Source of the DNA: Mustelus asterias
Taxonomy: Eukaryota
Assembly: GCF_964213995.1 (NCBI RefSeq)
Contig: NC_135811.1
Location: forward strand, 77,438,001 to 77,502,000
Direction of reading: 5' to 3'
Length of the DNA: 64,000 nucleotides
This document shows, one piece after another, positions 1 through 64,000 of this stretch. A program made the translations under genes and the position numbers. The notes beneath the pieces are model-generated. The model was given only the letters and a program-made list of their open reading frames with translations, had not been told where the DNA came from and did no database searches. The first letter of the stretch is position 1, and every line of letters begins with the position of its first letter.

Positions 1-734
1 ATAAGGAAAAGTTAACATTCACCCCAATAGACTCTGCCGGAGGGGTGGAGAGGGTAAAGGAGAATGAGGCAGGAGACCCAAGAGTTACTGTGTCACCGTG
101 ACCTGAAATGTCTCACAATGATTCAGACAGCGCATTGATCCGTTCGTCATTTAACTTGTTCTAAATGCTCTATTAGGCTAGAGCGAGAAGTTAATCTTCA
201 AGCATCGCGTCTTTATATTAACATTGGTGTCTCTACAAAGAAGCAGGTCTCAATTGATTCAGTTCAAGAGTAGGTGAGCCAATCATGTCATGAATGTTTC
301 CAGAATCAATTCCGATAAGGTTATTGCCCTTGGCTGTGATTGTGGCAGAGGGGTTATAATGGGCCGCGAGGTAAAGCAGGGTAAATTAGTCCGTATTGTA
401 TACAGTTTCTGCTCATTATCCATTGATGCATTTTTGCAGTCTATCTGTGTGTGCTGTGAGGATAGTTCAGGACCAACAACCTCCTGCTGACTAACCAGTC
501 AAGCGCATTCACAATGGCCTCTTTGTGTAATAACAGTCTGCGCAGTGAGCTCCACCATGAATGAATGCCTGTTGGGGAGGAATGAGGGGGGCAGACTTGA
601 AGGGGAGATGGGAAGAAACTCAACAGCCAGTCTGCTATTCGCAGGCCCATTGGTTTTCAGTGGAAGTCAAATTCCATCATTCCATCGAGTAGTTTAGTGA
701 ATACTTAATTACACAGTCAGGACATTACAACCAT

Positions 735-895
735 GTCCTTTATGGAAGGAAATCTGCCATTCTTACTTGGTCTGGCCGACATGTGACTCCAGATCCACAG
801 CAATGTGGTTGACTCTCAACTGCTCTCGGGCAACTAAGGATGGGCAACAAACGGTGGCCAGCCAGCGATGCCCATGTCCCACGAATGAATAAAAC
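735..895 (+). mobile_element. DeuSINE/L2-tail-like SINE fragment (also about 7272-7431, 19400-19563, 44690-44995, 61275-61375)
   Basis: TGGTCTGGCC.ACATGTGACTCCAGA..CACAGCAATGTGGTTGACTCT core with GAATGAATAAAA tail; dispersed copies; absent from the equivalent position upstream of copies 3 and 5. Confidence 0.6.
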
Positions 896-1269
896 AAAAT
901 CACTGAATTTAAATAAACATCCAGGGTTTTTAGTGCAGCTTCCATAAAGGCATTGAATCAATTCACTCCGCACCTTCCCCGCCACATCAAACCCATCATT
1001 CTTCTCCGTTAGAACCAAGTCTAATATTTTAACCCCCAATCAAATTCCGATTAGATTACACTGACTGTGAGCGGAGCAGTTGCCGAGATAAGGTGGTTCC
1101 GCATTTTAGAATCTTAAAACATATGAAATGATTTTTTTTAACGGATTGCTTATCGAAGTCTGGCCAACAAAGGGCAACAGAGGTAAAAGTTTAGGTAGCA
1201 CCTGTCCGATTTTTAATATCAAAGAGTATCTTTGCATCCTAATTTATTGGGGAGAAATTTCATTCTTAA

Positions 1270-1400
1270 TTAAGCAGAAAGTGAAAATGGTTTCAAATGA
1301 AGAAGTCGTTTCTGGAAACAAGTTAAAAGATTCCCTGAAAACACACCGCGGTTAGAAGCAAAATCGATTCGTTTTTGTAACGTCAAAGGAATATCCTGGT
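1270..1400 (+). promoter_or_regulatory. IFN promoter, copy 1: IRF site, GAS-like, ATF/CRE-like and NF-kB-like motifs
   Basis: GAAAGTGAAA 1277-1286; TTCCCTGAA 1331-1339; TAACGTCA 1378-1385; AGGAATATCC 1387-1396. The block is nearly invariant in all five copies. Confidence 0.7.
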
Positions 1401-1551
1401 TCACACCTTCAAATGGACACAATGGATGAATATTCCTTGTAATCCAACAGCGAAGGAGTTCAGCTGGTGTTAATATTGTGTTCGGCACTGAACCCCGATC
1501 CAGTCACTTTCTGTGATTTCTGATCGCTGCTTTACCCTGTGTTGTTTCAAC

Positions 1552-3379
1552 ATGTTTGTTCCGAGTGTTTGCGGGCTGTGGATTTTGTTAATCTGCCTGC
1601 CCGGGATCCTGAGCCAGGACTGCCAGAGGCTGCAGTTACAGCAAGTCCTTAACAAGAATGCTCAAAGGTCCCTGAGGGACATGGTGAGTTTATGCAGAGG
1701 TCCGCGGATTCGAGTAACCAATCTTAACTCGCAGGTTCTCGGGTTAATCTCCTGTCGAGGAATTGCTGAGATTAAATCTGGTCTCTTCCAAAAACGTAGA
1801 ACATCTCCTTGATGGAATGCACATTGAACTATTAAAATATAGAAGGAAGTGTGTGGAAATGTGAAACACTTTTTACTAAGAGTGATTTGTTTGGATGGTC
1901 AGTAAAATATGTGAGAGATAAAATGTTTCAATAAGTTGTTGAATGACCGTGCTGGTTTTGGGGGCAAGTTTCTGAGAGTAAGGACCGCTTGTGAAGTGTG
2001 AGCTTGGAGCCAGTTCTGACAGTCACTCTGTCCTGCTGCAGGGAGGTCCCTTCCCATTCCAGTGTACAGCAACGAGAGAATCACTGAAAACCAAATCCCT
2101 GGACCTGCACCAGCTCATCAAGAGGTTACAGGTGAGTGTGCACTTTGCAACCTGTCTGATCATTCGGTTAATGCTGCCAGGTGTAATAGATATGTGGGGA
2201 ATGTGTACACATCCCCAACAGTAGGAACAATGTAAATGATTTTTAAAGGCAAAGGCTTTATTTTGTTGATTCTCGTAAGACTGAAAATTTAACGTTGAGT
2301 CTTTTGGAAACTGATAGACATTCTGCGGAATAGTTTGACCTTCTTCTCTCCATTTACCCCAAAATGCTGTCAGTACCAGATTTGCTCGCCAAAAGAGGAA
2401 AATACCAGTAACCAGTTTGATAATGATCAAAACTGTCATCAGAAAAGACGGTGTTGACTTTTGAAATTCGTGATTCTTACACTTTTACTGCGTAAACGTG
2501 GAATCAGAGAGATATACAGCACGATAACAGGCCTTTCGGCCCAAATCGTCCATTGCGACCAGGTTTCCTAAACTGAACTGGCCCCATTTGCCTGTGTTTG
2601 GCCCATATCCCTCTAAACCTTTCCTATGCATGTACCTGTCCAAATGACTTTCAAATGTTGTAATAATTCCTGCTTCTGCCACTTCCTCTCATTCCATATA
2701 CGCACCATCCTCTGTGTGAAAAAGTTGCCCCTCAGGTAGCTTTTAAAGCTTTCCCCTCTCCCTTAAATCTATGCCCTCTAGTTTTGGACTCCTGCACACT
2801 TCTCTACTCAATCTGCTATTTCTTGGACCAATGACCCAGTTGATCAAGATCACGTTGTCGTCTTAAATAACCTCCTATTTAAATAATCAGCTAAAGGAGC
2901 AATGTCCTCAATATTGTCGTTGTGTATATTTTGTCCAGACTCAGGACAGGATCCGGATTGTCCACCAAACCCTGCGCCGCATCAACAAGATCTACAGCAT
3001 GAATCTGGGCTCAGTCACATGGGCCCGGGACAAGGTGGAACATTTCCGGCTGCTCCTGGATCGGCAGCTCAGTGAGCTGGAAGAATGTGTCAGGAACCCG
3101 GGATCCAGGCTGAGGAGAAACTCCACCATTCACAATTACTTTAGGAAACTGGAAAAGTTTCTCAAACAGCAGGTGGGACAATGGATAATTGACTGTGTGA
3201 TTACCGGCATGTCGTTTCTTTCACCCCATTGAAATCTGTTCATTCTCTAATCCATGTCCCTCAATGTTTCCATTTCTCAGGGATTCAGTGAGTGTGCCTG
3301 GGAAATAATCCGCGCTGAGACCAGAGGCCGATTACAACAGCTCCTTCTCATAACGGCACAAATCAGCGGAAGCAATTAA
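1552..3379 (+). CDS. Type I interferon, copy 1 (4 exons, 184 aa)
   Basis: Exons 1552-1683, 2042-2131, 2939-3172, 3281-3379, all GT-AG and phase 0. Spliced protein MFVPSVCGLWILLICLPGILSQDCQRLQ...GGPFPFQC...TQDRIRIVHQTLRRINKIYSMNLGSVTW...LEECV...YFRKLEKFLKQQ/GFSECAWEIIRAE...SGSN*. Signal peptide, 4 mature Cys, YF..L..FL and CAWE motifs typical of type I IFN. Confidence 0.95.
2500..2872 (-). mobile_element. CR1-like LINE 3' fragment in IFN intron 2 (also about 9040-9407, 16455-16836, 21153-21532)
   Basis: Minus-strand translation EAGIITTFESHLDRYMHRKGLEGYG matches the CR1 ORF2 C-terminus. Confidence 0.8.
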
Positions 3380-3745
3380 AGAATTTCTATCGATATATTT
3401 ATATGAAGACAAAGAACAGTAATTATTTATTTAAAGATTGTATAATTTTTATCGAAGGATTATATTGTTCAGTCAGCTGCACAAGCCGGTTTGGTTTACC
3501 AGTGTGAGAATGGCCATTGTACAACATAATATCAGAATGAAATAATAATATACCTTTTTAATATTTAATTTATGAGTCTAATATTCATACCTGGATGCAC
3601 TGTGTGAACCTATTTCAAAACTAAAAATATTTGATGAATGCGAGAGGCTGCAAGATATATATTTATTTACAGCAGTTTTATATTGTAATAGACTGTATTT
3701 ATTGGCATCAGATGTGTCCCAAATTACAGTTTCACAATAAATATT
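3380..3745 (+). promoter_or_regulatory. AU-rich 3' UTR (ATTTA elements) and AATAAA of IFN copy 1; equivalents follow copies 2-5
   Basis: Multiple ATTTA/TTATTTATTT runs after the stop; AATAAA at 3736-3741. Typical cytokine mRNA instability elements. Confidence 0.7.
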
Positions 3746-5242
3746 TGAACTTTGAATTTCATGATGTTGTCTTCGTTTACACATTGATGTCGATGTCAGC
3801 TGGGTGTTCCTGTTCATCTTATGTGAGAGATTTCAATCACTGGGTTATGGAGTTTGGGGGGCCCAGTGCTTCCGAATTCATGTCCCACGCCAAGACTCTA
3901 TCTGTTCTGGATGATGTTTATGAGCGGATTCAAATGAATTACTTCCGCACTATTGTCCTAAAGTGTGTGCAGATACGAAATAAGACATCGAAATATGTGT
4001 CTCTTGTTAATAGCTGCAGAATAGAAACTGGTACATTTCGAGAAGTTGCATTTACCTCTTTGAGCACGGGATTAGCTGTGCTATCCTCTGTCAGAACCGA
4101 AATGTATTCAATTGCTGTTCAAATGCACACCCACTGTCAATGAGCACCTGGTGATCTACTCAGGTTATAGACCATTAATGTAAACAGCATCGGAGAAACA
4201 TACTCCATTCTCAATATTTAACCGTTCCTTAACCTGAACGCTTTGATGTTAAATATATTATCAGTTTTCCTCTTTGACTGTGTTGTGTTTGCAATTTTTG
4301 ATTTCTTGAAATCATGTACAAATGCAAACAAATATCTATCGAAAAGATTCCGACTGTTTGCAACTCAGATTTACATCAGGTCATTGTATTTTTTTTCAAC
4401 AATCAAACATTTTGGCTAAATATTACATGGTACAAAATGATTCAATTATTCACAATTCCGAAGTGAACGAAATGGAAATGAACCGGCATTGTTATAGAGA
4501 AAAAGTAATAAAGTCCGCTCAAAGAATCCCCTCAATATATCGAGAAATACAACTATAATCAGAATGTATAATTGACGGTGAAGCTTAGCTTTCCATTCAG
4601 GGTGGCACCACAACACAATCAGCAGATGTTCAGGGGGAAATAAATAGTTTGTTGGCGATCAGTCGTCCAGATGTGACCTTATTGTTTTCGGGGCAATGTG
4701 TCTCCTGATAGCGTAACGCTTCCATTTGGTAGGAAGGGGTTTCCACTGGGAATTCATCTCAATGCCCTGTCTACACATTGATGATCATCTCTTAGCAAGA
4801 AATTGCATAGTGCAAAGATTTTGCGATATCCAATGAAACACTGACCATTAATGAGCACAAAGTGTACCTTTCCACTTATTGGTTAACAAGAATGAAAGTG
4901 CATACCGTCATCTGCATTATTTCTCGAATTTCCCTCCAGTGCGAAGTTGCTTTGCGGCACTGTGTCTTTTTGGAGCACTTACAACTATGCATATCATTAA
5001 AGTATTATCATTTTGTATAAAATTGTATACTATTTCATATACATATAGTGAAGAGAAAAATCAGCGTTGCCCACATTATTGTCATTTCTCACCATCCTTT
5101 TGGCCATCGGGGATTTTCCAATGCATGTTGCATTTCACCCCATCATCGACACAACAATGTAGGCTATGTTTTTGAAAGGCATTTGCCATATGAAGTTGAG
5201 AATGGTGGTCGATAGTCAAACAACCAACGAGATACGGTGCTC

Positions 5243-6281
5243 CACCATCATCCCAATTACTCATCTCCAAACTCCGTGGCCTGGGCCTCAGCTCCTCCCT
5301 CTGCGACTGCATCCTGAACATCCTTACTCACAATCAGTAAGGAAAGGCAACATCGCCTCCTCCACGACCATCCTCAACACCGGTGCCCCACGAGGCTGTG
5401 TTCTCAGCCCCCTACTATACCTGTTATACATCGATGACCGTGTGGCCAAATTCGCCTCCAACTCGATTTTCAAGTTTGCTGTTGACGCCATGATAATAGG
5501 TCGGACCTCAAACAATGATGAGATGGAGTACCGAAAGGAGATAGAGAATCTGGCGAACTGGTGTGACAACAATAATCTCTCACTCAATGTCGACTAAACA
5601 ATCGGGATAGTCATCGACTTCAGGAAATGTAGTGGAAGACATGCCCCTGTTTACATCAGTGGGGATGAACTAGAAATGGTTGAGAGCTTCACGTTTTTAG
5701 GTGTCCAGCCCACCTGCTGACACTATAGTTCAGAAAGCCCACCAATGCCTCTACCTTCTGAAAAGACGAAGGAAATTTGGTATGTCCACTACAACTCTCA
5801 CCAACCTTTACAGATGCACCCTAGAAAGCATTCTTTCTGGTTGTGTCACAGCTTGGTATGGCTCCTGCTCCATCCAAGATTGCAGGAAATTACAAAGTCT
5901 CCTGAACGAATGCCAGTCCATCACTCAAACCAGCCCCCCATCCATTGACACTGTCTACACTTCCCGCAGCCTCGGAAAAGCAGCCAGCATAATTAAGGAC
6001 CCCATACATGCCAGAAATACGCTCTACTACCTTGTTCTGTCGGGAAATGATACAAAAATCTGAGGACACGTACCAACAAACTCAAGAACATTTCCCTGCT
6101 ACCATCAGACTTTTGAATGGACCTACCTCATATTAAGTTGATCATTCTCTACACCCTAGCTATGACTGTAACACTCTCTCCATTGCTTATATATGAACGG
6201 TATGCTTTGTCTATATAGCGAGCAAGAAACAATATTTTTCACGGTATACCAATACACGTGACCATAAATCAAATCAAAATC
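5243..6281 (+). mobile_element. Rex1/Babar-like LINE, 5'-truncated and decayed
   Basis: RT motifs NTGAPRGCVLSPLLYLLY and KFAVDA; C-terminal KAHQCLYLLKRRRKFG...TNLYRCTLESILSGCVTAWYG; (AAATC)n tail. Confidence 0.85.
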
Positions 6282-7806
6282 ACCGGTGCAGCAGGCATGG
6301 CAGTGCGAAATAGAGGGTTGCAATTGTTGCCACTTTCAGCCAGAAATGCCAAGTAATGAGGTGTTTTGCCTCCGCCGGCTTCAGCTGGACTTGCCGATCG
6401 CATCTCTCAAAACTCTATCCTGGTTTGGAACGCATTCCGGCCCTGTTCCTATACTTCTCTCAATATCTAAGCAGCTGCAAGTTTGGAAGTGACCTTCGTT
6501 CTTCACTACTTGATGGCGAGGAAAAAAAGACAGGAAGTATCAGGAAAAGTTAACATTCACCCCAGTAGACCCTGCCGGAGGGGTGGAGAGGGTAAAGGAG
6601 AATGAGGCAGGAGACCCAAGAGTTACTGTGTCACCGTGACCTGAAATGTCTCACAATGATTCAGACAGCGCATTGATCCGTTCGTCATTTAACTTGTTCT
6701 AAATGCTCTATTAGGCTCGAGCTAGAAGTTAATCTTCAAGCATCGCGTCTTTATATTAACATTGGTGTCTCTACAAAGAAGCAGGTCTCAATTGATTAAG
6801 TTCATGAGTAGGTGAGCCAATCATGTCATGAATGTTTCCAGAATCAATTCCGATAAGGTTATTGCCCTTGGCTGTGATTGTGGCAGAAGGGTTATAATGG
6901 GCCGCGAGGTAAAGCAGAGTAAATTAGTCCGTATTGTATCCAGTTTCTGCTCATTATCCATTGATGCATTTTTGCAGTCGATCTGTGTGTGCTGTGAGGA
7001 TAGTTCAGGACCAACAACCTCCTGCTGACTAACCAGTCAAGCGCATTCACAATGGCCTCTTTGTGAAATAACAGTCTGCGCAGTTAGCTCCACCATGAAT
7101 GAATGTCTGTTGGGGAGGAATGAGGGGGACAGACTTTAAGGGGAGATGGGAACAAACTCAACAGCCAGTCTGCTATTGGCAGGCCCATTGGTTTTCAGTG
7201 GAAGTCAAATTCCATCACTCCATCGAGTTGTTTAGTGAATACTTAATTACAGAGTCAGGACATTACAACCATGTCCTTTATGGAAGGAAATCTGCCATTC
7301 TTACTTGGTCTGGCCGACATGTGACTCCAGATCCAGAGCAATGTGGTTGACTCTCAACTGCTCTCGGGCAACTAAAGATGGCAACAAACGCTGGCCAGCC
7401 GCCGATGCCCATGTCCCACGAATGAATAAAACAAAATCACTGAGTTTAAATAAACATCCAGGATTTTTAGTGCAGCTTCCATAAAGGCATTGAATCAATT
7501 CACTCCGCACCTTCCCCGCCACATCAAACCCATCATTCTTCTCTGTTAGAATCCAGACTAATATTTTAACCCCCGATCCAATTCCGGACAGTTTACACTG
7601 ACTGTGAGCGTAGCAGTTGCCGAGATAAGGTGGTTCCGCATTTTAGAATCTTAAAACATATGAAATGATTTTTTTTAACGGATTGCTTATCTAAGTCTGG
7701 CCAACAAAGGGCAACAGAGGTAAAAGTTTGGGTAGCATCTGTCCGATTTTTAATATCAAAGAGTATCTTTGCATCCTAATTTATTGGAGAGAAATTTCAT
7801 TCTTAA

Positions 7807-7937
7807 TTAAGCAGAAAGTGAAAAAGGTTTCAAATGAAGAAGTCGTTTCTGGAAACAAGTTAAAAGATTCCCTGAAAACACACCGCGGTTAGAAGCAAAA
7901 TCGATTCATTTTTGTAACGTCAAAGGAATATCCTGGT
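7807..7937 (+). promoter_or_regulatory. IFN promoter block, copy 2
   Basis: GAAAGTGAAA at 7814-7823 plus the same downstream motifs. Confidence 0.7.
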
Positions 7938-8088
7938 TCACACCTTCAAATGGACACAATGGATGAATATTCCTTTCAATCCAACAGCGAAGGAGTTCAG
8001 CTGGTGTTAATATTGTGTTCGGCACTGAACCCCGATCCAGTCACTTTCTGCGATTTCTGATCGCTGCTTTACCCTGTGTTGTTTCAAC

Positions 8089-9913
8089 ATGTTTATTCCG
8101 AGTGTTTGCGGGCTGTGGATTTTGTTAATCTGCCTGCCCGGGATCCTGAGCCAGGATTGCCAGAGGCTGCAGTTACAGCAAATCCTTAACAAGAATGCTC
8201 AAAGGTCCCTGAGGGACATGGTGAGTTTATGCAGAGGTCCGCGGTTTCGAGTAACCAATCTTAACTCGCAGGTTCTCGGGATAATCTCCTGTCGAGGAAT
8301 TGCTGAGGTTAAATCTGGTCTCTTCCAAAAACGTAGAACATCTCCTTGATAGAATACACATTGAGCTATTAAAATATAGAAGGAAGTGTGTGGAAGTGTG
8401 AAACAGTTTTTACTAAGCGTGATTTATTTGGATGGTCAGTAAAATATGTGAGAGATAAAATGCTTCAACAAGTTGTTGAATGACCGTGTTGGTTTTGGGG
8501 GCAAGTTTCTGAGAGTAAGGACTGCTTGTGAAGTGTGAGCTTGGAGCCGGTTCTGACATCATTCTGTCCTGTTACAGGGAGGTCCCTTCCCATTCCAGTG
8601 TACAGCAACGAGAGAGTCACTGAAAACCAAATCCCTGGACCTGCACCAGCTCATCAAGAGGTTACAGGTGAGTGTGCAATTTGTAACCTGTCTGATCATT
8701 CTGTTAATGCTACCAGGTATAATAGATATGTGGGGACTGTATACACACCCCCAACAGTAGGAACAATGTAAATGATTTTTAAAGGCAAAGGGTTTATTTT
8801 GTTGATTCTCGTAAGACTGAAAATTTAATGTTGAGTGTTTTGGAAACTGACAGACATTCTGCGGAATATTTTGACCATCCTCGCTCAATTTACCCCAAAA
8901 TGCTGTCAGTATCAGATTTACTCGCCAAAAGAGGAAAATACCAGTAACCAGTTTGATAATGATCAAAATTGTCACACAGAAAAGACGGTGTTGTCTTTTG
9001 AAATTCGAGCTTCTTGTACTTTTACTGCGTAAACGTGGAATCAGAGAGATATACAGCACGGAAACAGGCCCTTCGGCCCAAATCGTCCATTGCGACCAGG
9101 TTTCCTAAACTGAACTGGCCCCATTTGGCTGTGTTTGGCTCATTTCCCTCTAAACCATTCCTATGCATGTACCTGTCCAAATGTCTTTCAAATGTAATAA
9201 ATCCTGCTTCTGCCACCTCCTCGCATTCCATATACGCACCATCCTCTTTGTGAAAAAGTTGCCCCTCAGGTAGCTTTTAAAGCTTTCCCCTCTCCCTTAA
9301 ATCTATGCCCTCTAGTTTTGGACTCCTGTACACTTCTCCACTCAATCTGCTATTCCTTGGACCAATGACCCAGTTGATCAAGATCACGTTGTCGTCTTAA
9401 ATAACCTTCTATTTAAATAATCAGCTAAAGGAGAAATGTCCTCAATAATGTCGTTGTGTATATTTTGTCCAGACTCAGGACAGGATCCAGATTGTCCTCC
9501 AAACCCTGCGCCACATCAACAAGATCTACAGCATGAATCTGGGCTCAGTCACATGGTCCCGGGATAAGGTGGAACATTTCCGGCTGCTCCTGGATCGGCA
9601 GCTCAGTGAGCTGGAAGAATGTGTCAGGAACCCGGGATCCAGGCTGAGGAGAAACTCCGCCATTCACAATTACTTTAGGAAACTGGAAAAGTTTCTCAAA
9701 CAGCAGGTGGGAAAATGGATAATTGATTGTGTGATTACCGGCATGTAATTTCTTTCACCCCATTGAAATCTGTTCATTTTCTAATCCATGTCCCTCAATG
9801 TTTCCATTTCTCAGGGATTCAGTGAGTGTGCCTGGGAAATAATCCGCACGGAGACCAGAGGCCGATTACAACAGCTCCTTCTCATAACGGCACAAATCAG
9901 CGGAAGCAATTAA
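8089..9913 (+). CDS. Type I interferon, copy 2 (4 exons, 184 aa)
   Basis: Exons 8089-8220, 8578-8667, 9473-9706, 9815-9913; GT-AG, phase 0, open frame, CAWEIIRTE. Confidence 0.95.
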
Positions 9914-11194
9914 ATAATTTCTATCGATATATTTAATGAAGACTGGGGAACAGTGATTATTTATTTAAAGATTGTATAATTTTTATCGAAGGATTATATT
10001 GTTCAGTCAGCTGCACAAGCCGGTTTACCAGTGTGGGAATGGCCATTGTACAACATAATATCTGAATGAAATAATAATATAACTTTTTAATATTTAATTT
10101 ATGAGTCTAATATTTATACCTGGATGCACTGTGTGACCATATTTCAAATCTAAAAGTATTTGATGAATGCGAGAGAGGCTGCAAGATATATATTTATTGA
10201 CACCAGTTTTATATTGTAATAGACTGTATTTATTGGAATCAAATGTGTCCCAAATTGCAGTTTCACAATAAATATTTTAAACTTTGAATTTCATGATGTT
10301 CTCTTCGTTTCCACACTGATGTCGATGTCGGCTGGGTGTGTTTCTGTTCATCTTGTGTGAGAGATTAAAGTCATTGTGTTATGGAGGTTGTGCGGATCAG
10401 TACACAGCACCAAATCCCCTGAGCCAGAACTTCCGAATTCAAGTCCCACGCCAAGACTGTGTCGGTTCTGGAAGCGATGTTTATGAGCGGATTCAAATGA
10501 ATTACTACCGCACTATTGCCCCAAAGGGGAAATAAGTGTGTGCAGATACGAAACAAAACATCGAAATGTGTGTCTCTTGTTAATAGCTACAGAAACTGGT
10601 ACATTTCCAGAAGTTGCATATTCTTATTTGAGGCCAGGGTTAGCTGTGCTGTCCTCTGTCAGATCCGCAATGCATTCAATTGATGTTCAAATGCACTATT
10701 AAGGTGTTGATCTATTCAGGTTAAAGACCATTAGTGTAAACAGCATAGTAGAAACATATTCCATTCTCAATATTTAACTGTTTCTTAACCTGGACACTTT
10801 GATGATAAATACATTGTCAGTTTTCTTGTTTGAGTGTGTGATCTGTTTGCAATGTTTGATTTCTTGAAATCATGTATAAAGACAAACAAATATCTATTGA
10901 AGAGATTCCGACTGTTCACAACTGAGATTACATCGGGTCATTGTATTTTTTTCAAGAATCAAACATTTTGGCTTAATATTACATGATACAAAATGATTCA
11001 ATTATTCGCAACACCGAAGCCAACTAAATGGAAATATAACGGCATTGTTATCGAGAAAAGGTCACAAAGTCAGATCAAATAAATGCCTCATATCGAGAAT
11101 TGCAAGTAGAATCGGAATAGCTGATAGTTACTGACTGAAGCTTAGCTTTCCATTCAGTGTGGCACTGTAACACAATCAGCAGATTGTGTTACAG

Positions 11195-11740
11195 TGCCAC
11201 GCCTCTACTTTCTCACAAGACTAAAGAAATTTGGCATGTCAGCTACGAGTCTCACCAACTTTTACAGATGCATCATAGAAAGCATTCTTTCTGGTTGTAT
11301 CGCAGCTTGGTATGGCTCTTGCTCTACCCAAGACCGCAAGGAACTACAAAAGGTCGTGAATGTAGCCCAATCCATCACACATACCAGCTTCCCATCCATT
11401 GACTCTGTCTACACCTCCCGCTGCCTCGGAAAAGCAGCCAGCGTAATCAAGGACCCCACGCACCCCACTTATTCTCTCTTCCACCTTCTTCCCTTGGGAA
11501 AAAGATACAAAAATCAACCGGCTCAAGAATAGCTACTTCACTGCTCCCTGTCAGACTTTTGAATAGACTTACGTTGTATTAAGTTGATCTTTCTCTGCAC
11601 CCTAGCTATGACTGTAACACTACATTCTGCACTCTCTCGTTTCCTTCTCGATGAATGGTATGCCTTGTCTGTATAGCGCGCAAGAAACAATACTTATCTC
11701 TGTATGTTAATATATGTGACAATAATAAATCAAATCAAAA
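11195..11740 (+). mobile_element. Rex1/Babar-like LINE 3' fragment
   Basis: RLYFLTRLKKFGMSATSLTNFYRCIIESILSGCIAAWYG; AATAAATCAAATCAAA tail; site empty in the other units. Confidence 0.85.
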
Positions 11741-12560
11741 GATGTTCAGGGGGAACTAAATGGTTTGTTGCCAATCAGTCGTCCAGATGTGACCTGATTG
11801 TTTTCGGGGGAACGTATCTCCTGATAACGTAACGCTTCCATTTGGGGAGGAAGGTGTTTCCACTGGGAATTCATCTCAATCCCCAGTCTACACATTGATG
11901 ATCATCTCTGAGCAAGAAATGGCATTGTACAAAGATTTTGTGATATCCAATGAAACGCTGAGCATTAATGAGCACAAAAGATGCCTTTCCACTTATTGGT
12001 TAACAAGAATGAAAGTGCAAAACTGTCATCTGCATTAATTCTCGAATTTCCCTCCAGTGCGAGATTGTTTTGCGGCACTGTGTCTTTTTGGAGCAATTAC
12101 AACTATGCGTAACACCAAAGCAATATCATTTTTTTAAAATTGCATACAATTTTATATACATGCATGAAGAGAAAAATCTGCGTTGCCCACATTATTGACA
12201 TTTCTCACCATATTTTTGGCCATCAGGGATTTACCACTGCATGATGCATTTCACCCCATCATCGACACAACAATGTAGGGTATGTTTTTTGAAAGGCATT
12301 TGTCCTCTGCCGTCGAGAATGGCGGTGGATAGATGAACAATCAATGGAGTGCGGTGCTCCACAAACATTCCCAATGCTCAACGGTGCAGCAAGCATGGCA
12401 GAGCGAAATAGAGGGTTGAAACTTTTACCACTTTCAGCCAGAAATGCCAAGTACATGAACCGTTTTGACCATAGCTGGCTTCATCTGGACTTGCTGATCG
12501 CATCTCTCTACACTCTTTCTAGTTTGGAATCAGTTACCGCCCTGTTCTTATATTTTTCTC

Positions 12561-12695
12561 GATGTGGAGTTGCCAGCGTTGGACAGGGATAGGCACAATA
12601 AGTAGTTTCACCTGATGAAGGCGCAACCCTCCGAAAGCTCGTGCTACCAAATAAACCTGTTGGACTTTAACCTGGTGTTGTGAGACTACTTACTG
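12561..12695 (+). mobile_element. Penelope-like pLTR fragment with inverted 5' piece and hammerhead motif
   Basis: 10-bp TSD TATTTTTCTC (12551-12560 and 12696-12705); contains CTGATGA...CCGAAAGCTC and the AATAAACCTGTTGGACTTTAACCTGGTGTTG tail. Confidence 0.8.
12609..12643 (+). ncRNA. Minimal type I hammerhead ribozyme motif (Penelope-associated; stem II degraded)
   Basis: CAC-CTGATGA-aggcgcaaccctcc-GAAA-GC-TC-GTG: conserved core, stem I CAC/GTG, palindromic AGCT stem III. Confidence 0.65.
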
Positions 12696-13464
12696 TATTT
12701 TTCTCAATATCTAAGCAGCTACAAGTTTGGAAGTGAAATTCGTTCCTCACTATTTGATGGCGAGGAAAGAAAGATAGGAAATATCAGGAAAAGTTAACAT
12801 CCACCCAATAGATCCTGCCGGAGGAGTGGAGAGGGTAAAGGCGAATCAGGCAGGAGACCCAAGCGTTACTGTGTCACCGTGACCTGAAATCACCCAAAGT
12901 AATTCAATGAGAGAGTAACATTGATCCTCTAGTCGTTTAACTTATTCTAAATGTTGAATGAGGCTAGAGTTAGATGTCAAACTTCAGTCGTGGTGCCTTT
13001 ATATTAATATTGGGTTATCTACAAAGAAAAAAGTCTCAGCTGATTAAGTTGGTGAGTAGCTGAGCCAATCATGTCAGGAATGTTTCCAGAACTCCAGTAG
13101 GATTAGTGCTCGAGGCTGTGATTGTGGATGAGGTGTGAAAATCGGCTGTGAGGTAAAGAGCGGTAAATTACCCAGTATTGCGCCCAGTTTCTGCTCATTA
13201 TCCATTGGTGCATTTTAACAGTCAGTGTGTGAGGATATTACAGGACCCACAATCTTCTGCACACTAACTAGTCACGCACATTCACAATGGACTCTGTTTT
13301 TTCAATAACAGTCTAAGAAGTTAGCTCCACCATAAATGGATGTCTGTTGGGGTGGAATAAAGGGGACAGACTTTAAGGGGAGATGGGAGCGAACTCAACG
13401 CCCAGTCCCCGATTGGCAGGCCCATTGGTTTTCAATGGAAGTCAAATTCCATGATTCTATCGAC

Positions 13465-14790
13465 ACCACTCAACAATCCCCGGGCAGGAGTGTTCCCTTC
13501 CAGTCGGGGAGCACTTCAGCAGTCAAGGGCATTCAGCCTCCAATCTTTGGGTAAGCGTTATCCAAGGCGGCCTTCAAGACACACGGCAAAGCAGAATTGC
13601 CAAGCAGAAACTGATAGCCAAGTTCCGCATACAAAGAACAAAGAACAGTACAGCACAGGAAACAGGCCCTTCGGCCCTCTAAGCCTGTGCCGCTCCTTGG
13701 TCCAACTAGACCAATTGTTTGTATCCCTCCATTCCCAGACTGCTCATGTGACTATCCAGGTAAGTCTTAAACGATGTCAGCGTGTCGGCCCCAACCACCC
13801 TACTTGGCAGCGCATTCCAGGCCCCCACCACCCTCTGTGTAAAAAACATCCCTCTAATATCTGAGTTATACTTCGCCCCTCTCACCTTGAGCCCGTGACT
13901 CCTCGTGATCGTCACTTCTGATCTGGGAAAAAGCTTCCGACCGTTCACCCTATCTATCCCCTTCATAATCTTGTACACCTCTATTAGATCTCCCCTCATT
14001 CTCCATCTTTCCAGGGAGAACAACCCCAGTTTACCCAATCTCTCCTCATAGCTAAGACCCTCCATACCAGGCAACATCCTAGTAAACCTTCTCTGCACTC
14101 TAATGCCTCCACGTCCTTCTGGTAGTGCGCCGACCAGAACTGGATGCACTACTCCAAATGTGGCCAAACCAGCGTTCTATACAACTGCATCATCAGACTC
14201 CAGCTTTTAACTCTTTACCCCGTCCTATAAAGGCAAGCATACCATATGCCTTCTTCAGCACCTTCTCCACCTGTGTTGCCACCGTCAAGGATTTGTGGAC
14301 TTACACACCTAGGTCCCTCTGTGTTTCTATACTCTTGATGGCTCTGCCATTTATTGTATAACTCCTCCCTATATTATTTCTTCCAAAATGATTTTTTATT
14401 TCTTTCACACATGAGGATGGCCTCAAACGGGATCCTGTGTTCATGTCACACTACGTGTAACCCCCAGCATTTGGCCTGGGCTTGCAAAATCTTAGTAACC
14501 GTCCTGACTTGAGACAATTCACACCTCTTTAACCTGTGCTTAACCCTCTCTCCACTCGCATTGTCTGCACCTGTAAAGACTTGATTCCCGGTTAAGGCAC
14601 GCATTCCAACCATTATCTTGCAATTGAGTCTGTGTCTATATGTGCCTTGTTTGTGAATCCAACTCTCTAATCACCTGATGAAGCGCTCCGAAAGCTCTCG
14701 TGCTACCAAATAAACCTGTTGGACTTTAACCTGGTGTTGTGAGACGTCTTACTCTGCCCACCCCAGTCCAACACCGGCATCTCCACTCCA
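13465..14790 (+). mobile_element. Penelope-like element 3' part (GIY-YIG endonuclease C-terminus plus pLTR), split by a CR1
   Basis: Translates as LPVGEHFSSQGHSASNLWVSVIQGGLQDTRQSRIAKQKLIAKFR (about 13497-13630) and, after the CR1, THEDGLKRDPVFMSHYV*. Then pLTR with degenerate hammerhead at 14672-14702. Confidence 0.8.
13630..14390 (-). mobile_element. CR1-like LINE 3' fragment nested in Penelope
   Basis: RVQRRFTRMLPGMEGLSYEERLGKLGLFSLE...GDLIEVYKIM; (TTCTTTG)n-type tail. Confidence 0.9.
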
Positions 14791-15229
14791 TCGAGTTCGT
14801 TAGTGAATACTGAAAACTAATTACACAGTCACGACTTTACAGCCAAAATCCTCGAGTTTAAATTAGCTTCAAGGATTTACAGTGCACCTTCCATGAAGGG
14901 ATTGAAACAATTCACTTCCCACCTTCCCCGGCACTTCAAACATAGTATTCGTACCTGTCAGAACAAATCCGAATATATTAATATTCGCCCCGCCCCAACC
15001 CAATTCCTAACAGATTACACTGAGTGTGAGCGGAGCAGATCCGCATGTAAAATGGTTCCGCATTTTAGAATCTTAAAACATATGAGATGATTTTTTTTAA
15101 CGAATTCCTTATCTAAGTCTGGTCAGCAAATGGCTACCAGATGTGAAATTTTGGGTAAGATCTGTCCGGTTTTTAATTTCGAAGTATAGGTTTGCATCCA
15201 AATTTATGAGAGATAATGCTCTCTCATAA

Positions 15230-15360
15230 TTAAGCAGAAAGTGAAAAAGGTTTCAAATGAAGAAGTCGTTTCTGGAAACAAGTTACAAGATTCCCTGAAA
15301 ACACACCGCGGTTAGAAGCAAAATCGATTCGTTTTTGTAACGTCAAAGGAATATCCTGGT
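15230..15360 (+). promoter_or_regulatory. IFN promoter block, copy 3
   Basis: GAAAGTGAAA at 15237-15246 plus the same downstream motifs. Confidence 0.7.
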
Positions 15361-15511
15361 TCACACCTTCAAATGGACACAATGGATGAATATTCCTTTC
15401 AATCCAACAGCGAAGGAGTTCAGCTGGTGTTAATATTGTGTTCGGCACTGAACCCCGATCCAGTCACTTTCTGTGTTTTCTGATCGCTGCTTTACCCTGT
15501 GGTGTTTCAAC

Positions 15512-17342
15512 ATGTTTGTTCCGAGTGTTTGCGGGCTGTGGATTTTGTTAATCTGGCTGCCCGGGATCCTGAGCCAGGATTGCCAGAGGCTGCAGTTACA
15601 GCAAGTCCTTAACAAGAATGCTCAAAGGTCCCTGAGGGACATGGTGAGTTTATGCAGAGGTCCGGGGATTCGAGTGACCAATCTTAACTCGCAGGTTCTC
15701 GGAATAGTCTCCTGTCGAGGAATTGCTGAGATTGAATCTGTATTCTAATAAAAATGTAGAACATCTCCTTGATGGAATGAAAATTGAAGTATTAAAGTAG
15801 AGAAGGAAGTGTGTGGAAATGTGAAACACTTTATACTTAGAGTGATTCAGTTGGATGGTCAGTTAAATATGTGAGAGATAAAATACTTATGCAAGTTCTT
15901 GAGCACTTTCCTGGTTTTGGGGGCACGTTTCTGAGAGTAAGGACCGCTTGTGAAGTGTGCGCTTGGAGCCGGTTCTGACATCATTCTGTCCTGTTGCAGG
16001 GAGGTCCCTTCCCATTCCAGTGTATAACAACGAGAGAATCACTGAAAACCAAATCCCTGGACCTGCACCAGCTCATCAAGAGGTTACAGGTGAGTGTGCA
16101 CTTTGCAACCTGTCTGATCATTCTGTTCATGCTGCCAGGTGTAATAGATATGTGGGGAATGTGTACACATCCCCAACAGTAGGAACAATGTAAATGACAT
16201 TTTAAAGGCAAAGGCTTTATTTTGTTGACAATCATAAGACTGAAAATTTAATGTTGAGCATTTTGGGGAACCGACAGACATTCTGCGGATTACTTTGTCC
16301 CTCTTCTCTCCACTTGCCCCAAATTGCTTCAAGTTAGTTCGCCAAAAGAGGAAGATAACAGGAACAAGTTTGATAATGATCAATATTGCCACCACAAAAG
16401 GCGGTATTGACTTTTTAAATTCGAGCTTCTTAAACTTCTACAGCTGTAGATATACAGAGTCAGGGAGATATACAGCACGGAAACAGACCCTTCGGCCCAA
16501 CTAGCCCACGGCGACCAGGTTCCCTAAACTGAAATAGTCCCATTTGTCTGCGTTTGACCCATATCCCTCTAATCTTTTCCCTAACCATGTACTTCCAAAT
16601 GTCTTTTAAATGTTGTAATTGTCCCCGCCTCTACCACCTCCTCTGGCAGCTCATTCCATACACGCACCACCCTCTGTGTGAAAAAGCTGCCCCTCAGGTT
16701 CCTTTTAAATTTTTCACCTCCCCCGTAAACCTATGCTCTCTAGTTTAGGACTCCCCTACACTCCTGTATCCAATCTGACATTACTCGGACCACTGGACAA
16801 AGTTGATCAAGATCACGTTGTAGTCTCAGATAACCTTCTATTAAAATAGTCAGTAAAAGGAGAAATGTCCTCACCAATGTCGTTATGTATATTTTGTCCA
16901 GACTCAGGACAGGATCCAGATTGTCCATCAAACCCTGCGCCACATCAACAAGATCTACAGCATGAATCTGGGCTCAGTCACATGGGCCCAGGACAAAGTG
17001 GAACATTTCCGGCTGCTCCTGGATCGGCAGCTCAGTGAGCTGGAAGAATGTGTCAGGAACCCGGGATCCAGGCTGAGGAGAAACTCCACCATTCACAATT
17101 ACTTTAGGAAACTGGAAAAGTTTCTCAAACAGCAGGTGGGACAATGGATAATTGACTGTGTGATTACCGGCATGTAGATTATTTCACCCCATTGAAATCT
17201 GTTCATTCTCTAATCCATGTCCCTCAATGTTTCCATTTCTCAGGGATTCAGTGAGTGTGCCTGGGAAATAATCCGCACGGAGACCAGAGGCCGATTACAA
17301 CAGCTCCTTCTCATAACGGCACAAATCAGCGGAAGCAATTAA
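15512..17342 (+). CDS. Type I interferon, copy 3 (4 exons, 184 aa)
   Basis: Exons 15512-15643, 16000-16089, 16902-17135, 17244-17342; GT-AG, open frame. Confidence 0.95.
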
Positions 17343-19274
17343 AGAATTTCTAACGATATATTTAATGAAGACTGGGGAACAGTGATTATTTATTTAAAGA
17401 TTGTAGAATTTTTATAGAAGGATTATATTGTTCAGTCATCTGCACAAGCCGGTTTCCCAGTGTGAGATTGGCCATTGTACAACGTAATATCATAACGAAA
17501 TAATAATATAACTTTTTAATATTTAACTTGTGAGTCTAATATTTATACCTGGATGCACTGTGTGAATATATTTCAAATCTAAGAGTATTTGATGAATGCG
17601 AGAGAGGCTGCAAGATATATATTTATTGACACCAGTTTTATATTGTAATAGACTGTATTTATTGGCATCAAATGTGTCCCAAATTGCAGTTTTACAATAA
17701 ATATTTTGAACTTTGAATTTCATGATGTTGTCTTCGTTTCCAAATTGATGTCGATGTCGGCTGGGTGTTTCTGTTCATCTTGTTTGAGAGATTTAAGTCA
17801 TTGGGTTATGAAGTTTGTGCACAGCGCCAAACCCTTTGAGCCAGAAATTCCGAAATCAAGTTTGGAATGACTATGTCAGTTCTGGAAATGATGTTTATTA
17901 GCGATTCAAATGAATTACTTCCGCACTATTGTCCCAAAGGAAAAATAAGTGTGTGCAGATACGAAACAAAACATCGAAATATGTGTCTCTTGTTAATAGC
18001 TACAGAATAGAAACTGGTACATTTCGAGAAGTTGCATTTACTTCTTTGAGCCCGGGATTAGCTATGCTGTCCTCTGTCAGAACCGAAATATATTCAATTG
18101 CTGTTCAAATGCACACCCAGTATCAATGAGCACCAGGTGATCTACTCAGGTTATAGACCATTAGTGTAACAGCATAGTAGAAACATACTCCATTCTCAAT
18201 ATTTAACCGTTTCTTAACCTGAACACTTTGATGCTAAATACATGATCAGTTTTCTTGTTTGACTGTGATGTGTTTGCAATTTTTGATTGCTTGAAATCAT
18301 ATATAAATGCAAACAAATATCTATTGAAGTTTTTCCGATTGTTTGCAACTCAGATTTACATCGGGTCATTGTATTTTTTTCAAGAATCAAACATTTTGGC
18401 TAAATATTACATGATACAAAATTATTCAATTATTCGCAAAACCGAAGTCAATCAAATGGAAATAAAACGGCATTGTTATAGAGAAAAAATAATAAAGTCA
18501 GCTCAAACAAACCCCTCAATATATCGAGAAATACAAGTATAAGCAGAATGTATAATGATTACTGACTGTGAAGCTTAGCTTGCCATTCAGGGTGGCACCA
18601 TAACACAATCAGCAGATGTTCAGGGGGCAATAAATAGTTTGTTAGCGATCTGTCGTCCAGATGTGACCTGATTGTTTTCGGGGGAATGTGTCTCCTGATA
18701 ACGTAACGCTTCCATTTGGTAGGAAGGGGTTTCCACTGGGAATTCATCTCAAAGCCCTGTTTACACATTGATGATCATCTCTTAGCAAGAAATTGCATAG
18801 TGCAAAGATTTTGTGATATCCAATGAAACGCTGACCATTAATGAGCACAAAGTGTATCTTTCCACTTATTGGTTAACAAGAATGAAAGTGCATACCTGTC
18901 ATCTGCATTATTTCTCGGATTTCCCTCCAGTGCGAGATTGCTTTGCGGCACTGTGTCTTTTTGGAGCACGTACAACTATGCATATCATTAAAGCATGATC
19001 ATTTTTTAAAAATTGTATACTATTTCATATACACGTAGTGAAGAGAAAAATCTGCGTTGCCCACATCATTATCATTTCTCACCATTTATTTGGCCATCAG
19101 GGATTTTCCAATGCATGTTGCATTTCACCCCGTCATCGACACAACAATGTAGGATATGTTTTTGAAAGGCATTTGCCATATGAAGTTGAGAATGGCGGTC
19201 GGTAGAATTGGAATGAGCCAGTGAGATTCTGCAAGTCCAGGAGGCAAGCTGTGGGGGTTACCGATAGTGTGACA

Positions 19275-19370
19275 TTTGCTACCAAATAAACCTGTTGGAC
19301 GTTAACCTGGTGTTGTTAAAACTCTTACTGTGTTTACCCCAGTCCAACGCCGGCATCTCCACATCATGAC
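19275..19370 (+). mobile_element. Penelope pLTR 3' remnant at a deletion junction in the copy 3-4 spacer
   Basis: CTACCAAATAAACCTGTTGGAC...CCCCAGTCCAACGCCGGCATCTCCACATC; more than 1 kb of the normal spacer is missing here. Confidence 0.7.
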
Positions 19371-19936
19371 TTTTACTGACACAGCCAGGGCATTACAACC
19401 ATGTCCTTTATGGAAGGAAATCTGTCATTCTTACTTGGTCTGGCCGACATGTGACTCCAGATCCACAGCAATGTGGTTGACTCTCAACTGCTCTCGGGCA
19501 ACTAAGGATGGGCAACAAACGTTGGCCAGCCAGCGATGCCCATGTCCCACGAATGAATAAAACAAATTCCTTGAGTTTAAATGAGCATCCAGGATTTTTA
19601 GTGCAGTTTCCATAATGGCATTGAATCAATTCACTTCTCACCGTCCCCGCCACATCAAACCCATCATTCTTCCCCGTTAGAGCCCAGCCTAATATTTTAA
19701 ATCCCAGTCCAATTCCGAACAGTTTACAATGACTATGAGTCTAGCAATTGCCGAGATAAGGTGGTTCCGCATTTTAGAATCTTAAAACATATGAAATGAT
19801 TTTTTTAACGGATTGCTTATCTAAGTCTGGCCAACAAAGGGCAACAGAGGTAAAAGTTTGGCTAACATCTGTCCGATTTTTAATATCAAAGGATATATTT
19901 GCATCCAAATTTATGAGAGATAATGCGTTCTCTTAA

Positions 19937-20067
19937 TTAAGCAGAAAGTGAAAAAGGTTTCAAATGAAGAAGTCGTTTCTGGAAACAAGTTACAAGATTC
20001 CCTGAAAACACACCGCGGTTAGAAGCAAAATCGATTCATTTTTGTAACGTCAAAGGAATATCCTGGT
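19937..20067 (+). promoter_or_regulatory. IFN promoter block, copy 4
   Basis: GAAAGTGAAA at 19944-19953 plus the same downstream motifs. Confidence 0.7.
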
Positions 20068-20218
20068 TCACACCTTCAAAAGGACACAATGGATGAATAT
20101 TCCTTTCAATCCAACAGCGAAGGAGTTCAGCTGGTGTTAATATTGTGTTCGGCACTGAACCCTGATCCAGTCACTTTCTGTGATTTCTGATCGCTGCTTT
20201 ACCCTGTGTTGTTTCAAC

Positions 20219-22030
20219 ATGTTTATTCCGAGTGTTTGCGGGCTGTGGATTTTGTTAATCTGGCTGCCCGGGATCCTGAGCCAGGATTGCCAGAGGCTGC
20301 AGTTACAGCAAGTCCTTAACAAGAATGCTCAAAGGTCCCTTAGGGACATGGTGAGTTTATACAGAGATCCCGGGATTCGAGTGACCAATCTTAACTCGCA
20401 GCTTCTCGGGATACTCTCCTGTCGAGGAATTGCTGAGATTAAATCTGTTCTCTTCCAAAAATGTAGAACATCTCCTTGATGGAATGCACATTGAAGTTTC
20501 AAACTATAGCAGGGAGTGTGTGGAAATGTGAAACAGTTTTTACTAAGAGTGATTTATTTGGATGGTCAGTAAAATATGTGAGAGATAAAATGCTTCAACA
20601 AGTTGTTGAATGACCGTGTTGGTTTTGGGGGCAAGTTTCTGAGAGCAAGGACCGCTTATGAAGTGTGAGCTTGGAACCGGTTCTGACATCATTCTGTCCT
20701 GTTGCAGGGAGGTCCCTTCCCATTCCAGTGTACAGCAACGAGAGAATCACTGAAAACCAAATCCCTGGACCTGCACCAGCTCATCAAGAGGTTACAGGTG
20801 AGTGTGCAATTTGTAACCTGTCTGATCATTCTGTTATAAGATATGTGGGGAATGTATCCACAACCTTAAGAGTTGGAACAATATAAATGATTTTTAAAGG
20901 CAAAGACTTTATTTTGTTGATTGTCGTAAGACTGAAAATTTAACGTTGAGCATTTTGGGGACTGATAGACATTCTGCGGAATAGTTTGACCTTCTTCTCT
21001 CCATTTACCCCAAAATACTGTCAGTATCAGATTTGCTCGCCAAAAGAGGAAAATACCAGTAACCAGTTTGATAATGATCAAAATTGTCACACAGAAAAGA
21101 CGGTGTTGACTTTTGAAATTCGAGATTCTTACACTTTTACAGCGTAATCGTGGAATCAGTGAGATATACAGCACGGAAACAGGCCCTTCGGCCCGAATCG
21201 TCCATTGCGAACAGGTTTCCTAAGCTTAACTGGTGCCATTGGCCTATGTTTGGCCCATATCCCTCTAAACCTTTCCTGCGCATGTACCTGTCCAAATGAC
21301 TTTCAAATGTTGTATGAAATCCTGCTTTTGCCACCTCCTCTGGGAGCCCATTCCATATACGCACCACCGTCTGTGTGAAAAAGTTACCCCTCACGTCCCT
21401 TTTCAATCTTTCCCCTACCCCGTAAACCTATGCCCTCTAGTTTTGGACTCCCCAACACTTCTCTACTCGATCTGCCATTTCTTGGACCAGTGACCCAGTT
21501 GAGCAAGATCACGTTGTGGTCTTAGATAACCTTCTTTTAAAATAGTCAGCTAAAGGAGAACTGCGTTTACTAATGCCATCGTGTGTATTTGTCCAGACAC
21601 CGGACAAGATCAAGATTCTCCATCAAACCGTGCGCCACATCAACAAGATCTACAGTATGAACCTGGGCTCAGTCACATGGGCCCGGGACAAAGTGGAACT
21701 TTTCCGGCTGCTCCTGGATCGGCAGCTCAGTGAGCTGGAAGAATGTGTCAGGAACCCGGGATCCAGGCTGAGGAGAAATTCCGCCATTCACAATTACTTT
21801 AGGAAACTGGAAAAGTTTCTCAAACAGCAGGTGGGACAATTGACTGTGTGATTACCGGCATGTCATTTCTTTCACCCCATTGAAATCTGTTCATTCTCTA
21901 ATCCATGTCCCTCAATGTTTCCATTTCTCAGGGATTCAGTGAGTGTGCCTGGGAAATAATCCGCACGGAGACCAGAGGCCGATTACAACAGCTCCTTCTC
22001 ATAACGGCACAAATCAGCGGAAGCAATTAA
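20219..22030 (+). CDS. Type I interferon, copy 4 (4 exons, 184 aa)
   Basis: Exons 20219-20350, 20708-20797, 21597-21830, 21932-22030; exon 3 begins with divergent TPDKIKILHQTVRH. Confidence 0.95.
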
Positions 22031-23253
22031 AGAATTTATATCGATATATTTAATGAAGACTGGGGAACAATGATTATTTATTTGAAGATTGTAGAATTTT
22101 TATAGAAGAATTATATTGTTCAGTCAGCTGCACAAGCCGGTTTACCAGTGTGAGATTGGCCATTGTACAACATAATATCATGATGAAATAATAATATAAC
22201 TTTTTAATATTTAATTTATGAGTCTAATATTTATACCTGGATGCACTGTGTGAATATATTTCAAATCTAAAAATATTTGGTAGATGCGAGAGCCTGCAAG
22301 ATATATATTTATTTACACCAGTTTTAAATTGTAACAGACTGTATTTATAGGCATCCGAGATGTCCCAATTTGCAGTGTCACAATAAATATTTTAAACTTT
22401 GAATTTCATGGTGTTGTCTTCGTTTCCACACTGATGTCCATGTCGGCTGGATGTGTTTCTGTTCATCTTGTGTGAGAGATTTCAATCATTGGGTTATGGA
22501 GTTTGTGCGGCCCAGTGCACAGCGCCAAAACCTCTGAGCCAGAACTTCCGGAATCAAATCCCATGCCAAGGCTTTGTCGGTTTTGGAAGCGATGCTTATG
22601 AGCGGATTCAAATAAATTACTTCCCCACTATTCCCCAAAGGGGAAATAAGTGTGTGCAGATACGAAACAAAACATCGAAATATGTGTCTCTTGTTAATTG
22701 CCACAGTGTAGATACTGGTACTTTTTCAGAAGTTGCATTTATTTATTTGGGATTAGCTGTGCTGCCCTCTGTCAGATCCACAATGTCTTCAGTGGCTGTT
22801 CAAATGCAGACCGACTATTAGGCTGTTGATCTACTCAGGGTATAGACCATTAGTTTAAAAAGTATTGTAGAAACATACTCCTTTCTAAATACTTAACCGT
22901 TTCTTAACCTGAACAATTTGATGTTAAATACATTGTCAGTTTTCTTGTTTGAGTGTGTGATGTGTTTGCATTTTTGATTTCTTGAAATCATGCATGAATG
23001 CAAACTAGTATCTATTGAGGAGATCCCGACTGTTCACAACTCAGATTTATATCGGGTCATTGTATTTTTTCAGGATTCAAACATTTTGGCTAAATATTAC
23101 ATGATACCAAATGATTCAATTTTTTGCAACACCAAAGTCAATTAAATGGAAAGAAAACTGCATTGTTATGGAGAAAATTTAACAATGTCAGATCAAACGA
23201 AACTCCACAATATATCGAGAAATACAAGTCTAATAAGAGTAGTTGATAGTTAC

Positions 23254-23942
23254 TGAAGACGGGAACGGGTTAATGAACTTTGTAATATTTGGAGATTTGT
23301 AAAAAGCATTGTAGAACTTGTTTTCATGTCTGTAGAATTTGTTTTCGTGTATCCAAAAACAGATAAGAGAAGCAGCTGTCCCTGCTGTTGTACACAAGTT
23401 TATGATTTTCCCAGCTAGCTGTGTTCAGGAATGTGGCTAACCCAGCTAGTATCTATTTTGTGTTCTCTTATATTATGTACTTCTGTTTAACACGGTGGAG
23501 CTTACATGCATGCCTTCTGTGATCGTATAATAATAGATTCATATATATTTATTATATACTATTTATCCTTACTGATATAAATTGTTATATAGGCCCCTGT
23601 ACTTCAGTTGACTTGTTTGTGCAAACTTATAATCTTGTATGCTGGATAAACAAACCACAGATGTCCGCCACATAGAGGCGACAGAACAGACAGTTGCAGC
23701 CTTGAGATGGCTACGATTACACGGACTACGCGAAGGACAGAACCGCCGATGCAGCAATAATCATGAGAAAATGCGGACGTGACCAGGGGTGAAAATATAT
23801 GTCTAAATATCTGCTCTTAACTTGTATTTGGGGAGAAGTTTAGAGAACCTCTTTAGGATCGGAGTTCTCCCACAAGCTTGTGAAAATAAACTGCTGTACT
23901 TTGACTCACGACTAGTCTCAGAGGTATTATTTACCGACAACA
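23254..23942 (+). repeat. ERV 5' LTR
   Basis: 689 bp, TGAAGAC...GACAACA, AATAAA at about 23885. Confidence 0.95.
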
Positions 23943-23945
23943 AAT

Positions 23946-23963
23946 TGGTGCCGAAACCCGGGA
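23946..23963 (+). promoter_or_regulatory. Primer binding site, tRNA-Phe
   Basis: TGGTGCCGAAACCCGGGA is the exact complement of the 3' end of vertebrate tRNA-Phe(GAA); it lies 3 nt after the LTR. Confidence 0.92.
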
Positions 23964-24391
23964 TCTGTTTATGGGTCTGGTCGAATGGCCACGACCGGGA
24001 CACCAGAATAGAATACCAAACTTAATAGGGTGGGTCAAACTACAGTAGGTGGTCATCTGTGATGAGAGAGTGTGAGAGTGAAAGATGTCTGAACTGAGCA
24101 CATATGGACAAGGAGTCAATTGACTCTAACACACAGCCTTAGACAGGTTGTTATGAGGAGAAATCCCCTACGCGATGGTCAGGACCATGAAGTGGGTGTA
24201 GAGTCTGGAAAAAGGTTGCCTGAGGTGTGATGTTCAGACGTGAGTGAGAAAGAGACTGTCTGAGTGATCGCCAGAGGGATCTGATCGCCCCTGACAGGTA
24301 TCACTGGACTCTGATAAGAGTGACCTCGGAGGGGGAGAGCGAGAAGGGAGAACAGAAGACTCCAGGTGGTGAGTATAAACTTATTGGTGTT

Positions 24392-25735
24392 ATGGCGGGA
24401 CAAGGACAGTGGGGACCCCCGGGATCCCTGATAAACGAATATATGACTAAGAGGGACAAATTCATTAAACAGATGAGCAAAGGGGGGTGGGATTCATCCC
24501 ACCCGCTAGACCAACAACGGAAATGGTTGGAAAAGGAAAAGAAAGACAGAACTAAGAAAATTGGAGTTCTCTTAGTTCACCAATTGGCCGGATTAACTGA
24601 ACAGGTCTCAATCTCAGGTAAGAAATGGGCTGATTACAAAGCAAAAATTAAAATGCTGGAAGCACGCAATAGAGAATTAGAAAAGAGAAGCCAACTTTTA
24701 GAGGACCCCGGCTGGGGATCCTTGCCTCCCTATGGGCTGGCCGTACAACCCACGGCACCAGTGGGAGACTTCGACCCGATGAGGAAGAGGTCCATGATCT
24801 CGCTCCCATACCTCGGGGCGGGACATTACAACATCCCATGGCTCAATACAAACCCTTTACCCCAGGAGAAAGACAACAGGTTTTGGCATCCCTGGAAGGC
24901 TCCAGCCCCGGAGTGGCAATAGCAAATTTTAGGCAGAACTAGACACCATTTGGGTTGGACACCAATTACATTTGCGGGATATACACCAGTTGGTACGAGC
25001 CGCTTGCCCACAGGACAGGTGGAGACTACTGGGTGACAGGGCGGACCAGGCTGACGTCGCCATCAGAGCCCGGTTTTATTACCAAGGCGGAAGGTGGACG
25101 TTCGCGACAGAGACAAACGCCGAGATCGATGAAATGATGGAACCATTTAATTGGTTTAAGGCAGCAGTCCAGCGAGTATTGGACAATGCACCAACCAACT
25201 GGACCAGAATTACCAATACTAACCAACAAAGGGGTGAAGGAGCCTCCGAATTCGGGGAGCGACTCTTCAAAGTATATCAAGAATGTTCCGGAATGCCCGA
25301 TAATGCCCGAACAGATAGAGCCTTTCTACAAGCATTTAAGGATGGGCTGTCACCAGCTCACCAAAAAATCCTTAAAATGGGAGTCCTCAGTACCCGGGAT
25401 TACAATGAATTAGTAGAATGGACATCTGGAATTAGAGACGGACCAGATGAGAAACCATACCCACGAATAAAACAGGAAAATGTTAGTGCAAACAGTGAAG
25501 GAGCTAAACCAAAGGGTGCGTGCTATAATTGTGGGAAACCGGGTCACTTTGCCAGAGACTGTAGAGCTCCAAAGTGGGGTAGAAGGAAGGCCCCTACCTG
25601 CCAGTTTTGCAATAAGGATGGCCACACCGAGGCCACCTGTTGGAGCAAACACAGCAGACCGAGTCAACTCCTCCCCCCTCCCCACACCGAGGAGGGAGGG
25701 AACTGGCGTGAGGCAGCCCCCGCAAGCCTGGGCAG
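24392..25735 (+). pseudogene. gag: ERV gag (frameshifted)
   Basis: MAGQGQWGPPGS..., MHR-like QQRGEGASEFGERL, two CCHC knuckles CYNCGKPGHFARDC and CQFCNKDGHTEATC; split across ORFs 24320-24922 and 24972-25994. Confidence 0.88.
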
Positions 25736-28700
25736 AAAGGTGGGTAGAATCTACGTGTCTGCACTAGTAGGGGGCAGACAATGTGAAATGCTGGTGGACA
25801 CAGGAGCCTCCATATCAATCACCAATCTACCCTTGTCCATCACTAATAAAATGATCTGTGTAAGAGGAATTAATGGACAGAAGACCCCTGCCTACTTAAG
25901 CGAAACCACCCTAGTAGAAATTAATAACCTGTATATACCTATGCGATTTTATTATGTAAAAATAATGAAGGAACTATTATGGGAAATGACCTGATGAAGG
26001 AGTACAAAGTCTTACTAGATTGCAGGAAGGGCGAATTGATTTGGCCCCGCCCCCATGGGAGAAAGGACAGGGTAGGAACATATGTAAACTATCTAGGAAC
26101 CGTCCATGCAGCATCTGCAACAGGACGCGACTGGCAGTTAGAAGATAATGGATTTGGTGCCATCTGCGCCTCTATCCCCGGGTATGGGCGGAAACGAAAC
26201 TAGATACTGGATTAGTCAAAACTGACCCCATAATAGTGGAAGGACCAGAACATAAACCACATCGACAATACCCGATTAAGCCCAAAGCCAAAAAGGCATT
26301 TGAGGAAATTGCGATGGGATTAGTAAAAAGGGGGATCCTACAGGAAACCACTAGTCCCACCAACTCCCCCACCTGGCCGGTGCCTAAACCGGACGGGAGC
26401 TATAGATTAACCATTGATTATACAGCTTTAAATAAAGTGACCCCCAAGCTACACCCCATCGTGGCTAGCCCCTCCACCATTTTAAACGGGTGGTCACCAT
26501 CCCATGGAATCTTTACAGTATTAGATATCACCAACGGATTTTAGTCCATTCCCCTGGATCCTAATTCACAAGATAAATTTGCATTTACCATAGGCGATAA
26601 ACAGTACACATGGACTAGGCTCCCGCAAGGCTTCCACAACAGCCCGGCTATATTTCACCGGGTAATGAGTAAGATATTAGAACAAGTAGAAGTCCCAAAA
26701 GGGAGCACAATTCTGCAGTATGTAGACAACATCTTAATAGCCTCCAAAACTAGAGCAGAACATCAGATGGCACTATACTCAGTCTTGAAGCACTTAGAAG
26801 AACAGGGACTAAAGGCGAGCCCCAGGAAGCCCCAAATAGGGAAAGCGCAGGTGTTATATTTGGGACACCTGATATCCCAGGGAACCAAAGAAATGCCAGT
26901 GGACAGGGAAACAGCTATACAGCAAATGCCAAGACCAGTAACCGTCCAAGGGGTAAGGAAGGTTTTGGGATTGTTTAATTACAGCCGCGACTTTATACCG
27001 GAATTCGCCTGACTAACCGAACCAATACAAAGGCTAGTAAAAGGTGGGAAACCCACTCTAGAAGTTATAGAGTGGGGATCAGAACAGGAAGAGGCATGTA
27101 GCAAACTAAAAGCAGAACTAATGACAGCTCCGGGACTTGGACTGCCTGACGCTGGTAAAGATTTTCACATCTATTGTAATAATGAAGGGGGATATTACTC
27201 GGCAGTAGTCATACAGGTCCATGGGGATAAGCAGTGACCCATGGGTTATTATTCCACAGCGGAGGGCCCCGTAGTAACCGGGTTACCCAGATGTATAGCC
27301 ACACTGGATTGCGCTGCAGGGGCAGTAAAGATCAGCGAGCCCATTGTAATGACGGGGAATATTGTCTTGCACGCCATACATACCTTGGTGGAAATGCTGA
27401 ACACAGGAAAATTACAGTCTGTCTCAAATATGAGAAGGGCGAAGCGGGAGGCAGTGCTTCTCCCACCCACTAAGTCCATCACCATTGTACGAGATATGGG
27501 AACGAACCCCGCAGAAGGAATGTTAGGTGAAGGGAACCCACACAACGTGTGGGGACGTAGATGAAGAGGTAGAGGAAGGTAGAATAAAGGATGTGCTCCT
27601 GGAGGCACCAGATATTGTCCTGTTTGTGGATAGATCATGGAAATATGTAGATGGGTCACCATGAACAGGATGAACAGTAGTGAATGCGCACTTACTAATT
27701 GTTCAAGCAGGAAGGATAGAGGGAGGCATGTCAGTGCAAGTGGCGGAACTAGTAGCCTTAACTCAGGCTTTTACCGAGGCGGTGGGGAAAATGGTCAACA
27801 TTCACACCAATAGTAGATATGCATTCGGAATTGTGCATGTCTATATGACCGTTTGGGGGAGAAGGGGATTTGTCACAATGGGAGGCACTACAATTAAACA
27901 TGGCCAGATAATAGCAACCTTACTGGAAGCCAGCAACCTCCCATCGGAAACCACGGTATTGAAGGTAAAGGCGCACCAAAAGGAACCAGACATGCAAAGT
28001 CCTGAGTGGCATATCTTTAAGGGAAACCAGGCAGCCGACATAGCGGCATGATCTGCCTTGGAAGCAAGGGAAATGCAAGCCTTGCCGGCTGCCTCGGCCA
28101 AAGTCGAACCCCCGATAGACATCTCACAGCTACATGCTGATACCCCTGAAGAAGAACGTGCGAGTTGGAAAGCTCAAGGAGCTACACCTGATGGAGGGGG
28201 GATATGGAGATTAAATGATAAAGTTCTAGCGCCAGAATGTATCCAGCATACTCTGATGCGGTTACATCATGGGCTGTTGCATGTGGGAAGGGATACCATG
28301 ATGACCAGTATGGGGAAGGAATGGTCGTGGAAAGGAATGGGATGGGACATTGCCCGGTATTGTCACCGGTGCATAACCTTTGCACAGTATAACCCCGGAA
28401 GAGCCGTAAAAATCAAGATGGGACACCAGCCCCACCCTAAATGTCCCTGGGAACATCTACAAATCGACTTTACAGGGCCTCTTCCGCAGTCACATGGGAG
28501 AACCTACTGCTTGGTAATAATTGACCAATTCACCAGATGGGTAGAAGCATTTCCAATGAAAAACTGTTCTGCCACTACAGTGGCAAGAATACTAGCTGAG
28601 GAAGTTATCCCAAGATGGGGGGGTGCCTTTGCAAATAGACTCCGATCAAGGCACACACTTTACGGGGAAGGTAGTAAAAACTATATGTCAACTGATGGGG

Positions 28701-29270
28701 ATAAAACAGAAATTTCACATACCCTACCACCCTCAAAGCTCAGGAATGGTGGAACATATGAATAGGACACTTAAGACCTCCCTGGCAAAGGCCATGCAGG
28801 AATCAGGGAAGAGATGGACAGAAGTATTACCCGCCATATTAATGAAACTCAGAGCCACCACAAATCGGACCACTGGGCTGACACCATATGAGCTAATGAC
28901 CGGAAGGGCTATGCAACTGCCCAAGTCCATCATTACCCGAGGGGCAGATGTAGGCCCATTACGGGACAGGATTAGACGATATGTATTAGAATTAAGCTCG
29001 CAATTAAAAGATATGTGGAAAACAGTACGGGACAAACAAATAGCGGTAGATGAGCACAATGAACTAGAACAGACCCCGGAGTTACCCCCGGCGGGCAGCA
29101 AGGTTATGGTAAAAACATTACCTGGAAAACCTGGGTTCGCCCCCAAATGGAATGGCATCAGTGGAGACACCTGTGCCTGCATAGATATGCAAGGCAGGGG
29201 CATCTGGAAACATTGGACTCAGTTGAAAGAATACACTGGCACCAATTGGAAAACATGTAATGTGCTCAAT
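25736..29270 (+). pseudogene. pol: ERV pro-pol (protease, RT, RNase H, integrase) with stops and frameshifts
   Basis: Protease LVDTGAS...GNDL; RT NSPTWPVPKPDGSYRLTIDY, WTRLPQGFHNSP, LQYVDN; RNase H QVAELVAL, NSRYAFG, VKAH, GNQAADIAA; integrase LQIDFTG, IDSDQGTHF, SSGMVEHMN. Confidence 0.93.
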
Positions 29271-29996
29271 TCACAGATACGTGAGACGGCTGACCTCCAA
29301 GCAAGCTGAACAGGTTCGTGGGAAGTTGCGCGCGGGCAATATAGCCTTGGAACCATTGTATAACGGTCACGCAGATTATTAGTAAGTGATAAGATGCTTC
29401 TCATGCTGCTTCCCGCGACCCTGGCCCTGTTAGCCATAGCGGGAAAGTATAGATGGAATTATGAGGATTTAGCGATGAAGCACCATGAAGTAACAATGAC
29501 TCTGTCTATTGTATGAACACCTTTGTGTATATGTCTTATCTGTATGCATCACAATCAAATCTGAGCAAGTGCTGGGTCTGTTCACACATTCCCACGCACG
29601 GAGGAAAGGGAGGAAATCCTTTATTCCCTATCCCCTTATCAGCTCTGGGAATGATAGAATGGATTTTAAATCAGAATGGAACCCAGGAAGGGACAAGGAA
29701 ACTGACATTCAAAACCCCATCGGGTACAACCATGCAGAGTACGTTTAATATCAGTAACAGTGATGTTGTTTTAGGGCTAGAGGGTGGAGGGTGCACTTTA
29801 TCGACCTTTAAGAAACATTACCAACCCAGCTATGACAGATCAGATTCCCCACCCAACTTCGTTGTGAAAAATCAACAAAGGGGATCTATCTGCCTGACAA
29901 GAAATGGAACCATACCTGTTGGCTGGAGCTACTGTATACAGTAAGAGTTTTAACAACACCAAGTTAAAGTCCAACAGGTATATTTGGTAGCAAATA

Positions 29997-30033
29997 CCAT
30001 TAGCTTTCAGAGCGCTGCTCCTTCGTCAGATGG
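29997..30033 (-). ncRNA. Minimal type I hammerhead ribozyme motif
   Basis: Minus strand CCAT-CTGACGA-aGGAGcagcgCTCT-GAAA-GC-TA-ATGG: core intact, stem I CCAT/ATGG, stem II, AGCT stem III. Confidence 0.72.
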
Positions 30034-30191
30034 AGTGGAAATGTGCTCTCAAACAGAGCATAGAGACACAAAATCAAGTTACAGAACTTGTTACAAGTTA
30101 CAAAATCAAGTTACAGAACTTGTTACAAGTTACAGAACTTCTGTAACTTGATTTTGTGTCTCTGTGCCCTGTTTGAGAGCACATTTCCACT

Positions 30192-30228
30192 CCATCTGAC
30201 GAAGGAGCAGCGCTCCGAAAGTTAATGG
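30192..30228 (+). ncRNA. Minimal type I hammerhead ribozyme motif
   Basis: CCAT-CTGACGA-aGGAGcagcgCTCC-GAAA-GT-TA-ATGG; one change in stem III. Confidence 0.65.
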
Positions 30229-31255
30229 TATTTGTTACCAAATAAACCTGTTGGACTTTAACCTGGTGTTGTTAAAACTCTTACTGTCTTCACCCCAGTC
30301 CAACGCTGGCATCTCCACATCATGGCTACTGTATACAGCAGATTAATGTCACTAATGACGCTTGGGCCATGGTACAACAGGTCACAATCCAGTGCCCCAC
30401 ATGCACTGTCCCGGTTAGCCTCCCCTCCGCTTATGTAAGCAGGATGACTGCATATAATGGTACCTATTTTGTCTGTGGAAACAGTGCCTACCCGTGGCTT
30501 CCCTGGAATTGGGCAGGATCGTGTTATTTGGCATATGTGGCGCCCGATATTCACCAATACACTGACTTACGGGACCACCCCAAGATACACCTGCTTAGGG
30601 TTAAGCGAGCCATTAGTGAGACAGAATGGTTCTTCATGATAGCCTACCCACTTTATGGGACGGCAAAGGCAGCACAGGAACTTATACAGATGGCCTCGAC
30701 CCTAGAGAAAATTGCAAATGAGACTAAAGATGGGTTCGAGGAGGTGAGCACGGCCGTCTCTGAAGCATCAACAGAGGTTGTAGCTATTCGGACTGTGGCG
30801 CTACAGAACCGATTGGCACTCAATTATGTGCTAGCCTCCAAAGGAGGAATATGCGCTATAGTTGGCTCCGAATGCTGACCGTATATTCCAGATGCTTTGA
30901 AGAATATAACTCGCTTGGCAGATCTTATTAAACACGTGGCGAAAACAGGATGAGGGGAACCAATATCACAATTATAGCCCCCCAGGCTGGCTGGGGCAAT
31001 GGTTTGGGTCATGGGGTTCATACCTGAGGCATGGATTGATTATATTAATTGTAATTATAATTGCTTGCTGTGTTTGTATGGCATTATTGAACGCCTGTTG
31101 TAAAATGGTAACAGCGCGGATTATGCCAGGCGCAAGTGTACACGCAGAGGGGGCAGACCTCCTGACAAAGGAGCTGGGCCCATATGCTGATAACATTTGG
31201 TTCTGAATTGGTCCTGGGGCCATGCTTGGGCCTGGCCCTGATCAAAAGGGGGGAA

Positions 31256-31946
31256 TGAAGACGGGAATGGGTTAATGGACTTTGTAATACTTAGAGATTT
31301 GTAAAAAGCATTTTCGAACTTGTTTTCGTGTCTGTAGAACTTGTTTTCATGTATCCAAAAACAGATAAGAGAAGCAGCTGTCCCTGCTGTTGTACACAAG
31401 CTTATGATTTTCCCAGCTAGCTGTGTTCAGGAATGTGGCTAACCCAGCTAGTATCTATTTTGTGTTCTCTTATATTATGTACTTCTGTTTAACACGGTGG
31501 AGCTTACATGCATGCCTTCTGTGATCGTATAATAATAGATTCATATATATTTATTATATACTATTTATCCTTACTGATATAAATTGTTATATAGGCCCCT
31601 GTAACTTCAGTTACCTTGTTTGTGCAAACTTATAATCTTGTATGCTAGATAAACAAACCACAGATGTCCGCCACATGGAGGCGACAGAACAGACAGTCGC
31701 AGCCTTGGGATGGCTACAATTACACGGACTACGCGAAGGACAGAACCGCCGAGGCAGCAATAATCATGAGAAAATGTGGACATGACCAGGGGTGAAAATA
31801 TATGTCTAAATATCTGCTCTTAACTTGTATTCGGGGAGAAGTCCAGAGAACCGCTTTAGGAATCGGAATTCTCCCACAAGCTTGTGAAAATAAACCACTG
31901 TACTTTGACTCACGACTAGTCTCAGAGGTATTATTTACTGACAACA
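31256..31946 (+). repeat. ERV 3' LTR
   Basis: 691 bp, about 30 differences from the 5' LTR by eye; followed by the GTTAC TSD. Confidence 0.95.
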
Positions 31947-32575
31947 GTTACTGACTATGAAGCTTAGCTGTCCATTCAGGGTGGCACTCTAACACAATCA
32001 TTAAATGTTCAGGGGAGACTAAATAGTTTGTTGGCGATCAGTCGTCCAGATGTGACCTGATTGTTTTAGGGGGAATGCATCTCCTGATAATGTAACGCTT
32101 CCATTTGGGAAGGGAGGGGTTTCCACTGGGAATTCATCTCAATGCCCTGTCTACAGATTGTTGATCATCTCTTGGCAAGAAATGGCATCATGTAAAGATT
32201 TTGTGAAATCCAATGAAACGTTGACCATTAATGAGCACAATTTCTTGAAATTTCCTTCAGTGCGAGATTGCTTTGCTCCACTGTGTCTTTTTGGAGCACT
32301 TGCTATTATGCATTAAACAATATCATTTAAAAAATATGCATGCTATTTTATATATATGTAGTGAAGAGAGAAATCTGCATTGCCCACATTATTGACATTT
32401 CTCACTATATTTTTGGCCATCGGGGATTTTCCATTGCGTGTTGTATTTCACCCCATCATCGACACAACATTTCACAGTAAGTTAATTGCAGTGTTAATGC
32501 AAGTCTTACTTGTGACTAATAAATAAACATTAAAAAAATGTAGGATATGTTTTTTGACAGACATTTGCCCTATGC

Positions 32576-33775
32576 CAGTGGAGGGCATAGAAGGTCTGCA
32601 GAGAGATTTGGACAGGCTGAGTGAGTAGGCGAGGATCTGGCAGATGGAGTATAACGTTAACAAATGCGAGGTTATTCACTTTGGTAGAAATAATAGCAAA
32701 TTGGATTATTAAATAAATGGAAAGAAATTACAACATGCTGCTGTGCAGAGGGACCTGGGGGTCCTTGTGCATGAGACGCAAAAACCCAGTCTGCAGGTGC
32801 AACAGGTGATCAAGAAGGCAAATGGGATGTTGGCCTATATCGCAAGGGGGATAGAATATAAAAGCAGGGATGTCTTGCTGCATCTGTACAGGGCATTGGT
32901 GGGGCTGCAGCTGGAATACTGTGTGCAGTATTGGTCCCCTTATTTGCGGAAGGATATATTGGCCTTGGAGGGCATGCAGAGAAGGTTCACCAGGTTGATA
33001 CCAGAGATGAGGGGTGTTGATTATGAGGAGAGACTGAGCAGATTGGGTTTGTACTCATTGGAATTTAGAAGGCTGAGGGGGGATCTTATAGAGACCTATA
33101 AGATAATGAAGGGGCTGGATAGGGTAGAGGCAGAGAGATTCTTTCCACTTAGAAAGGAAACTAGAACTAGAGGACACAGCCTCAAAATAAAGGGGGGGTC
33201 AGTTTAGGACAGAGTTGAGGAGGAACTTCTTCTCTCAGAGGGTGGTGAATCTCTGGAATTCTCTGCCCACTGAAGTGGTGGAGGCTACCTCGTTGAATAT
33301 GTTTAAATCATGGATAGATGGATTCCTGATCGGTAAGGGAATTAGGGGTTATAGGGATCAGGCGGGTAAGTGGAACTGGTCCACTTCAGATCAGCCATGA
33401 TCTTATTGAATGGCGGGGCAGGCTCGAGGGGCTAGATGGCCTACTCCTGCTCCTATTTCTTATGTTCTTCCCAAAGGGTACAGCGCGCCACACTGGTGCG
33501 GCAAGAGAGGATGGCAAGTGTGGCGGGAAGATTCAAGGACAATCAAAGAAACATTTAAACATGGATTAGATATTTTTCCAAAGGGATTGTTTTATACTTT
33601 CTGGATGTCCCATGATCATATTATAAAGTAGTTGTGTTCTATGTTATGAATCAAACACTGCTAGGAGTTGTTTTTTGGTTTTGAATATATTTCTTATCAA
33701 TAAAAAATTCGGTGTGGCGCGAGCAAATTTTTATTCCGAAAGTGCGGCCCAGTGAAAAAAGTTTGGGAACCACTG
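32576..33775. mobile_element. hAT-type MITE with a CR1 inserted in its left TIR
   Basis: 8-bp TSD CCCTATGC (32568-32575 and 33776-33783); TIR CAGTGG[CR1]TTCCCAAA ... TTTGGGAACCACTG. Confidence 0.8.
32582..33468 (+). mobile_element. CR1-like LINE 3' fragment
   Basis: QRDLGVLVH...LEYCVQYWSPYLRKDILALEGMQRRFTRLIP...RRNFFSQRVVNLWNSLP; TCTTATGTTCT tail. Confidence 0.9.
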
Positions 33776-35250
33776 CCCTATGCAGTCGAGAATGTCGGTG
33801 GATAGTTGAAAAACCAACTGAGCACAGCGCTCCACAAACATTCCCAATACTCAACAGTGCAGCAAACATGACAGCGCGAAATAGAGACTCATTGTTGCCT
33901 CTTCCTATTGGATATGCCAAGTAGATTAACTGTTTTGCAGGTTTCAGCTGGACCTGCTGATCGCATCTCTCTAAATTCTATCCTCGTTTGGAAGTCATTA
34001 CCCACCTGATCCTATATTTTCCTCAATATCTAAACAGCTGTAAGTTTGGAAGTGAAATTCGTTCCTCGCTATTTGATGGCGAGGAAAGAAAGACAGGAAG
34101 TATCAGGAAAAGTTAACATTCACCCGATAGATCCTGCCAGAAGAGTGGAGAGGGTAAAGGAGAATCAGGCGGGAGACCCAAGAGTTGCTGTGTCACCTTG
34201 ACCTGAAATCTCTCACAATGATTCAGTGAGAGAGTAACATTGGTCCTCTGGTCATTAAACCTATTTTAAATGTTCAATGAGGCTGGAGTTAGAAGTTAAA
34301 CTTCAAGCATCGTGTCTTTATATTAACATTGGTGTCTCTACAAAGAAGCAAGTTTCAATTGGTTAAGTTCGTGAGTAAGTGAGCCAAACATGCCAGGAAT
34401 GTTTCCAAAGTCAACATCAATATGATTACTGCTCTTGGCTGTAATTGTGACAGCTGAGTTATAATTGGTTGTGAGGTAAAGAGTGGTAAATTACCCAGTA
34501 TTGTATACAGTTTCTGCACATTATCACTTGTCAAATTATCACACTGATGCATTTTTGCATTCGTTACGTGTGTGTTGTATGAGAATAATTCAGGACCCAC
34601 AAAACTCTCTGCTCACTAACCAGTCACACGCATTCACTTTGGTCTGTGCTTGTGAAATATCAGAGTCTGAGCACTTAGCTCCATAATAAATGATTGTCTG
34701 CTGGGGAGGAATGAGGGAGGCAGACACTTGGCTAAAAGGGGAGAGTGGAAGCAACTCAAAACCGCAATCCCCGATTGGCAGCCCATTGGTTTTCAGTGGA
34801 AGTCAAATTGCATCATTCCGTCGAGTTGTTTAGTGAATATTGAAAACAGATGAGCTTGCTCTAATTACACAGTCAGGACATTGCACCCTAAATCCTGGAG
34901 TTTAAATTAGCTTTCAGGATTTTTAGTGCAGCATCCAAAATGGCAATAAATCAATTCACTTCTCACCTTCCCCGCCCCATCAAACATCCCTGTTAGAACC
35001 CAGCCTTTTAAACCCCCAATCCAATTCCTAACAGACTAAACTGACTGTGAGCGCAGCATTTCCCAATATAAGGTGGTTCCGCATTTAGGAATCTTAAAAC
35101 ATATGAAATGATTTTTTAAAATGAATTGCTTATCAAAATCTGGCCAACAAAGAGGCAACAGATGTAAAATTTTGGGTAACATCTGTCCAGCTTTTAATGT
35201 CGAAGTATAGGTTTGCATCCTAATTTATTAGAGAGAAAATTCATTCTTAA

Positions 35251-35380
35251 TTAAGCAGAAAGTGAAAAAGGTTTCGAATGAAGAAGTCGTTTCTGGAAAC
35301 AAGTTAAAAGATTCCCTGAAAACACACCGCGGTTAGAAGCAAAATCGATTCGTTTTGTAACGTCAAAGGAATATCCTGGT
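35251..35380 (+). promoter_or_regulatory. IFN promoter block, copy 5
   Basis: GAAAGTGAAA at 35258-35267 plus the same downstream motifs. Confidence 0.7.
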
Positions 35381-35518
35381 TCATACCTTCAAATGGACAC
35401 AATGGATGAATATTCCTTTCAATCCAGCAGCGAAGGAGTTCAGCTGGTGTTAACATTGTGTTCGGCACTGAACCCGGATCCAGTCACTTTCTGTGATTTC
35501 TAATCGCTGCTTTAAAAC

Positions 35519-37310
35519 ATGTTTGTTCCGAGTGTTTGCGGGCTGTGGATTTTGTTAATCTGGCTACCCGGGATCCTGAGCCAGGATTGCCAGCGGCTGC
35601 AGTTACAGCAAGTCCTTAACAAGAATGCTCAAAGGTCCCTGAGGGACATGGTGAGTTTATACAGAGATCCGGGGATTCGAGTGTACAATCCTAACTCGCA
35701 CCTTCTCGGGATAATCTCCTGTCGAGGAATTGTTGAGATTAAATCTGTTCTCTTCCAAAAGTGTAGAGCATCTCCTTGATGGAATGCGCATTAAAGTGTT
35801 AAAATATAGAAGGAAGTGTGTGGAAATGTGAAACACTTTTCACTGAGTGTTTCAGTTGGATGGTCAGTAAAATATTTAAGCAAGTTGTGGAATGACTGTG
35901 CTGGTTTTGGGAGCAAATTTCTGAGAGTAAGGATCGCTTGTGAAATGTGAGCTTGGAGCCCGTTCTGACAGTCATTCTGTCCTGTTGCAGGGAGGTCCCT
36001 TCCCATTCCAGTGTATGGCAACGAGAGAATCACTGAAAACCAAATCCCTGGACCTGCACCAGCTCATCAAGAGGTTACAGGCGAGTGTGCACTGTGTAAC
36101 CTGTCTGATCATTCTTTTAATACTGCCAGGTATAATAGATATGTGGGGAATGTATCCACACCCTCAACAGTAGAAATAAATAATGTTGAAGGCGAACGTG
36201 TTATTTTATTCGTTTGTGTAAGAATTAAAGTTTGTTGCTAAACCTTTTGGTTCGAAATGTTGGAGCCTTCGTATACTCTGGACGGGCCAACATTTCTTCT
36301 CTGTACTTACAGGAAGATGTTAGTTCGCTAATGTGAACATGTTAATTAGCCCACAACAGAATGTCAGGATCCAGTTCGGTATTAACTAATATTTCCAACT
36401 GCAACAACGAGGATGTGGTTTTTCATTCTGTCTGCTTACTTACCTACATTTGGAAAACCGTATTAAAATAAGAACTAACTGGATTGTGGTCCGTGTCTGT
36501 GAGTTATGCTCTTTTGCTCGCAGGCCAAAAGGGAACAGGTCCTTCTCTCTAATATCATTGTGTATATTTTGTACAGATAGGATCCAGCTTGTCTATCAAT
36601 CCCTGCCTTGTTTGGGGGGGGGGGGGGGACGGACGGATAAACTGAACTATAGTCAGTCTTTCTCCTCTCCACTTTCCCCAAATTGCTGACAGTATCAGAT
36701 TAGCTCGCCAAACGAGAAGATACCAGAAACCAGTTTGATGATGAATATTGTCAGCGGCAATTACGGTGCTAACTTTTAAATTCGAGTTTCTTACACACTT
36801 GCAGCTGCAGATGTCTATTAAAATAGTCAGTTAACTAAGAAACGTTTTCTCTAATGTCGTTGTATATATTTTGTCCAGACTCAGGACAGGATCCAGATTC
36901 TGCATCAAACCCTGCGCCACATCAACAAGATCTACAGCATGAATCTGGGCTCAGTCACATGGGCCCAGGACAAAGTGGAACATTTCCGGCTGCTCCTGGA
37001 TCGGCAGCTCAGTGAGCTGGAAGAATGTGTCAGGAACCCGGGATCCAGGCTGAGGAGGAACTCCACCATTCACAATTACTTTAGGAAACTGGAAAAGTTT
37101 CTCAAACAGCAGGTGGGACAATTGACTGTGATTACCGGCATGTAGTTTCTTTCACTCCATTGAAATCTGTTCATTCTCTAATCCATGTCCCTCAATGTTT
37201 CCATTTCTCAGGGATTCAGTGAGTGTGCCTGGGAAATAATCCGCACGGAGACCAGAGGCCGATTACAACAGCTCCTTCTCATAACGGCACAAATCAGCGG
37301 AAGCAATTAA
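35519..37310 (+). CDS. Type I interferon, copy 5 (4 exons, 184 aa; GC donor at intron 2)
   Basis: Exons 35519-35650, 35991-36080, 36879-37112, 37212-37310; open frame, but intron 2 starts CAG|GCGAGT rather than GTGAGT. Confidence 0.88.
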
Positions 37311-37509
37311 AGAATTTCTATCGATATATTTAATGAAGACAGAAAACAGTGATTATTTATTTAAAAATTGTAGAATTTTTATAGGAGGATTATATTGTTC
37401 AGTCAGCTGCACAAACCGGTTTACCAGTGTGAGAAATACAATTAGACAGATTATAAATTTTCTAAATGCAGTCTGCTATGTTTATATTTATTTGTATATG
37501 TATTATATC

Positions 37510-37695
37510 GCTCCAGTTTCCTCCCACACTCCAAAGATGTGCGGGTTAGGTTAATTGGCTATGCTAAATTGACCTTTAGTGTTGGGGGGATTAGCAGGGT
37601 AAATATGTGGGATTACGGGAATAGAGCCTGAATGCAGACTCGATGGGCCGAATGGCCTCCTTCTGCACTGTAGGGATTTTATGAATCTATGATAA
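37510..37695 (+). mobile_element. HE1/V-SINE 3' part in the copy 5 3' UTR
   Basis: GTTTCCTCCCACACTCCAAAGATGTGCGGGTTAGG...GGCCTCCTTCTGCACTGTAGGGA; same family as the distal SINEs. Confidence 0.75.
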
Positions 37696-37896
37696 ACATT
37701 TTTCAAGTTGAAAACAATTTAGTGTCCGACAGGCACTGCATTGATATATTTATACCAGACCTAATTTATAAGACTATTTATTGACATCATATCCATCTCA
37801 TTACAGTTACGAAATAAATATTTTGTATTTTGATATTAAGAAATTGCCTTGTTTTTAGTGGTTTATGTTAATGCCCACGTGGATGTGTTGATCTTG

Positions 37897-38565
37897 TACC
37901 TGATTGTGAATTCACAATCACTAATCATCGTTAATCACCACCCAACTGAAAGCTATAAATCTGTCCTCTGTGTTTCGCGGCCAGGTGTCTCTGGAGAGGG
38001 AGCATGCGGTGTCCACGGGCGCGGTTGACGCCTTCCGCGACCGCTGGGCGCCGCAGGGGCTGGGGTGTATTATCGACCCCGATAATCACCTTTTGGTTTG
38101 ACGTTTTAAGTTTCCTTTCGACTTTGATTTTGGTTCGGGCTGTTCCCCCCTTCCTTTTGGGGAGCCGCCCCTTTTACTTTGTCCCTAAGTTAATTTGAGT
38201 TTGTTTACTTGATTGGTGCCGAAAAAGCTACCTGATTGTGAATTCACAATCACTAATCATCGTTAATCACCACCCAACTGAAAGCTATAAATCTATGTCC
38301 TCTGTGTTTCGCGGCCAGGTGTCTCTGGAGAGGGAGCATGCGGTGTCCACGGGCGCGGTTGACGCCTTCCGCGACCGCTGGGCGCCGCAGGGGCTGGGGT
38401 GTATTATCGACCCCGATAATCACCTTTTGGTTTGACGTTTTAAGTTTCCTTTCGACTTTGATTTTGGTTCGGGCTGTTTCCCCCTTCCTTTTGGGGAGCC
38501 GCCCCTTTTACTTTGTCCCTAAGTTAATTTGAGTTCGTTTACTTGATTGGTGCCGAAAGAGCTAC
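37897..38565 (+). repeat. About 334-bp tandem duplication containing a Tx1/L1-like 3' end
   Basis: ORFs 38004-38198 and 38338-38532 are near-identical; VSLEREHAVSTGAVDAFRDRWAPQG matches the fragment at 45.5-45.9 kb. Confidence 0.85.
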
Positions 38566-39544
38566 CCAACTCGGGTCACCCAGGGCTGATTGCTCCGTGT
38601 GTATTCGCATAAATAAATGTAACATTGAAAACTGGCACTTGGCCAAGAAATTAAGTGGTATGTTGGAGGTGACTTCGCTCCTGTGAGTCCATGCTGACAT
38701 GTACTCAGGCCTGAAATTTATTAAATTGCTGTTGGGATACTCCAGGGTTGTTGCCGTAAATATTTGCAGTAAACATATTGGGATTATTTGCCATTAGTAC
38801 ATTCTTTTACAGTGTACAACGGAAACCCTTAATTCGTTCCTCCACTGCTATTTCTTAATTGTCGACAAGCGTCCTTCCTTAAATATATTAGTTTCCTTCT
38901 GGAAATAATGTGAAGGTAAACAAACCTCTATTAGTGACTCCAGAAATCAGGAGAACTCCGGCATTTCATATTTCAAAATGGAAAATTTCACTGAATTTTA
39001 TTTTTTAATGAATGGAATATTTGTCATTGTTTACAATGGACAATAACAATCGAAATATTCACAACATTGAATTCCACCGCATGGAAACCAAAGTAAAAAC
39101 AATATTATAGAGAACTTACATTTCAGCAACTGAAAATCAACAATTGCCTCTAAAGACAGCAAAAGATAAGTATGAAAATAACTGCCAGTTATTGGCTCTT
39201 GTGTTCAGGCTCGCAGTCAACAAAGCAGCAGATGATTGGGGCACGGGGTAAATGTTACCCATGGAAGCTTAAATTAATGTAATTAAATCATTAAGTAGTC
39301 ATCAGTCATTCTATCCTATAATGTTTTAATGCAATGTCATTCACATTTTGCCATGCATTGACAATGAGCTGTGATTAGAGCACGAATACTCTAATGTTCA
39401 CTTATGGACATACTCTCGAGCTCTCTGTATGGATGCAAGATATACCAAGGCAAGTGAAGCCTACAGCAGACTTTGAACATTAGCTTGGTAATGAAGAGGA
39501 CTAAGACTGCCAACCAAACTGAAAGTCTACAGAGCCAAGTCCGG

Positions 39545-40230
39545 TCCATATTAAAAACAGCAACTATCAGAAATACGTTGCAGGTCTGGCAACATCTGTG
39601 GAGAGAGAAATTAACATTTGGAGTTAAATATTCTTCTTCAGAAATGAAGGAAGGTAGGACTGTGGCTGAATCTATGCCATGGAAAGGTGGGAGGGGGAGG
39701 AAGAACAAAAGGAAAGATCTGGAATAAGTGGAGGGATTAAATGATGATGTCATGGAACAAAGGAAAAGGCAAAGTACTAGGCAATGGTTGTATTAAGAAA
39801 CAAAGCCCTTAGTGAGTCTGATTGGCAGAATAATAAATAGCTCTGACCAAAAGCAAAAATATGAAATCAAAGATTTAGATATGGCAAAAAAAAACAGAAT
39901 CAAAATAGGGGACAGAGTTTATTGACTCAATTTTGAGTCCAGAAGATTGTAAAATGTCTGCATGCTGTTACTGGAGCTGGCATTGAGCTTCACTGGGACA
40001 CCACAGTATGGAGAGGACAGTCATGTAAGTGTGAAAAAAAGTTAAACAGCAATCAATTGGTAGCTTAGGGTCAAGCTTGAGGACTGAATGGAAGTGTTTG
40101 GTAAAGTGGTCACCCAATCTGTTCAGTCCCCCCACTGTGGAGGAGACCATATTGGGAGCAGTGAATATAGTAGACTAAATTGAAAGAAATACAAGCTGCT
40201 GCTTCACCTTGGTGGAGTTTTTGGAGCCTT
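39545..40230 (-). mobile_element. Old Penelope-like fragment
   Basis: Degenerate GIY-YIG-like TVGGLNRLGDHFTKHFHSVLKLDPKLPI and a pLTR-like end CTCTCTCCACAGATGTTGCCAGACCTGC on the minus strand. Confidence 0.45.
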
Positions 40231-40304
40231 GGATGGTGGGGAGAGACAGTCTGCCCACTCTGCTCTATGCATGCAGATCTTGAACTGTGTACCAGCATCA
40301 TGCC

Positions 40305-40472
40305 AGGTAGCTCAACCACTCCCACCCCCCCCCCCCCCCCCCCCGAGGTAGCTCAACCACTCCCCCCCCCCCCCCCCCCGAGGTAGCTCAACCACCCCCC
40401 CCCCCCGAGGTAGCTCAACCCCCCCCCCCCCCGAGGTAGCTCAACCACCCCCCCCCCCCCCCCCCCCGAGGT
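40305..40472. repeat. Minisatellite [GAGGTAGCTCAACC(A)Cn], about 5 units
   Basis: Fixed core separated by variable poly-C tracts. Confidence 0.85.
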
Positions 40473-41029
40473 GGCTTTGGAAACGTCTGAAGATTCGATA
40501 CTATGAGAAAATACCAGACACTGCCATGCCAAGCATCCATACCATATAGAAACAGCCACAACTGAATTGGGTTGATTATGTCACCAGAATGCCTGGCAAT
40601 AAATTGCCTTTGGAGAGTTTGGAATATGCTCAGTGGTCAAAAGATACAATGCAGAAGACTTTACTTAGGAACGTAAATATTGACCCAAGTCCTGGGAGAA
40701 GCACTGCCAGGATCACTGCAATGAACATAACCAAATAAAAAAAGGTTACAGCCTCCTTCAGAAGAGAACATGTATCAGAAGCATAAAGAAAATGCAAGGA
40801 TAATAAATCCTGAGGCAGCAATTCATTGAAAACTCATTTTTTGTAGTCTCCTATTCTGTTTACAGCAAACATTCTGGGCATAGATCAGCCTTAGCCATCA
40901 CTGACATGCCCATCAGAACACACCAAATACCCCAGATGACAGACATGGACATCATTGCCTCCAAGGACAAACACCATTTTTTCCAATGCATCTCATCCTT
41001 GGACCCTTGACTGCATGTTCAACCAGAGG

Positions 41030-44000
41030 GGTATCAATATCTTGGGGGGGAAATTTGGGAATGCTCTTCGGGAGGTTTAAACTAATTCAGCAGGGGGATG
41101 GGAACCTGAATTGTAGTTCCAGTGTACAGGAGGTTGAGAGTAGTGAGGTCATGAATAATGTTTCAAGGTTGCAGGAGTGTACCAGCAGGTAGGAAGGTGG
41201 TTTGAAGTGTGTCTACTTCAACGCCAGGAGCATGCGGAATAAGGTGGGTGAACTGGCAGCATAGGTTGGTACCTGGGACTTTGATGTTGTGGCCATTTCG
41301 GAGACATGGATTGAGCAGGGACAGGAATGGTTGTTGCAGGTTCCGGGGTTTAGATGTTTCCGTAAGATCAGGGAAGGTGGTAAAAGAGGGGGGGGGGTGT
41401 GGCATTGTTAGTCAAGGACAGTATTACGGTGGCAGAAAGGACGTTTGATGAGGACTCGTCTACTGAGGTAGTATGGGCTGAGGTTAGGAACAGGGAAGGA
41501 GAGGTCACCCTATTGGGAGTTTTCTATAGGCCTCCAAAAAGTTCCAGAAATGTATAGGAAAGGATTGCAAAGATGATTCTGGATAGGAGCGAAAGTAACA
41601 GGGTAGTTGTTATGGGGGACTTTAACTTTACAAATATTGACTGGAAAAGCTATAGTTCAAGTACTTTAGATGGGTCAGTTTTTGTCCAATGTGTGCAGGA
41701 GGGTTTCCTGACACAGTATGTAGATAGGCCAAGAGGCGAGGCCACATTGGATTTGGTACTGGGTAATGAAGCAGGCCAGGTGTTAGATTTGGAGGTAGGT
41801 GAACACTTTGGTGATAGCAACCACAATTCGGTTACGTTTACTTTAGCTATGGAAAGGGATAGGTACATACCGCAGGGCAAGAGTTATAGCTGGGGGAAAG
41901 GAAATTATGATGCGATTAGGCATGATTTAGGATGCATAGAATGTGGAAGGAAACTGCAGGGGATGGTCACAATTGAAATGTGGAGCTTGTTCAAGGAACA
42001 GCTACTGTGTGTCCTTGATAAGTATGTACCTGTCAGGCAGGGAGGAAGTGGTCGAGCGAGGGAACCATGGTTTACTAAAGAAGTTGAATCTCTTGTGAAG
42101 AGGAAGAAGGAGACTTATGTAAAGATGAGACGTGAAGGCTCAGTTAGGGTGCTTGAGATTTACAAGTTAGCCAGGAAGGACCTAAAGAGAGAGCTACGAA
42201 GAGCCAGGAAGGGACATGAGAAGTCTTTGGCAGGTAGGATCAAGGAAAACCCTAAAGCTTTCTATAGCTTTGTCAGGAATAAAAGAATGACTCGGGTAAG
42301 ATTAGGGCCAGTCAAGGATAGTAGTGGGAAGTTGTGCGTGGTGTCCGAAGAGATAGGAGAGGCGCTGAATGAATATTTTTCATCAGTATTCACACAGGAA
42401 AAAGACTATGTTGTCGAGGAGAATACTGAGATACAGGCTATTAGACTAGACGGGATTGAGGTTCATAAGGAGGAGGTGTTAGCAATTCTGGAAAGTGTGA
42501 AAATTGATAAGTCCCCTGGGCCGGATGGGATTTATCCCAGGATTCTCTGGGAGGCTAGGGAGGAGTTTGCAGAGCCTTTGGCTTTAATCTTTATGTCGTC
42601 ATTGTCTACAGGAATAGTGCCAGAAGATTGGAGGATAGCAAATGTTGTCCCCTTGTTCAAAAAGGGGGGTAGAGACAACCCTGGTATTTATAGACCAGTG
42701 AGCCTTACTTCTGTTGTGGGCAAAGTTTTGGAAAGGATTATAAGAGATAGGATTTATAATCATCTAGAAAGGAATAATTTGATTAGGGATAGTCAACACA
42801 GTTTTGTGAAGGGTCGGTCGTACTTCACAAATCTTATGGAGTTCTTTGAGAAGGTGACCAAAGAGGTGGATAAGGGTAAAGCAGTTGATGTGGTGTATAT
42901 GGATTTCAGTAAAGCGTTTGATAAGGTTCCCCACGGTAACCTATTGCAGAAGATATGGAGGCATGGGATTGAGGGTGATTTAGCGATTTGGATCAGAAAT
43001 TGGCTAGCTGTAAGAAGACAGAGGGTGGTGGTTGATGGGAAATGTTCATCCTGGAGTTCAGTTACTAGTGGTGTACCGCAAGGATCTGTTTTGGGGCCAC
43101 TGCTGTTTGTCATTTTTATAAATGACCTGGATGAGGGCGTAGAAGGATGGGTTAGTAAATTTACGGATGACACTAAAGTCGGTGGAGTTGTGGACAGTGC
43201 ATGTAAGGGGAAAATACAAGGAAAGCACACTTTAAGATGACTGCCTGGCACATGAAGAGTTAACTGGGAAAGGAGCCAAAAAAGCAGACACCAGCTCCCA
43301 CTTATCAGAAATCACTTTAAATCAAAACCTAACAGACAAGCCATTTCTAAATCACAGACAGTGACTCAAAGTAAACAAACACCTCAGGAAGCCAAGCCGA
43401 GGGTCAAGACATATTTTAAGATAAGGAAAACCCGAAACAAAGGGAATAGATTAGCAATAGGAAGGGCGGGAAAATATGAATGCGAGGAAACCAATTAACA
43501 CCTGAATGAGCCAAAACCAACCATTGATGGATACAGACATAAGGAAATGTACCCATTCATAAGAACAATACTATGTTAAATATCTATATGTTTGTACCTG
43601 CCTAAAACGATGTGATAATGTTCAAATCATCGGTCCATCCATTGTGTAAAAAGTATAAAGATGGACCGCTCCCGACATTTTACCGAGAGAAGGTCTACTA
43701 CTAACTTGTGCCTCGTCTCCCAGAGCTCCATTAAATAAATCATATTTTCTGAATCTCGAAGTCTGACTACTAGTGGATTTTTCCTACAACAATGCGGAAG
43801 GATGTTGCAGGTTACAGAGGGACATAGATAAGCTGCAGAGCTGGGCTGAGGTGTGGCAAATGGAGTTTAATGCGGAAAAGTGTGAGGTGATTCACTTTGG
43901 AAGGAGTAACAGGAATACAGAGTACTGGGCTAATGGTAAGATACTTGGTAGTGTGGATGAGCAGAGAGATCTCGGTGTCCATGTGCATAGATCCCTGAAA

Positions 44001-44650
44001 GTTGGCACCCCGGTTGATAGGGTTGTTAAGAAGGCGGACGGTGTGTTAGCTTTTATTGGTAGAGGGATTGAGTTTCGGAGCCATGATGTCACGTTGCAGC
44101 TGTACAAAACTCTGGTGCGGCTGCACTTGGAGTATTGTGTACAGTTCTGGTCGCCACATTCTAGGAAGGATGTGGACACATTGGAAAGGGTGCAGAGGAG
44201 ATTTACCAGGATGTTGCCTGGTATGGTGGGAAGGTCTTATGAGGAAAGGCTGAGGGACTTCAGGCTATTTTCATTAGAGAGAAGGTAAAGAGGTGACTCA
44301 ATAGAGGCCTATAAGATGATCAGAGGATTAGATAGGGTGGACAGTGAGAGTCGTTTTCCTCAGACGGTGATGGCTAGCATGAGGGGACATAGCTTTAAAT
44401 TGAGGGGTGATAGATATAGGACAGATGTCGGAGGTAGGTACTTTACTCAGAGTAGTAAGGGCGTGGAATGCCCTGCCTGCAAGAGTAGTGGACTCACCAA
44501 CATTAAGGGCATTTAAATGGTCATTGGATAAACATATGGATGATATTGGAATAGTGTAGGTTAGATGGACTTTAGATTGGTTTCACAGGTCAGCACAACA
44601 TCAAGGGCCAAAGGGCCTGTACTGCGCTGTAATGTTCTATGTTCTATGTT
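41030..44650 (+). mobile_element. Near full-length CR1 LINE ORF2 (APE endonuclease plus RT), split by a solo LTR
   Basis: [70 protein letters not shown]; continues after 43792; (TTCTATG)n tail. Confidence 0.93.
43202..43791 (+). mobile_element. Solo LTR inserted in the CR1 RT
   Basis: TGTAAGGGGAAAAT...ATTTTTCCTACAACA, TATAAA at about 43654, AATAAA at about 43734; the CR1 frame (VVDSA|EGCCRLQ) resumes exactly; degenerate TSD GTGCA/ATGCG. Confidence 0.75.
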
Positions 44651-45489
44651 CAGGCTATGCTTGCATTTAATATCCCTGTTAAACAAAACCCATTAGCCCA
44701 AGGTCTTGGGACAAGGGTTCAAATCCCAGCATAGCAGCTTTACTGCAATTAATAAATCTGGAAGACAAATCTCATATTTGCAATGGTGACCATGACAACT
44801 ACTAGCAATTGTTGTACAAGATCTCTAAGCAAAGGAAATCTACCATCCCTATCTGGTCAGGCCTACATGTGACTCCAGATTCCCACCAATGCTGTTGACT
44901 CTTAACTGCCCTCTGAAATGGCAGAGCAAGTCTCAGTTCAAGAGCAATTAGGGATGGGTAACAAATACTGCTATGCCAGCAATGTGCTCATCCCTTCAGT
45001 CACTCTGACTTTGTGCTATCGTTTATGATCCCTGAGGATAAAGCTATTCAAAGTACAATGAACGCAGTTACCTTACTCTTAAAAGTAACTTCAAATTTCC
45101 TTCCACATCCATTTGGCTTACAAACACACACAAACCTCCAGTTAAGTACATATTATAAATGTGAAGATTAACCACCTGCTCTGAATATACGGTTCCAAAG
45201 TTCTATGTGAAGGTGGAGATTTCGTGGACCTCTGCTTACTAGGATTTCCCTTCAAATCACCTCCAACTGTCCATGGATGTAGATCTCCATTTCACCATAG
45301 GTCCATATTGAAATAACTCCTCTGAGGTTGGTGTCCCTTCACCAGATTGTCTTTATTTACAAACTCTATTCCCCTCCAAGCATGTTTCAGGTACAAAGTT
45401 AGAATCAGGAGTGCCAGTGAATCTGACACTCCCATTTCTATATGCAGGTGAGGTTTCCTGATTGGACCTCAATCAAGGATGTCTTTTCA

Positions 45490-45900
45490 CACCAACCAAG
45501 TAAACAAACTCAAATTAACTTAGGGACAAATTAAAAGGGGCAGCTCCCCAAAAGGAAGGGGGAACAGCCCGAACCAAAAACAAAGTCGAAAGGAAACTTA
45601 AAACATCAAACCAAAAGGTGATTATCAGGGTCGATAATACACCCCAGCCCCTGCGGTGCCCAGCGGTCGCGGAAGGCGTCAACTGCGCCCGTGGACACCG
45701 CATGCTCCCTCTCCAGGGACACCTGGCTACGAATGTAGCCATGGCAGAGGGGCAGACAGTCAGGATGGACGGCCCCGTCGATCGCCCGCTGCCTGGACCT
45801 ATTGATGGCGCGTCTCGCCAGGCCCAGGAGCAGGTTCACGAGGAGGTCGGCATCCCTACCCGCCCCTCGCCGCACCAGGTGCCCGTAGATCAGGAGGAAA
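45490..45900 (-). mobile_element. Tx1/L1-like LINE 3' fragment
   Basis: LLVNLLLGLARRAINRSRQRA...DCLPL...VSLEREHAVSTG...RWAPQG. Confidence 0.7.
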
Positions 45901-46919
45901 TCAATCAACGAGCTTGTACTTTAAGAGGCCAACCTTATGGGCTTCATTGAAGTCATTACACAAATTGGTTCAGTGAATTCAAGCCTATTGCACCTGGTAT
46001 TCTCAATCTGTCTTGCAAGCGAGTACATGTCTGACTTAAATTGTGCATTTGAAAAAGATTTAGTTGTTATTAATATGATAAGATGGATGAATGAGCAATA
46101 GCCCATTCTAAAAATATTTTAAAACTATTTCTGTCTCCACAGCTGCTGTGAGATCTGTTGAGCATTTCTAACAATTTCTAATTTTATTTCAGATTCCAGC
46201 CTTTGCAATATTTTACTTTTGTAAATCAACATCGGTGCCATGATATGTATGGTAACGTCAATAAAATAAAACTGAAGAGAATTGAATGCAACATGCTTCA
46301 CTAGAATAGGAAACCGAAAGATCTGCTATGAAGGACAAACAAAGTATCGTAATTCAAGTAACGATGTCTTCGTCACAGAGTGAGACAGGAAATTGTGGTT
46401 GAGGACCAGTAACCACCTAGTCTGCAGTTGCATGGATACCAACACACAGCTGCATCCTTTTCTGCTATAGAAGCAGAGCAGGAAAGATTAAGTGAGGAAA
46501 ACTCATATGAACTGATGTTCAGAACTATTAAACATTGACTGAATTAAGTAACAATGTGGATTAAACAACTACGATGTCCACTTGTGTTGGAGTCCAACAC
46601 TAGAAGCCCCAAATATAAGACAGTCACTGACCCATTCAATGTGGACTTCAATACGGAGTGGTTAGTAAGTGAATCTTGCTACCATGTGAAGTAGTTTTGG
46701 TGTATAGTACTGATTCATTTAAGAGAAAGCTTGATAAATATGTGAGGGAGAAAGGAATTTATGGTTTGTCGACAGGATTGGATGAAAAGCTTTGGCAGAA
46801 AACTTCTATGGAGCAACTGGGCTGAATAATCTGTATTGGTGATACAAATTCTATGCAATGCTATGCGATTTCAGTAATGTGGATCTAGCTATTCTAGAGT
46901 GCATGAGCACTGACATAAA

Positions 46920-47205
46920 TAACATGGTGGCACAGTGATTAGCACTGCTGTCTCTCAGAGCCAGGGACCGGCCTTGGGTGACTGTCTGTGTGGAGTTTGC
47001 ACATTCTCCCTGTGACTGCGTGGGTTTCCTTTGGGTTCTCCAGTTTCAGGTAAGTCCAGGTTAGGAGATTGACAATGCTAAATTGCCCTTTAGTGTCCAA
47101 AGGTGTAGGTTAGAAGAATATAGCCTGGGTAAGATGCTTTGTGGGAAATTTGGTGCTCGATAGACTAAATGGACCCCTTTTCACTGCAGAGATTCTATGA
47201 TTCAA
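46920..47205 (+). mobile_element. HE1/V-SINE (tRNA-derived)
   Basis: GGTGGCACAGTG.TTAGCACTGCTG head and GTGGAGTTTGCACATTCTCCC V-domain. Confidence 0.75.
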
Positions 47206-48024
47206 TGAAAAAGAAATGGGGAGTTAGAAAATTACTCACTTCAGAAAACTCGTGAAGTAGTTTCAAATAGGTATGAAATTGAATGTTGACCTGAAAATAA
47301 ATGGTTATGTGGAATTTCTGCTGATTTCTATTTCCAGTGACCACAAAATCCACAAACTAAATTAATTATTTAGAGAGACAGAAAATTAAGTCCTCCATTC
47401 ACGACATCAGTGTTATGAAAACAATTTCTTTTTTACAGTTCCTTGAAGATAATAAAACTTCTCAAGTTTGATCATCCTAACAGGCCATTGCCCCCGCTAG
47501 CTGTGTGCTTGATATGTCAGTGTGACTGGAGATTGAATGCACAGTTCTTTACTTTCTATTCCTCCTTCATAAGACAAAAATAAAATTCATTTTCCCTCTC
47601 TGAGGCCACAGTGAGGGATTTGCAGTGGATCGTGTATATAAAGATATGCTCATTGATATCTTCAATAAAATCAAACTGGACAAAGATCTAAAATGGCTGA
47701 TAAGCCTGAGCAGAAGGAAGCTACTTAGTGGTACAGGGGACACTCACATATTTTATCCCTGAAGAGCCACTAATGACTCCCTGTAGGCCTCACAGACCAA
47801 ATTCAGGGACAGTTGTACAAATGCCAGCTCCAGCAGGAGTCTATGCACTGGTTAAGACAAAGGGCTCTGCAAATTTCCTTTCAGTTTTTAAGGAGTGAGA
47901 CATTTAACAATCGCAGAGACCCAGACAAAAGATACAAGTCCTTTGTCGAAGACAGTATGGAGTGGTGGGAGTCATGTGATATGGGCCCCTGGCTTGTGTG
48001 GGCAGTAATATTGTCTTGCAGAAC

Positions 48025-48295
48025 TCCTACAGTGCCATTCGGCCCATCAAGTTTGAACCAAACCCCCAAAAGAGCACTTTATTGAGGCCTACTCCCCCAT
48101 CCTATCCCCGTAACCCTGCACATTGATCATGGCAATCCACCTAAACCTAATCTGCACATATTTGTGATGAGGGAGAAACCGCACACTTGGGGAGAATGTG
48201 CAAACTCAACACATACAGTCACCTGCAGTCGGAATTGAACTCGGGTCCTTGGCGCTGTGAGGAAGCAGTGCTAACCACTGCACCACTGTGCTATC
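48025..48295 (-). mobile_element. HE1/V-SINE
   Basis: Reverse-complement copy of the same consensus. Confidence 0.7.
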
Positions 48296-49476
48296 ATCTA
48301 CTCTACTTCTGCTGGAAATTTTGCATCATCAGTTGCAAGAAAGATTCACCTCTGCCTCCCTTTCTCATCTTGTGAAGTTCATTCTAGTGGAAAAGTGGAC
48401 GAGACAGCATCAGTCAACCTCCATGAAGGAATACCTCATTGCAATTTGATTCAATTGCATGAATCATTTTCTCTGTGGTCTCTACACTGAAAAAAAGACT
48501 TATTTCCTCTATCCCTCTCTTTACTGTCTGAGTTTGAAGGCAATGTTGTGACCCTCCTCCAGTGTTTGAGTGTATGCAAATAAATTAACCCTTTGAGCTC
48601 ATCCTATCTAAGTTTGCTGTGGGAATATTAATAGAAAATTGGATCATACCAAAACCAGATGGTTGTGAAATAAACCAACACTAATAAAGAGAAAATAAAT
48701 CAAAACACATTTTGTTTATGAGTGGGTAGTCAGAGGATAAATTAGTGCTGTTTAAAATAACCCCCCAAATAAAATCATTTATTTTAACAAAAAATATATT
48801 TTAAAATGCTGCCCAACTGTGACGATTCCTGGCATTTTTTTGCATTCTGTAATGTGTAAATGAGTTTGCTCAGCATTTGAAGACAGATAAAACATTTTCC
48901 AACATGTGTGTAATATGCAACCCAGGCAAGAGCTCTAACCTGACATAGCAAATTCTCCACAATTACATGTAAGTTATATGTATTTAATCCCAATCAGATG
49001 AGAAGGTGATAGGTGTAAAACACCCCGATTAGCAAAAGGAAAATCACCTCTCATGCTGCGATTCTTAAAGACCAAGATGACAGACATTTTTTTAAAATAA
49101 CTGTTTTATCAGCATCTCATGCCCCCCTCAATTTTTTTTATGTGAACCTGCAGGTCTTTCTACTCCTCCAGCCCTTTAAAATGGTGCTGTATTTATACTG
49201 CACCTCTCCATTCATCTTCCCAAATTGCAGCAATATTTTGCATTCCTGTGACACCTTTTAAGGTACAAAATAACTCCAGCAGCATTATCAAAGAAAATTT
49301 GACAGGGAGATATGAGCACAGTGGCCCACAGTGGTTAAAGAAATGTTATTAGGGAGTACCTTAAAAGAGAGAGAGGAGGAAAGATGGGAGAGATTTAGGG
49401 AGGGAATTTCATAGCTTCCAATTTATCTGTATTAAATTACAATTGTCATTTGTCTACCCATTTCCACAAAATGGGG

Positions 49477-49750
49477 AGCAGCACAATGATTAACACTGCT
49501 GCCTCACCATGCCAGGACCTGGGTTCAATTCCTGGCTTGGATCCCTGTCTGTGTGGAGTTTGGACATTCTCCCTGTGTCTGTGTGGGTTTCCTCCGGGTG
49601 CTCTGGTTTCCTCCCACGGTCCAAAGATGTGCTGGTTAGGTGAATTGGCCATGCTAAATTCTCCCTCAGCGTATCCAAATAGGTGCTAGAATGTGGCAAC
49701 TAGGAGATTGTCACAGTAATTTCATTGTAGTATTAAAGTAAGCCTACTTT
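49477..49750 (+). mobile_element. V-SINE whose tail is interrupted by a CR1
   Basis: SINE head plus V-domain; the tail resumes TACTTGTGACTAATAAATAAAC at 50281. Confidence 0.75.
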
Positions 49751-50280
49751 TGGAATATTGTGTGCAGTTCTGGTCACCTCACTATAAGAAGGATGTGGAA
49801 GCGCTGGAAAGAGTGCAGAGGAGATTTACCAGGATGCTGCCTGGTTTGGAGGGTAGGTCTTATGAGGAAAGGTTGAGGGAGCTAGGGCTGTTCTCTCTGG
49901 AGTGGAGGAGGCTGAGGGGAGACTTAATAGGGGTTTATAAAATGATGAAGGGGATAGATAGAGTGAACGTTCAAAGACTATTTCCTCGGGTGGATGGAGC
50001 TATTACAAGGGGGCATAACTATAGGGTTCGTGGTGGGAGATATAGGAAGGATATCAGAGGTAGGTTCTTTACACAGAGAGTGGTTGGGGAGTGGAATGGA
50101 CTGCCTGCAGTGATAGTGGAGTCAGACACTTTAGGAACATTTAAGCGGTTATTGGATAGGCACATGGAGCACACCAGGATGGTAGGGAGTGGGATAGCTT
50201 GATCTTGGTTTCAGATAAAGCTCGGCACAACATCGTGGGCTGAAGGGCCTGTTCTGTGCTGTACTGTTCTATGTTCTATG
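49750..50280 (+). mobile_element. CR1-like LINE 3' fragment
   Basis: EYCVQFWSPHYKKDVEALERVQRRFTRMLPG...; (TTCTATG)n tail. Confidence 0.9.
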
Positions 50281-50641
50281 TACTTGTGACTAATAAATAA
50301 ACTTTAACTTTATAATAATTAAAAATGATCAAATTCCAAATGTTTATTGTTTCACAGTAATTTCGAACAAAATCTTTAGATAAAAATGCTCTAATAAATA
50401 TTTCCAACCAGTATATTTTGGCATAAATAATAATATTACAAAAGATATTTCTATTAGAACTAAATTATCAAATAAATAATCATTATTCAAAGTTTTCAAT
50501 AAAGACCTATTTGGAAATGTTCAAGTGCTTTTAGACTCGTCCGTTTGGGCTATCAGTTGAACACAGGAACACTTTAAATATCATGTAACCATTTCTTAAA
50601 AAATGATCACAAATCCCAGTCTGTATTTGAACATTCATCAT

Positions 50642-52722
50642 GGGGGCTATTCTCCCAACCCATTACCCTGCTTTTGTAGCGCAGCAGGCCAGGAGACTCT
50701 AGGAAGAACATTTAGTGGCCTCTGCGCATCTCCGGCAGTCAGATTTCCAGCGCCGACAGCTCCACACCGATTTCTGGTGTGGAGCTGCGTAATTTATTCA
50801 AATGACCTTTTTAATCCTATTTAAATATAATTAATGGGCCTGCGACTGAAGTCTTCGGGCCTGCTAGCCTCTTCCCCCCTCCATCAGGAGTGTTTCACTC
50901 CAGCAGGGTTTAGTATAGTTCCCCGTATGCAGAGAGCAGGTGGCCCAACCCTGCTGTGAAGTCGCATGGGATCAGAGGTGAGCTGGCAAGGTGGATACAG
51001 AACTGGCTCTGTCATAGAAGACGGAGGGTAGCAGTGGAAGGGTGTGATTCTGAATTGAGGGCTGTGACAAGTGGCGTTCCTCAGGGATCAGTGCTGGGAT
51101 TTTTGCTGTTTGTAATATATATAAATGATTTGGAGGAAAATGTAACTGGTTTGATTAGTAAGTTTGTGGACAACACAAAGGTTGATGGATTTTCAGATAA
51201 CAATGAGGACCATCAGAGGATACAGCAGGATATAGATTGGTTGGAGACTTTGCTGGAGAAATGGCAGATGGAATTTAATCTGGACAAACGTGGGGTAATG
51301 CATTTTGGAAGGTCTAATACAGATAGGAAATATACAGTAAAGGGCCGAACCTTTAAGAGTATTGATAGGCAGAGGGATCTGGGTGTGCAGGTACACAGGT
51401 CACTGAAAGTGGCAACGCAGGTGGAGAAGGTAGTCAAGAAGGCATACGGCATGCTTGCCTTCATCGGCCGGGGCATTGAATTTAAAAATTGGCAAGCCAT
51501 ATTGCAGCTTTATAGAACCTTAGTTAGGCCGCACTTGGAATATAGTGTTCAATTCTGGGCACCACACTACCAGAAGGATGTGGAGGCTTTGGAGAGGGTA
51601 CAGAAAAGGTTTACCGGGATGTTGCCTGGCACGGAGGGCATTAGCTATGAGGGGAGGTTGGAGAAACTTGGTTTGTTCTCACAGGAATGACGGAGGTTGA
51701 AGGGCGACCTGATAAAAGTCTACAAGATTTTGAGGGGCATGGACAGAGTGGATAGTCAGAAGCTTTTTCCCAGGGTGGAAGAGTCAGTTACTAGGCGTCA
51801 TAGGTTTAAGATGTGAGGGACAAGGTTTAGAGGAGATGTACGAGGCAAGTTTTTTACACAGAGGGTGGTGGTTTCCAGGAACTCGCTGCTGGGGGAGGTT
51901 GTGGAAGCAGATACGATCGTGATTTTTAAGGGGCATCTTGACAAACACATGGATACGATGGGAATGGAGGGATATGGCCCCTGGAAGGGTAGAGGGTTTT
52001 GGTTCAGTCGGGCAGCATGGTCAGTGCAGGCTTGGAGGGCTGAAGGGCCTGTTCTTGTGCTGTAATTTTCTTTGTTCTTTGTTCTTTGATCCCATTGGAG
52101 TAAAGGGGGAGCAATCAAGGCCCCCAGAGGGTAAGGTGTGAGGGGGTGCCGTCTGGGCATTGCCACCTTGGCAGTGCCAGCCTGGGCCCCCGATACTGCC
52201 CAAGTGGCAAAGTTCCAATGCCCAGGGGCCTGGGGCAGTGCCAAGCGGGTGGGGCCTAATGGAGGCAGAGTATCGGGGGATCAGGAGATTGGGGCTGCGG
52301 CAGGGGAGAACATTGAGGCGGCCGAGTATGGGGAGGGGGTGGTCGAGGCTGGCCTGGGTATGTTCGGGGAGCCAGCGATTGGGCTGAACGGGGGTCACAT
52401 GGCCGGTGACATGGGGGTTGTGGAGCTGGCCAGCGGTCGAGCTGACCAGCGATTGGGAAGCTGGCAGCGTGGGGCCACTGCACATGTGCCAATCTCGGCG
52501 CTGACAGTGCATGCACAGTGGCCCGTTCAACGCTATGCTGCTGGCCTCTCCAATGGGAATAGGCCCCACCCACAGCTTTTTGGAGTGATTCATGCTAGTG
52601 CACTCTGCAGTGCAGTGTGTGAGAGATTCATTTTGAAACCCCCACTGAAAAAAACAGCATGATTTACTCCAGTTTTTATGTGAATTTGACATATGGAATT
52701 TTTTGGGGAGAATCGTCCTCCC
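50642..52722. mobile_element. GC-rich PIF/Harbinger-like non-autonomous DNA element with nested CR1
   Basis: Termini GGGGGCTATTCTCCC ... GGGAGAATCGTCCTCCC; 3-bp TSD CAT (50639-50641 and 52723-52725). Confidence 0.7.
50956..52090 (+). mobile_element. CR1-like LINE fragment (RT to 3' end)
   Basis: [41 protein letters not shown]; (TTCTTTG)n tail. Confidence 0.9.
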
Positions 52723-53146
52723 CATATTTTGCTGATTTTTGTTATGTTAGAAAGAGTCTGCTGTAAAAGCGCCCTGGTCCTAAGGCAGATGACTTTCCAG
52801 GTGCAGTCACTGTAATCCTAAAAAAAAGGGAAATTGATTAGCGGGTGAATAGATTTAAAGGGGGTGAAATGTAATGTCAGTAATCGCAGGTCACTGAATG
52901 AAATACCAATTGGCCCACCTTCTCTTTGAGGAACATCTCCAAATCTCTGAAATATTTGTGAAGGGTGGCATTGGCCCTCATAAACCATGAGTCAGGATGC
53001 CCAGCACAGAGCTGCAGCTGCCTGAAGTGCCCCTCCAAGACCAGCTGGATATTCAACACCTTGTCCTGGACCCATGTGACTGAGCCCAGTTCATGCTGTA
53101 GATCTTACTGATCTGGCTCAGGGTTTGATGGATGAGCTCCAACATC
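52723..53146 (-). pseudogene. Diverged type I interferon pseudogene (exons 3 and 4), inverted relative to the array
   Basis: Exon 3 53146-52919: MLELIHQTLSQISKIYSMN/(1-nt deletion)LGSVTWVQDKVLNIQLVLEGHFRQLQLCAG...NATLHKYFRDLEMFLKEK|GTGGGC. 101-nt homologous intron. Exon 4 from 52817: DYSDCTWKVICLRTRALLQQTLSNITKISKI. Confidence 0.9.
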
Positions 53147-53407
53147 CTGTGCAAAGTAGACAGGAGGACATTAAAAGGCAGTAATATTCCCAAACAACCG
53201 GCGTGGGATGGAGCTAATCTCACAGCTGGTCGCTGCAACTCAGTGTCTCATTTTTAATGTCATCTATAGACAGTGGTGTACATGGTAAAGCCATGTCTTT
53301 CAAAGCACACCCTAAATAGTGATTGCTACTAATAGCTAACTGCTTCCACCCACACTCCACTGTTGTATTAACTTTTATCTCCAGGCAAGTAGACATATCA
53401 CTCAAAA

Positions 53408-53730
53408 AGCACGGTGGCACAGTGTTTGGCACTGCTGCCTCACAGGGACCTGGGTTTGATTCCAGCCTTGGGTGACTGTCTGTGTGGAGTTTGCACGTTT
53501 TCCCCATGTAAGTGTGGTTTTCCTCCAGGTGCTCTGCTTTCCTCCTACAGTCCAAAGTGTGCAGGTTAGGTGGATTGGCCATGCTAAATTGCTCTTTTGT
53601 GTCCCAGGATGTGTAGGTTAGGGGGATTTGTGGGGTAAATGTGAGGTTACAAGGATAGGGCTCTGAATCGGTGCTGACTCAATGGACCAAATGGCCTCCT
53701 TCTGCACTGTAGGGGTTCTATGATTCTATG
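53408..53730 (+). mobile_element. HE1/V-SINE
   Basis: Full head, V-domain and (TTCTATGA) tail. Confidence 0.8.
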
Positions 53731-54149
53731 ACGCTATGTCCTCCCAACAGCTTGGTAAAATTATTTACATTTGACAAAATCACCAAACAAATACTAGTAG
53801 AGTGAATGCTGCACCCCTATGATTAACATAAGGTTTGGCAAATTAAAGGCCGACATTTTTCTGCTTTTTCATTTTATAGTTTTTTCCCATCTTCTTGCGA
53901 AACTCGCAAGATTTATGCAGTACTTTTCCTCTCTTCAATAAATGTACCTTGCAATGCAGAACATCAGGACCATTCATGAGCACCAGCAATTATTCTGAGT
54001 TTAGGCTGGGGTAGGATTCAATCTCAGATCTCAGAAGGAGCGATGCACTATTGAGACACCAAAATTCCTGTGTTCCAGATAGGTGGATTACTGCTGTAAA
54101 AAGTGGTAAGAAGAGGAACACCTCTGATCCAGTGCCTTGACCAAATTTT

Positions 54150-54435
54150 TCAGTTAAAGTTTATTTATTAGTCACGATTAAGGCTTACATTAACACTGCA
54201 GTAAAGTTACTGTGAAATTCCCCTAGTCATCACATTCCAGTGCTTGTTCAGGTCAATGCATCTAACCAGCACGTCTTTCAGACTGTGGGAGGAAACCGGA
54301 GCACCCGGAGGAAACCCACGCAGACACAGGGGGAACGTGCAAACTCCGCACAGACAGTGACCCAAGGCGGGAATTGAACCCGGGTCCCTAGCGCTGTAAG
54401 GCAGCAGTACCAACCACTGTGTCACCATGCTGCCA
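54150..54435 (-). mobile_element. V-SINE (alternative tail)
   Basis: Reverse-complement head and V-domain; ACTAATAAATAAAC tail. Confidence 0.8.
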
Positions 54436-54514
54436 TTACACTTGCAAAAAACCTCAACGTAAGTATTTAGCTCAGTATGTATTTTTATTCAGTGCCTGAC
54501 AAATTGATCATTGA

Positions 54515-54855
54515 AATCATAGAAAACCTACAGTGCAGAAGGAGGCCATTCAGCCTATCGAGTCTTCACTGACAACAATCCCATCTTGGCCCTAACCCTG
54601 TAACCCCACATATTTACACCGCCAATCTCTCTAACCTACACATCCTGGGACACTAAGGGGCAATTTAGCAAGGCCAATGCACCTAACCCGCGCATCTTTG
54701 GACCGTGGGAGAAAGCCAGAGCACCTGGAGGAAACCCACGTAGACACGGGGAGAAAGTGCAAACTCCACACAGACAGTGACCCAAGGCCGGAATTGAACC
54801 CAGGTCTCTGGAGCTGTGAGGCAGCAGTGCTAACCACTGTGCCACCATGCCGCCC
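54515..54855 (-). mobile_element. HE1/V-SINE
   Basis: Reverse-complement full-length copy. Confidence 0.8.
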
Positions 54856-55982
54856 TCAGTTTTTAAATGAGTAAACGACAGCACAGCAGAGCACATTTAA
54901 CCAGTTAGCCTTTAGTATTTTAACAAGTCACATTTCCCTTGTGTTTTCTATAGGCCAAGGACAAGATGCTGATCATCCATCAATGATTGGATCAAATCAT
55001 CAGTTCTTTACTGTTTGCCTTGGGACTATGTCAGATTCTACAATGAGCAAATTGAGGAACTCTTCATGAATCTGAGGGAAACTTTAGAACTGGAGATTCA
55101 TATTTGATTGTTTTATCCATTGTGAAGGATGTCAATAACTCCAATTTATCAATTGTCTGAGAGTCAGAATGACTCCAGTTTTGACATGTGGGCACTGTGG
55201 GTGTATTTGTAAAAATTTCCTCTCCTGGGTATTTCCAATTGGAAAATATTGGGCCATAATTTGCTGTCAAAATTATATTGAGACTGACAGCACTCATTGT
55301 TACTTCTGTGCAAAAAGAGCATCGACTTCAGACTTAGGGAGGTGTAAGTCAAAAACACAGAAAGCCAAAGGTTATTGTGAATGTGATGTTTCATTGTTTG
55401 CCTTACAATGGAAATAAATTAAATGATGAACAGTTGATATATTTTGATGATAGATACAAACTAAACGGACTTTGAAAAATTAAGCCCTGCCCGTTTTAAT
55501 CTAAGAACCATTTTAATAACATAACTATTAATTACTTCCAGACAACCTCTCTGACACTGGGAATTTACTATTAAAAATGTGCGTCTAATTCATTCTGATC
55601 AGTTAGGATTGTAACTGCAAGGATGTATATCTGTTTAAATGGCAGTAACATACAGATTATTACTGTGCTACAGGGTGTAAAAAAATCAGAATTAATGCTT
55701 GGGCATTTGATGGTCTGATAATCAATTATTGAGCTCAGAAGCCATCATGTGCTGCAAATTTCCCACCTAAAACCTGCACATCTTGTAGTGGGTGATGTGG
55801 TTAAGTTTATATTTACTGTCAATAATCATTTAAGTGCTAGGGCAGGGGGAGCAAAGGAAATCTAGGATGGAGTAGTTTTTTTTGCAAAAATGTACTTAAT
55901 TCGTAGAATATCTGAAAGAACATTACAAACATTTCAAAATTACCATCACACAAAGCACAATAATATTCAGGTTTTCTTCAAG

Positions 55983-56315
55983 GGCAGCACGGTGGCACAG
56001 TGGTTAGCACTGCTGCCTCACAGCGCCAGTGACCTGGGTTCAATTCCCGGATTGGGTCACTGTCGAGGTGGAGTTTGCACATTCTCCCTGTTTCTGCGTG
56101 GGTTTCCTCCAGGTGCTCCGGTTTCCTCCCACGGTCCAAAGATGTGCAGGTTAGGTTGATTGGCCGTGCTGAATTGCCCCTTAGTGTCCCAGGATGTGTA
56201 GGTTAGAGGGATTAGCAAGGTAAATATGTGGGGTTGTGGGATAGGGCATGGGTGGGATTGTTGTCAGTACAGACTCAATGGGCCGAATGGCCTCCTTCTG
56301 CACTATATGGATTAT
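55983..56315 (+). mobile_element. HE1/V-SINE
   Basis: GGCAGCACGGTGGCACAGTGGTTAGCACTGCTGCCTCACAGCGCCAG head, full length. Confidence 0.85.
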
Positions 56316-57384
56316 GTGGATCGGTCATGTTGCACTCTGAGGTGCTTCCATACAGTTGTGATACATGTAATATTCACTGTATACTTTCAATGTATTCGAT
56401 GCATTTAATCTAGAATGGGGTGCTGAGTTGTTGCTAGGCCCCAGATTCAGCATTATTTGAGGGAAGTTGGCAGGGACCAACCAGCCAATGCATCTTAAAA
56501 CAAACTCCATCGCCTGTTGCATTATTGTAACATTTTTCCTCCACCAGCCATTTTAAGCAAAATTTGCGATTTTATGTTGAATTAGGGAAACTTTTTGCCG
56601 GGAAGCCCATAAAACTTCAAGTGATCCCCTACATGTAATCACATCAATGGTTTGCACTGTCTCCCTTATCAAGTGAGCTATCTGCATAGGAGGTTTCTCA
56701 TTTGCTGACCACAGACAATGAGAAATCCCACTCTCCACGTTCAGTTAAAATGAAACTGAAAGGGATACTGAGTCTGAAAGCAACTGTGAATGTAGCAGGC
56801 AACAGGAGAACAATTTGTGTAGAGATCAGAGGCTGGCCTTACTGCAACAGAGAGCGAATTAAAAAAAGAGGAAACATGTTTGTCACAGAAAATGTGTTGG
56901 AGCTGCAGCGACGCGGTACGGTGCCTGCCAAGCTCCAATCCAATGTTTCCTCCCATGGTTTTTCCAGTGATTGCGGTCTGGAAAATAGTCTAACCAATAG
57001 TTTGTTAAAGTGATGTGCTGCTTGCTGATTACTACATCAACGATAACACAGGCCTCAGCAGTTTGTGGATGTTTTTTTTGCAAACCCGTGTTATATTTTC
57101 CGGAGATTTTTAGATGATGGAAGTGCTACTTTTTCAAATACTACTACCAGTGAAGCCTAGAATATATTAGATTTAGCCCTTCTTTGGGGTTAGCTAACCT
57201 GGCATAATATTCTGGGTGCCCTGCATTTTAGTAGGTTTGAAATCAGCAAGGCTCCCCATTTCTGATCATTATTCCATTCTGACTGCTGATAATGGTGTAC
57301 CTTCCTATTTTAGGGTCAGGCCACAACTGGTAATACCCCAAATTCTAGGCCATCTGATTAATGGCCATTTTGAGGAAGTAGTGG

Positions 57385-57712
57385 AGGATGGCACAGTGGT
57401 TAGCACTGCCGCCTCGCAGCACCAGGGACCCAGGTTCAATTCTGATGTTGGGTGACTGTGTGGAATTTGCACATCCTCCCTGTGTCTGTGTGGGTTTCCT
57501 CCCACAGTCCAAAGATGTGCAGGTTAGGTTGATTGGCCATTCTAAATTGTCTCTTAGTGCCCAAAGATATGTAGGATAGGGAAATTAGCAGGGTAAATAT
57601 GTGGGGTTGCATGGATAGGGTCTGGGGGGTATGCTTCGTCAGAGAGTTGGTGCAAACTCAATGGACCAAATGGCCTGCTTCTGCACTGTAAGGCTTCTAT
57701 GATTTCTATGAT
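57385..57712 (+). mobile_element. HE1/V-SINE
   Basis: Same consensus. Confidence 0.75.
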
Positions 57713-58124
57713 ATTGGCATCTGTAAAGCTGTATCAACCGGTATTATTAGAGGAGCTAAGAATGACCCATTAGGTGTGAGTTTATCAATCCCCTGTGTTT
57801 ACTATCTGATTCATGTTCATGATTCAGCTTGTTCTTATCAAATAAACAAACTCAGCCCAAATACTGGGGAAAGCTCCTTCCCTGAACTGCTCAGAGACAT
57901 GAAAAAAATATCAGTAATATCATTAAGTATGTCTTTTCCAAAGTATCAAAGATAGAAAGTGCAATTTTCAGTATCCAGAGTTTATCAAGCTACATTATCC
58001 TCAAGTTGATCTAGAGTTTGCTTATTGAGAAACATTTATTAAAGCTCACTGTTTCATTCAGTGTTTCATCGATTGAGCAACAGCAACTTAAAAGAGCTGA
58101 GTAAATAAGAACACATAGATTTGG

Positions 58125-58422
58125 GGTGGCATGGTGGCACAGTGGTTAGCAGTGCTACTTCACAATGCCAGGGACCCAGGTTCGTTTCCCGGCTCAGGTC
58201 ACTGTCTGTGCCAGGTTTGCACATTGTCCCCGTCTCTCCATGGGTTTCCTCTGCGCGCTCCGGTTTCCTCCCACAGTGCAAAAGACATGCTGGTTAGGTG
58301 CATTGGCCATGCAAAATTCTCCCTCAGTGTATCCAAACAGGTGCAGGAGTGTGGTGACTAGGGGATTTTCACAGTAACTTCATTGCAGTGTTAATGTAAA
58401 CCTACTTGTGACACCAATAAGT
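58125..58422 (+). mobile_element. V-SINE (alternative tail)
   Basis: Same consensus as 54150-54435. Confidence 0.75.
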
Positions 58423-58479
58423 AAATTTGAAAAACTTTAAGCTTCGGCCTAACCTCAGTCTTTGTGCAGTGGAAATATA

Positions 58480-59594
58480 GGCCGCGATTCTCCCATTGCA
58501 ACACCCAACTTTTCTGGCAGGTGGCGGTGAGAGATGCACGTCGCCATCCTTGTACCGGGATTTGCACGTGCGCCGGGAACGCATGCGCATCTCCCAGAGC
58601 CGGCGAACAGTTGTTGCCGGTCAGACCACGCTGGAAACCAGCAGGAAAGCAGGTAAGTCATCTGAATCTTTTCTAAATGTATTTTAAATATGTTTGAAAC
58701 GTGATTATCGGGAACTTTCAGGTCCAGATTGAATCTCCCACCCTGCCAGGGTACTTCATTCTGGCGGGGTTTACAGTAGCTCCCCACGTTCGGGAACTAG
58801 CGGGAGACCCTGCCGGAGTGAAGGGGGGGCAATCGGGGCCCTGCAGGGGTTTGGGCGGTAGGGGGATGGTGCCCCCTGGGCATGGGCTCCCTGGCAGTGC
58901 CAGCCTGTGTTCCCTGGCTTTGCCCAAGGGGCAAAGTGTCCATACCCAGGGGGCACCTTGGCACTGCCCATCAGGCATCGGGCAGTGCCAAGGGGACGGG
59001 TCCTACTGCAGGTGGGGCCTAGGGGCGATCGGTGGGGATGGGGGGGGTCCCGCTGTCACTCTGCAGACAGGAACAGTCTGGGCTGGAGGGAGGGCAGGGA
59101 TTGGGGCAGGCTGGGAGGCGGGTGGTCTGCCTGGGGGGTCCTACCTCTGGGTGAGGGGTGGGGGTCTGACCCCAAGGGGGAGATCAGCAGTGGGAGTCTG
59201 CCGGGGTGAGGGGTGTGGGGGGATTGCCACTGCTGGGGTAGGTGGGCTGTACATTGGGGCGCTCCGGGATGGGGGGTCAGGGCTGGCCCAGGAATTGTTG
59301 TGGGGGCCGTGATCGGACTGTGGGGGGGCTGAAGGAGCAGCACTGTGGGGGTCCCGGGCTGGCCAACAAATGGGAGTTTGACAGTTTGGGGCCACTGCAC
59401 ATGCGCAGAGCTCCAGAACTGTCAGAGTCCGGCATGAATAGGTCCCGCCCCCCTGGGCTTTTAATGAGATTCACGACTGGGACCTCTGCAGTGCACAGAG
59501 TGAGGGAGATTCGAGTGAGAAGCTGAACTGAAAAAACAGTGGGGATCTAGAACAGTTTTCCACCCAATTCAGTGCTTTTGGGAGAATCACGGCC
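58480..59594. mobile_element. GC-rich Harbinger-like MITE, about 1.1 kb
   Basis: 15-bp TIRs GGCCGCGATTCTCCC / GGGAGAATCACGGCC (1 mismatch); interior related to 50642-52722. Confidence 0.75.
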
Positions 59595-59726
59595 ATTACT
59601 TCCAAACCCCCGTGTCACCTGACCTCAAGATGGAACGTTCAACATTCCAGTCACCTTTTCCACTTATGCTTTGTAATCTCTCCATCCGTGGTGTGGGCAT
59701 CACTGGCTAGGCTCAGCATTTATTGG

Positions 59727-60048
59727 GCAGCACCTTGGCACAGTGGTTAGCACTGAAGCCTCACAGCACCAGGGGCCTAGATTCCTGTCTGTGTGGAGTT
59801 TGCAAATTCTCCCTGTGTCTGCGTCGGTTACCTCCGGGTGCTCCGGTTTCCTCCCACTGTCGAAGTATGTGCGGGTTAGGTTGATTGGTCATGTTAAATT
59901 GACGCTTCGTATCAGGGGGATTAGTCGGATAAATATGTGTGGTAACGGGGATTGGGCCTGGGTGGGATTGCTGTTGGTGCAGGCTTGACGGTCTGAATAG
60001 CCTCCTTCTGTACTGTAGTGATTCTATGATTCTATTCTATGATTCTAT
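59727..60048 (+). mobile_element. HE1/V-SINE
   Basis: Same consensus, (TTCTATGA)n tail. Confidence 0.75.
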
Positions 60049-60469
60049 ATACCTAAGCATAGTTGAAGAAATGAAATTCATGGAATCATAAAATATTACA
60101 ACACAGAAGGCCTTTCTGCCCCTATTGCTCTTTGAAAGAGCTATCCATTTAATCCCACTCTACTGCTTTTCAATATAGCCCTTAACTTTTCCTTAACTAG
60201 GAAGCCTCCAGTTCCCTTTTGAACGTTACTACTGAATCAGCTATACCATTCTTTCTGGCAGTGAGTTCCAAGTTATAACAACCTGATGCATTAAAAGATC
60301 CTTACCTTCTCATGGTATTTCTTCTCTTGTTGAATAATTTATTTTCCTCTATTTAAACTCAACTTATTTATATCTTAGTGAATGTAAATGTTCTCTATCT
60401 AAGCAATTATTTCTATCGATCTCATTTCTACTTTTGCTTTTTTCTGGAGCCCCTTATACATTTGAAATC

Positions 60470-61046
60470 AAGGGTGCAATCTTACCACCCGTTTGACGCC
60501 ATGCTTCTGCTGCAGCGAGGTCAGAGAACTTGGCACCCAGCCAACTCTCTGTTCACTGCAGCAGGATGGGAAAATCCCGTCGGCATGAACGGTGATAAGA
60601 TTTTGGCACTGATCTCCCACCTAGTTTTATTTTAGGCTTAGGCTATTATCGCGCCTATGACCAACATGATCATTATCAGATCATGCACTCACCATCCTGA
60701 CTTGAAAATATATCATCTTCCTTCATTGTCGCTGGGTCAAAATCCTGGAACTCCCTCCCTAACAGCACTGAGGGTTTATGTACACCACATGAACTACAAC
60801 GGCTCAAGAAGGCAGCTCATCATTGCTTCTCAAGGGCAGTTAGGAATGGGCAATAAATGTTGTCCTAGCCAGCGATGCCCACAAACCATAAATGAATAAA
60901 AAATTCATAGGGCGATATCTTACCGGCCGTTCAAACCCCGCTCCCGCTGTAGCGAGGTTGGAGAATTTGGCAACCAGCCAAATCTCTATTCACTGCAGTG
61001 GGATGGGAAAATCCCACCAGTGTGAATGGACTTAACGTTCCGGACA
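60470..61046. mobile_element. Two short related MITEs (about 60471-60610 and 60910-61046) flanking an L2-like 3' end
   Basis: Both start GGG....ATCTTACC and share GCGAGGT.GAGAA.TTGGCA.CCAGCCAA.TCTC..TTCACTGCAG; 60690-60900 ends GAATAAAAA. Confidence 0.55.
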
Positions 61047-61379
61047 TAGCCTTTCACTTGAAATATTAACTCTTACAATGGATAATATTTTATCACAGTT
61101 ACAGGAGCTTCTACAACATAATAAACATACAATTTCAGTAATTTCAGCAGGTAATAGTTAATGCACAAAGTTATTACACTAGTGAGGAGAATTCTGAGCC
61201 ACCATGTGTGCCAACATTATAAAAATATTTCTAAAATCTTTCTCTGAAAAAAATGTAACCTTTAGACAGCACCAGGAAATCTGCTGTCCATAGCCAGTCT
61301 GGCCTAAATGTGACTCTAAACCGAGAGAATTGTGGTCGAACCTTAAGCAACCACTGAAATGGTCTATAAGCCACTTAAT

Positions 61380-61700
61380 GAGCAGTACAGTGGCACAGTG
61401 GTTAGCACTGCTGTTTCACGGCATCAAGGACCAAGGTTCAATTATGGCCTCAGGTGACACTCTGTGGAGTTTACACATACTCCCCGTGTCTGTGTGGGCT
61501 TCCTCCGGGTGTTCCAATTTTCTCTTATAATCCAAAGATGTGAAGGTTAGATTGATTGGCCATGCTAAATTGCCTCTTAGTGTCAGGGGGATTATCAGGG
61601 TGGGATTATGGGGATAGGGCCTGGGTGGGAATTGTTGTCGGTGCTGGTTCGATGGGCTGAATGGCCTCCTTCTGCACTGTGGGATTCTATTCTATGATTA
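61380..61700 (+). mobile_element. HE1/V-SINE
   Basis: Same consensus. Confidence 0.75.
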
Positions 61701-61998
61701 GTTGTATCTAACCACTGTGAAAATGTTGAATATGTATGAAACCAGATGGACCACCTGGCACTAATCTAGCCACTGAACACAACATGATTTCATATTCTCC
61801 CCCTGAGGAGTAAAGGATGGATTCACAAGTCGACTCACCTTCCATGCTTGTACATTACTTTCTCAGCCGTAACCATCTACATCTGAGTTGAAAGGCTGAT
61901 TTCAAATAATCCTGTACATTAGCAAGATTTCATGTAGTCCCACAGCCAATACACTGAGAAGCTGAGAATCTCAATTTTTGGGCACAAATATATGGCTG

Positions 61999-62322
61999 GG
62001 CAGCATGGTGGCACAATGGTTGGCACTGCTGCCTCACATCACCAGGGACCCGGTTTCAGTTCCAGTCTTGGGTGACTGTGTGGAGTTTCTGTGTTCTCCC
62101 TGTGTCTGCGTGGGTTTCCTCCCACTGTCCAAAGATGTACAGGTTGGGTGGATTGGCGATGCTTAATTGCCCCAAAGTGTCCCAAGATGTGTAGTATAGG
62201 GGGATTAGTGGAGTAAAAACGTGGGGTTATGAAGATAGGGCCTGGTTTGGATGATCTGTCAGAGAATCAATTCAGGTTCAAAGACAAAATAGCCTCCTTC
62301 TGCAATGTCGGGATTCTATGGG
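61999..62322 (+). mobile_element. HE1/V-SINE
   Basis: Same consensus. Confidence 0.75.
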
Positions 62323-63145
62323 ACAACCCAGAATTCAGAGCCAGAGGTTGTGTCTCCACCATAACTCTCAAGTGAATTTGAACTTTCCAACCTTTGAATC
62401 CAAGGCAGGATTACAAACTCTATCATTCCAAAATCTCATTTCAAGCATGGATGAGATTCTGTAGAACAGATTTCTGAAGATTCTCCATCTTTTAGATTTT
62501 AAAAAAAGTTATTTTTCAATTGAATGTGGACAAAGGCAGGGTATATTTGCTAATAATAAGTAAAACATTATCCATTTGCAGATGAATAAAGACAAATTGT
62601 ACTTGAATGTGATTAAATGACAATGATCAGAAACAGACCTCAGTTTTTCTCAGTGCAAGGTGAAAGATGAGCCCATGAAGAACGGAATGATCAAAAGAAA
62701 GACTGAAGTGAGTAACAATGGAATAGAGCGGAAGGGAGGATTACTTTGTGAATCTGTCTGGAAGTAGAAAATTTAGTCGGCTTAGATGGTTTGAATGCAA
62801 CATCAGGAGTGTAGAGAGAAGAAATAAACCACAATTTTCAACAATGTTTGGGAATAGGTATTGACGAATAGCCCATTCCACTTAATGCCTGCAGTTACCC
62901 CCTTCTCTTTCTGTTTAACCCCTCAAGTTTGACCCCTCGCTCAAGAGGGAGAATATAGAGTTGAATACCAGAAGACTAAACAAGCTGTCATGCCTAGGAA
63001 ACAGAAAATTGAGCCCATTGGGTTCAAAGGGATTTATGTGTTTTGCCTGGAGCGGGAATATCAAACATTGCAGAGAGGAAAATAGATTATTGAAGGAGTA
63101 TCAGTAACAGCGACAGGGAGAGCAATTCAGATCATTTAGAGTCAA

Positions 63146-64000
63146 AGGGTGTGATCTTACCGGCTCGCTGTGCCCGTTGATTAGCATAACGAGCTGGATA
63201 GATAGCGTGAGAGGCCAAAGATCCGATTCATGAATTGGATTGGTATCTTCCCGGCCCTGTTTTACTGGTGAGAATGGCTTCGCATCCAGGAAGGGCTCAT
63301 TAACACAGGATTGCCTGGATCTCCATATAATTAGGGAATCCGGCACAGCTGCTTCTCCCCTCCCGGATGCTTCCAACCTCACCAGTAGGCAGTGCCTGCC
63401 TCGTAGTGCCCACCTGGCATCATGGCCATGCCCACCTAGCACCCTAGCAGTACTCACCTGGCACCATGGCAGTGCCCAGCTGGCACTCTGGCACCATATG
63501 ACAGAGGCAGTACCAAGGGGATAGGGTCTATATGGGGGTGGAGCATGAGTGGGGGAGTGAGGCTGTGTTAGGGGGCTATGAGTGGAGTCTATGCACAATG
63601 ACTATGAGGGGCGTCTATGCACTCTGACAGAGAGCTATGCGCAATGACAAGGGGCTATGCATGGGTGGGCCTATCAGGAGGGAGGGTCATTTTGGAGGTT
63701 GCTAAGCAGGGGGATTGTTCAAGGGGTATCGTGCAGGAGTGGGTCATGGAGGGGGTCATCATGGGTGGTGGGGAGCCATGCCAGTGTCAACCAGGGGATT
63801 TACCTGGAGGGCTCTGATGCCCCGATGCCAATGAGCCGTGTCAGTTTGGGGAATACCAATGCTGTTAATGAAGGGGGTGCTCCAATGTCCGTTGGGAGAC
63901 AGGAGTGAGAGGAGGTTTTCCAGTTCACCAGCAGGTTGGGGAACGCCGCAAAATGGCGCCCAAGCACTCTGAAGCCAGCTCCCCCGGCATATTTAACCTC
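63146..64000. mobile_element. GC-rich MITE-like element running off the window end
   Basis: Starts GGGTGTGATCTTACCGGC like the 60.5 and 60.9 kb elements; GGCAGTGCC-rich interior. Confidence 0.5.

Follow-up and report, generated by a model that had tools for sequence, protein, structure and literature searches.

Sequence evidence for an exon-wise mosaic history of type I interferon subtypes in a gene cluster of the shark Mustelus asterias

Results

Five four-exon interferon genes

Within the window analysed here (64,000 nucleotides of Mustelus asterias contig NC_135811.1), five type I interferon (IFN) genes, g1 to g5, extend on the forward strand from the ATG of g1 at 1552 to the stop codon of g5 at 37310. 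Each has exons of 132, 90, 234 and 99 nt, three introns, all in phase 0, a product of 184 aa with four cysteines, and no internal stop (5/5), as the initial annotation had described. The genes are g1 (1552..3379; exons 1552-1683, 2042-2131, 2939-3172, 3281-3379), g2 (8089..9913; exons 8089-8220, 8578-8667, 9473-9706, 9815-9913), g3 (15512..17342; exons 15512-15643, 16000-16089, 16902-17135, 17244-17342), g4 (20219..22030; exons 20219-20350, 20708-20797, 21597-21830, 21932-22030) and g5 (35519..37310; exons 35519-35650, 35991-36080, 36879-37112, 37212-37310). The spliced product of g2 is letter-identical to the NCBI-annotated protein P0002, and the protein of g4 is the most diverged, with 9-11 aa differences to the others.

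Exon 3 alone matched Pfam PF00143 with 38.1 bits for g1 and 39.9 bits for g5, above the curated cut-off of 26.8, which supports the type I identity proposed earlier. Exon 4 scored 21 bits, below this cut-off, and exons 1 and 2 searched singly against PF00143 gave no match. The best PDB sequence match was grass carp IFNa (9.6e-17), and all 20 PDB matches at E<=0.01 were interferons. Mature cysteines at positions 24, 52, 124 and 157 occur in every window gene, in agreement with the four-cysteine form claimed before, and are invariant in 22/22 aligned rows. They would place the products among the 4C (two-disulfide) IFN1s, with predicted bonds Cys24-124 and Cys52-157. A CAWE motif at 157-160 and a hydrophobic N-terminus (predicted signal peptide) were read from the sequence.

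GT-AG borders were found in 14 of 15 introns; the exception is intron 2 of g5 with a GC donor at 36081-36082. At position 36082 the listed contigs (4 runs) read T, none of those listed over this position being g5-specific. Part of intron 2 of g5 is replaced, its 3' UTR homology is cut at about 37435, and AATAAA is absent within 450 nt of its stop, while g1-g4 have one. The description of all five genes as intact thus holds for the reading frames, but for g5 it is certain for the reading frame only. pN was lower than pS in 10/10 window pairs, and positive selection among the copies is accordingly disfavoured.

An IRF-element-like site, GAAANNGAAA, lies at 1277..1286 (+), 275 nt 5' of the g1 ATG. 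It occurs upstream of 5/5 genes (g5: 35258-35267) and counts as one inherited site. The 3' UTR of g1 (3380..3780, +) is AU-rich, with 8 ATTTA compared to 2.5 in shuffles (P 0.0025) and AATAAA at +357. Between g4 and g5 lies a broken endogenous retrovirus (ERV; 23254..31946, +) with, in order, LTR, gag zinc knuckle, protease, RT, integrase, env fragments and LTR; its LTRs are 95.7% identical and flanked by a 5-bp target duplication.

Cluster layout and copy number

The window genes are the last five (A08 to A12) of 12 same-strand type A genes, the other seven being located upstream of the window. Further upstream copies had been raised as a possibility, while the term five-gene array fits the window but undercounts the array. 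The long third exon, four exons and three phase-0 introns are common to 12/12 type A genes. This array faces 13 inverted type B/C genes within a cluster of ~275 kb; the inverted array, like the exon-wise mosaic history described below, had been overlooked in the initial annotation. In total, the cluster comprises 28 exon-3 loci, namely 27 gene bodies and one orphan fragment. The latter is an IFN pseudogene at 52731..53173 (-), frameshifted and consisting of exon 3, intron 3 and exon 4 only, with 67-77% identity to g1 in long blocks; an exon 1 or 2 belonging to it was not found. No position was assigned to exon 2 of the diverged genes D1 and D2. Subtypes A, B and C are all 4C. Type B genes carry duplicated exon-1 modules, and both first exons encode full signal peptides.

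All exon-3 matches (29/29) fall inside C11:77.356-77.627 Mb, and the family search, which gives a lower bound, found no second locus above its cut-off in this genome. The cluster is growth-hormone-linked: a GH-family exon lies on C11 ~285 kb beyond it (best PDB match of this one exon human GH, 2e-12). A class II receptor cluster was detected with the PF09294 and PF01108 profiles on C17:61.75-61.98 Mb; single-exon PDB searches from it gave best E values of 0.0078 and 0.0022, too weak for gene naming.

Stacked haplotypes could inflate the copy number. For the five window genes this is extremely improbable: their units differ by 5.7-22% over gene and flanks, the spacers measure 6537, 7423, 4707 and 15300 bp, and the ERV is unit-specific, so the earlier view of real paralogues holds. 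From run X1, contigs of 798 and 806 nt align to non-coding DNA specific to g5 with 0 and 1 differences, although X1 may be the assembly's own sample and hence no independent source. No N gaps were found inside the cluster. For the upstream two-gene repeat of 15 kb, which is 99.2-99.6% identical, stacking is unlikely but a serious possibility: the CDS pairs A02/A06 and A05/A07 are identical, blocks of 11-13 kb reach 99.6% identity, and 2-4 of the 12 A genes may be concerned.

Divergence within type A

The window genes differ in only 7-21 of 555 CDS nt. This closeness, the 12 same-strand copies and the upstream repeat would all suit a young expansion in which a single gene of this lineage multiplied in tandem without conversion, and the gap between exons and introns is non-significant in 3-4 of 10 window pairs (g1/g2 P 0.21, g1/g4 0.49, g2/g4 0.26; P 0.06-0.49 among closely related units). 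In other pairs, synonymous divergence was far below intronic divergence, with 3.3% vs 12.6% for g1/g3 (P 3e-4), 3.3 vs 13.7 for g2/g3 (P 1e-4) and 4.1 vs 13.8 for g3/g4 (P 4e-4). g3 and g5 are 7 coding nt apart, yet they differ by 12.7% in intron 1 (P 3e-4, intron 1 only); intron 1 was used and the 27% divergence of g5 intron 2 set aside because part of the latter is replaced. Related species also have type A clusters with several members (14 for P0003), and the mosaic between A and B/C would be left unexplained. As a full account, a young expansion is already contradicted by these comparisons, and we give it very little chance.

Of the earlier description as a young, lineage-specific expansion, youth applies to some units such as the upstream repeat, but the type A subtype also occurs in rays, and the introns of g3 and g5 are far more diverged than their exons. 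The array is indeed expanded, but large chondrichthyan expansions have been published, and NCBI clusters in other sharks and rays have up to 24 members. The divergence pattern argues strongly for homogenisation of type A exons via gene conversion, and the 4.7-8.5 kb units, the 15-kb repeat and the pseudogenes for turnover of the array through unequal crossing-over.

An exon 3-exon 4 cassette shared between subtypes

Type B/C genes align with the gene body of g1 over a single long stretch, a cassette made up of the end of intron 2, exon 3, intron 3 and exon 4 (2919..3389, +) with 84% identity over ~480 bp; for exon 1 there is a mere 77-93 bp match at 73-78%. Between A and B/C in this genome, pS is 0.49-0.70 in exons 1-2 but 0.14-0.23 over the opening 52 codons of exon 3; intron 3 shows a mismatch of 0.22-0.26 and exon 4 one of 0.12-0.22. 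The UTR and introns 1-2 are unalignable, and the front halves of the exchanging subtypes are only ~45% identical.

Trees (LG+G4) were calculated for 44 proteins, which remained after 31 of 76 hits (partial, fused or odd-length) and then P0056 had been dropped; the alignments are short, with 74 and 80 columns, and 10 and 20 of 41 forks stay open. In exons 1-2, the 10 type A rows form one group (100/98) across sharks and rays. Exon 3 rejects this group (dlnL 87, p-AU 1.5e-5) and joins type A with same-species non-A sequences in Heptranchias (97/88), Pristiophorus (97/88) and Heterodontus (85/85), groupings that exons 1-2 in turn reject (p-AU 6e-5, 0.020 and 0.012, respectively). Trees of 22 rows (P0001, P0019 and P0025 dropped of 25) had the same outcome, and exon 4 (32 columns) gave no resolution. 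The nearest exon 3 neighbour of the 10 type A rows was a same-species non-A sequence in three cases, type A in five and a non-A sequence of another species in two; no within-species grouping was seen in carpet sharks and rays. All species other than this one enter the comparison through machine gene models alone, and for genes in tandem such models may be chimeric.

At 68 diagnostic cassette sites in 12 A and 12 B genes of this genome, both subtypes keep their own alleles, scattered sites excepted, and no recent A-B tract was found. Ongoing A-B conversion in this genome is thereby rejected; exchange would be old or episodic. Strong purifying selection or receptor-face convergence could also produce the likeness in exon 3 with no DNA exchange at all, given that helices B-D are functionally constrained, pN over the early portion of exon 3 is as low as 0.02-0.04 and recent tracts are missing. 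We nevertheless hold it to be most improbable, as synonymous sites and the non-coding intron 3 are alike too while neighbouring introns are unalignable, and same-species identity across subtypes exceeds cross-species identity within a subtype (Heptranchias A/C 94% vs 75-83% for A/A). Cassette exchange fits the trees and alignments better: they indicate that exons 1-2 have been subtype-specific since before the shark-ray split, and that only the exon 3-intron 3-exon 4 cassette was exchanged between A and B/C, episodically and in several lineages.

Protein model and receptor faces

In the best protein model (pLDDT 75; 46-65 for the other four), helices 24-44, 75-94, 104-125, 136-152 and 156-182 coincide with the exon ends 44, 74 and 152. 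The last helix is long, straight and unbroken, and the fold is nearer to type I than to type III. In Foldseek, 11/11 matches at E<=0.001 were type I IFN entries, and IFN-lambda appeared only at E 0.087. IFNAR1 is described to contact helices B, C and D, and IFNAR2 helix A and the AB loop as well as helix F (PMC8980424). On this model, exon 3 would encode helices B-D and thus the IFNAR1 face, with much of the IFNAR2 face coming from exons 1-2.

Discussion

Most likely, g1-g5 are antiviral type I IFNs of the known cartilaginous-fish 4-exon 4C kind that close a type A array of 12 genes at its distal end, with a history of cassette exchange. Gene structure, fold and cluster layout were observed directly. 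Family knowledge and the motifs found predict IRF-driven induction on viral infection and a short-lived AU-rich mRNA; secretion and signalling via an IFNAR1/IFNAR2-type pair are likewise expected from the family. The many near-identical copies may mainly raise dosage.

Exchange limited to the cassette might be explained by the receptor faces. Exon 3, corresponding exactly to helices B, C and D, would form the binding face for the shared IFNAR1/CRFB5 chain, so that exchange there would be tolerated or favoured, while exons 1-2 (helix A, AB loop) would bear subtype-specific contacts to IFNAR2-type chains and come with subtype-specific promoters. We propose this tentatively. Exon 4, which encodes the last helix on the IFNAR2 side, lies within the exchanged cassette and fits poorly to a clean IFNAR1-only rule; grass carp IFNa, which was found to bind both CRFB1 and CRFB2 (PMC8980424), also counts against the proposal. 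In its favour, elephant shark is reported to have one IFNAR1-like and two IFNAR2-like genes (PMC5332411).

Equally tentative is a reading in which elasmobranch IFNs evolve as exon modules. The ancient, subtype-defining front half, comprising promoter, helix A and AB loop, would have stayed separate since before sharks and rays diverged, and the exon 3-4 cassette would have been overwritten repeatedly between subtypes, keeping every ligand matched to a single IFNAR1 chain. A and B/C would then be functionally distinct groups relying on different chains of the IFNAR2 type, which would parallel teleost groups I/II independently, and type B would add a second, separately regulated set of promoter and first exon. 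Whole-protein IFN1 trees with cartilaginous fish would in that case blend two histories.

These results could matter in three ways. The IFN1 cluster, fully resolved for an elasmobranch and holding three subtypes that are all 4C, gives a repertoire about as large as that of mammals. The exon-wise incongruence offers a concrete reason for the weak placement of chondrichthyan IFN1 (PP 0.53 for a possible IFN-f affiliation of the expansion, PMC6640115) and shows how such trees need redoing. Natural front/back-half mosaics open a direct experimental route to how the earliest jawed vertebrates used their receptor chains.

As genes, g1-g5 are nothing unusual for a shark and had been annotated by machine before; what is added here is the exon-wise subtype mosaic. 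We found no published account of exon-restricted exchange in shark IFNs, in a search that covered subscription journals, where much fish-IFN work appears, thinly. In line with the initial annotation, a 4-exon form with loss of intron 3 has been published for cartilaginous fish (PMC5332411), and exon 3 as the putative equivalent of teleost exons 3 and 4 is consistent with this loss. Elephant shark IFN1-3 and spiny dogfish IFN1/2 (GH/CD79 locus) have the same four exons and three introns, are 4C and lie in tandem near GH (PMC5332411); the spiny dogfish IFN1/2 rows in Table_2 of PMC6640115 have a type A N-terminus, as judged by eye. Elephant shark has three genes, whereas here 27 gene bodies and an orphan fragment form two inverted arrays with duplicated type B exon-1 modules. 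The separate elephant shark scaffold-86 locus (orthologues of the amniote intronless IFN1) is sister to amniote IFNs, and its IFN5 is predicted to have five exons; being 4-exon and GH-linked, the window genes probably fall outside this group.

The lineage-specific expansion of chondrichthyan IFN1 described by Redmond et al. 2019 is likewise large with birth-death turnover (PMC6640115). Its Table_2 includes 49 skate IFN1 rows, along with a single partial row for catshark type B. The study relied on fragments and whole-protein trees, in contrast to the exon-wise comparison here; in its main text, 'gene conversion' appears a single time, in a general remark, and 'recombination' never. Among our 76 hits at E<=1e-20 there were no bony-fish sequences. 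The closest solved structures are from teleosts (grass carp IFNa 7wkh, zebrafish 3piv/3piw; groups I/II). Teleost IFNs have five exons and are grouped by cysteine number; in this cluster all three subtypes are 4C. The proposed mechanism takes as its template the common fish chain CRFB5 and the CRFB1/2 chains, which are split between groups (PMC8980424). With its putative second promoter, type B would resemble teleost IFNa/phi1, for which two-part promoters are described (PMC5127012). Alternative transcripts in teleosts, however, yield a form that is not secreted, while each of the two type B first exons codes for a complete signal peptide. The mammalian IFN-alpha cluster has similarly undergone species-specific duplications and frequent coding-region conversion (PMC3342878). 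It is intronless and non-syntenic, whereas in the shark cluster the exchanged unit follows exon and helix boundaries and passes between subtypes.

Structure and identity of the window genes

Self-comparison of the window gave five related units between 1 and 37.4 kb, each with one plus-strand gene (g1 to g5; window 1552..37310). Every gene consists of exons of 132, 90, 234 and 99 nt with three phase-0 introns and encodes a 184-aa product without stops and with mature cysteines at 24, 52, 124 and 157. GT-AG borders were found in 14 of 15 introns, the exception being g5 intron 2 with a GC donor. The middle of this intron is replaced by unrelated DNA; at window 36558-36605 it contains a decayed second copy of the acceptor site and opening codons of exon 3. 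Coding sequences differ at 7-21 of 555 nt and proteins at 3-11 residues, with pN below pS in all ten pairs.

Exon 3 alone exceeds the Pfam interferon cut-off. In the PDB sequence search (20 matches) and with Foldseek (11 matches at E<=0.001), every match was a type I interferon entry. The g2 product is letter for letter the NCBI protein P0002, labelled 'interferon a3-like [Mustelus asterias]'; this is an independent prediction of the splice model, and machine annotation of the genes already exists. The five 4-exon, 4-cysteine type I IFN genes are real, with exons, frames, cysteines and Pfam domain confirmed, and are further members of the known cartilaginous-fish kind. An IRF-like site, GAAANNGAAA, is located 261-275 nt upstream in all five. 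Their 3' UTRs carry 6-9 ATTTA each (g1: 8 vs 2.5 in shuffles, P 0.0025), and only g5 has no AATAAA within 450 nt.

Layout of the cluster

The window corresponds to G000:C11:77438001-77502000. The census was taken from 464 kb read around it, and the sole N gap falls outside the cluster. All 29 exon-3 matches in the genome (assembly G000) lie on contig C11 (NC_135811.1) at 77.356-77.627 Mb; they represent 28 loci, as one gene matched twice, and this is a lower bound. The cluster comprises two diverged minus-strand genes with incomplete models, D2 and D1, and 12 plus-strand type A genes, all open 184-aa frames encoding 10 distinct proteins. The window genes are the final five of these, so the further copies suspected upstream were indeed found. 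One type C and 12 type B genes, three of the latter broken in splice sites or by stops, lie on the minus strand, tail to tail with the type A array. An orphan pseudogene (window 52731-53173) retains exon 3, intron 3 and exon 4 only. A GH-family exon, best matching human GH, was detected ~285 kb beyond the cluster.

D2 (G000:C11:77356460-77366169, stretches L002-L003, minus strand) is without the first cysteine in exon 1 and the third in exon 3, and its CAWE cysteine is present. By its sequence, in a model with no placed exon 2, it is a candidate 2C interferon of the cartilaginous-fish kind. D1 (G000:C11:77380505-77383154, L005, minus strand) resembles type B in exon 1, and its exon 3 shares only ~42% identity with type A; D1-like proteins of other sharks are the database entry P0056 and the second half of P0001.

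Downstream of g5, two ~335-bp tandem repeat copies of 98.5% identity occupy window 37897-38566. LINE-type fragments with endonuclease and reverse transcriptase domains (window 41558-43240 and 50914-51690) are situated in the DNA that separates the A array from the B/C array, and SINE copies are numerous from 53.4 kb onward.

Divergence and age of the type A array

Over gene plus flanks the window units differ by 5.7-22%. Their spacings are 6537, 7423, 4707 and 15300 bp, the last (g4-g5) due to a broken env-bearing endogenous retrovirus at window 23254-31946 (LTRs 95.7% identical, 5-bp target duplication). g1 to g5 are paralogues and not stacked haplotypes, a reading that the initial annotation had considered unlikely. 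A two-gene ~15-kb higher-order repeat, 99.2-99.6% identical, was observed at G000:C11:77393119-77438138 (L006-L010), and two gene pairs upstream of the window have identical coding sequences; this repeat may be a very recent duplication or an assembly artefact, the two being indistinguishable there.

Synonymous divergence was significantly lower than pooled intron divergence in seven of ten window pairs (g1/g3: 3.3% vs 12.6%, P 3e-4; g2/g3: 3.3% vs 13.7%, P 1e-4). Four of the seven include g5 with its partly replaced intron 2; for g3/g5 the gap persists with intron 1 alone (P 3e-4). Among the ten pairs compared, g1/g2, g1/g4 and g2/g4 showed no gap. Intron 3, which is short, varies as little as the exons do (1-6%). 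We read this pattern as gene conversion superimposed on birth-and-death turnover. Squalomorph sharks, galeomorph sharks and rays all possess the type A front half (exons 1-2), and the subtype is therefore old. The description of the array as young thus does not extend to the subtype, and the exons understate age in the seven pairs.

Exon-wise mosaic between subtypes

In this genome, A and B/C differ at synonymous sites by 0.49-0.70 across exons 1-2. For exon 3 the value is 0.14-0.23 over its first 52 codons and 0.21-0.42 over its last part; intron 3 differs by 0.22-0.26 and exon 4 by 0.12-0.22. The stretch that can be aligned measures ~480 bp, starting 20-37 nt before exon 3 and ending just past the stop. 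B and C differ by 0.14 in exon 1 vs 0.72 in exon 2, which is therefore the most subtype-specific piece. At 68 diagnostic sites no recent A-B exchange tract was seen in this genome, though the type C gene carries A alleles at some of them and B alleles at others.

Trees were built from 44 of 76 homologues, leaving out 31 partial, fused or odd-length matches and P0056; the alignments are short, and species other than M. asterias rest on machine gene models. Exons 1-2 place all ten type A rows on a single branch (100/98), which exon 3 rejects (p-AU 1.5e-5). Exon 3 joins A with same-species non-A rows in Heptranchias (97/88), Pristiophorus (97/88) and Heterodontus (85/85), that is in only three of ten type A rows; all three pairings are rejected by exons 1-2. 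An earlier set of 22 rows, from which P0001, P0019 and P0025 had been dropped, already showed the conflict; Heterodontus A, carpet sharks and rays joined later. The small share of same-species pairings, the lack of a recent tract, the short alignments and the machine gene models count against the mosaic reading.

The P0002 structure model (mean pLDDT 75; other models 46-65) predicts that helix A ends at residue 44, the end of exon 1, that the AB loop lies in exon 2, that helices B, C and D (75-94, 104-125, 136-152) fill exon 3 and that exon 4 is one long last helix. According to PMC8980424, the IFNAR1 face is formed by helices B, C and D and the IFNAR2 face by helix A, AB loop and last helix; in teleosts CRFB5 is common and CRFB1/2 are group-specific. 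Elephant shark has two IFNAR2-like genes and one IFNAR1-like gene (PMC5332411). All subtypes would meet one IFNAR1-type chain, which would make the cassette (end of intron 2 to exon 4) swappable, and front halves would set IFNAR2-type contacts and regulation. We put this forward tentatively, as less likely than not. The rule is not clean, since exon 4 travels within the exchanged cassette, and it is weakened by grass carp IFNa, which binds both CRFB1 and CRFB2. An equally simple neutral explanation is that conversion needs homology, and that the compact exon 3-4 block was the one part left able to recombine when introns 1-2 had ceased to align. A class II cytokine receptor exon cluster at G000:C17:61752700-61975583 is probably the IFNAR/IL10RB/IFNGR2 locus.

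Duplicated first exons, promoters and charge

Eleven of the 12 type B genes (G000:C11:77514145-77631478, L012-L023, minus strand) have two or three tandem promoter-plus-exon-1 modules ~1.7 kb apart. Each module encodes a complete signal peptide and has a splice donor of its own, and the modules are likely alternative first exons. Distal-type modules are open in 12/12 (C included). Decay is commoner in the proximal type (n=13), with three modules frameshifted, one without its cysteine and one with a 6-nt deletion. In a motif scan without controls, type A had an IRF-like site and no NF-kB-like match, and B/C distal modules had an NF-kB-like match. With a pI of 10.2-11.0 and a net charge of +12 to +19, the mature proteins of P0002, P0005 and P0006, which cover all three subtypes, are strongly basic. 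Direct antimicrobial activity is reported for cationic fish IFNs.

Comparison with known interferon loci

The A/B/C layout, exon-restricted exchange and duplicated first exons in shark IFNs were not found in the literature searched, which did not extend to subscription journals and bioRxiv supplements; these may hold any of the three. Gene conversion is described for mammalian IFNA clusters (PMC3342878). A lineage-specific chondrichthyan IFN1 expansion, with 49 skate rows in the supplement, is reported in PMC6640115, and NCBI clusters reach 22-24 members in other sharks and rays. For cartilaginous fish, four exons, intron 3 loss and 4C/2C forms are published, as is the GH linkage of the elephant shark IFN locus (PMC5332411), a linkage which the M. 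asterias cluster shares.

Follow-up and report, generated by a model that had tools for sequence, protein, structure and literature searches.

Introduction

Long terminal repeats (LTRs) that serve as enhancers close to immune genes are a known kind of regulatory element. The presence of a provirus among the interferon (IFN) genes of a shark raises the question of whether it has been drawn into the control of these genes or is simply carried along by them. We addressed this question in a window of 64,000 nucleotides of the Mustelus asterias genome (contig NC_135811.1, positions 77,438,001 to 77,502,000), in which an 8.7-kb element with the layout LTR-gag-pro-pol-env-LTR occupies positions 23254-31946 of the plus strand. 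Judging from the sequence, the provirus is probably a tolerated and seemingly near-neutral passenger, and a regulatory role for it with respect to the IFN genes appears unsupported.

Structure of the provirus and of the interferon array

The element carries the features by which a provirus is recognized: direct LTRs with TG...CA termini, a short target site duplication (TSD), a tRNA primer site, a polypurine tract and genes in the order gag-PR-RT-RH-IN-env (Table 1). The LTR pair is 95.66% identical (28 substitutions at 689 aligned sites, plus two 1-nt indels). The same 18 letters as in the primer-binding site are contained in a tRNA-Phe(GAA) capture probe given in the available text of PMC7810713. 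Pfam domains follow one another on the plus strand in the order zf-CCHC, RVP, RVT_1, RT_RNaseH_2, RNase_H, Integrase_H2C2, rve and TLV_coat, and a connection domain, RNase H and a retroviral env are all present. The best matches of the reverse transcriptase (RT) among solved structures were of the MLV type (E about 1e-70). An assembly artefact is an unlikely source of the element, given the TSD, the divergence of the LTRs and the matching flanks in run X1.

Table 1. Positions of the viral and host features within the window
Feature	Positions	Strand	Remarks
Type I IFN copy 1	1552..3379	+	four exons, 184 aa, intact
Type I IFN copy 2	8089..9913	+	four exons, 184 aa, intact
Type I IFN copy 3	15512..17342	+	four exons, 184 aa, intact
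Type I IFN copy 4	20219..22030	+	four exons, 184 aa, intact
Left TSD, GTTAC	23249..23253	+	GTTAC occurs once at the empty site of unit 2 (11127-11131)
5' LTR	23254..23942	+	689 nt, TG...CA; AATAAA 23885; kappaB-like match 23861; AP-1 match 23902
Primer-binding site	23946..23963	+	18 nt, complementary to the tRNA-Phe 3' end
gag	24392..25770 (end approximate)	+	broken by a single frame change and a single stop, near 24.8-24.9 kb
Protease region	25740..26180 (limits approximate)	+	shares the frame of the 3' gag portion; broken by a frame change near 25.95 kb
pol (RT, connection, RNase H, integrase)	26176..29309	+	six in-frame stops
env, gamma type	29394..31206	+	four pieces; signal peptide, SU CxxC, TLV_coat TM ectodomain, membrane anchor
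Nested palindromic repeat splitting env	29933..30292	.	~360 nt; two 157-nt arms, 94% complementary
Polypurine tract	31244..31255	+	directly before the 3' LTR
3' LTR	31256..31946	+	691 nt, TG...CA; AATAAA 31889; kappaB-like match 31865; AP-1 match 31906
Right TSD, GTTAC	31947..31951	+	5-bp duplication, same letters at both flanks
Host spacer, 3' LTR to copy 5 promoter	31947..35068	+	rest of array unit 4, then upstream region common to other copies
Type I IFN copy 5	35519..37310	+	four exons, 184 aa, intact frame

The genes of the array, which belong to a carcharhiniform shark, have the characters of cartilaginous-fish type I interferons, i.e. four exons and three introns, a match to the Pfam Interferon domain and four cysteines in the mature chain (Cys at 24, 52, 124 and 157), and the protein is 94.6% identical to the Mustelus protein P0018 over 184 aa. 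Our data bear out the arrangement described in an earlier note on this DNA: the provirus is oriented in the same sense as the five IFN genes, with its 5' LTR starting 1,223 nt past the copy 4 stop and a distance of 3,572 nt from the end of its 3' LTR to the ATG of copy 5. The host spacer includes a sense fragment of a CR1 LINE (about 32644-33207), and a Pfam search of 41 frames in the region 37.5-64 kb (40 of 47 long frames and one IFN piece) yielded CR1 RT only. The four sequence runs compared with the window were all made up of contigs. The X19 sequence (33 million letters) was rejected as a source of RNA, since one of its contigs crosses the boundary between exon 1 and intron 1 of copy 5.

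Decay of the viral genes

The provirus is long dead, with every viral gene broken. Thus, its description as complete in the earlier note is correct for the layout (LTRs, TSD and gag-pro-pol-env), and fails for the coding capacity, all four genes being interrupted. Besides its in-frame stops, pol contains frame changes near 26.18, 27.54 and 28.62 kb and a degenerate RT catalytic motif, which brings pro-pol to a total of six stops and four frame changes. Two CCHC-type knuckles can still be recognized in gag, and the TLV_coat domain in env (E 1.2e-12), whose CxxC motif in SU reads CWVC; the CX6CC motif is seen in part, as the frame ends just before the end position of the motif. Since the frames of gag, pol and env are not open and the LTRs are 95.7% alike rather than near-identical, the element is neither intact nor replication-competent.

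The differences between the LTRs are biased towards CpG. Transitions were found at 9 of 23 CpG sites versus 14 at 643 other sites (p = 5e-6), a contrast somewhat inflated because a site was counted when either LTR has a CpG there. This bias suggests that the provirus was methylated in the germ line, although the observed/expected (o/e) CpG ratio of the LTRs (0.65-0.71) is still above that of the window (0.46). CpG decay of this kind speaks for the germ line and not for leukocytes, and is not a measure of somatic activity.

Order of events at the locus

The TSD is accompanied by empty paralogous sites, as had been reported: units 1, 2 and 3 join the flanks without a provirus, so that the site is empty in all three of the units that retain it (no homologous insertion site was found after copy 5). 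These units differ from the flank of the provirus at 20-24 of 198 sites and the two LTRs differ from each other at 28 of 689, which makes the array older than the provirus. The same order follows from a relative (X5, about 96% identical), in which the matching site is probably empty; there, a contig at single-copy depth aligns to 31946-32144 with 7 differences over 198 sites and does not run on into the LTR, the case resting on this one contig, of which 170 letters are unaligned. Among the 32 of 162,539 pieces listed, none from X1, X3 or X19 spans the junction. A 155-nt piece at single-copy depth in X1 is identical to this copy of the provirus, although X1 might itself be the sample from which the window was sequenced.

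The proposal of the earlier note that the provirus integrated in the germ line, into an interferon array already in place, is supported by the TSD, the three empty paralogous sites and the probable empty site in the relative. The reverse possibility, that the endogenous retrovirus (ERV) drove the expansion of the array, was ruled out, as units 1-3 are empty and older. The divergence of the LTRs corresponds to 13-131 My over four published or assumed shark rates, a range too wide to be of use for dating.

Affiliation and abundance of the provirus family

The RT was placed outside the gamma+epsilon clade (support of 99) in two quick trees, which were built without walleye epsilonretrovirus, class II and ERV-L/S rows, with MLV as the only anchored row of class I, and with 3 of 70 and 8 of 47 rows, respectively, left out for short RT coverage. 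An AU test of the clade of the provirus together with 13 class I rows gave p = 0.033, for a group that was named after the tree had been seen. The identification of the element as a class I epsilon-like ERV was dropped in view of the trees and the AU test. Among the other marks of class I (gamma/epsilon-like) ERVs, the gamma-type env is present, and neither piece of gag matched the Gag_p30 capsid domain (PF02093) at E 0.05. The TM piece of env matches 14 of 16 viral loci. Foamy virus Gag is not known to carry zinc knuckles; the provirus has a zf-CCHC domain, and six foamy-type rows (L022 being anchored) formed a clade of their own with a support of 100, which argues against a foamy virus-like ERV.

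The RT forms one clade with the database proteins P0003, P0002 and P0147 (SH-aLRT 98 and 88 in the two trees). P0003, a gag-pol-like protein of Heterodontus francisci, and P0002 are 51% and 76% identical, respectively, to the RT region of the provirus; the biology of the three proteins is not described, and P0002 and P0147 carry no host label. The viral locus L001, which we take to be snakehead retrovirus, scored highest among the viral loci for the RT core of P0002 (44%) and for the gag-pro piece of the provirus. It was not sister to the provirus in the quick trees, and the AU test for grouping the two gave p = 0.094. The provirus combines a basal RT, lying outside the gamma/epsilon clade, with a gamma-type env, a pairing for which anamniote ERVs provide earlier examples.

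The family comprises tens to hundreds of copies in this species and in the ~96%-identical relative: the summed depth of 13 interior bins was 28-398x single-copy in X1 (this species) and 57-277x in X5, and the same measure over the five IFN exon sets gave 4.5-11x. The chance that this one family would land in a given 40-kb array is about 0.0004-0.002 (30-150 copies and an assumed genome of 3 Gb). So low a value tells against a chance hit, but it carries less weight in view of how many ERV families, immune loci and windows were scanned.

Relationship between the provirus and the interferon genes

The provirus lies beyond the poly(A) signal of copy 4 and before the promoter of copy 5, so no host part was broken. 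The history that best accounts for the locus begins with one copy of a shark ERV family that is present many times over; primed by tRNA-Phe, it integrated in the germ line and left a duplication of 5 bp. Its target was the intergenic part of unit 4 in a pre-existing interferon array, at a point past the poly(A) signal of copy 4 and upstream of the intact promoter of copy 5. Integration was followed, as the CpG bias suggests, by germ-line methylation; the provirus lost all its reading frames and received a second insertion in env, with no deletion between the LTRs. It would now be a near-neutral spacer, whose presence has stretched the copy 4-5 interval to 13.5 kb from about 4.8 kb, and copy 5 would be driven, like the other copies, by its own IRF-type promoter.

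A different role would fall to the provirus if its 3' LTR were an enhancer or an alternative promoter for copy 5, acting through the AP-1 and kappaB-like sites or through a start near the R region. The 3' LTR is in sense and 3.6 kb from the copy 5 ATG, both LTRs retain the AP-1 and kappaB-like matches, each as a single site, and the spacer offers a strong splice-donor match at 33365. However, neither LTR contains an ISRE/IRF-E match at up to one mismatch, or a GAS match, in a consensus scan (the preferences of shark factors may differ), and the kappaB count is not above that of shuffled sequences (38 and 48 of 200). Moreover, a transcript from the 3' LTR would meet the AATAAA of the LTR itself and 12 further AATAAA/ATTAAA hexamers in the spacer, copy 5 retains about 1.7 kb of upstream sequence common to the other copies, including an IRF-E-like match at 35258 (its IRF-E-like and GAS-like matches are the same as those of copy 4), and the LTR pair shows CpG decay. 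We regard control of copy 5 by the 3' LTR as quite improbable; co-option would be an unsupported reading, nothing found in the sequence pointing that way. Nor is it likely that repressive chromatin spreads from the provirus and damps or insulates copy 5, with copy 5 itself decaying. The CpG-decayed LTRs are in line with such spreading, and three features set copy 5 apart from copies 1-4: the GC donor of intron 2, a 5' UTR shorter by 13 nt and a distal 3' UTR that diverges after 37435. GC-AG introns are, however, a normal minor class, the frame of copy 5 is intact and differs from that of copy 3 by just 7 nt and 3 aa (pairs of copies have 7-21 coding differences), and the CpG o/e of its promoter (0.77) equals that of copy 4 (0.76), which leaves this explanation scarcely credible.

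Alternatively, the provirus might be a passive target, transcribed on infection by the opening of the IFN locus or by read-through from copy 4, and its non-coding RNA, with a 157-bp hairpin, could be detected by RNA sensors. The sense orientation, the distance of 1.2 kb from copy 4 and the 94% complementarity of the repeat arms within env would permit this. Against read-through stand the AATAAA signals of copy 4, at 22382 (+352 after the stop, about 870 nt before the 5' LTR and matching in position that of copies 1-3) and at +581, and another one in the 5' LTR; the full-length viral frames can give no protein product. The palindromic repeat is also extremely abundant genome-wide (depth above 1e6 in the shark runs vs about 17), and the copy in the provirus would therefore add little. 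We consider this possibility very unlikely. The broader idea that the provirus is part of a shark interferon circuit, in which the 3' LTR would give copy 5 kinetics or a tissue range of its own, or the induction of copy 4 would transcribe the provirus and the hairpin feed back on RNA sensors, also seems unlikely.

If the LTR had altered the regulation of copy 5, retroviral co-option would reach beyond interferon-stimulated genes and include the genes for interferon, in the oldest lineage of jawed vertebrates, and the circuit, if real, would place a retroviral control element within the interferon genes of cartilaginous fish. Built-in controls for it would come from the four paralogues, which are nearly identical, and from the relative, where the site is probably empty. 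As it stands, the locus is a clean dated marker, the five-copy array predating an ERV wave common to the ~96%-identical relative, as well as a natural experiment, in that a provirus precedes one of five nearly identical genes. The element is also a further member of a retroviral lineage that has been sampled little, with a basal RT, a gamma-type env and a tRNA-Phe primer.

Comparison with known systems

MER41 and the B2 SINE are reportedly co-opted in mammals as interferon-inducible enhancers and, like the provirus, lie beside immune genes. Such co-opted mammalian retroelement enhancers have GAS or ISRE sites, together with chromatin and deletion evidence. In contrast, the LTRs of the provirus are without GAS or ISRE, and the element adjoins interferon genes rather than interferon-stimulated genes.

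According to the available text of a survey of anamniotes (10.1101/2021.11.23.469661), ERVs with a gamma-type env are common in these animals, with more than 500 copies across three species of cartilaginous fish, and the young ERVs among them insert at random. The provirus resembles the members described there, including the "class III SnRV-related" Pol group, in its simple gag-pro-pol-env organization, multiple copies, cartilaginous-fish host and the pairing of a gamma-type env with a Pol that falls outside the gamma/epsilon clade; the likeness to the SnRV-related group is one of description, as the RT tree gives the provirus no firm place beside the SnRV-like row. The elephant shark CmiERV lineages I-III (PMC4422223), also compared by description, are likewise full-length shark ERVs with env, and their LTR divergence (0.024-0.033) is of the same order as that of the provirus (0.042). 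In the accessible part of that report, lineage I clusters with snakehead retrovirus; unlike the provirus, these elements belong to a holocephalan, and an interferon locus is not mentioned there. No report of an ERV in a shark IFN locus was found in the literature searched, most subscription journals being outside the search.

Retroelements at mammalian IFN loci have been described, as far as the accessible texts go, in the pig, where LTR elements make up 3.99% of the type I IFN locus and one LTR lies within 1 kb of IFNE (PMC4221479), and in humans, where the IFN-alpha domain is enriched in young L1s (PMC13732488). Mammalian clusters consist of intronless genes with mostly retroelement fragments, whereas the shark array has intron-containing genes and one full-length provirus. 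The array itself is ordinary for sharks, judging from the available text of PMC5332411 and PMC6640115: its genes resemble the cartilaginous-fish type I interferons described there in having four exons, three introns and a tandem lineage-specific expansion.

Structure of the provirus and its insertion site

We showed that the anatomy reported by the earlier note for a provirus between interferon (IFN) copies 4 and 5 is exact to the base. Self-comparison of the window revealed a single long repeat pair in this region, the two LTRs (95.66% identical), and GTTAC lies at each outer edge of the pair as a 5-bp duplication. Pfam matches on the plus strand follow the retroviral order (zf-CCHC, RVP, RVT_1, RT_RNaseH_2, RNase_H, Integrase_H2C2, rve, TLV_coat), and a published tRNA-Phe(GAA) capture probe contains the letters of the primer site (PMC7810713). 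The target duplication and empty paralogous sites claimed earlier were both recovered, the flanks being joined without the provirus in each of array units 1-3 (unit 2 has one GTTAC, at 11127-11131). The spacing, put at about 1.2 and 3.6 kb, measures 1,223 nt from the copy 4 stop and 3,572 nt to the copy 5 ATG.

Structural features of the provirus (window coordinates)
Feature	Position	Strand	Remark
5' LTR	23254-23942	+	TG...CA ends
Primer-binding site, 18 nt	23946-23963		3' of 5' LTR
Polypurine tract	31244-31255		5' of 3' LTR
3' LTR	31256-31946	+	TG...CA ends

The word "complete" suits the layout of this element but not its coding capacity. Pro-pol is interrupted by six in-frame stop codons and shifts frame four times (compared with database protein P0002, 76% identical, and the more distant P0005), gag has one stop and one frame change (compared with the Heterodontus protein P0003), the RT catalytic motif is degenerate, and env, now in four pieces, is interrupted at 29933-30292 by a palindromic repeat whose arms measure 157 nt. 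None of the viral proteins can be produced at full length.

The depth of the palindromic repeat in the shark runs far exceeds that of other provirus parts (over 1 million in X1, a run of organism A). Shorter pieces, at 12609-12699, 14624-14753 and 19274-19334, belong to the same repeat, which is present in very many copies in each of the four shark runs; no clear target duplication was found at 29933-30292 or at the shorter pieces in the window. A Penelope-like origin of the repeat would be a guess. High-depth contigs of the ERV family that skip about 1.3 kb of pol (27646-28944) were observed in X1 and X3, both from organism A, and were absent in X5 (the related organism B) and X19 (a fourth run); a subfamily with this deletion, probably non-autonomous, may have expanded in organism A's species.

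Order of events

The 198 nt to the right of the provirus differ from units 1-3 at 20-24 sites, from which it follows that the IFN array predates the insertion. The element thus integrated into an existing IFN locus, as the earlier note had it, and the provirus as driver of the array duplications is ruled out. Of 689 sites compared between the LTRs, 28 differ (K2P 0.042, or 0.027 without CpG sites). When the four runs were aligned to 23943-37450, X1 was nearly identical wherever the sequence is unique (no difference over 358 nt and 2 over 876 nt), and X5 differed at 61 of 1,523 sites (4.0%) in five pieces of single-copy depth.

One 368-nt X5 contig, again at single-copy depth, matches 31946-32144 apart from 7 differences, and its remaining 170 letters, which lie towards the LTR, fall outside the alignment; this orientation was read from the alignment coordinates, with a second record used to check the convention. 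The contig might represent a converted paralogue in organism B; since 7 differences suit an orthologue more than a paralogue, the provirus site looks empty there, on one contig whose unaligned letters are known by length only. Because the LTR divergence and the A-B divergence are similar, the insertion would date to about the A-B split or somewhat later. Shark rates, published (PMC4422223, PMC9826928) or assumed, give 13-131 My depending on the rate chosen, a range too wide for use.

Affinities and size of the ERV family

The provirus RT scored closer to MLV (E ~1e-70) than to foamy RT (1e-49). Two quick maximum-likelihood RT trees (67 and 39 rows), weak in their deep branches and built without class II, ERV-L/S and walleye epsilon rows, clustered it with P0002, P0147 and the Heterodontus protein, outside both the foamy clade (L022) and a 99-support clade of MLV (L004) with amphibian, reptile, bird and fish class I rows. 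AU tests on groups picked after the tree had been seen gave p-AU 0.033 when the provirus group was forced into the class I clade and 0.094 when it was forced beside L001, which we take to be snakehead retrovirus. The env is gamma-type, and we likened the provirus, by description only, to anamniote ERVs described as having "class III SnRV-related" Pol and gamma-type Env (10.1101/2021.11.23.469661); its lineage may already be among the sequences of that study.

Relative to single-copy depth, the summed contig depth of 13 interior provirus bins ranged from 28- to 398-fold in X1, with a median of 181, and from 57- to 277-fold in X5, with a median of 125. Depth is not copy number, and IFN exon bins, with five copies visible, served as a check (6.8-9.1x in X1, 4.5-11.3x in X5). 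On this basis each of the two species carries between tens and a few hundred members of the family. More than 500 ERVs with gamma-type env are reported from three cartilaginous fish, and young copies in amphibians insert randomly (10.1101/2021.11.23.469661). By contrast, the chance of this family landing in a given 40 kb is low, about 0.0004-0.002 for an assumed 3-Gb genome, leaving aside other families, loci and windows able to give a similar finding. Retroelements within IFN clusters are ordinary, to judge from reports on the pig locus (3.99% LTR elements; PMC4221479) and the human IFN-alpha domain (enriched in young L1s; PMC13732488). In the literature covered, which lacks most subscription journals, no provirus turned up that had been described from an IFN locus of a shark.

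The interferon genes

Each of the five copies has four exons (132, 90, 234 and 99 nt) and encodes an intact 184-aa protein, with 7-21 pairwise differences in 555 nt. Exon 3 matches Pfam Interferon, and all 22 matches in its search came from shark or sawshark (21 named interferon); over 184 aa, copy 4 shares 94.6% identity with a protein of Mustelus asterias, so the host would be a carcharhiniform shark, probably a triakid. The copies resemble cartilaginous-fish type I IFNs in structure (four exons and three introns; PMC5332411) and in clustering, lineage-specific clusters being usual (PMC6640115). Minus the provirus, the copy 4-5 interval is 4,791 nt, inside the range of the other three (2,877-5,599 nt).

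Among 29 variable codons, 17 are amino-acid-changing, ten of these in the 5' half of exon 3 (codons 76-109), where copy 4 is most distinct; diversifying selection or patchy gene conversion could explain this. The window starts (1-700) within upstream sequence that the array units share, and the IFN exons reach about 7-9 times single-copy depth in X1, so the array may continue leftwards with additional copies. A divergent sixth type I IFN remnant faces the array on the minus strand (53142-52728). Only its exons 3 and 4 are left, exon 3 carries a frame change, and segment by segment the remnant is 42-61% identical to most of the shark IFNs compared. Exons 1-2 did not turn up in a tblastn search with eight shark IFN queries, and the remnant is probably a pseudogene.

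Possible influence of the provirus on copy 5

We consider it probable that the provirus is a passenger. The sequence shows that the element integrated with a 5-bp duplication into the older array, between host control elements that are intact, that all viral frames decayed, that a second insertion struck it and that the family is multi-copy. We infer that it was methylated in the germ line, that its site is empty in the relative, that the insertion is near-neutral and that copy 5 is controlled normally.

The earlier note proposed that the 3' LTR might act as promoter or enhancer for copy 5. The evidence leans against regulation, and we regard such a role as unlikely. A motif scan gave zero matches to IRF-E/ISRE (up to one mismatch) or GAS in either LTR; each has one AP-1 and one palindromic kappaB-like match, the latter count being equalled in 38 and 48 of 200 shuffles. 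Copy 5 retains about 1.7 kb of shared upstream sequence with GAAAGTGAAA and TTCCCTGAA matches as in the other copies; these single matches are also not above chance, and their function would follow by analogy with known IFN promoters. A 3' LTR transcript would have to cross the LTR AATAAA, 12 further hexamers and a CR1 fragment before reaching copy 5. Between the LTRs, 9 of 23 CpG sites show a transition difference, compared with 14 transitions among the 643 remaining sites (p = 5e-6), an excess that suggests the usual trace of germ-line methylation; methylation there tells little about leukocytes, however, and LTR CpG o/e remains 0.65-0.71. Also in favour of a role, a distance of 3.6 kb is within enhancer reach, there is one splice-donor match at 33365, and copy 5 is unlike copies 1-4 in its GC donor at intron 2 (36081-36082), a 5' UTR 13 nt shorter beside the ATG (35500-35518) and a distal 3' UTR differing from 37435 on (AATAAA at +503 vs about +354). 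These non-coding differences could alter copy 5 expression with no need of the provirus.

Passive transcription of the provirus upon induction appears less likely still; the copy 4 AATAAA, positioned as in copies 1-3, lies about 870 nt upstream of the 5' LTR, which argues against a regulatory role too. That the insertion damps copy 5 is hardly credible. A retroviral control or feedback element within the array is improbable, if slightly less so than the LTR role.

Other elements of the window

A tandem pair of 334-nt units, 98% identical to each other and GC-rich at the core, occupies 37897-38566, and a partial inverted copy lies 7 kb off (45470-45733). Each unit of the pair ends near an 11-nt stretch matching the start of the tRNA-Phe primer site; a Pfam scan matched nothing near them, and they may represent the terminus of a further mobile element. 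At 40290-40476, GAGGTAGCTCAACCA units form a short tandem array with poly-C runs between. A long, fairly young CR1-type LINE ORF2 lies 3' of copy 5 (41558-44590), with a 555-aa open piece containing endonuclease and RT domains.
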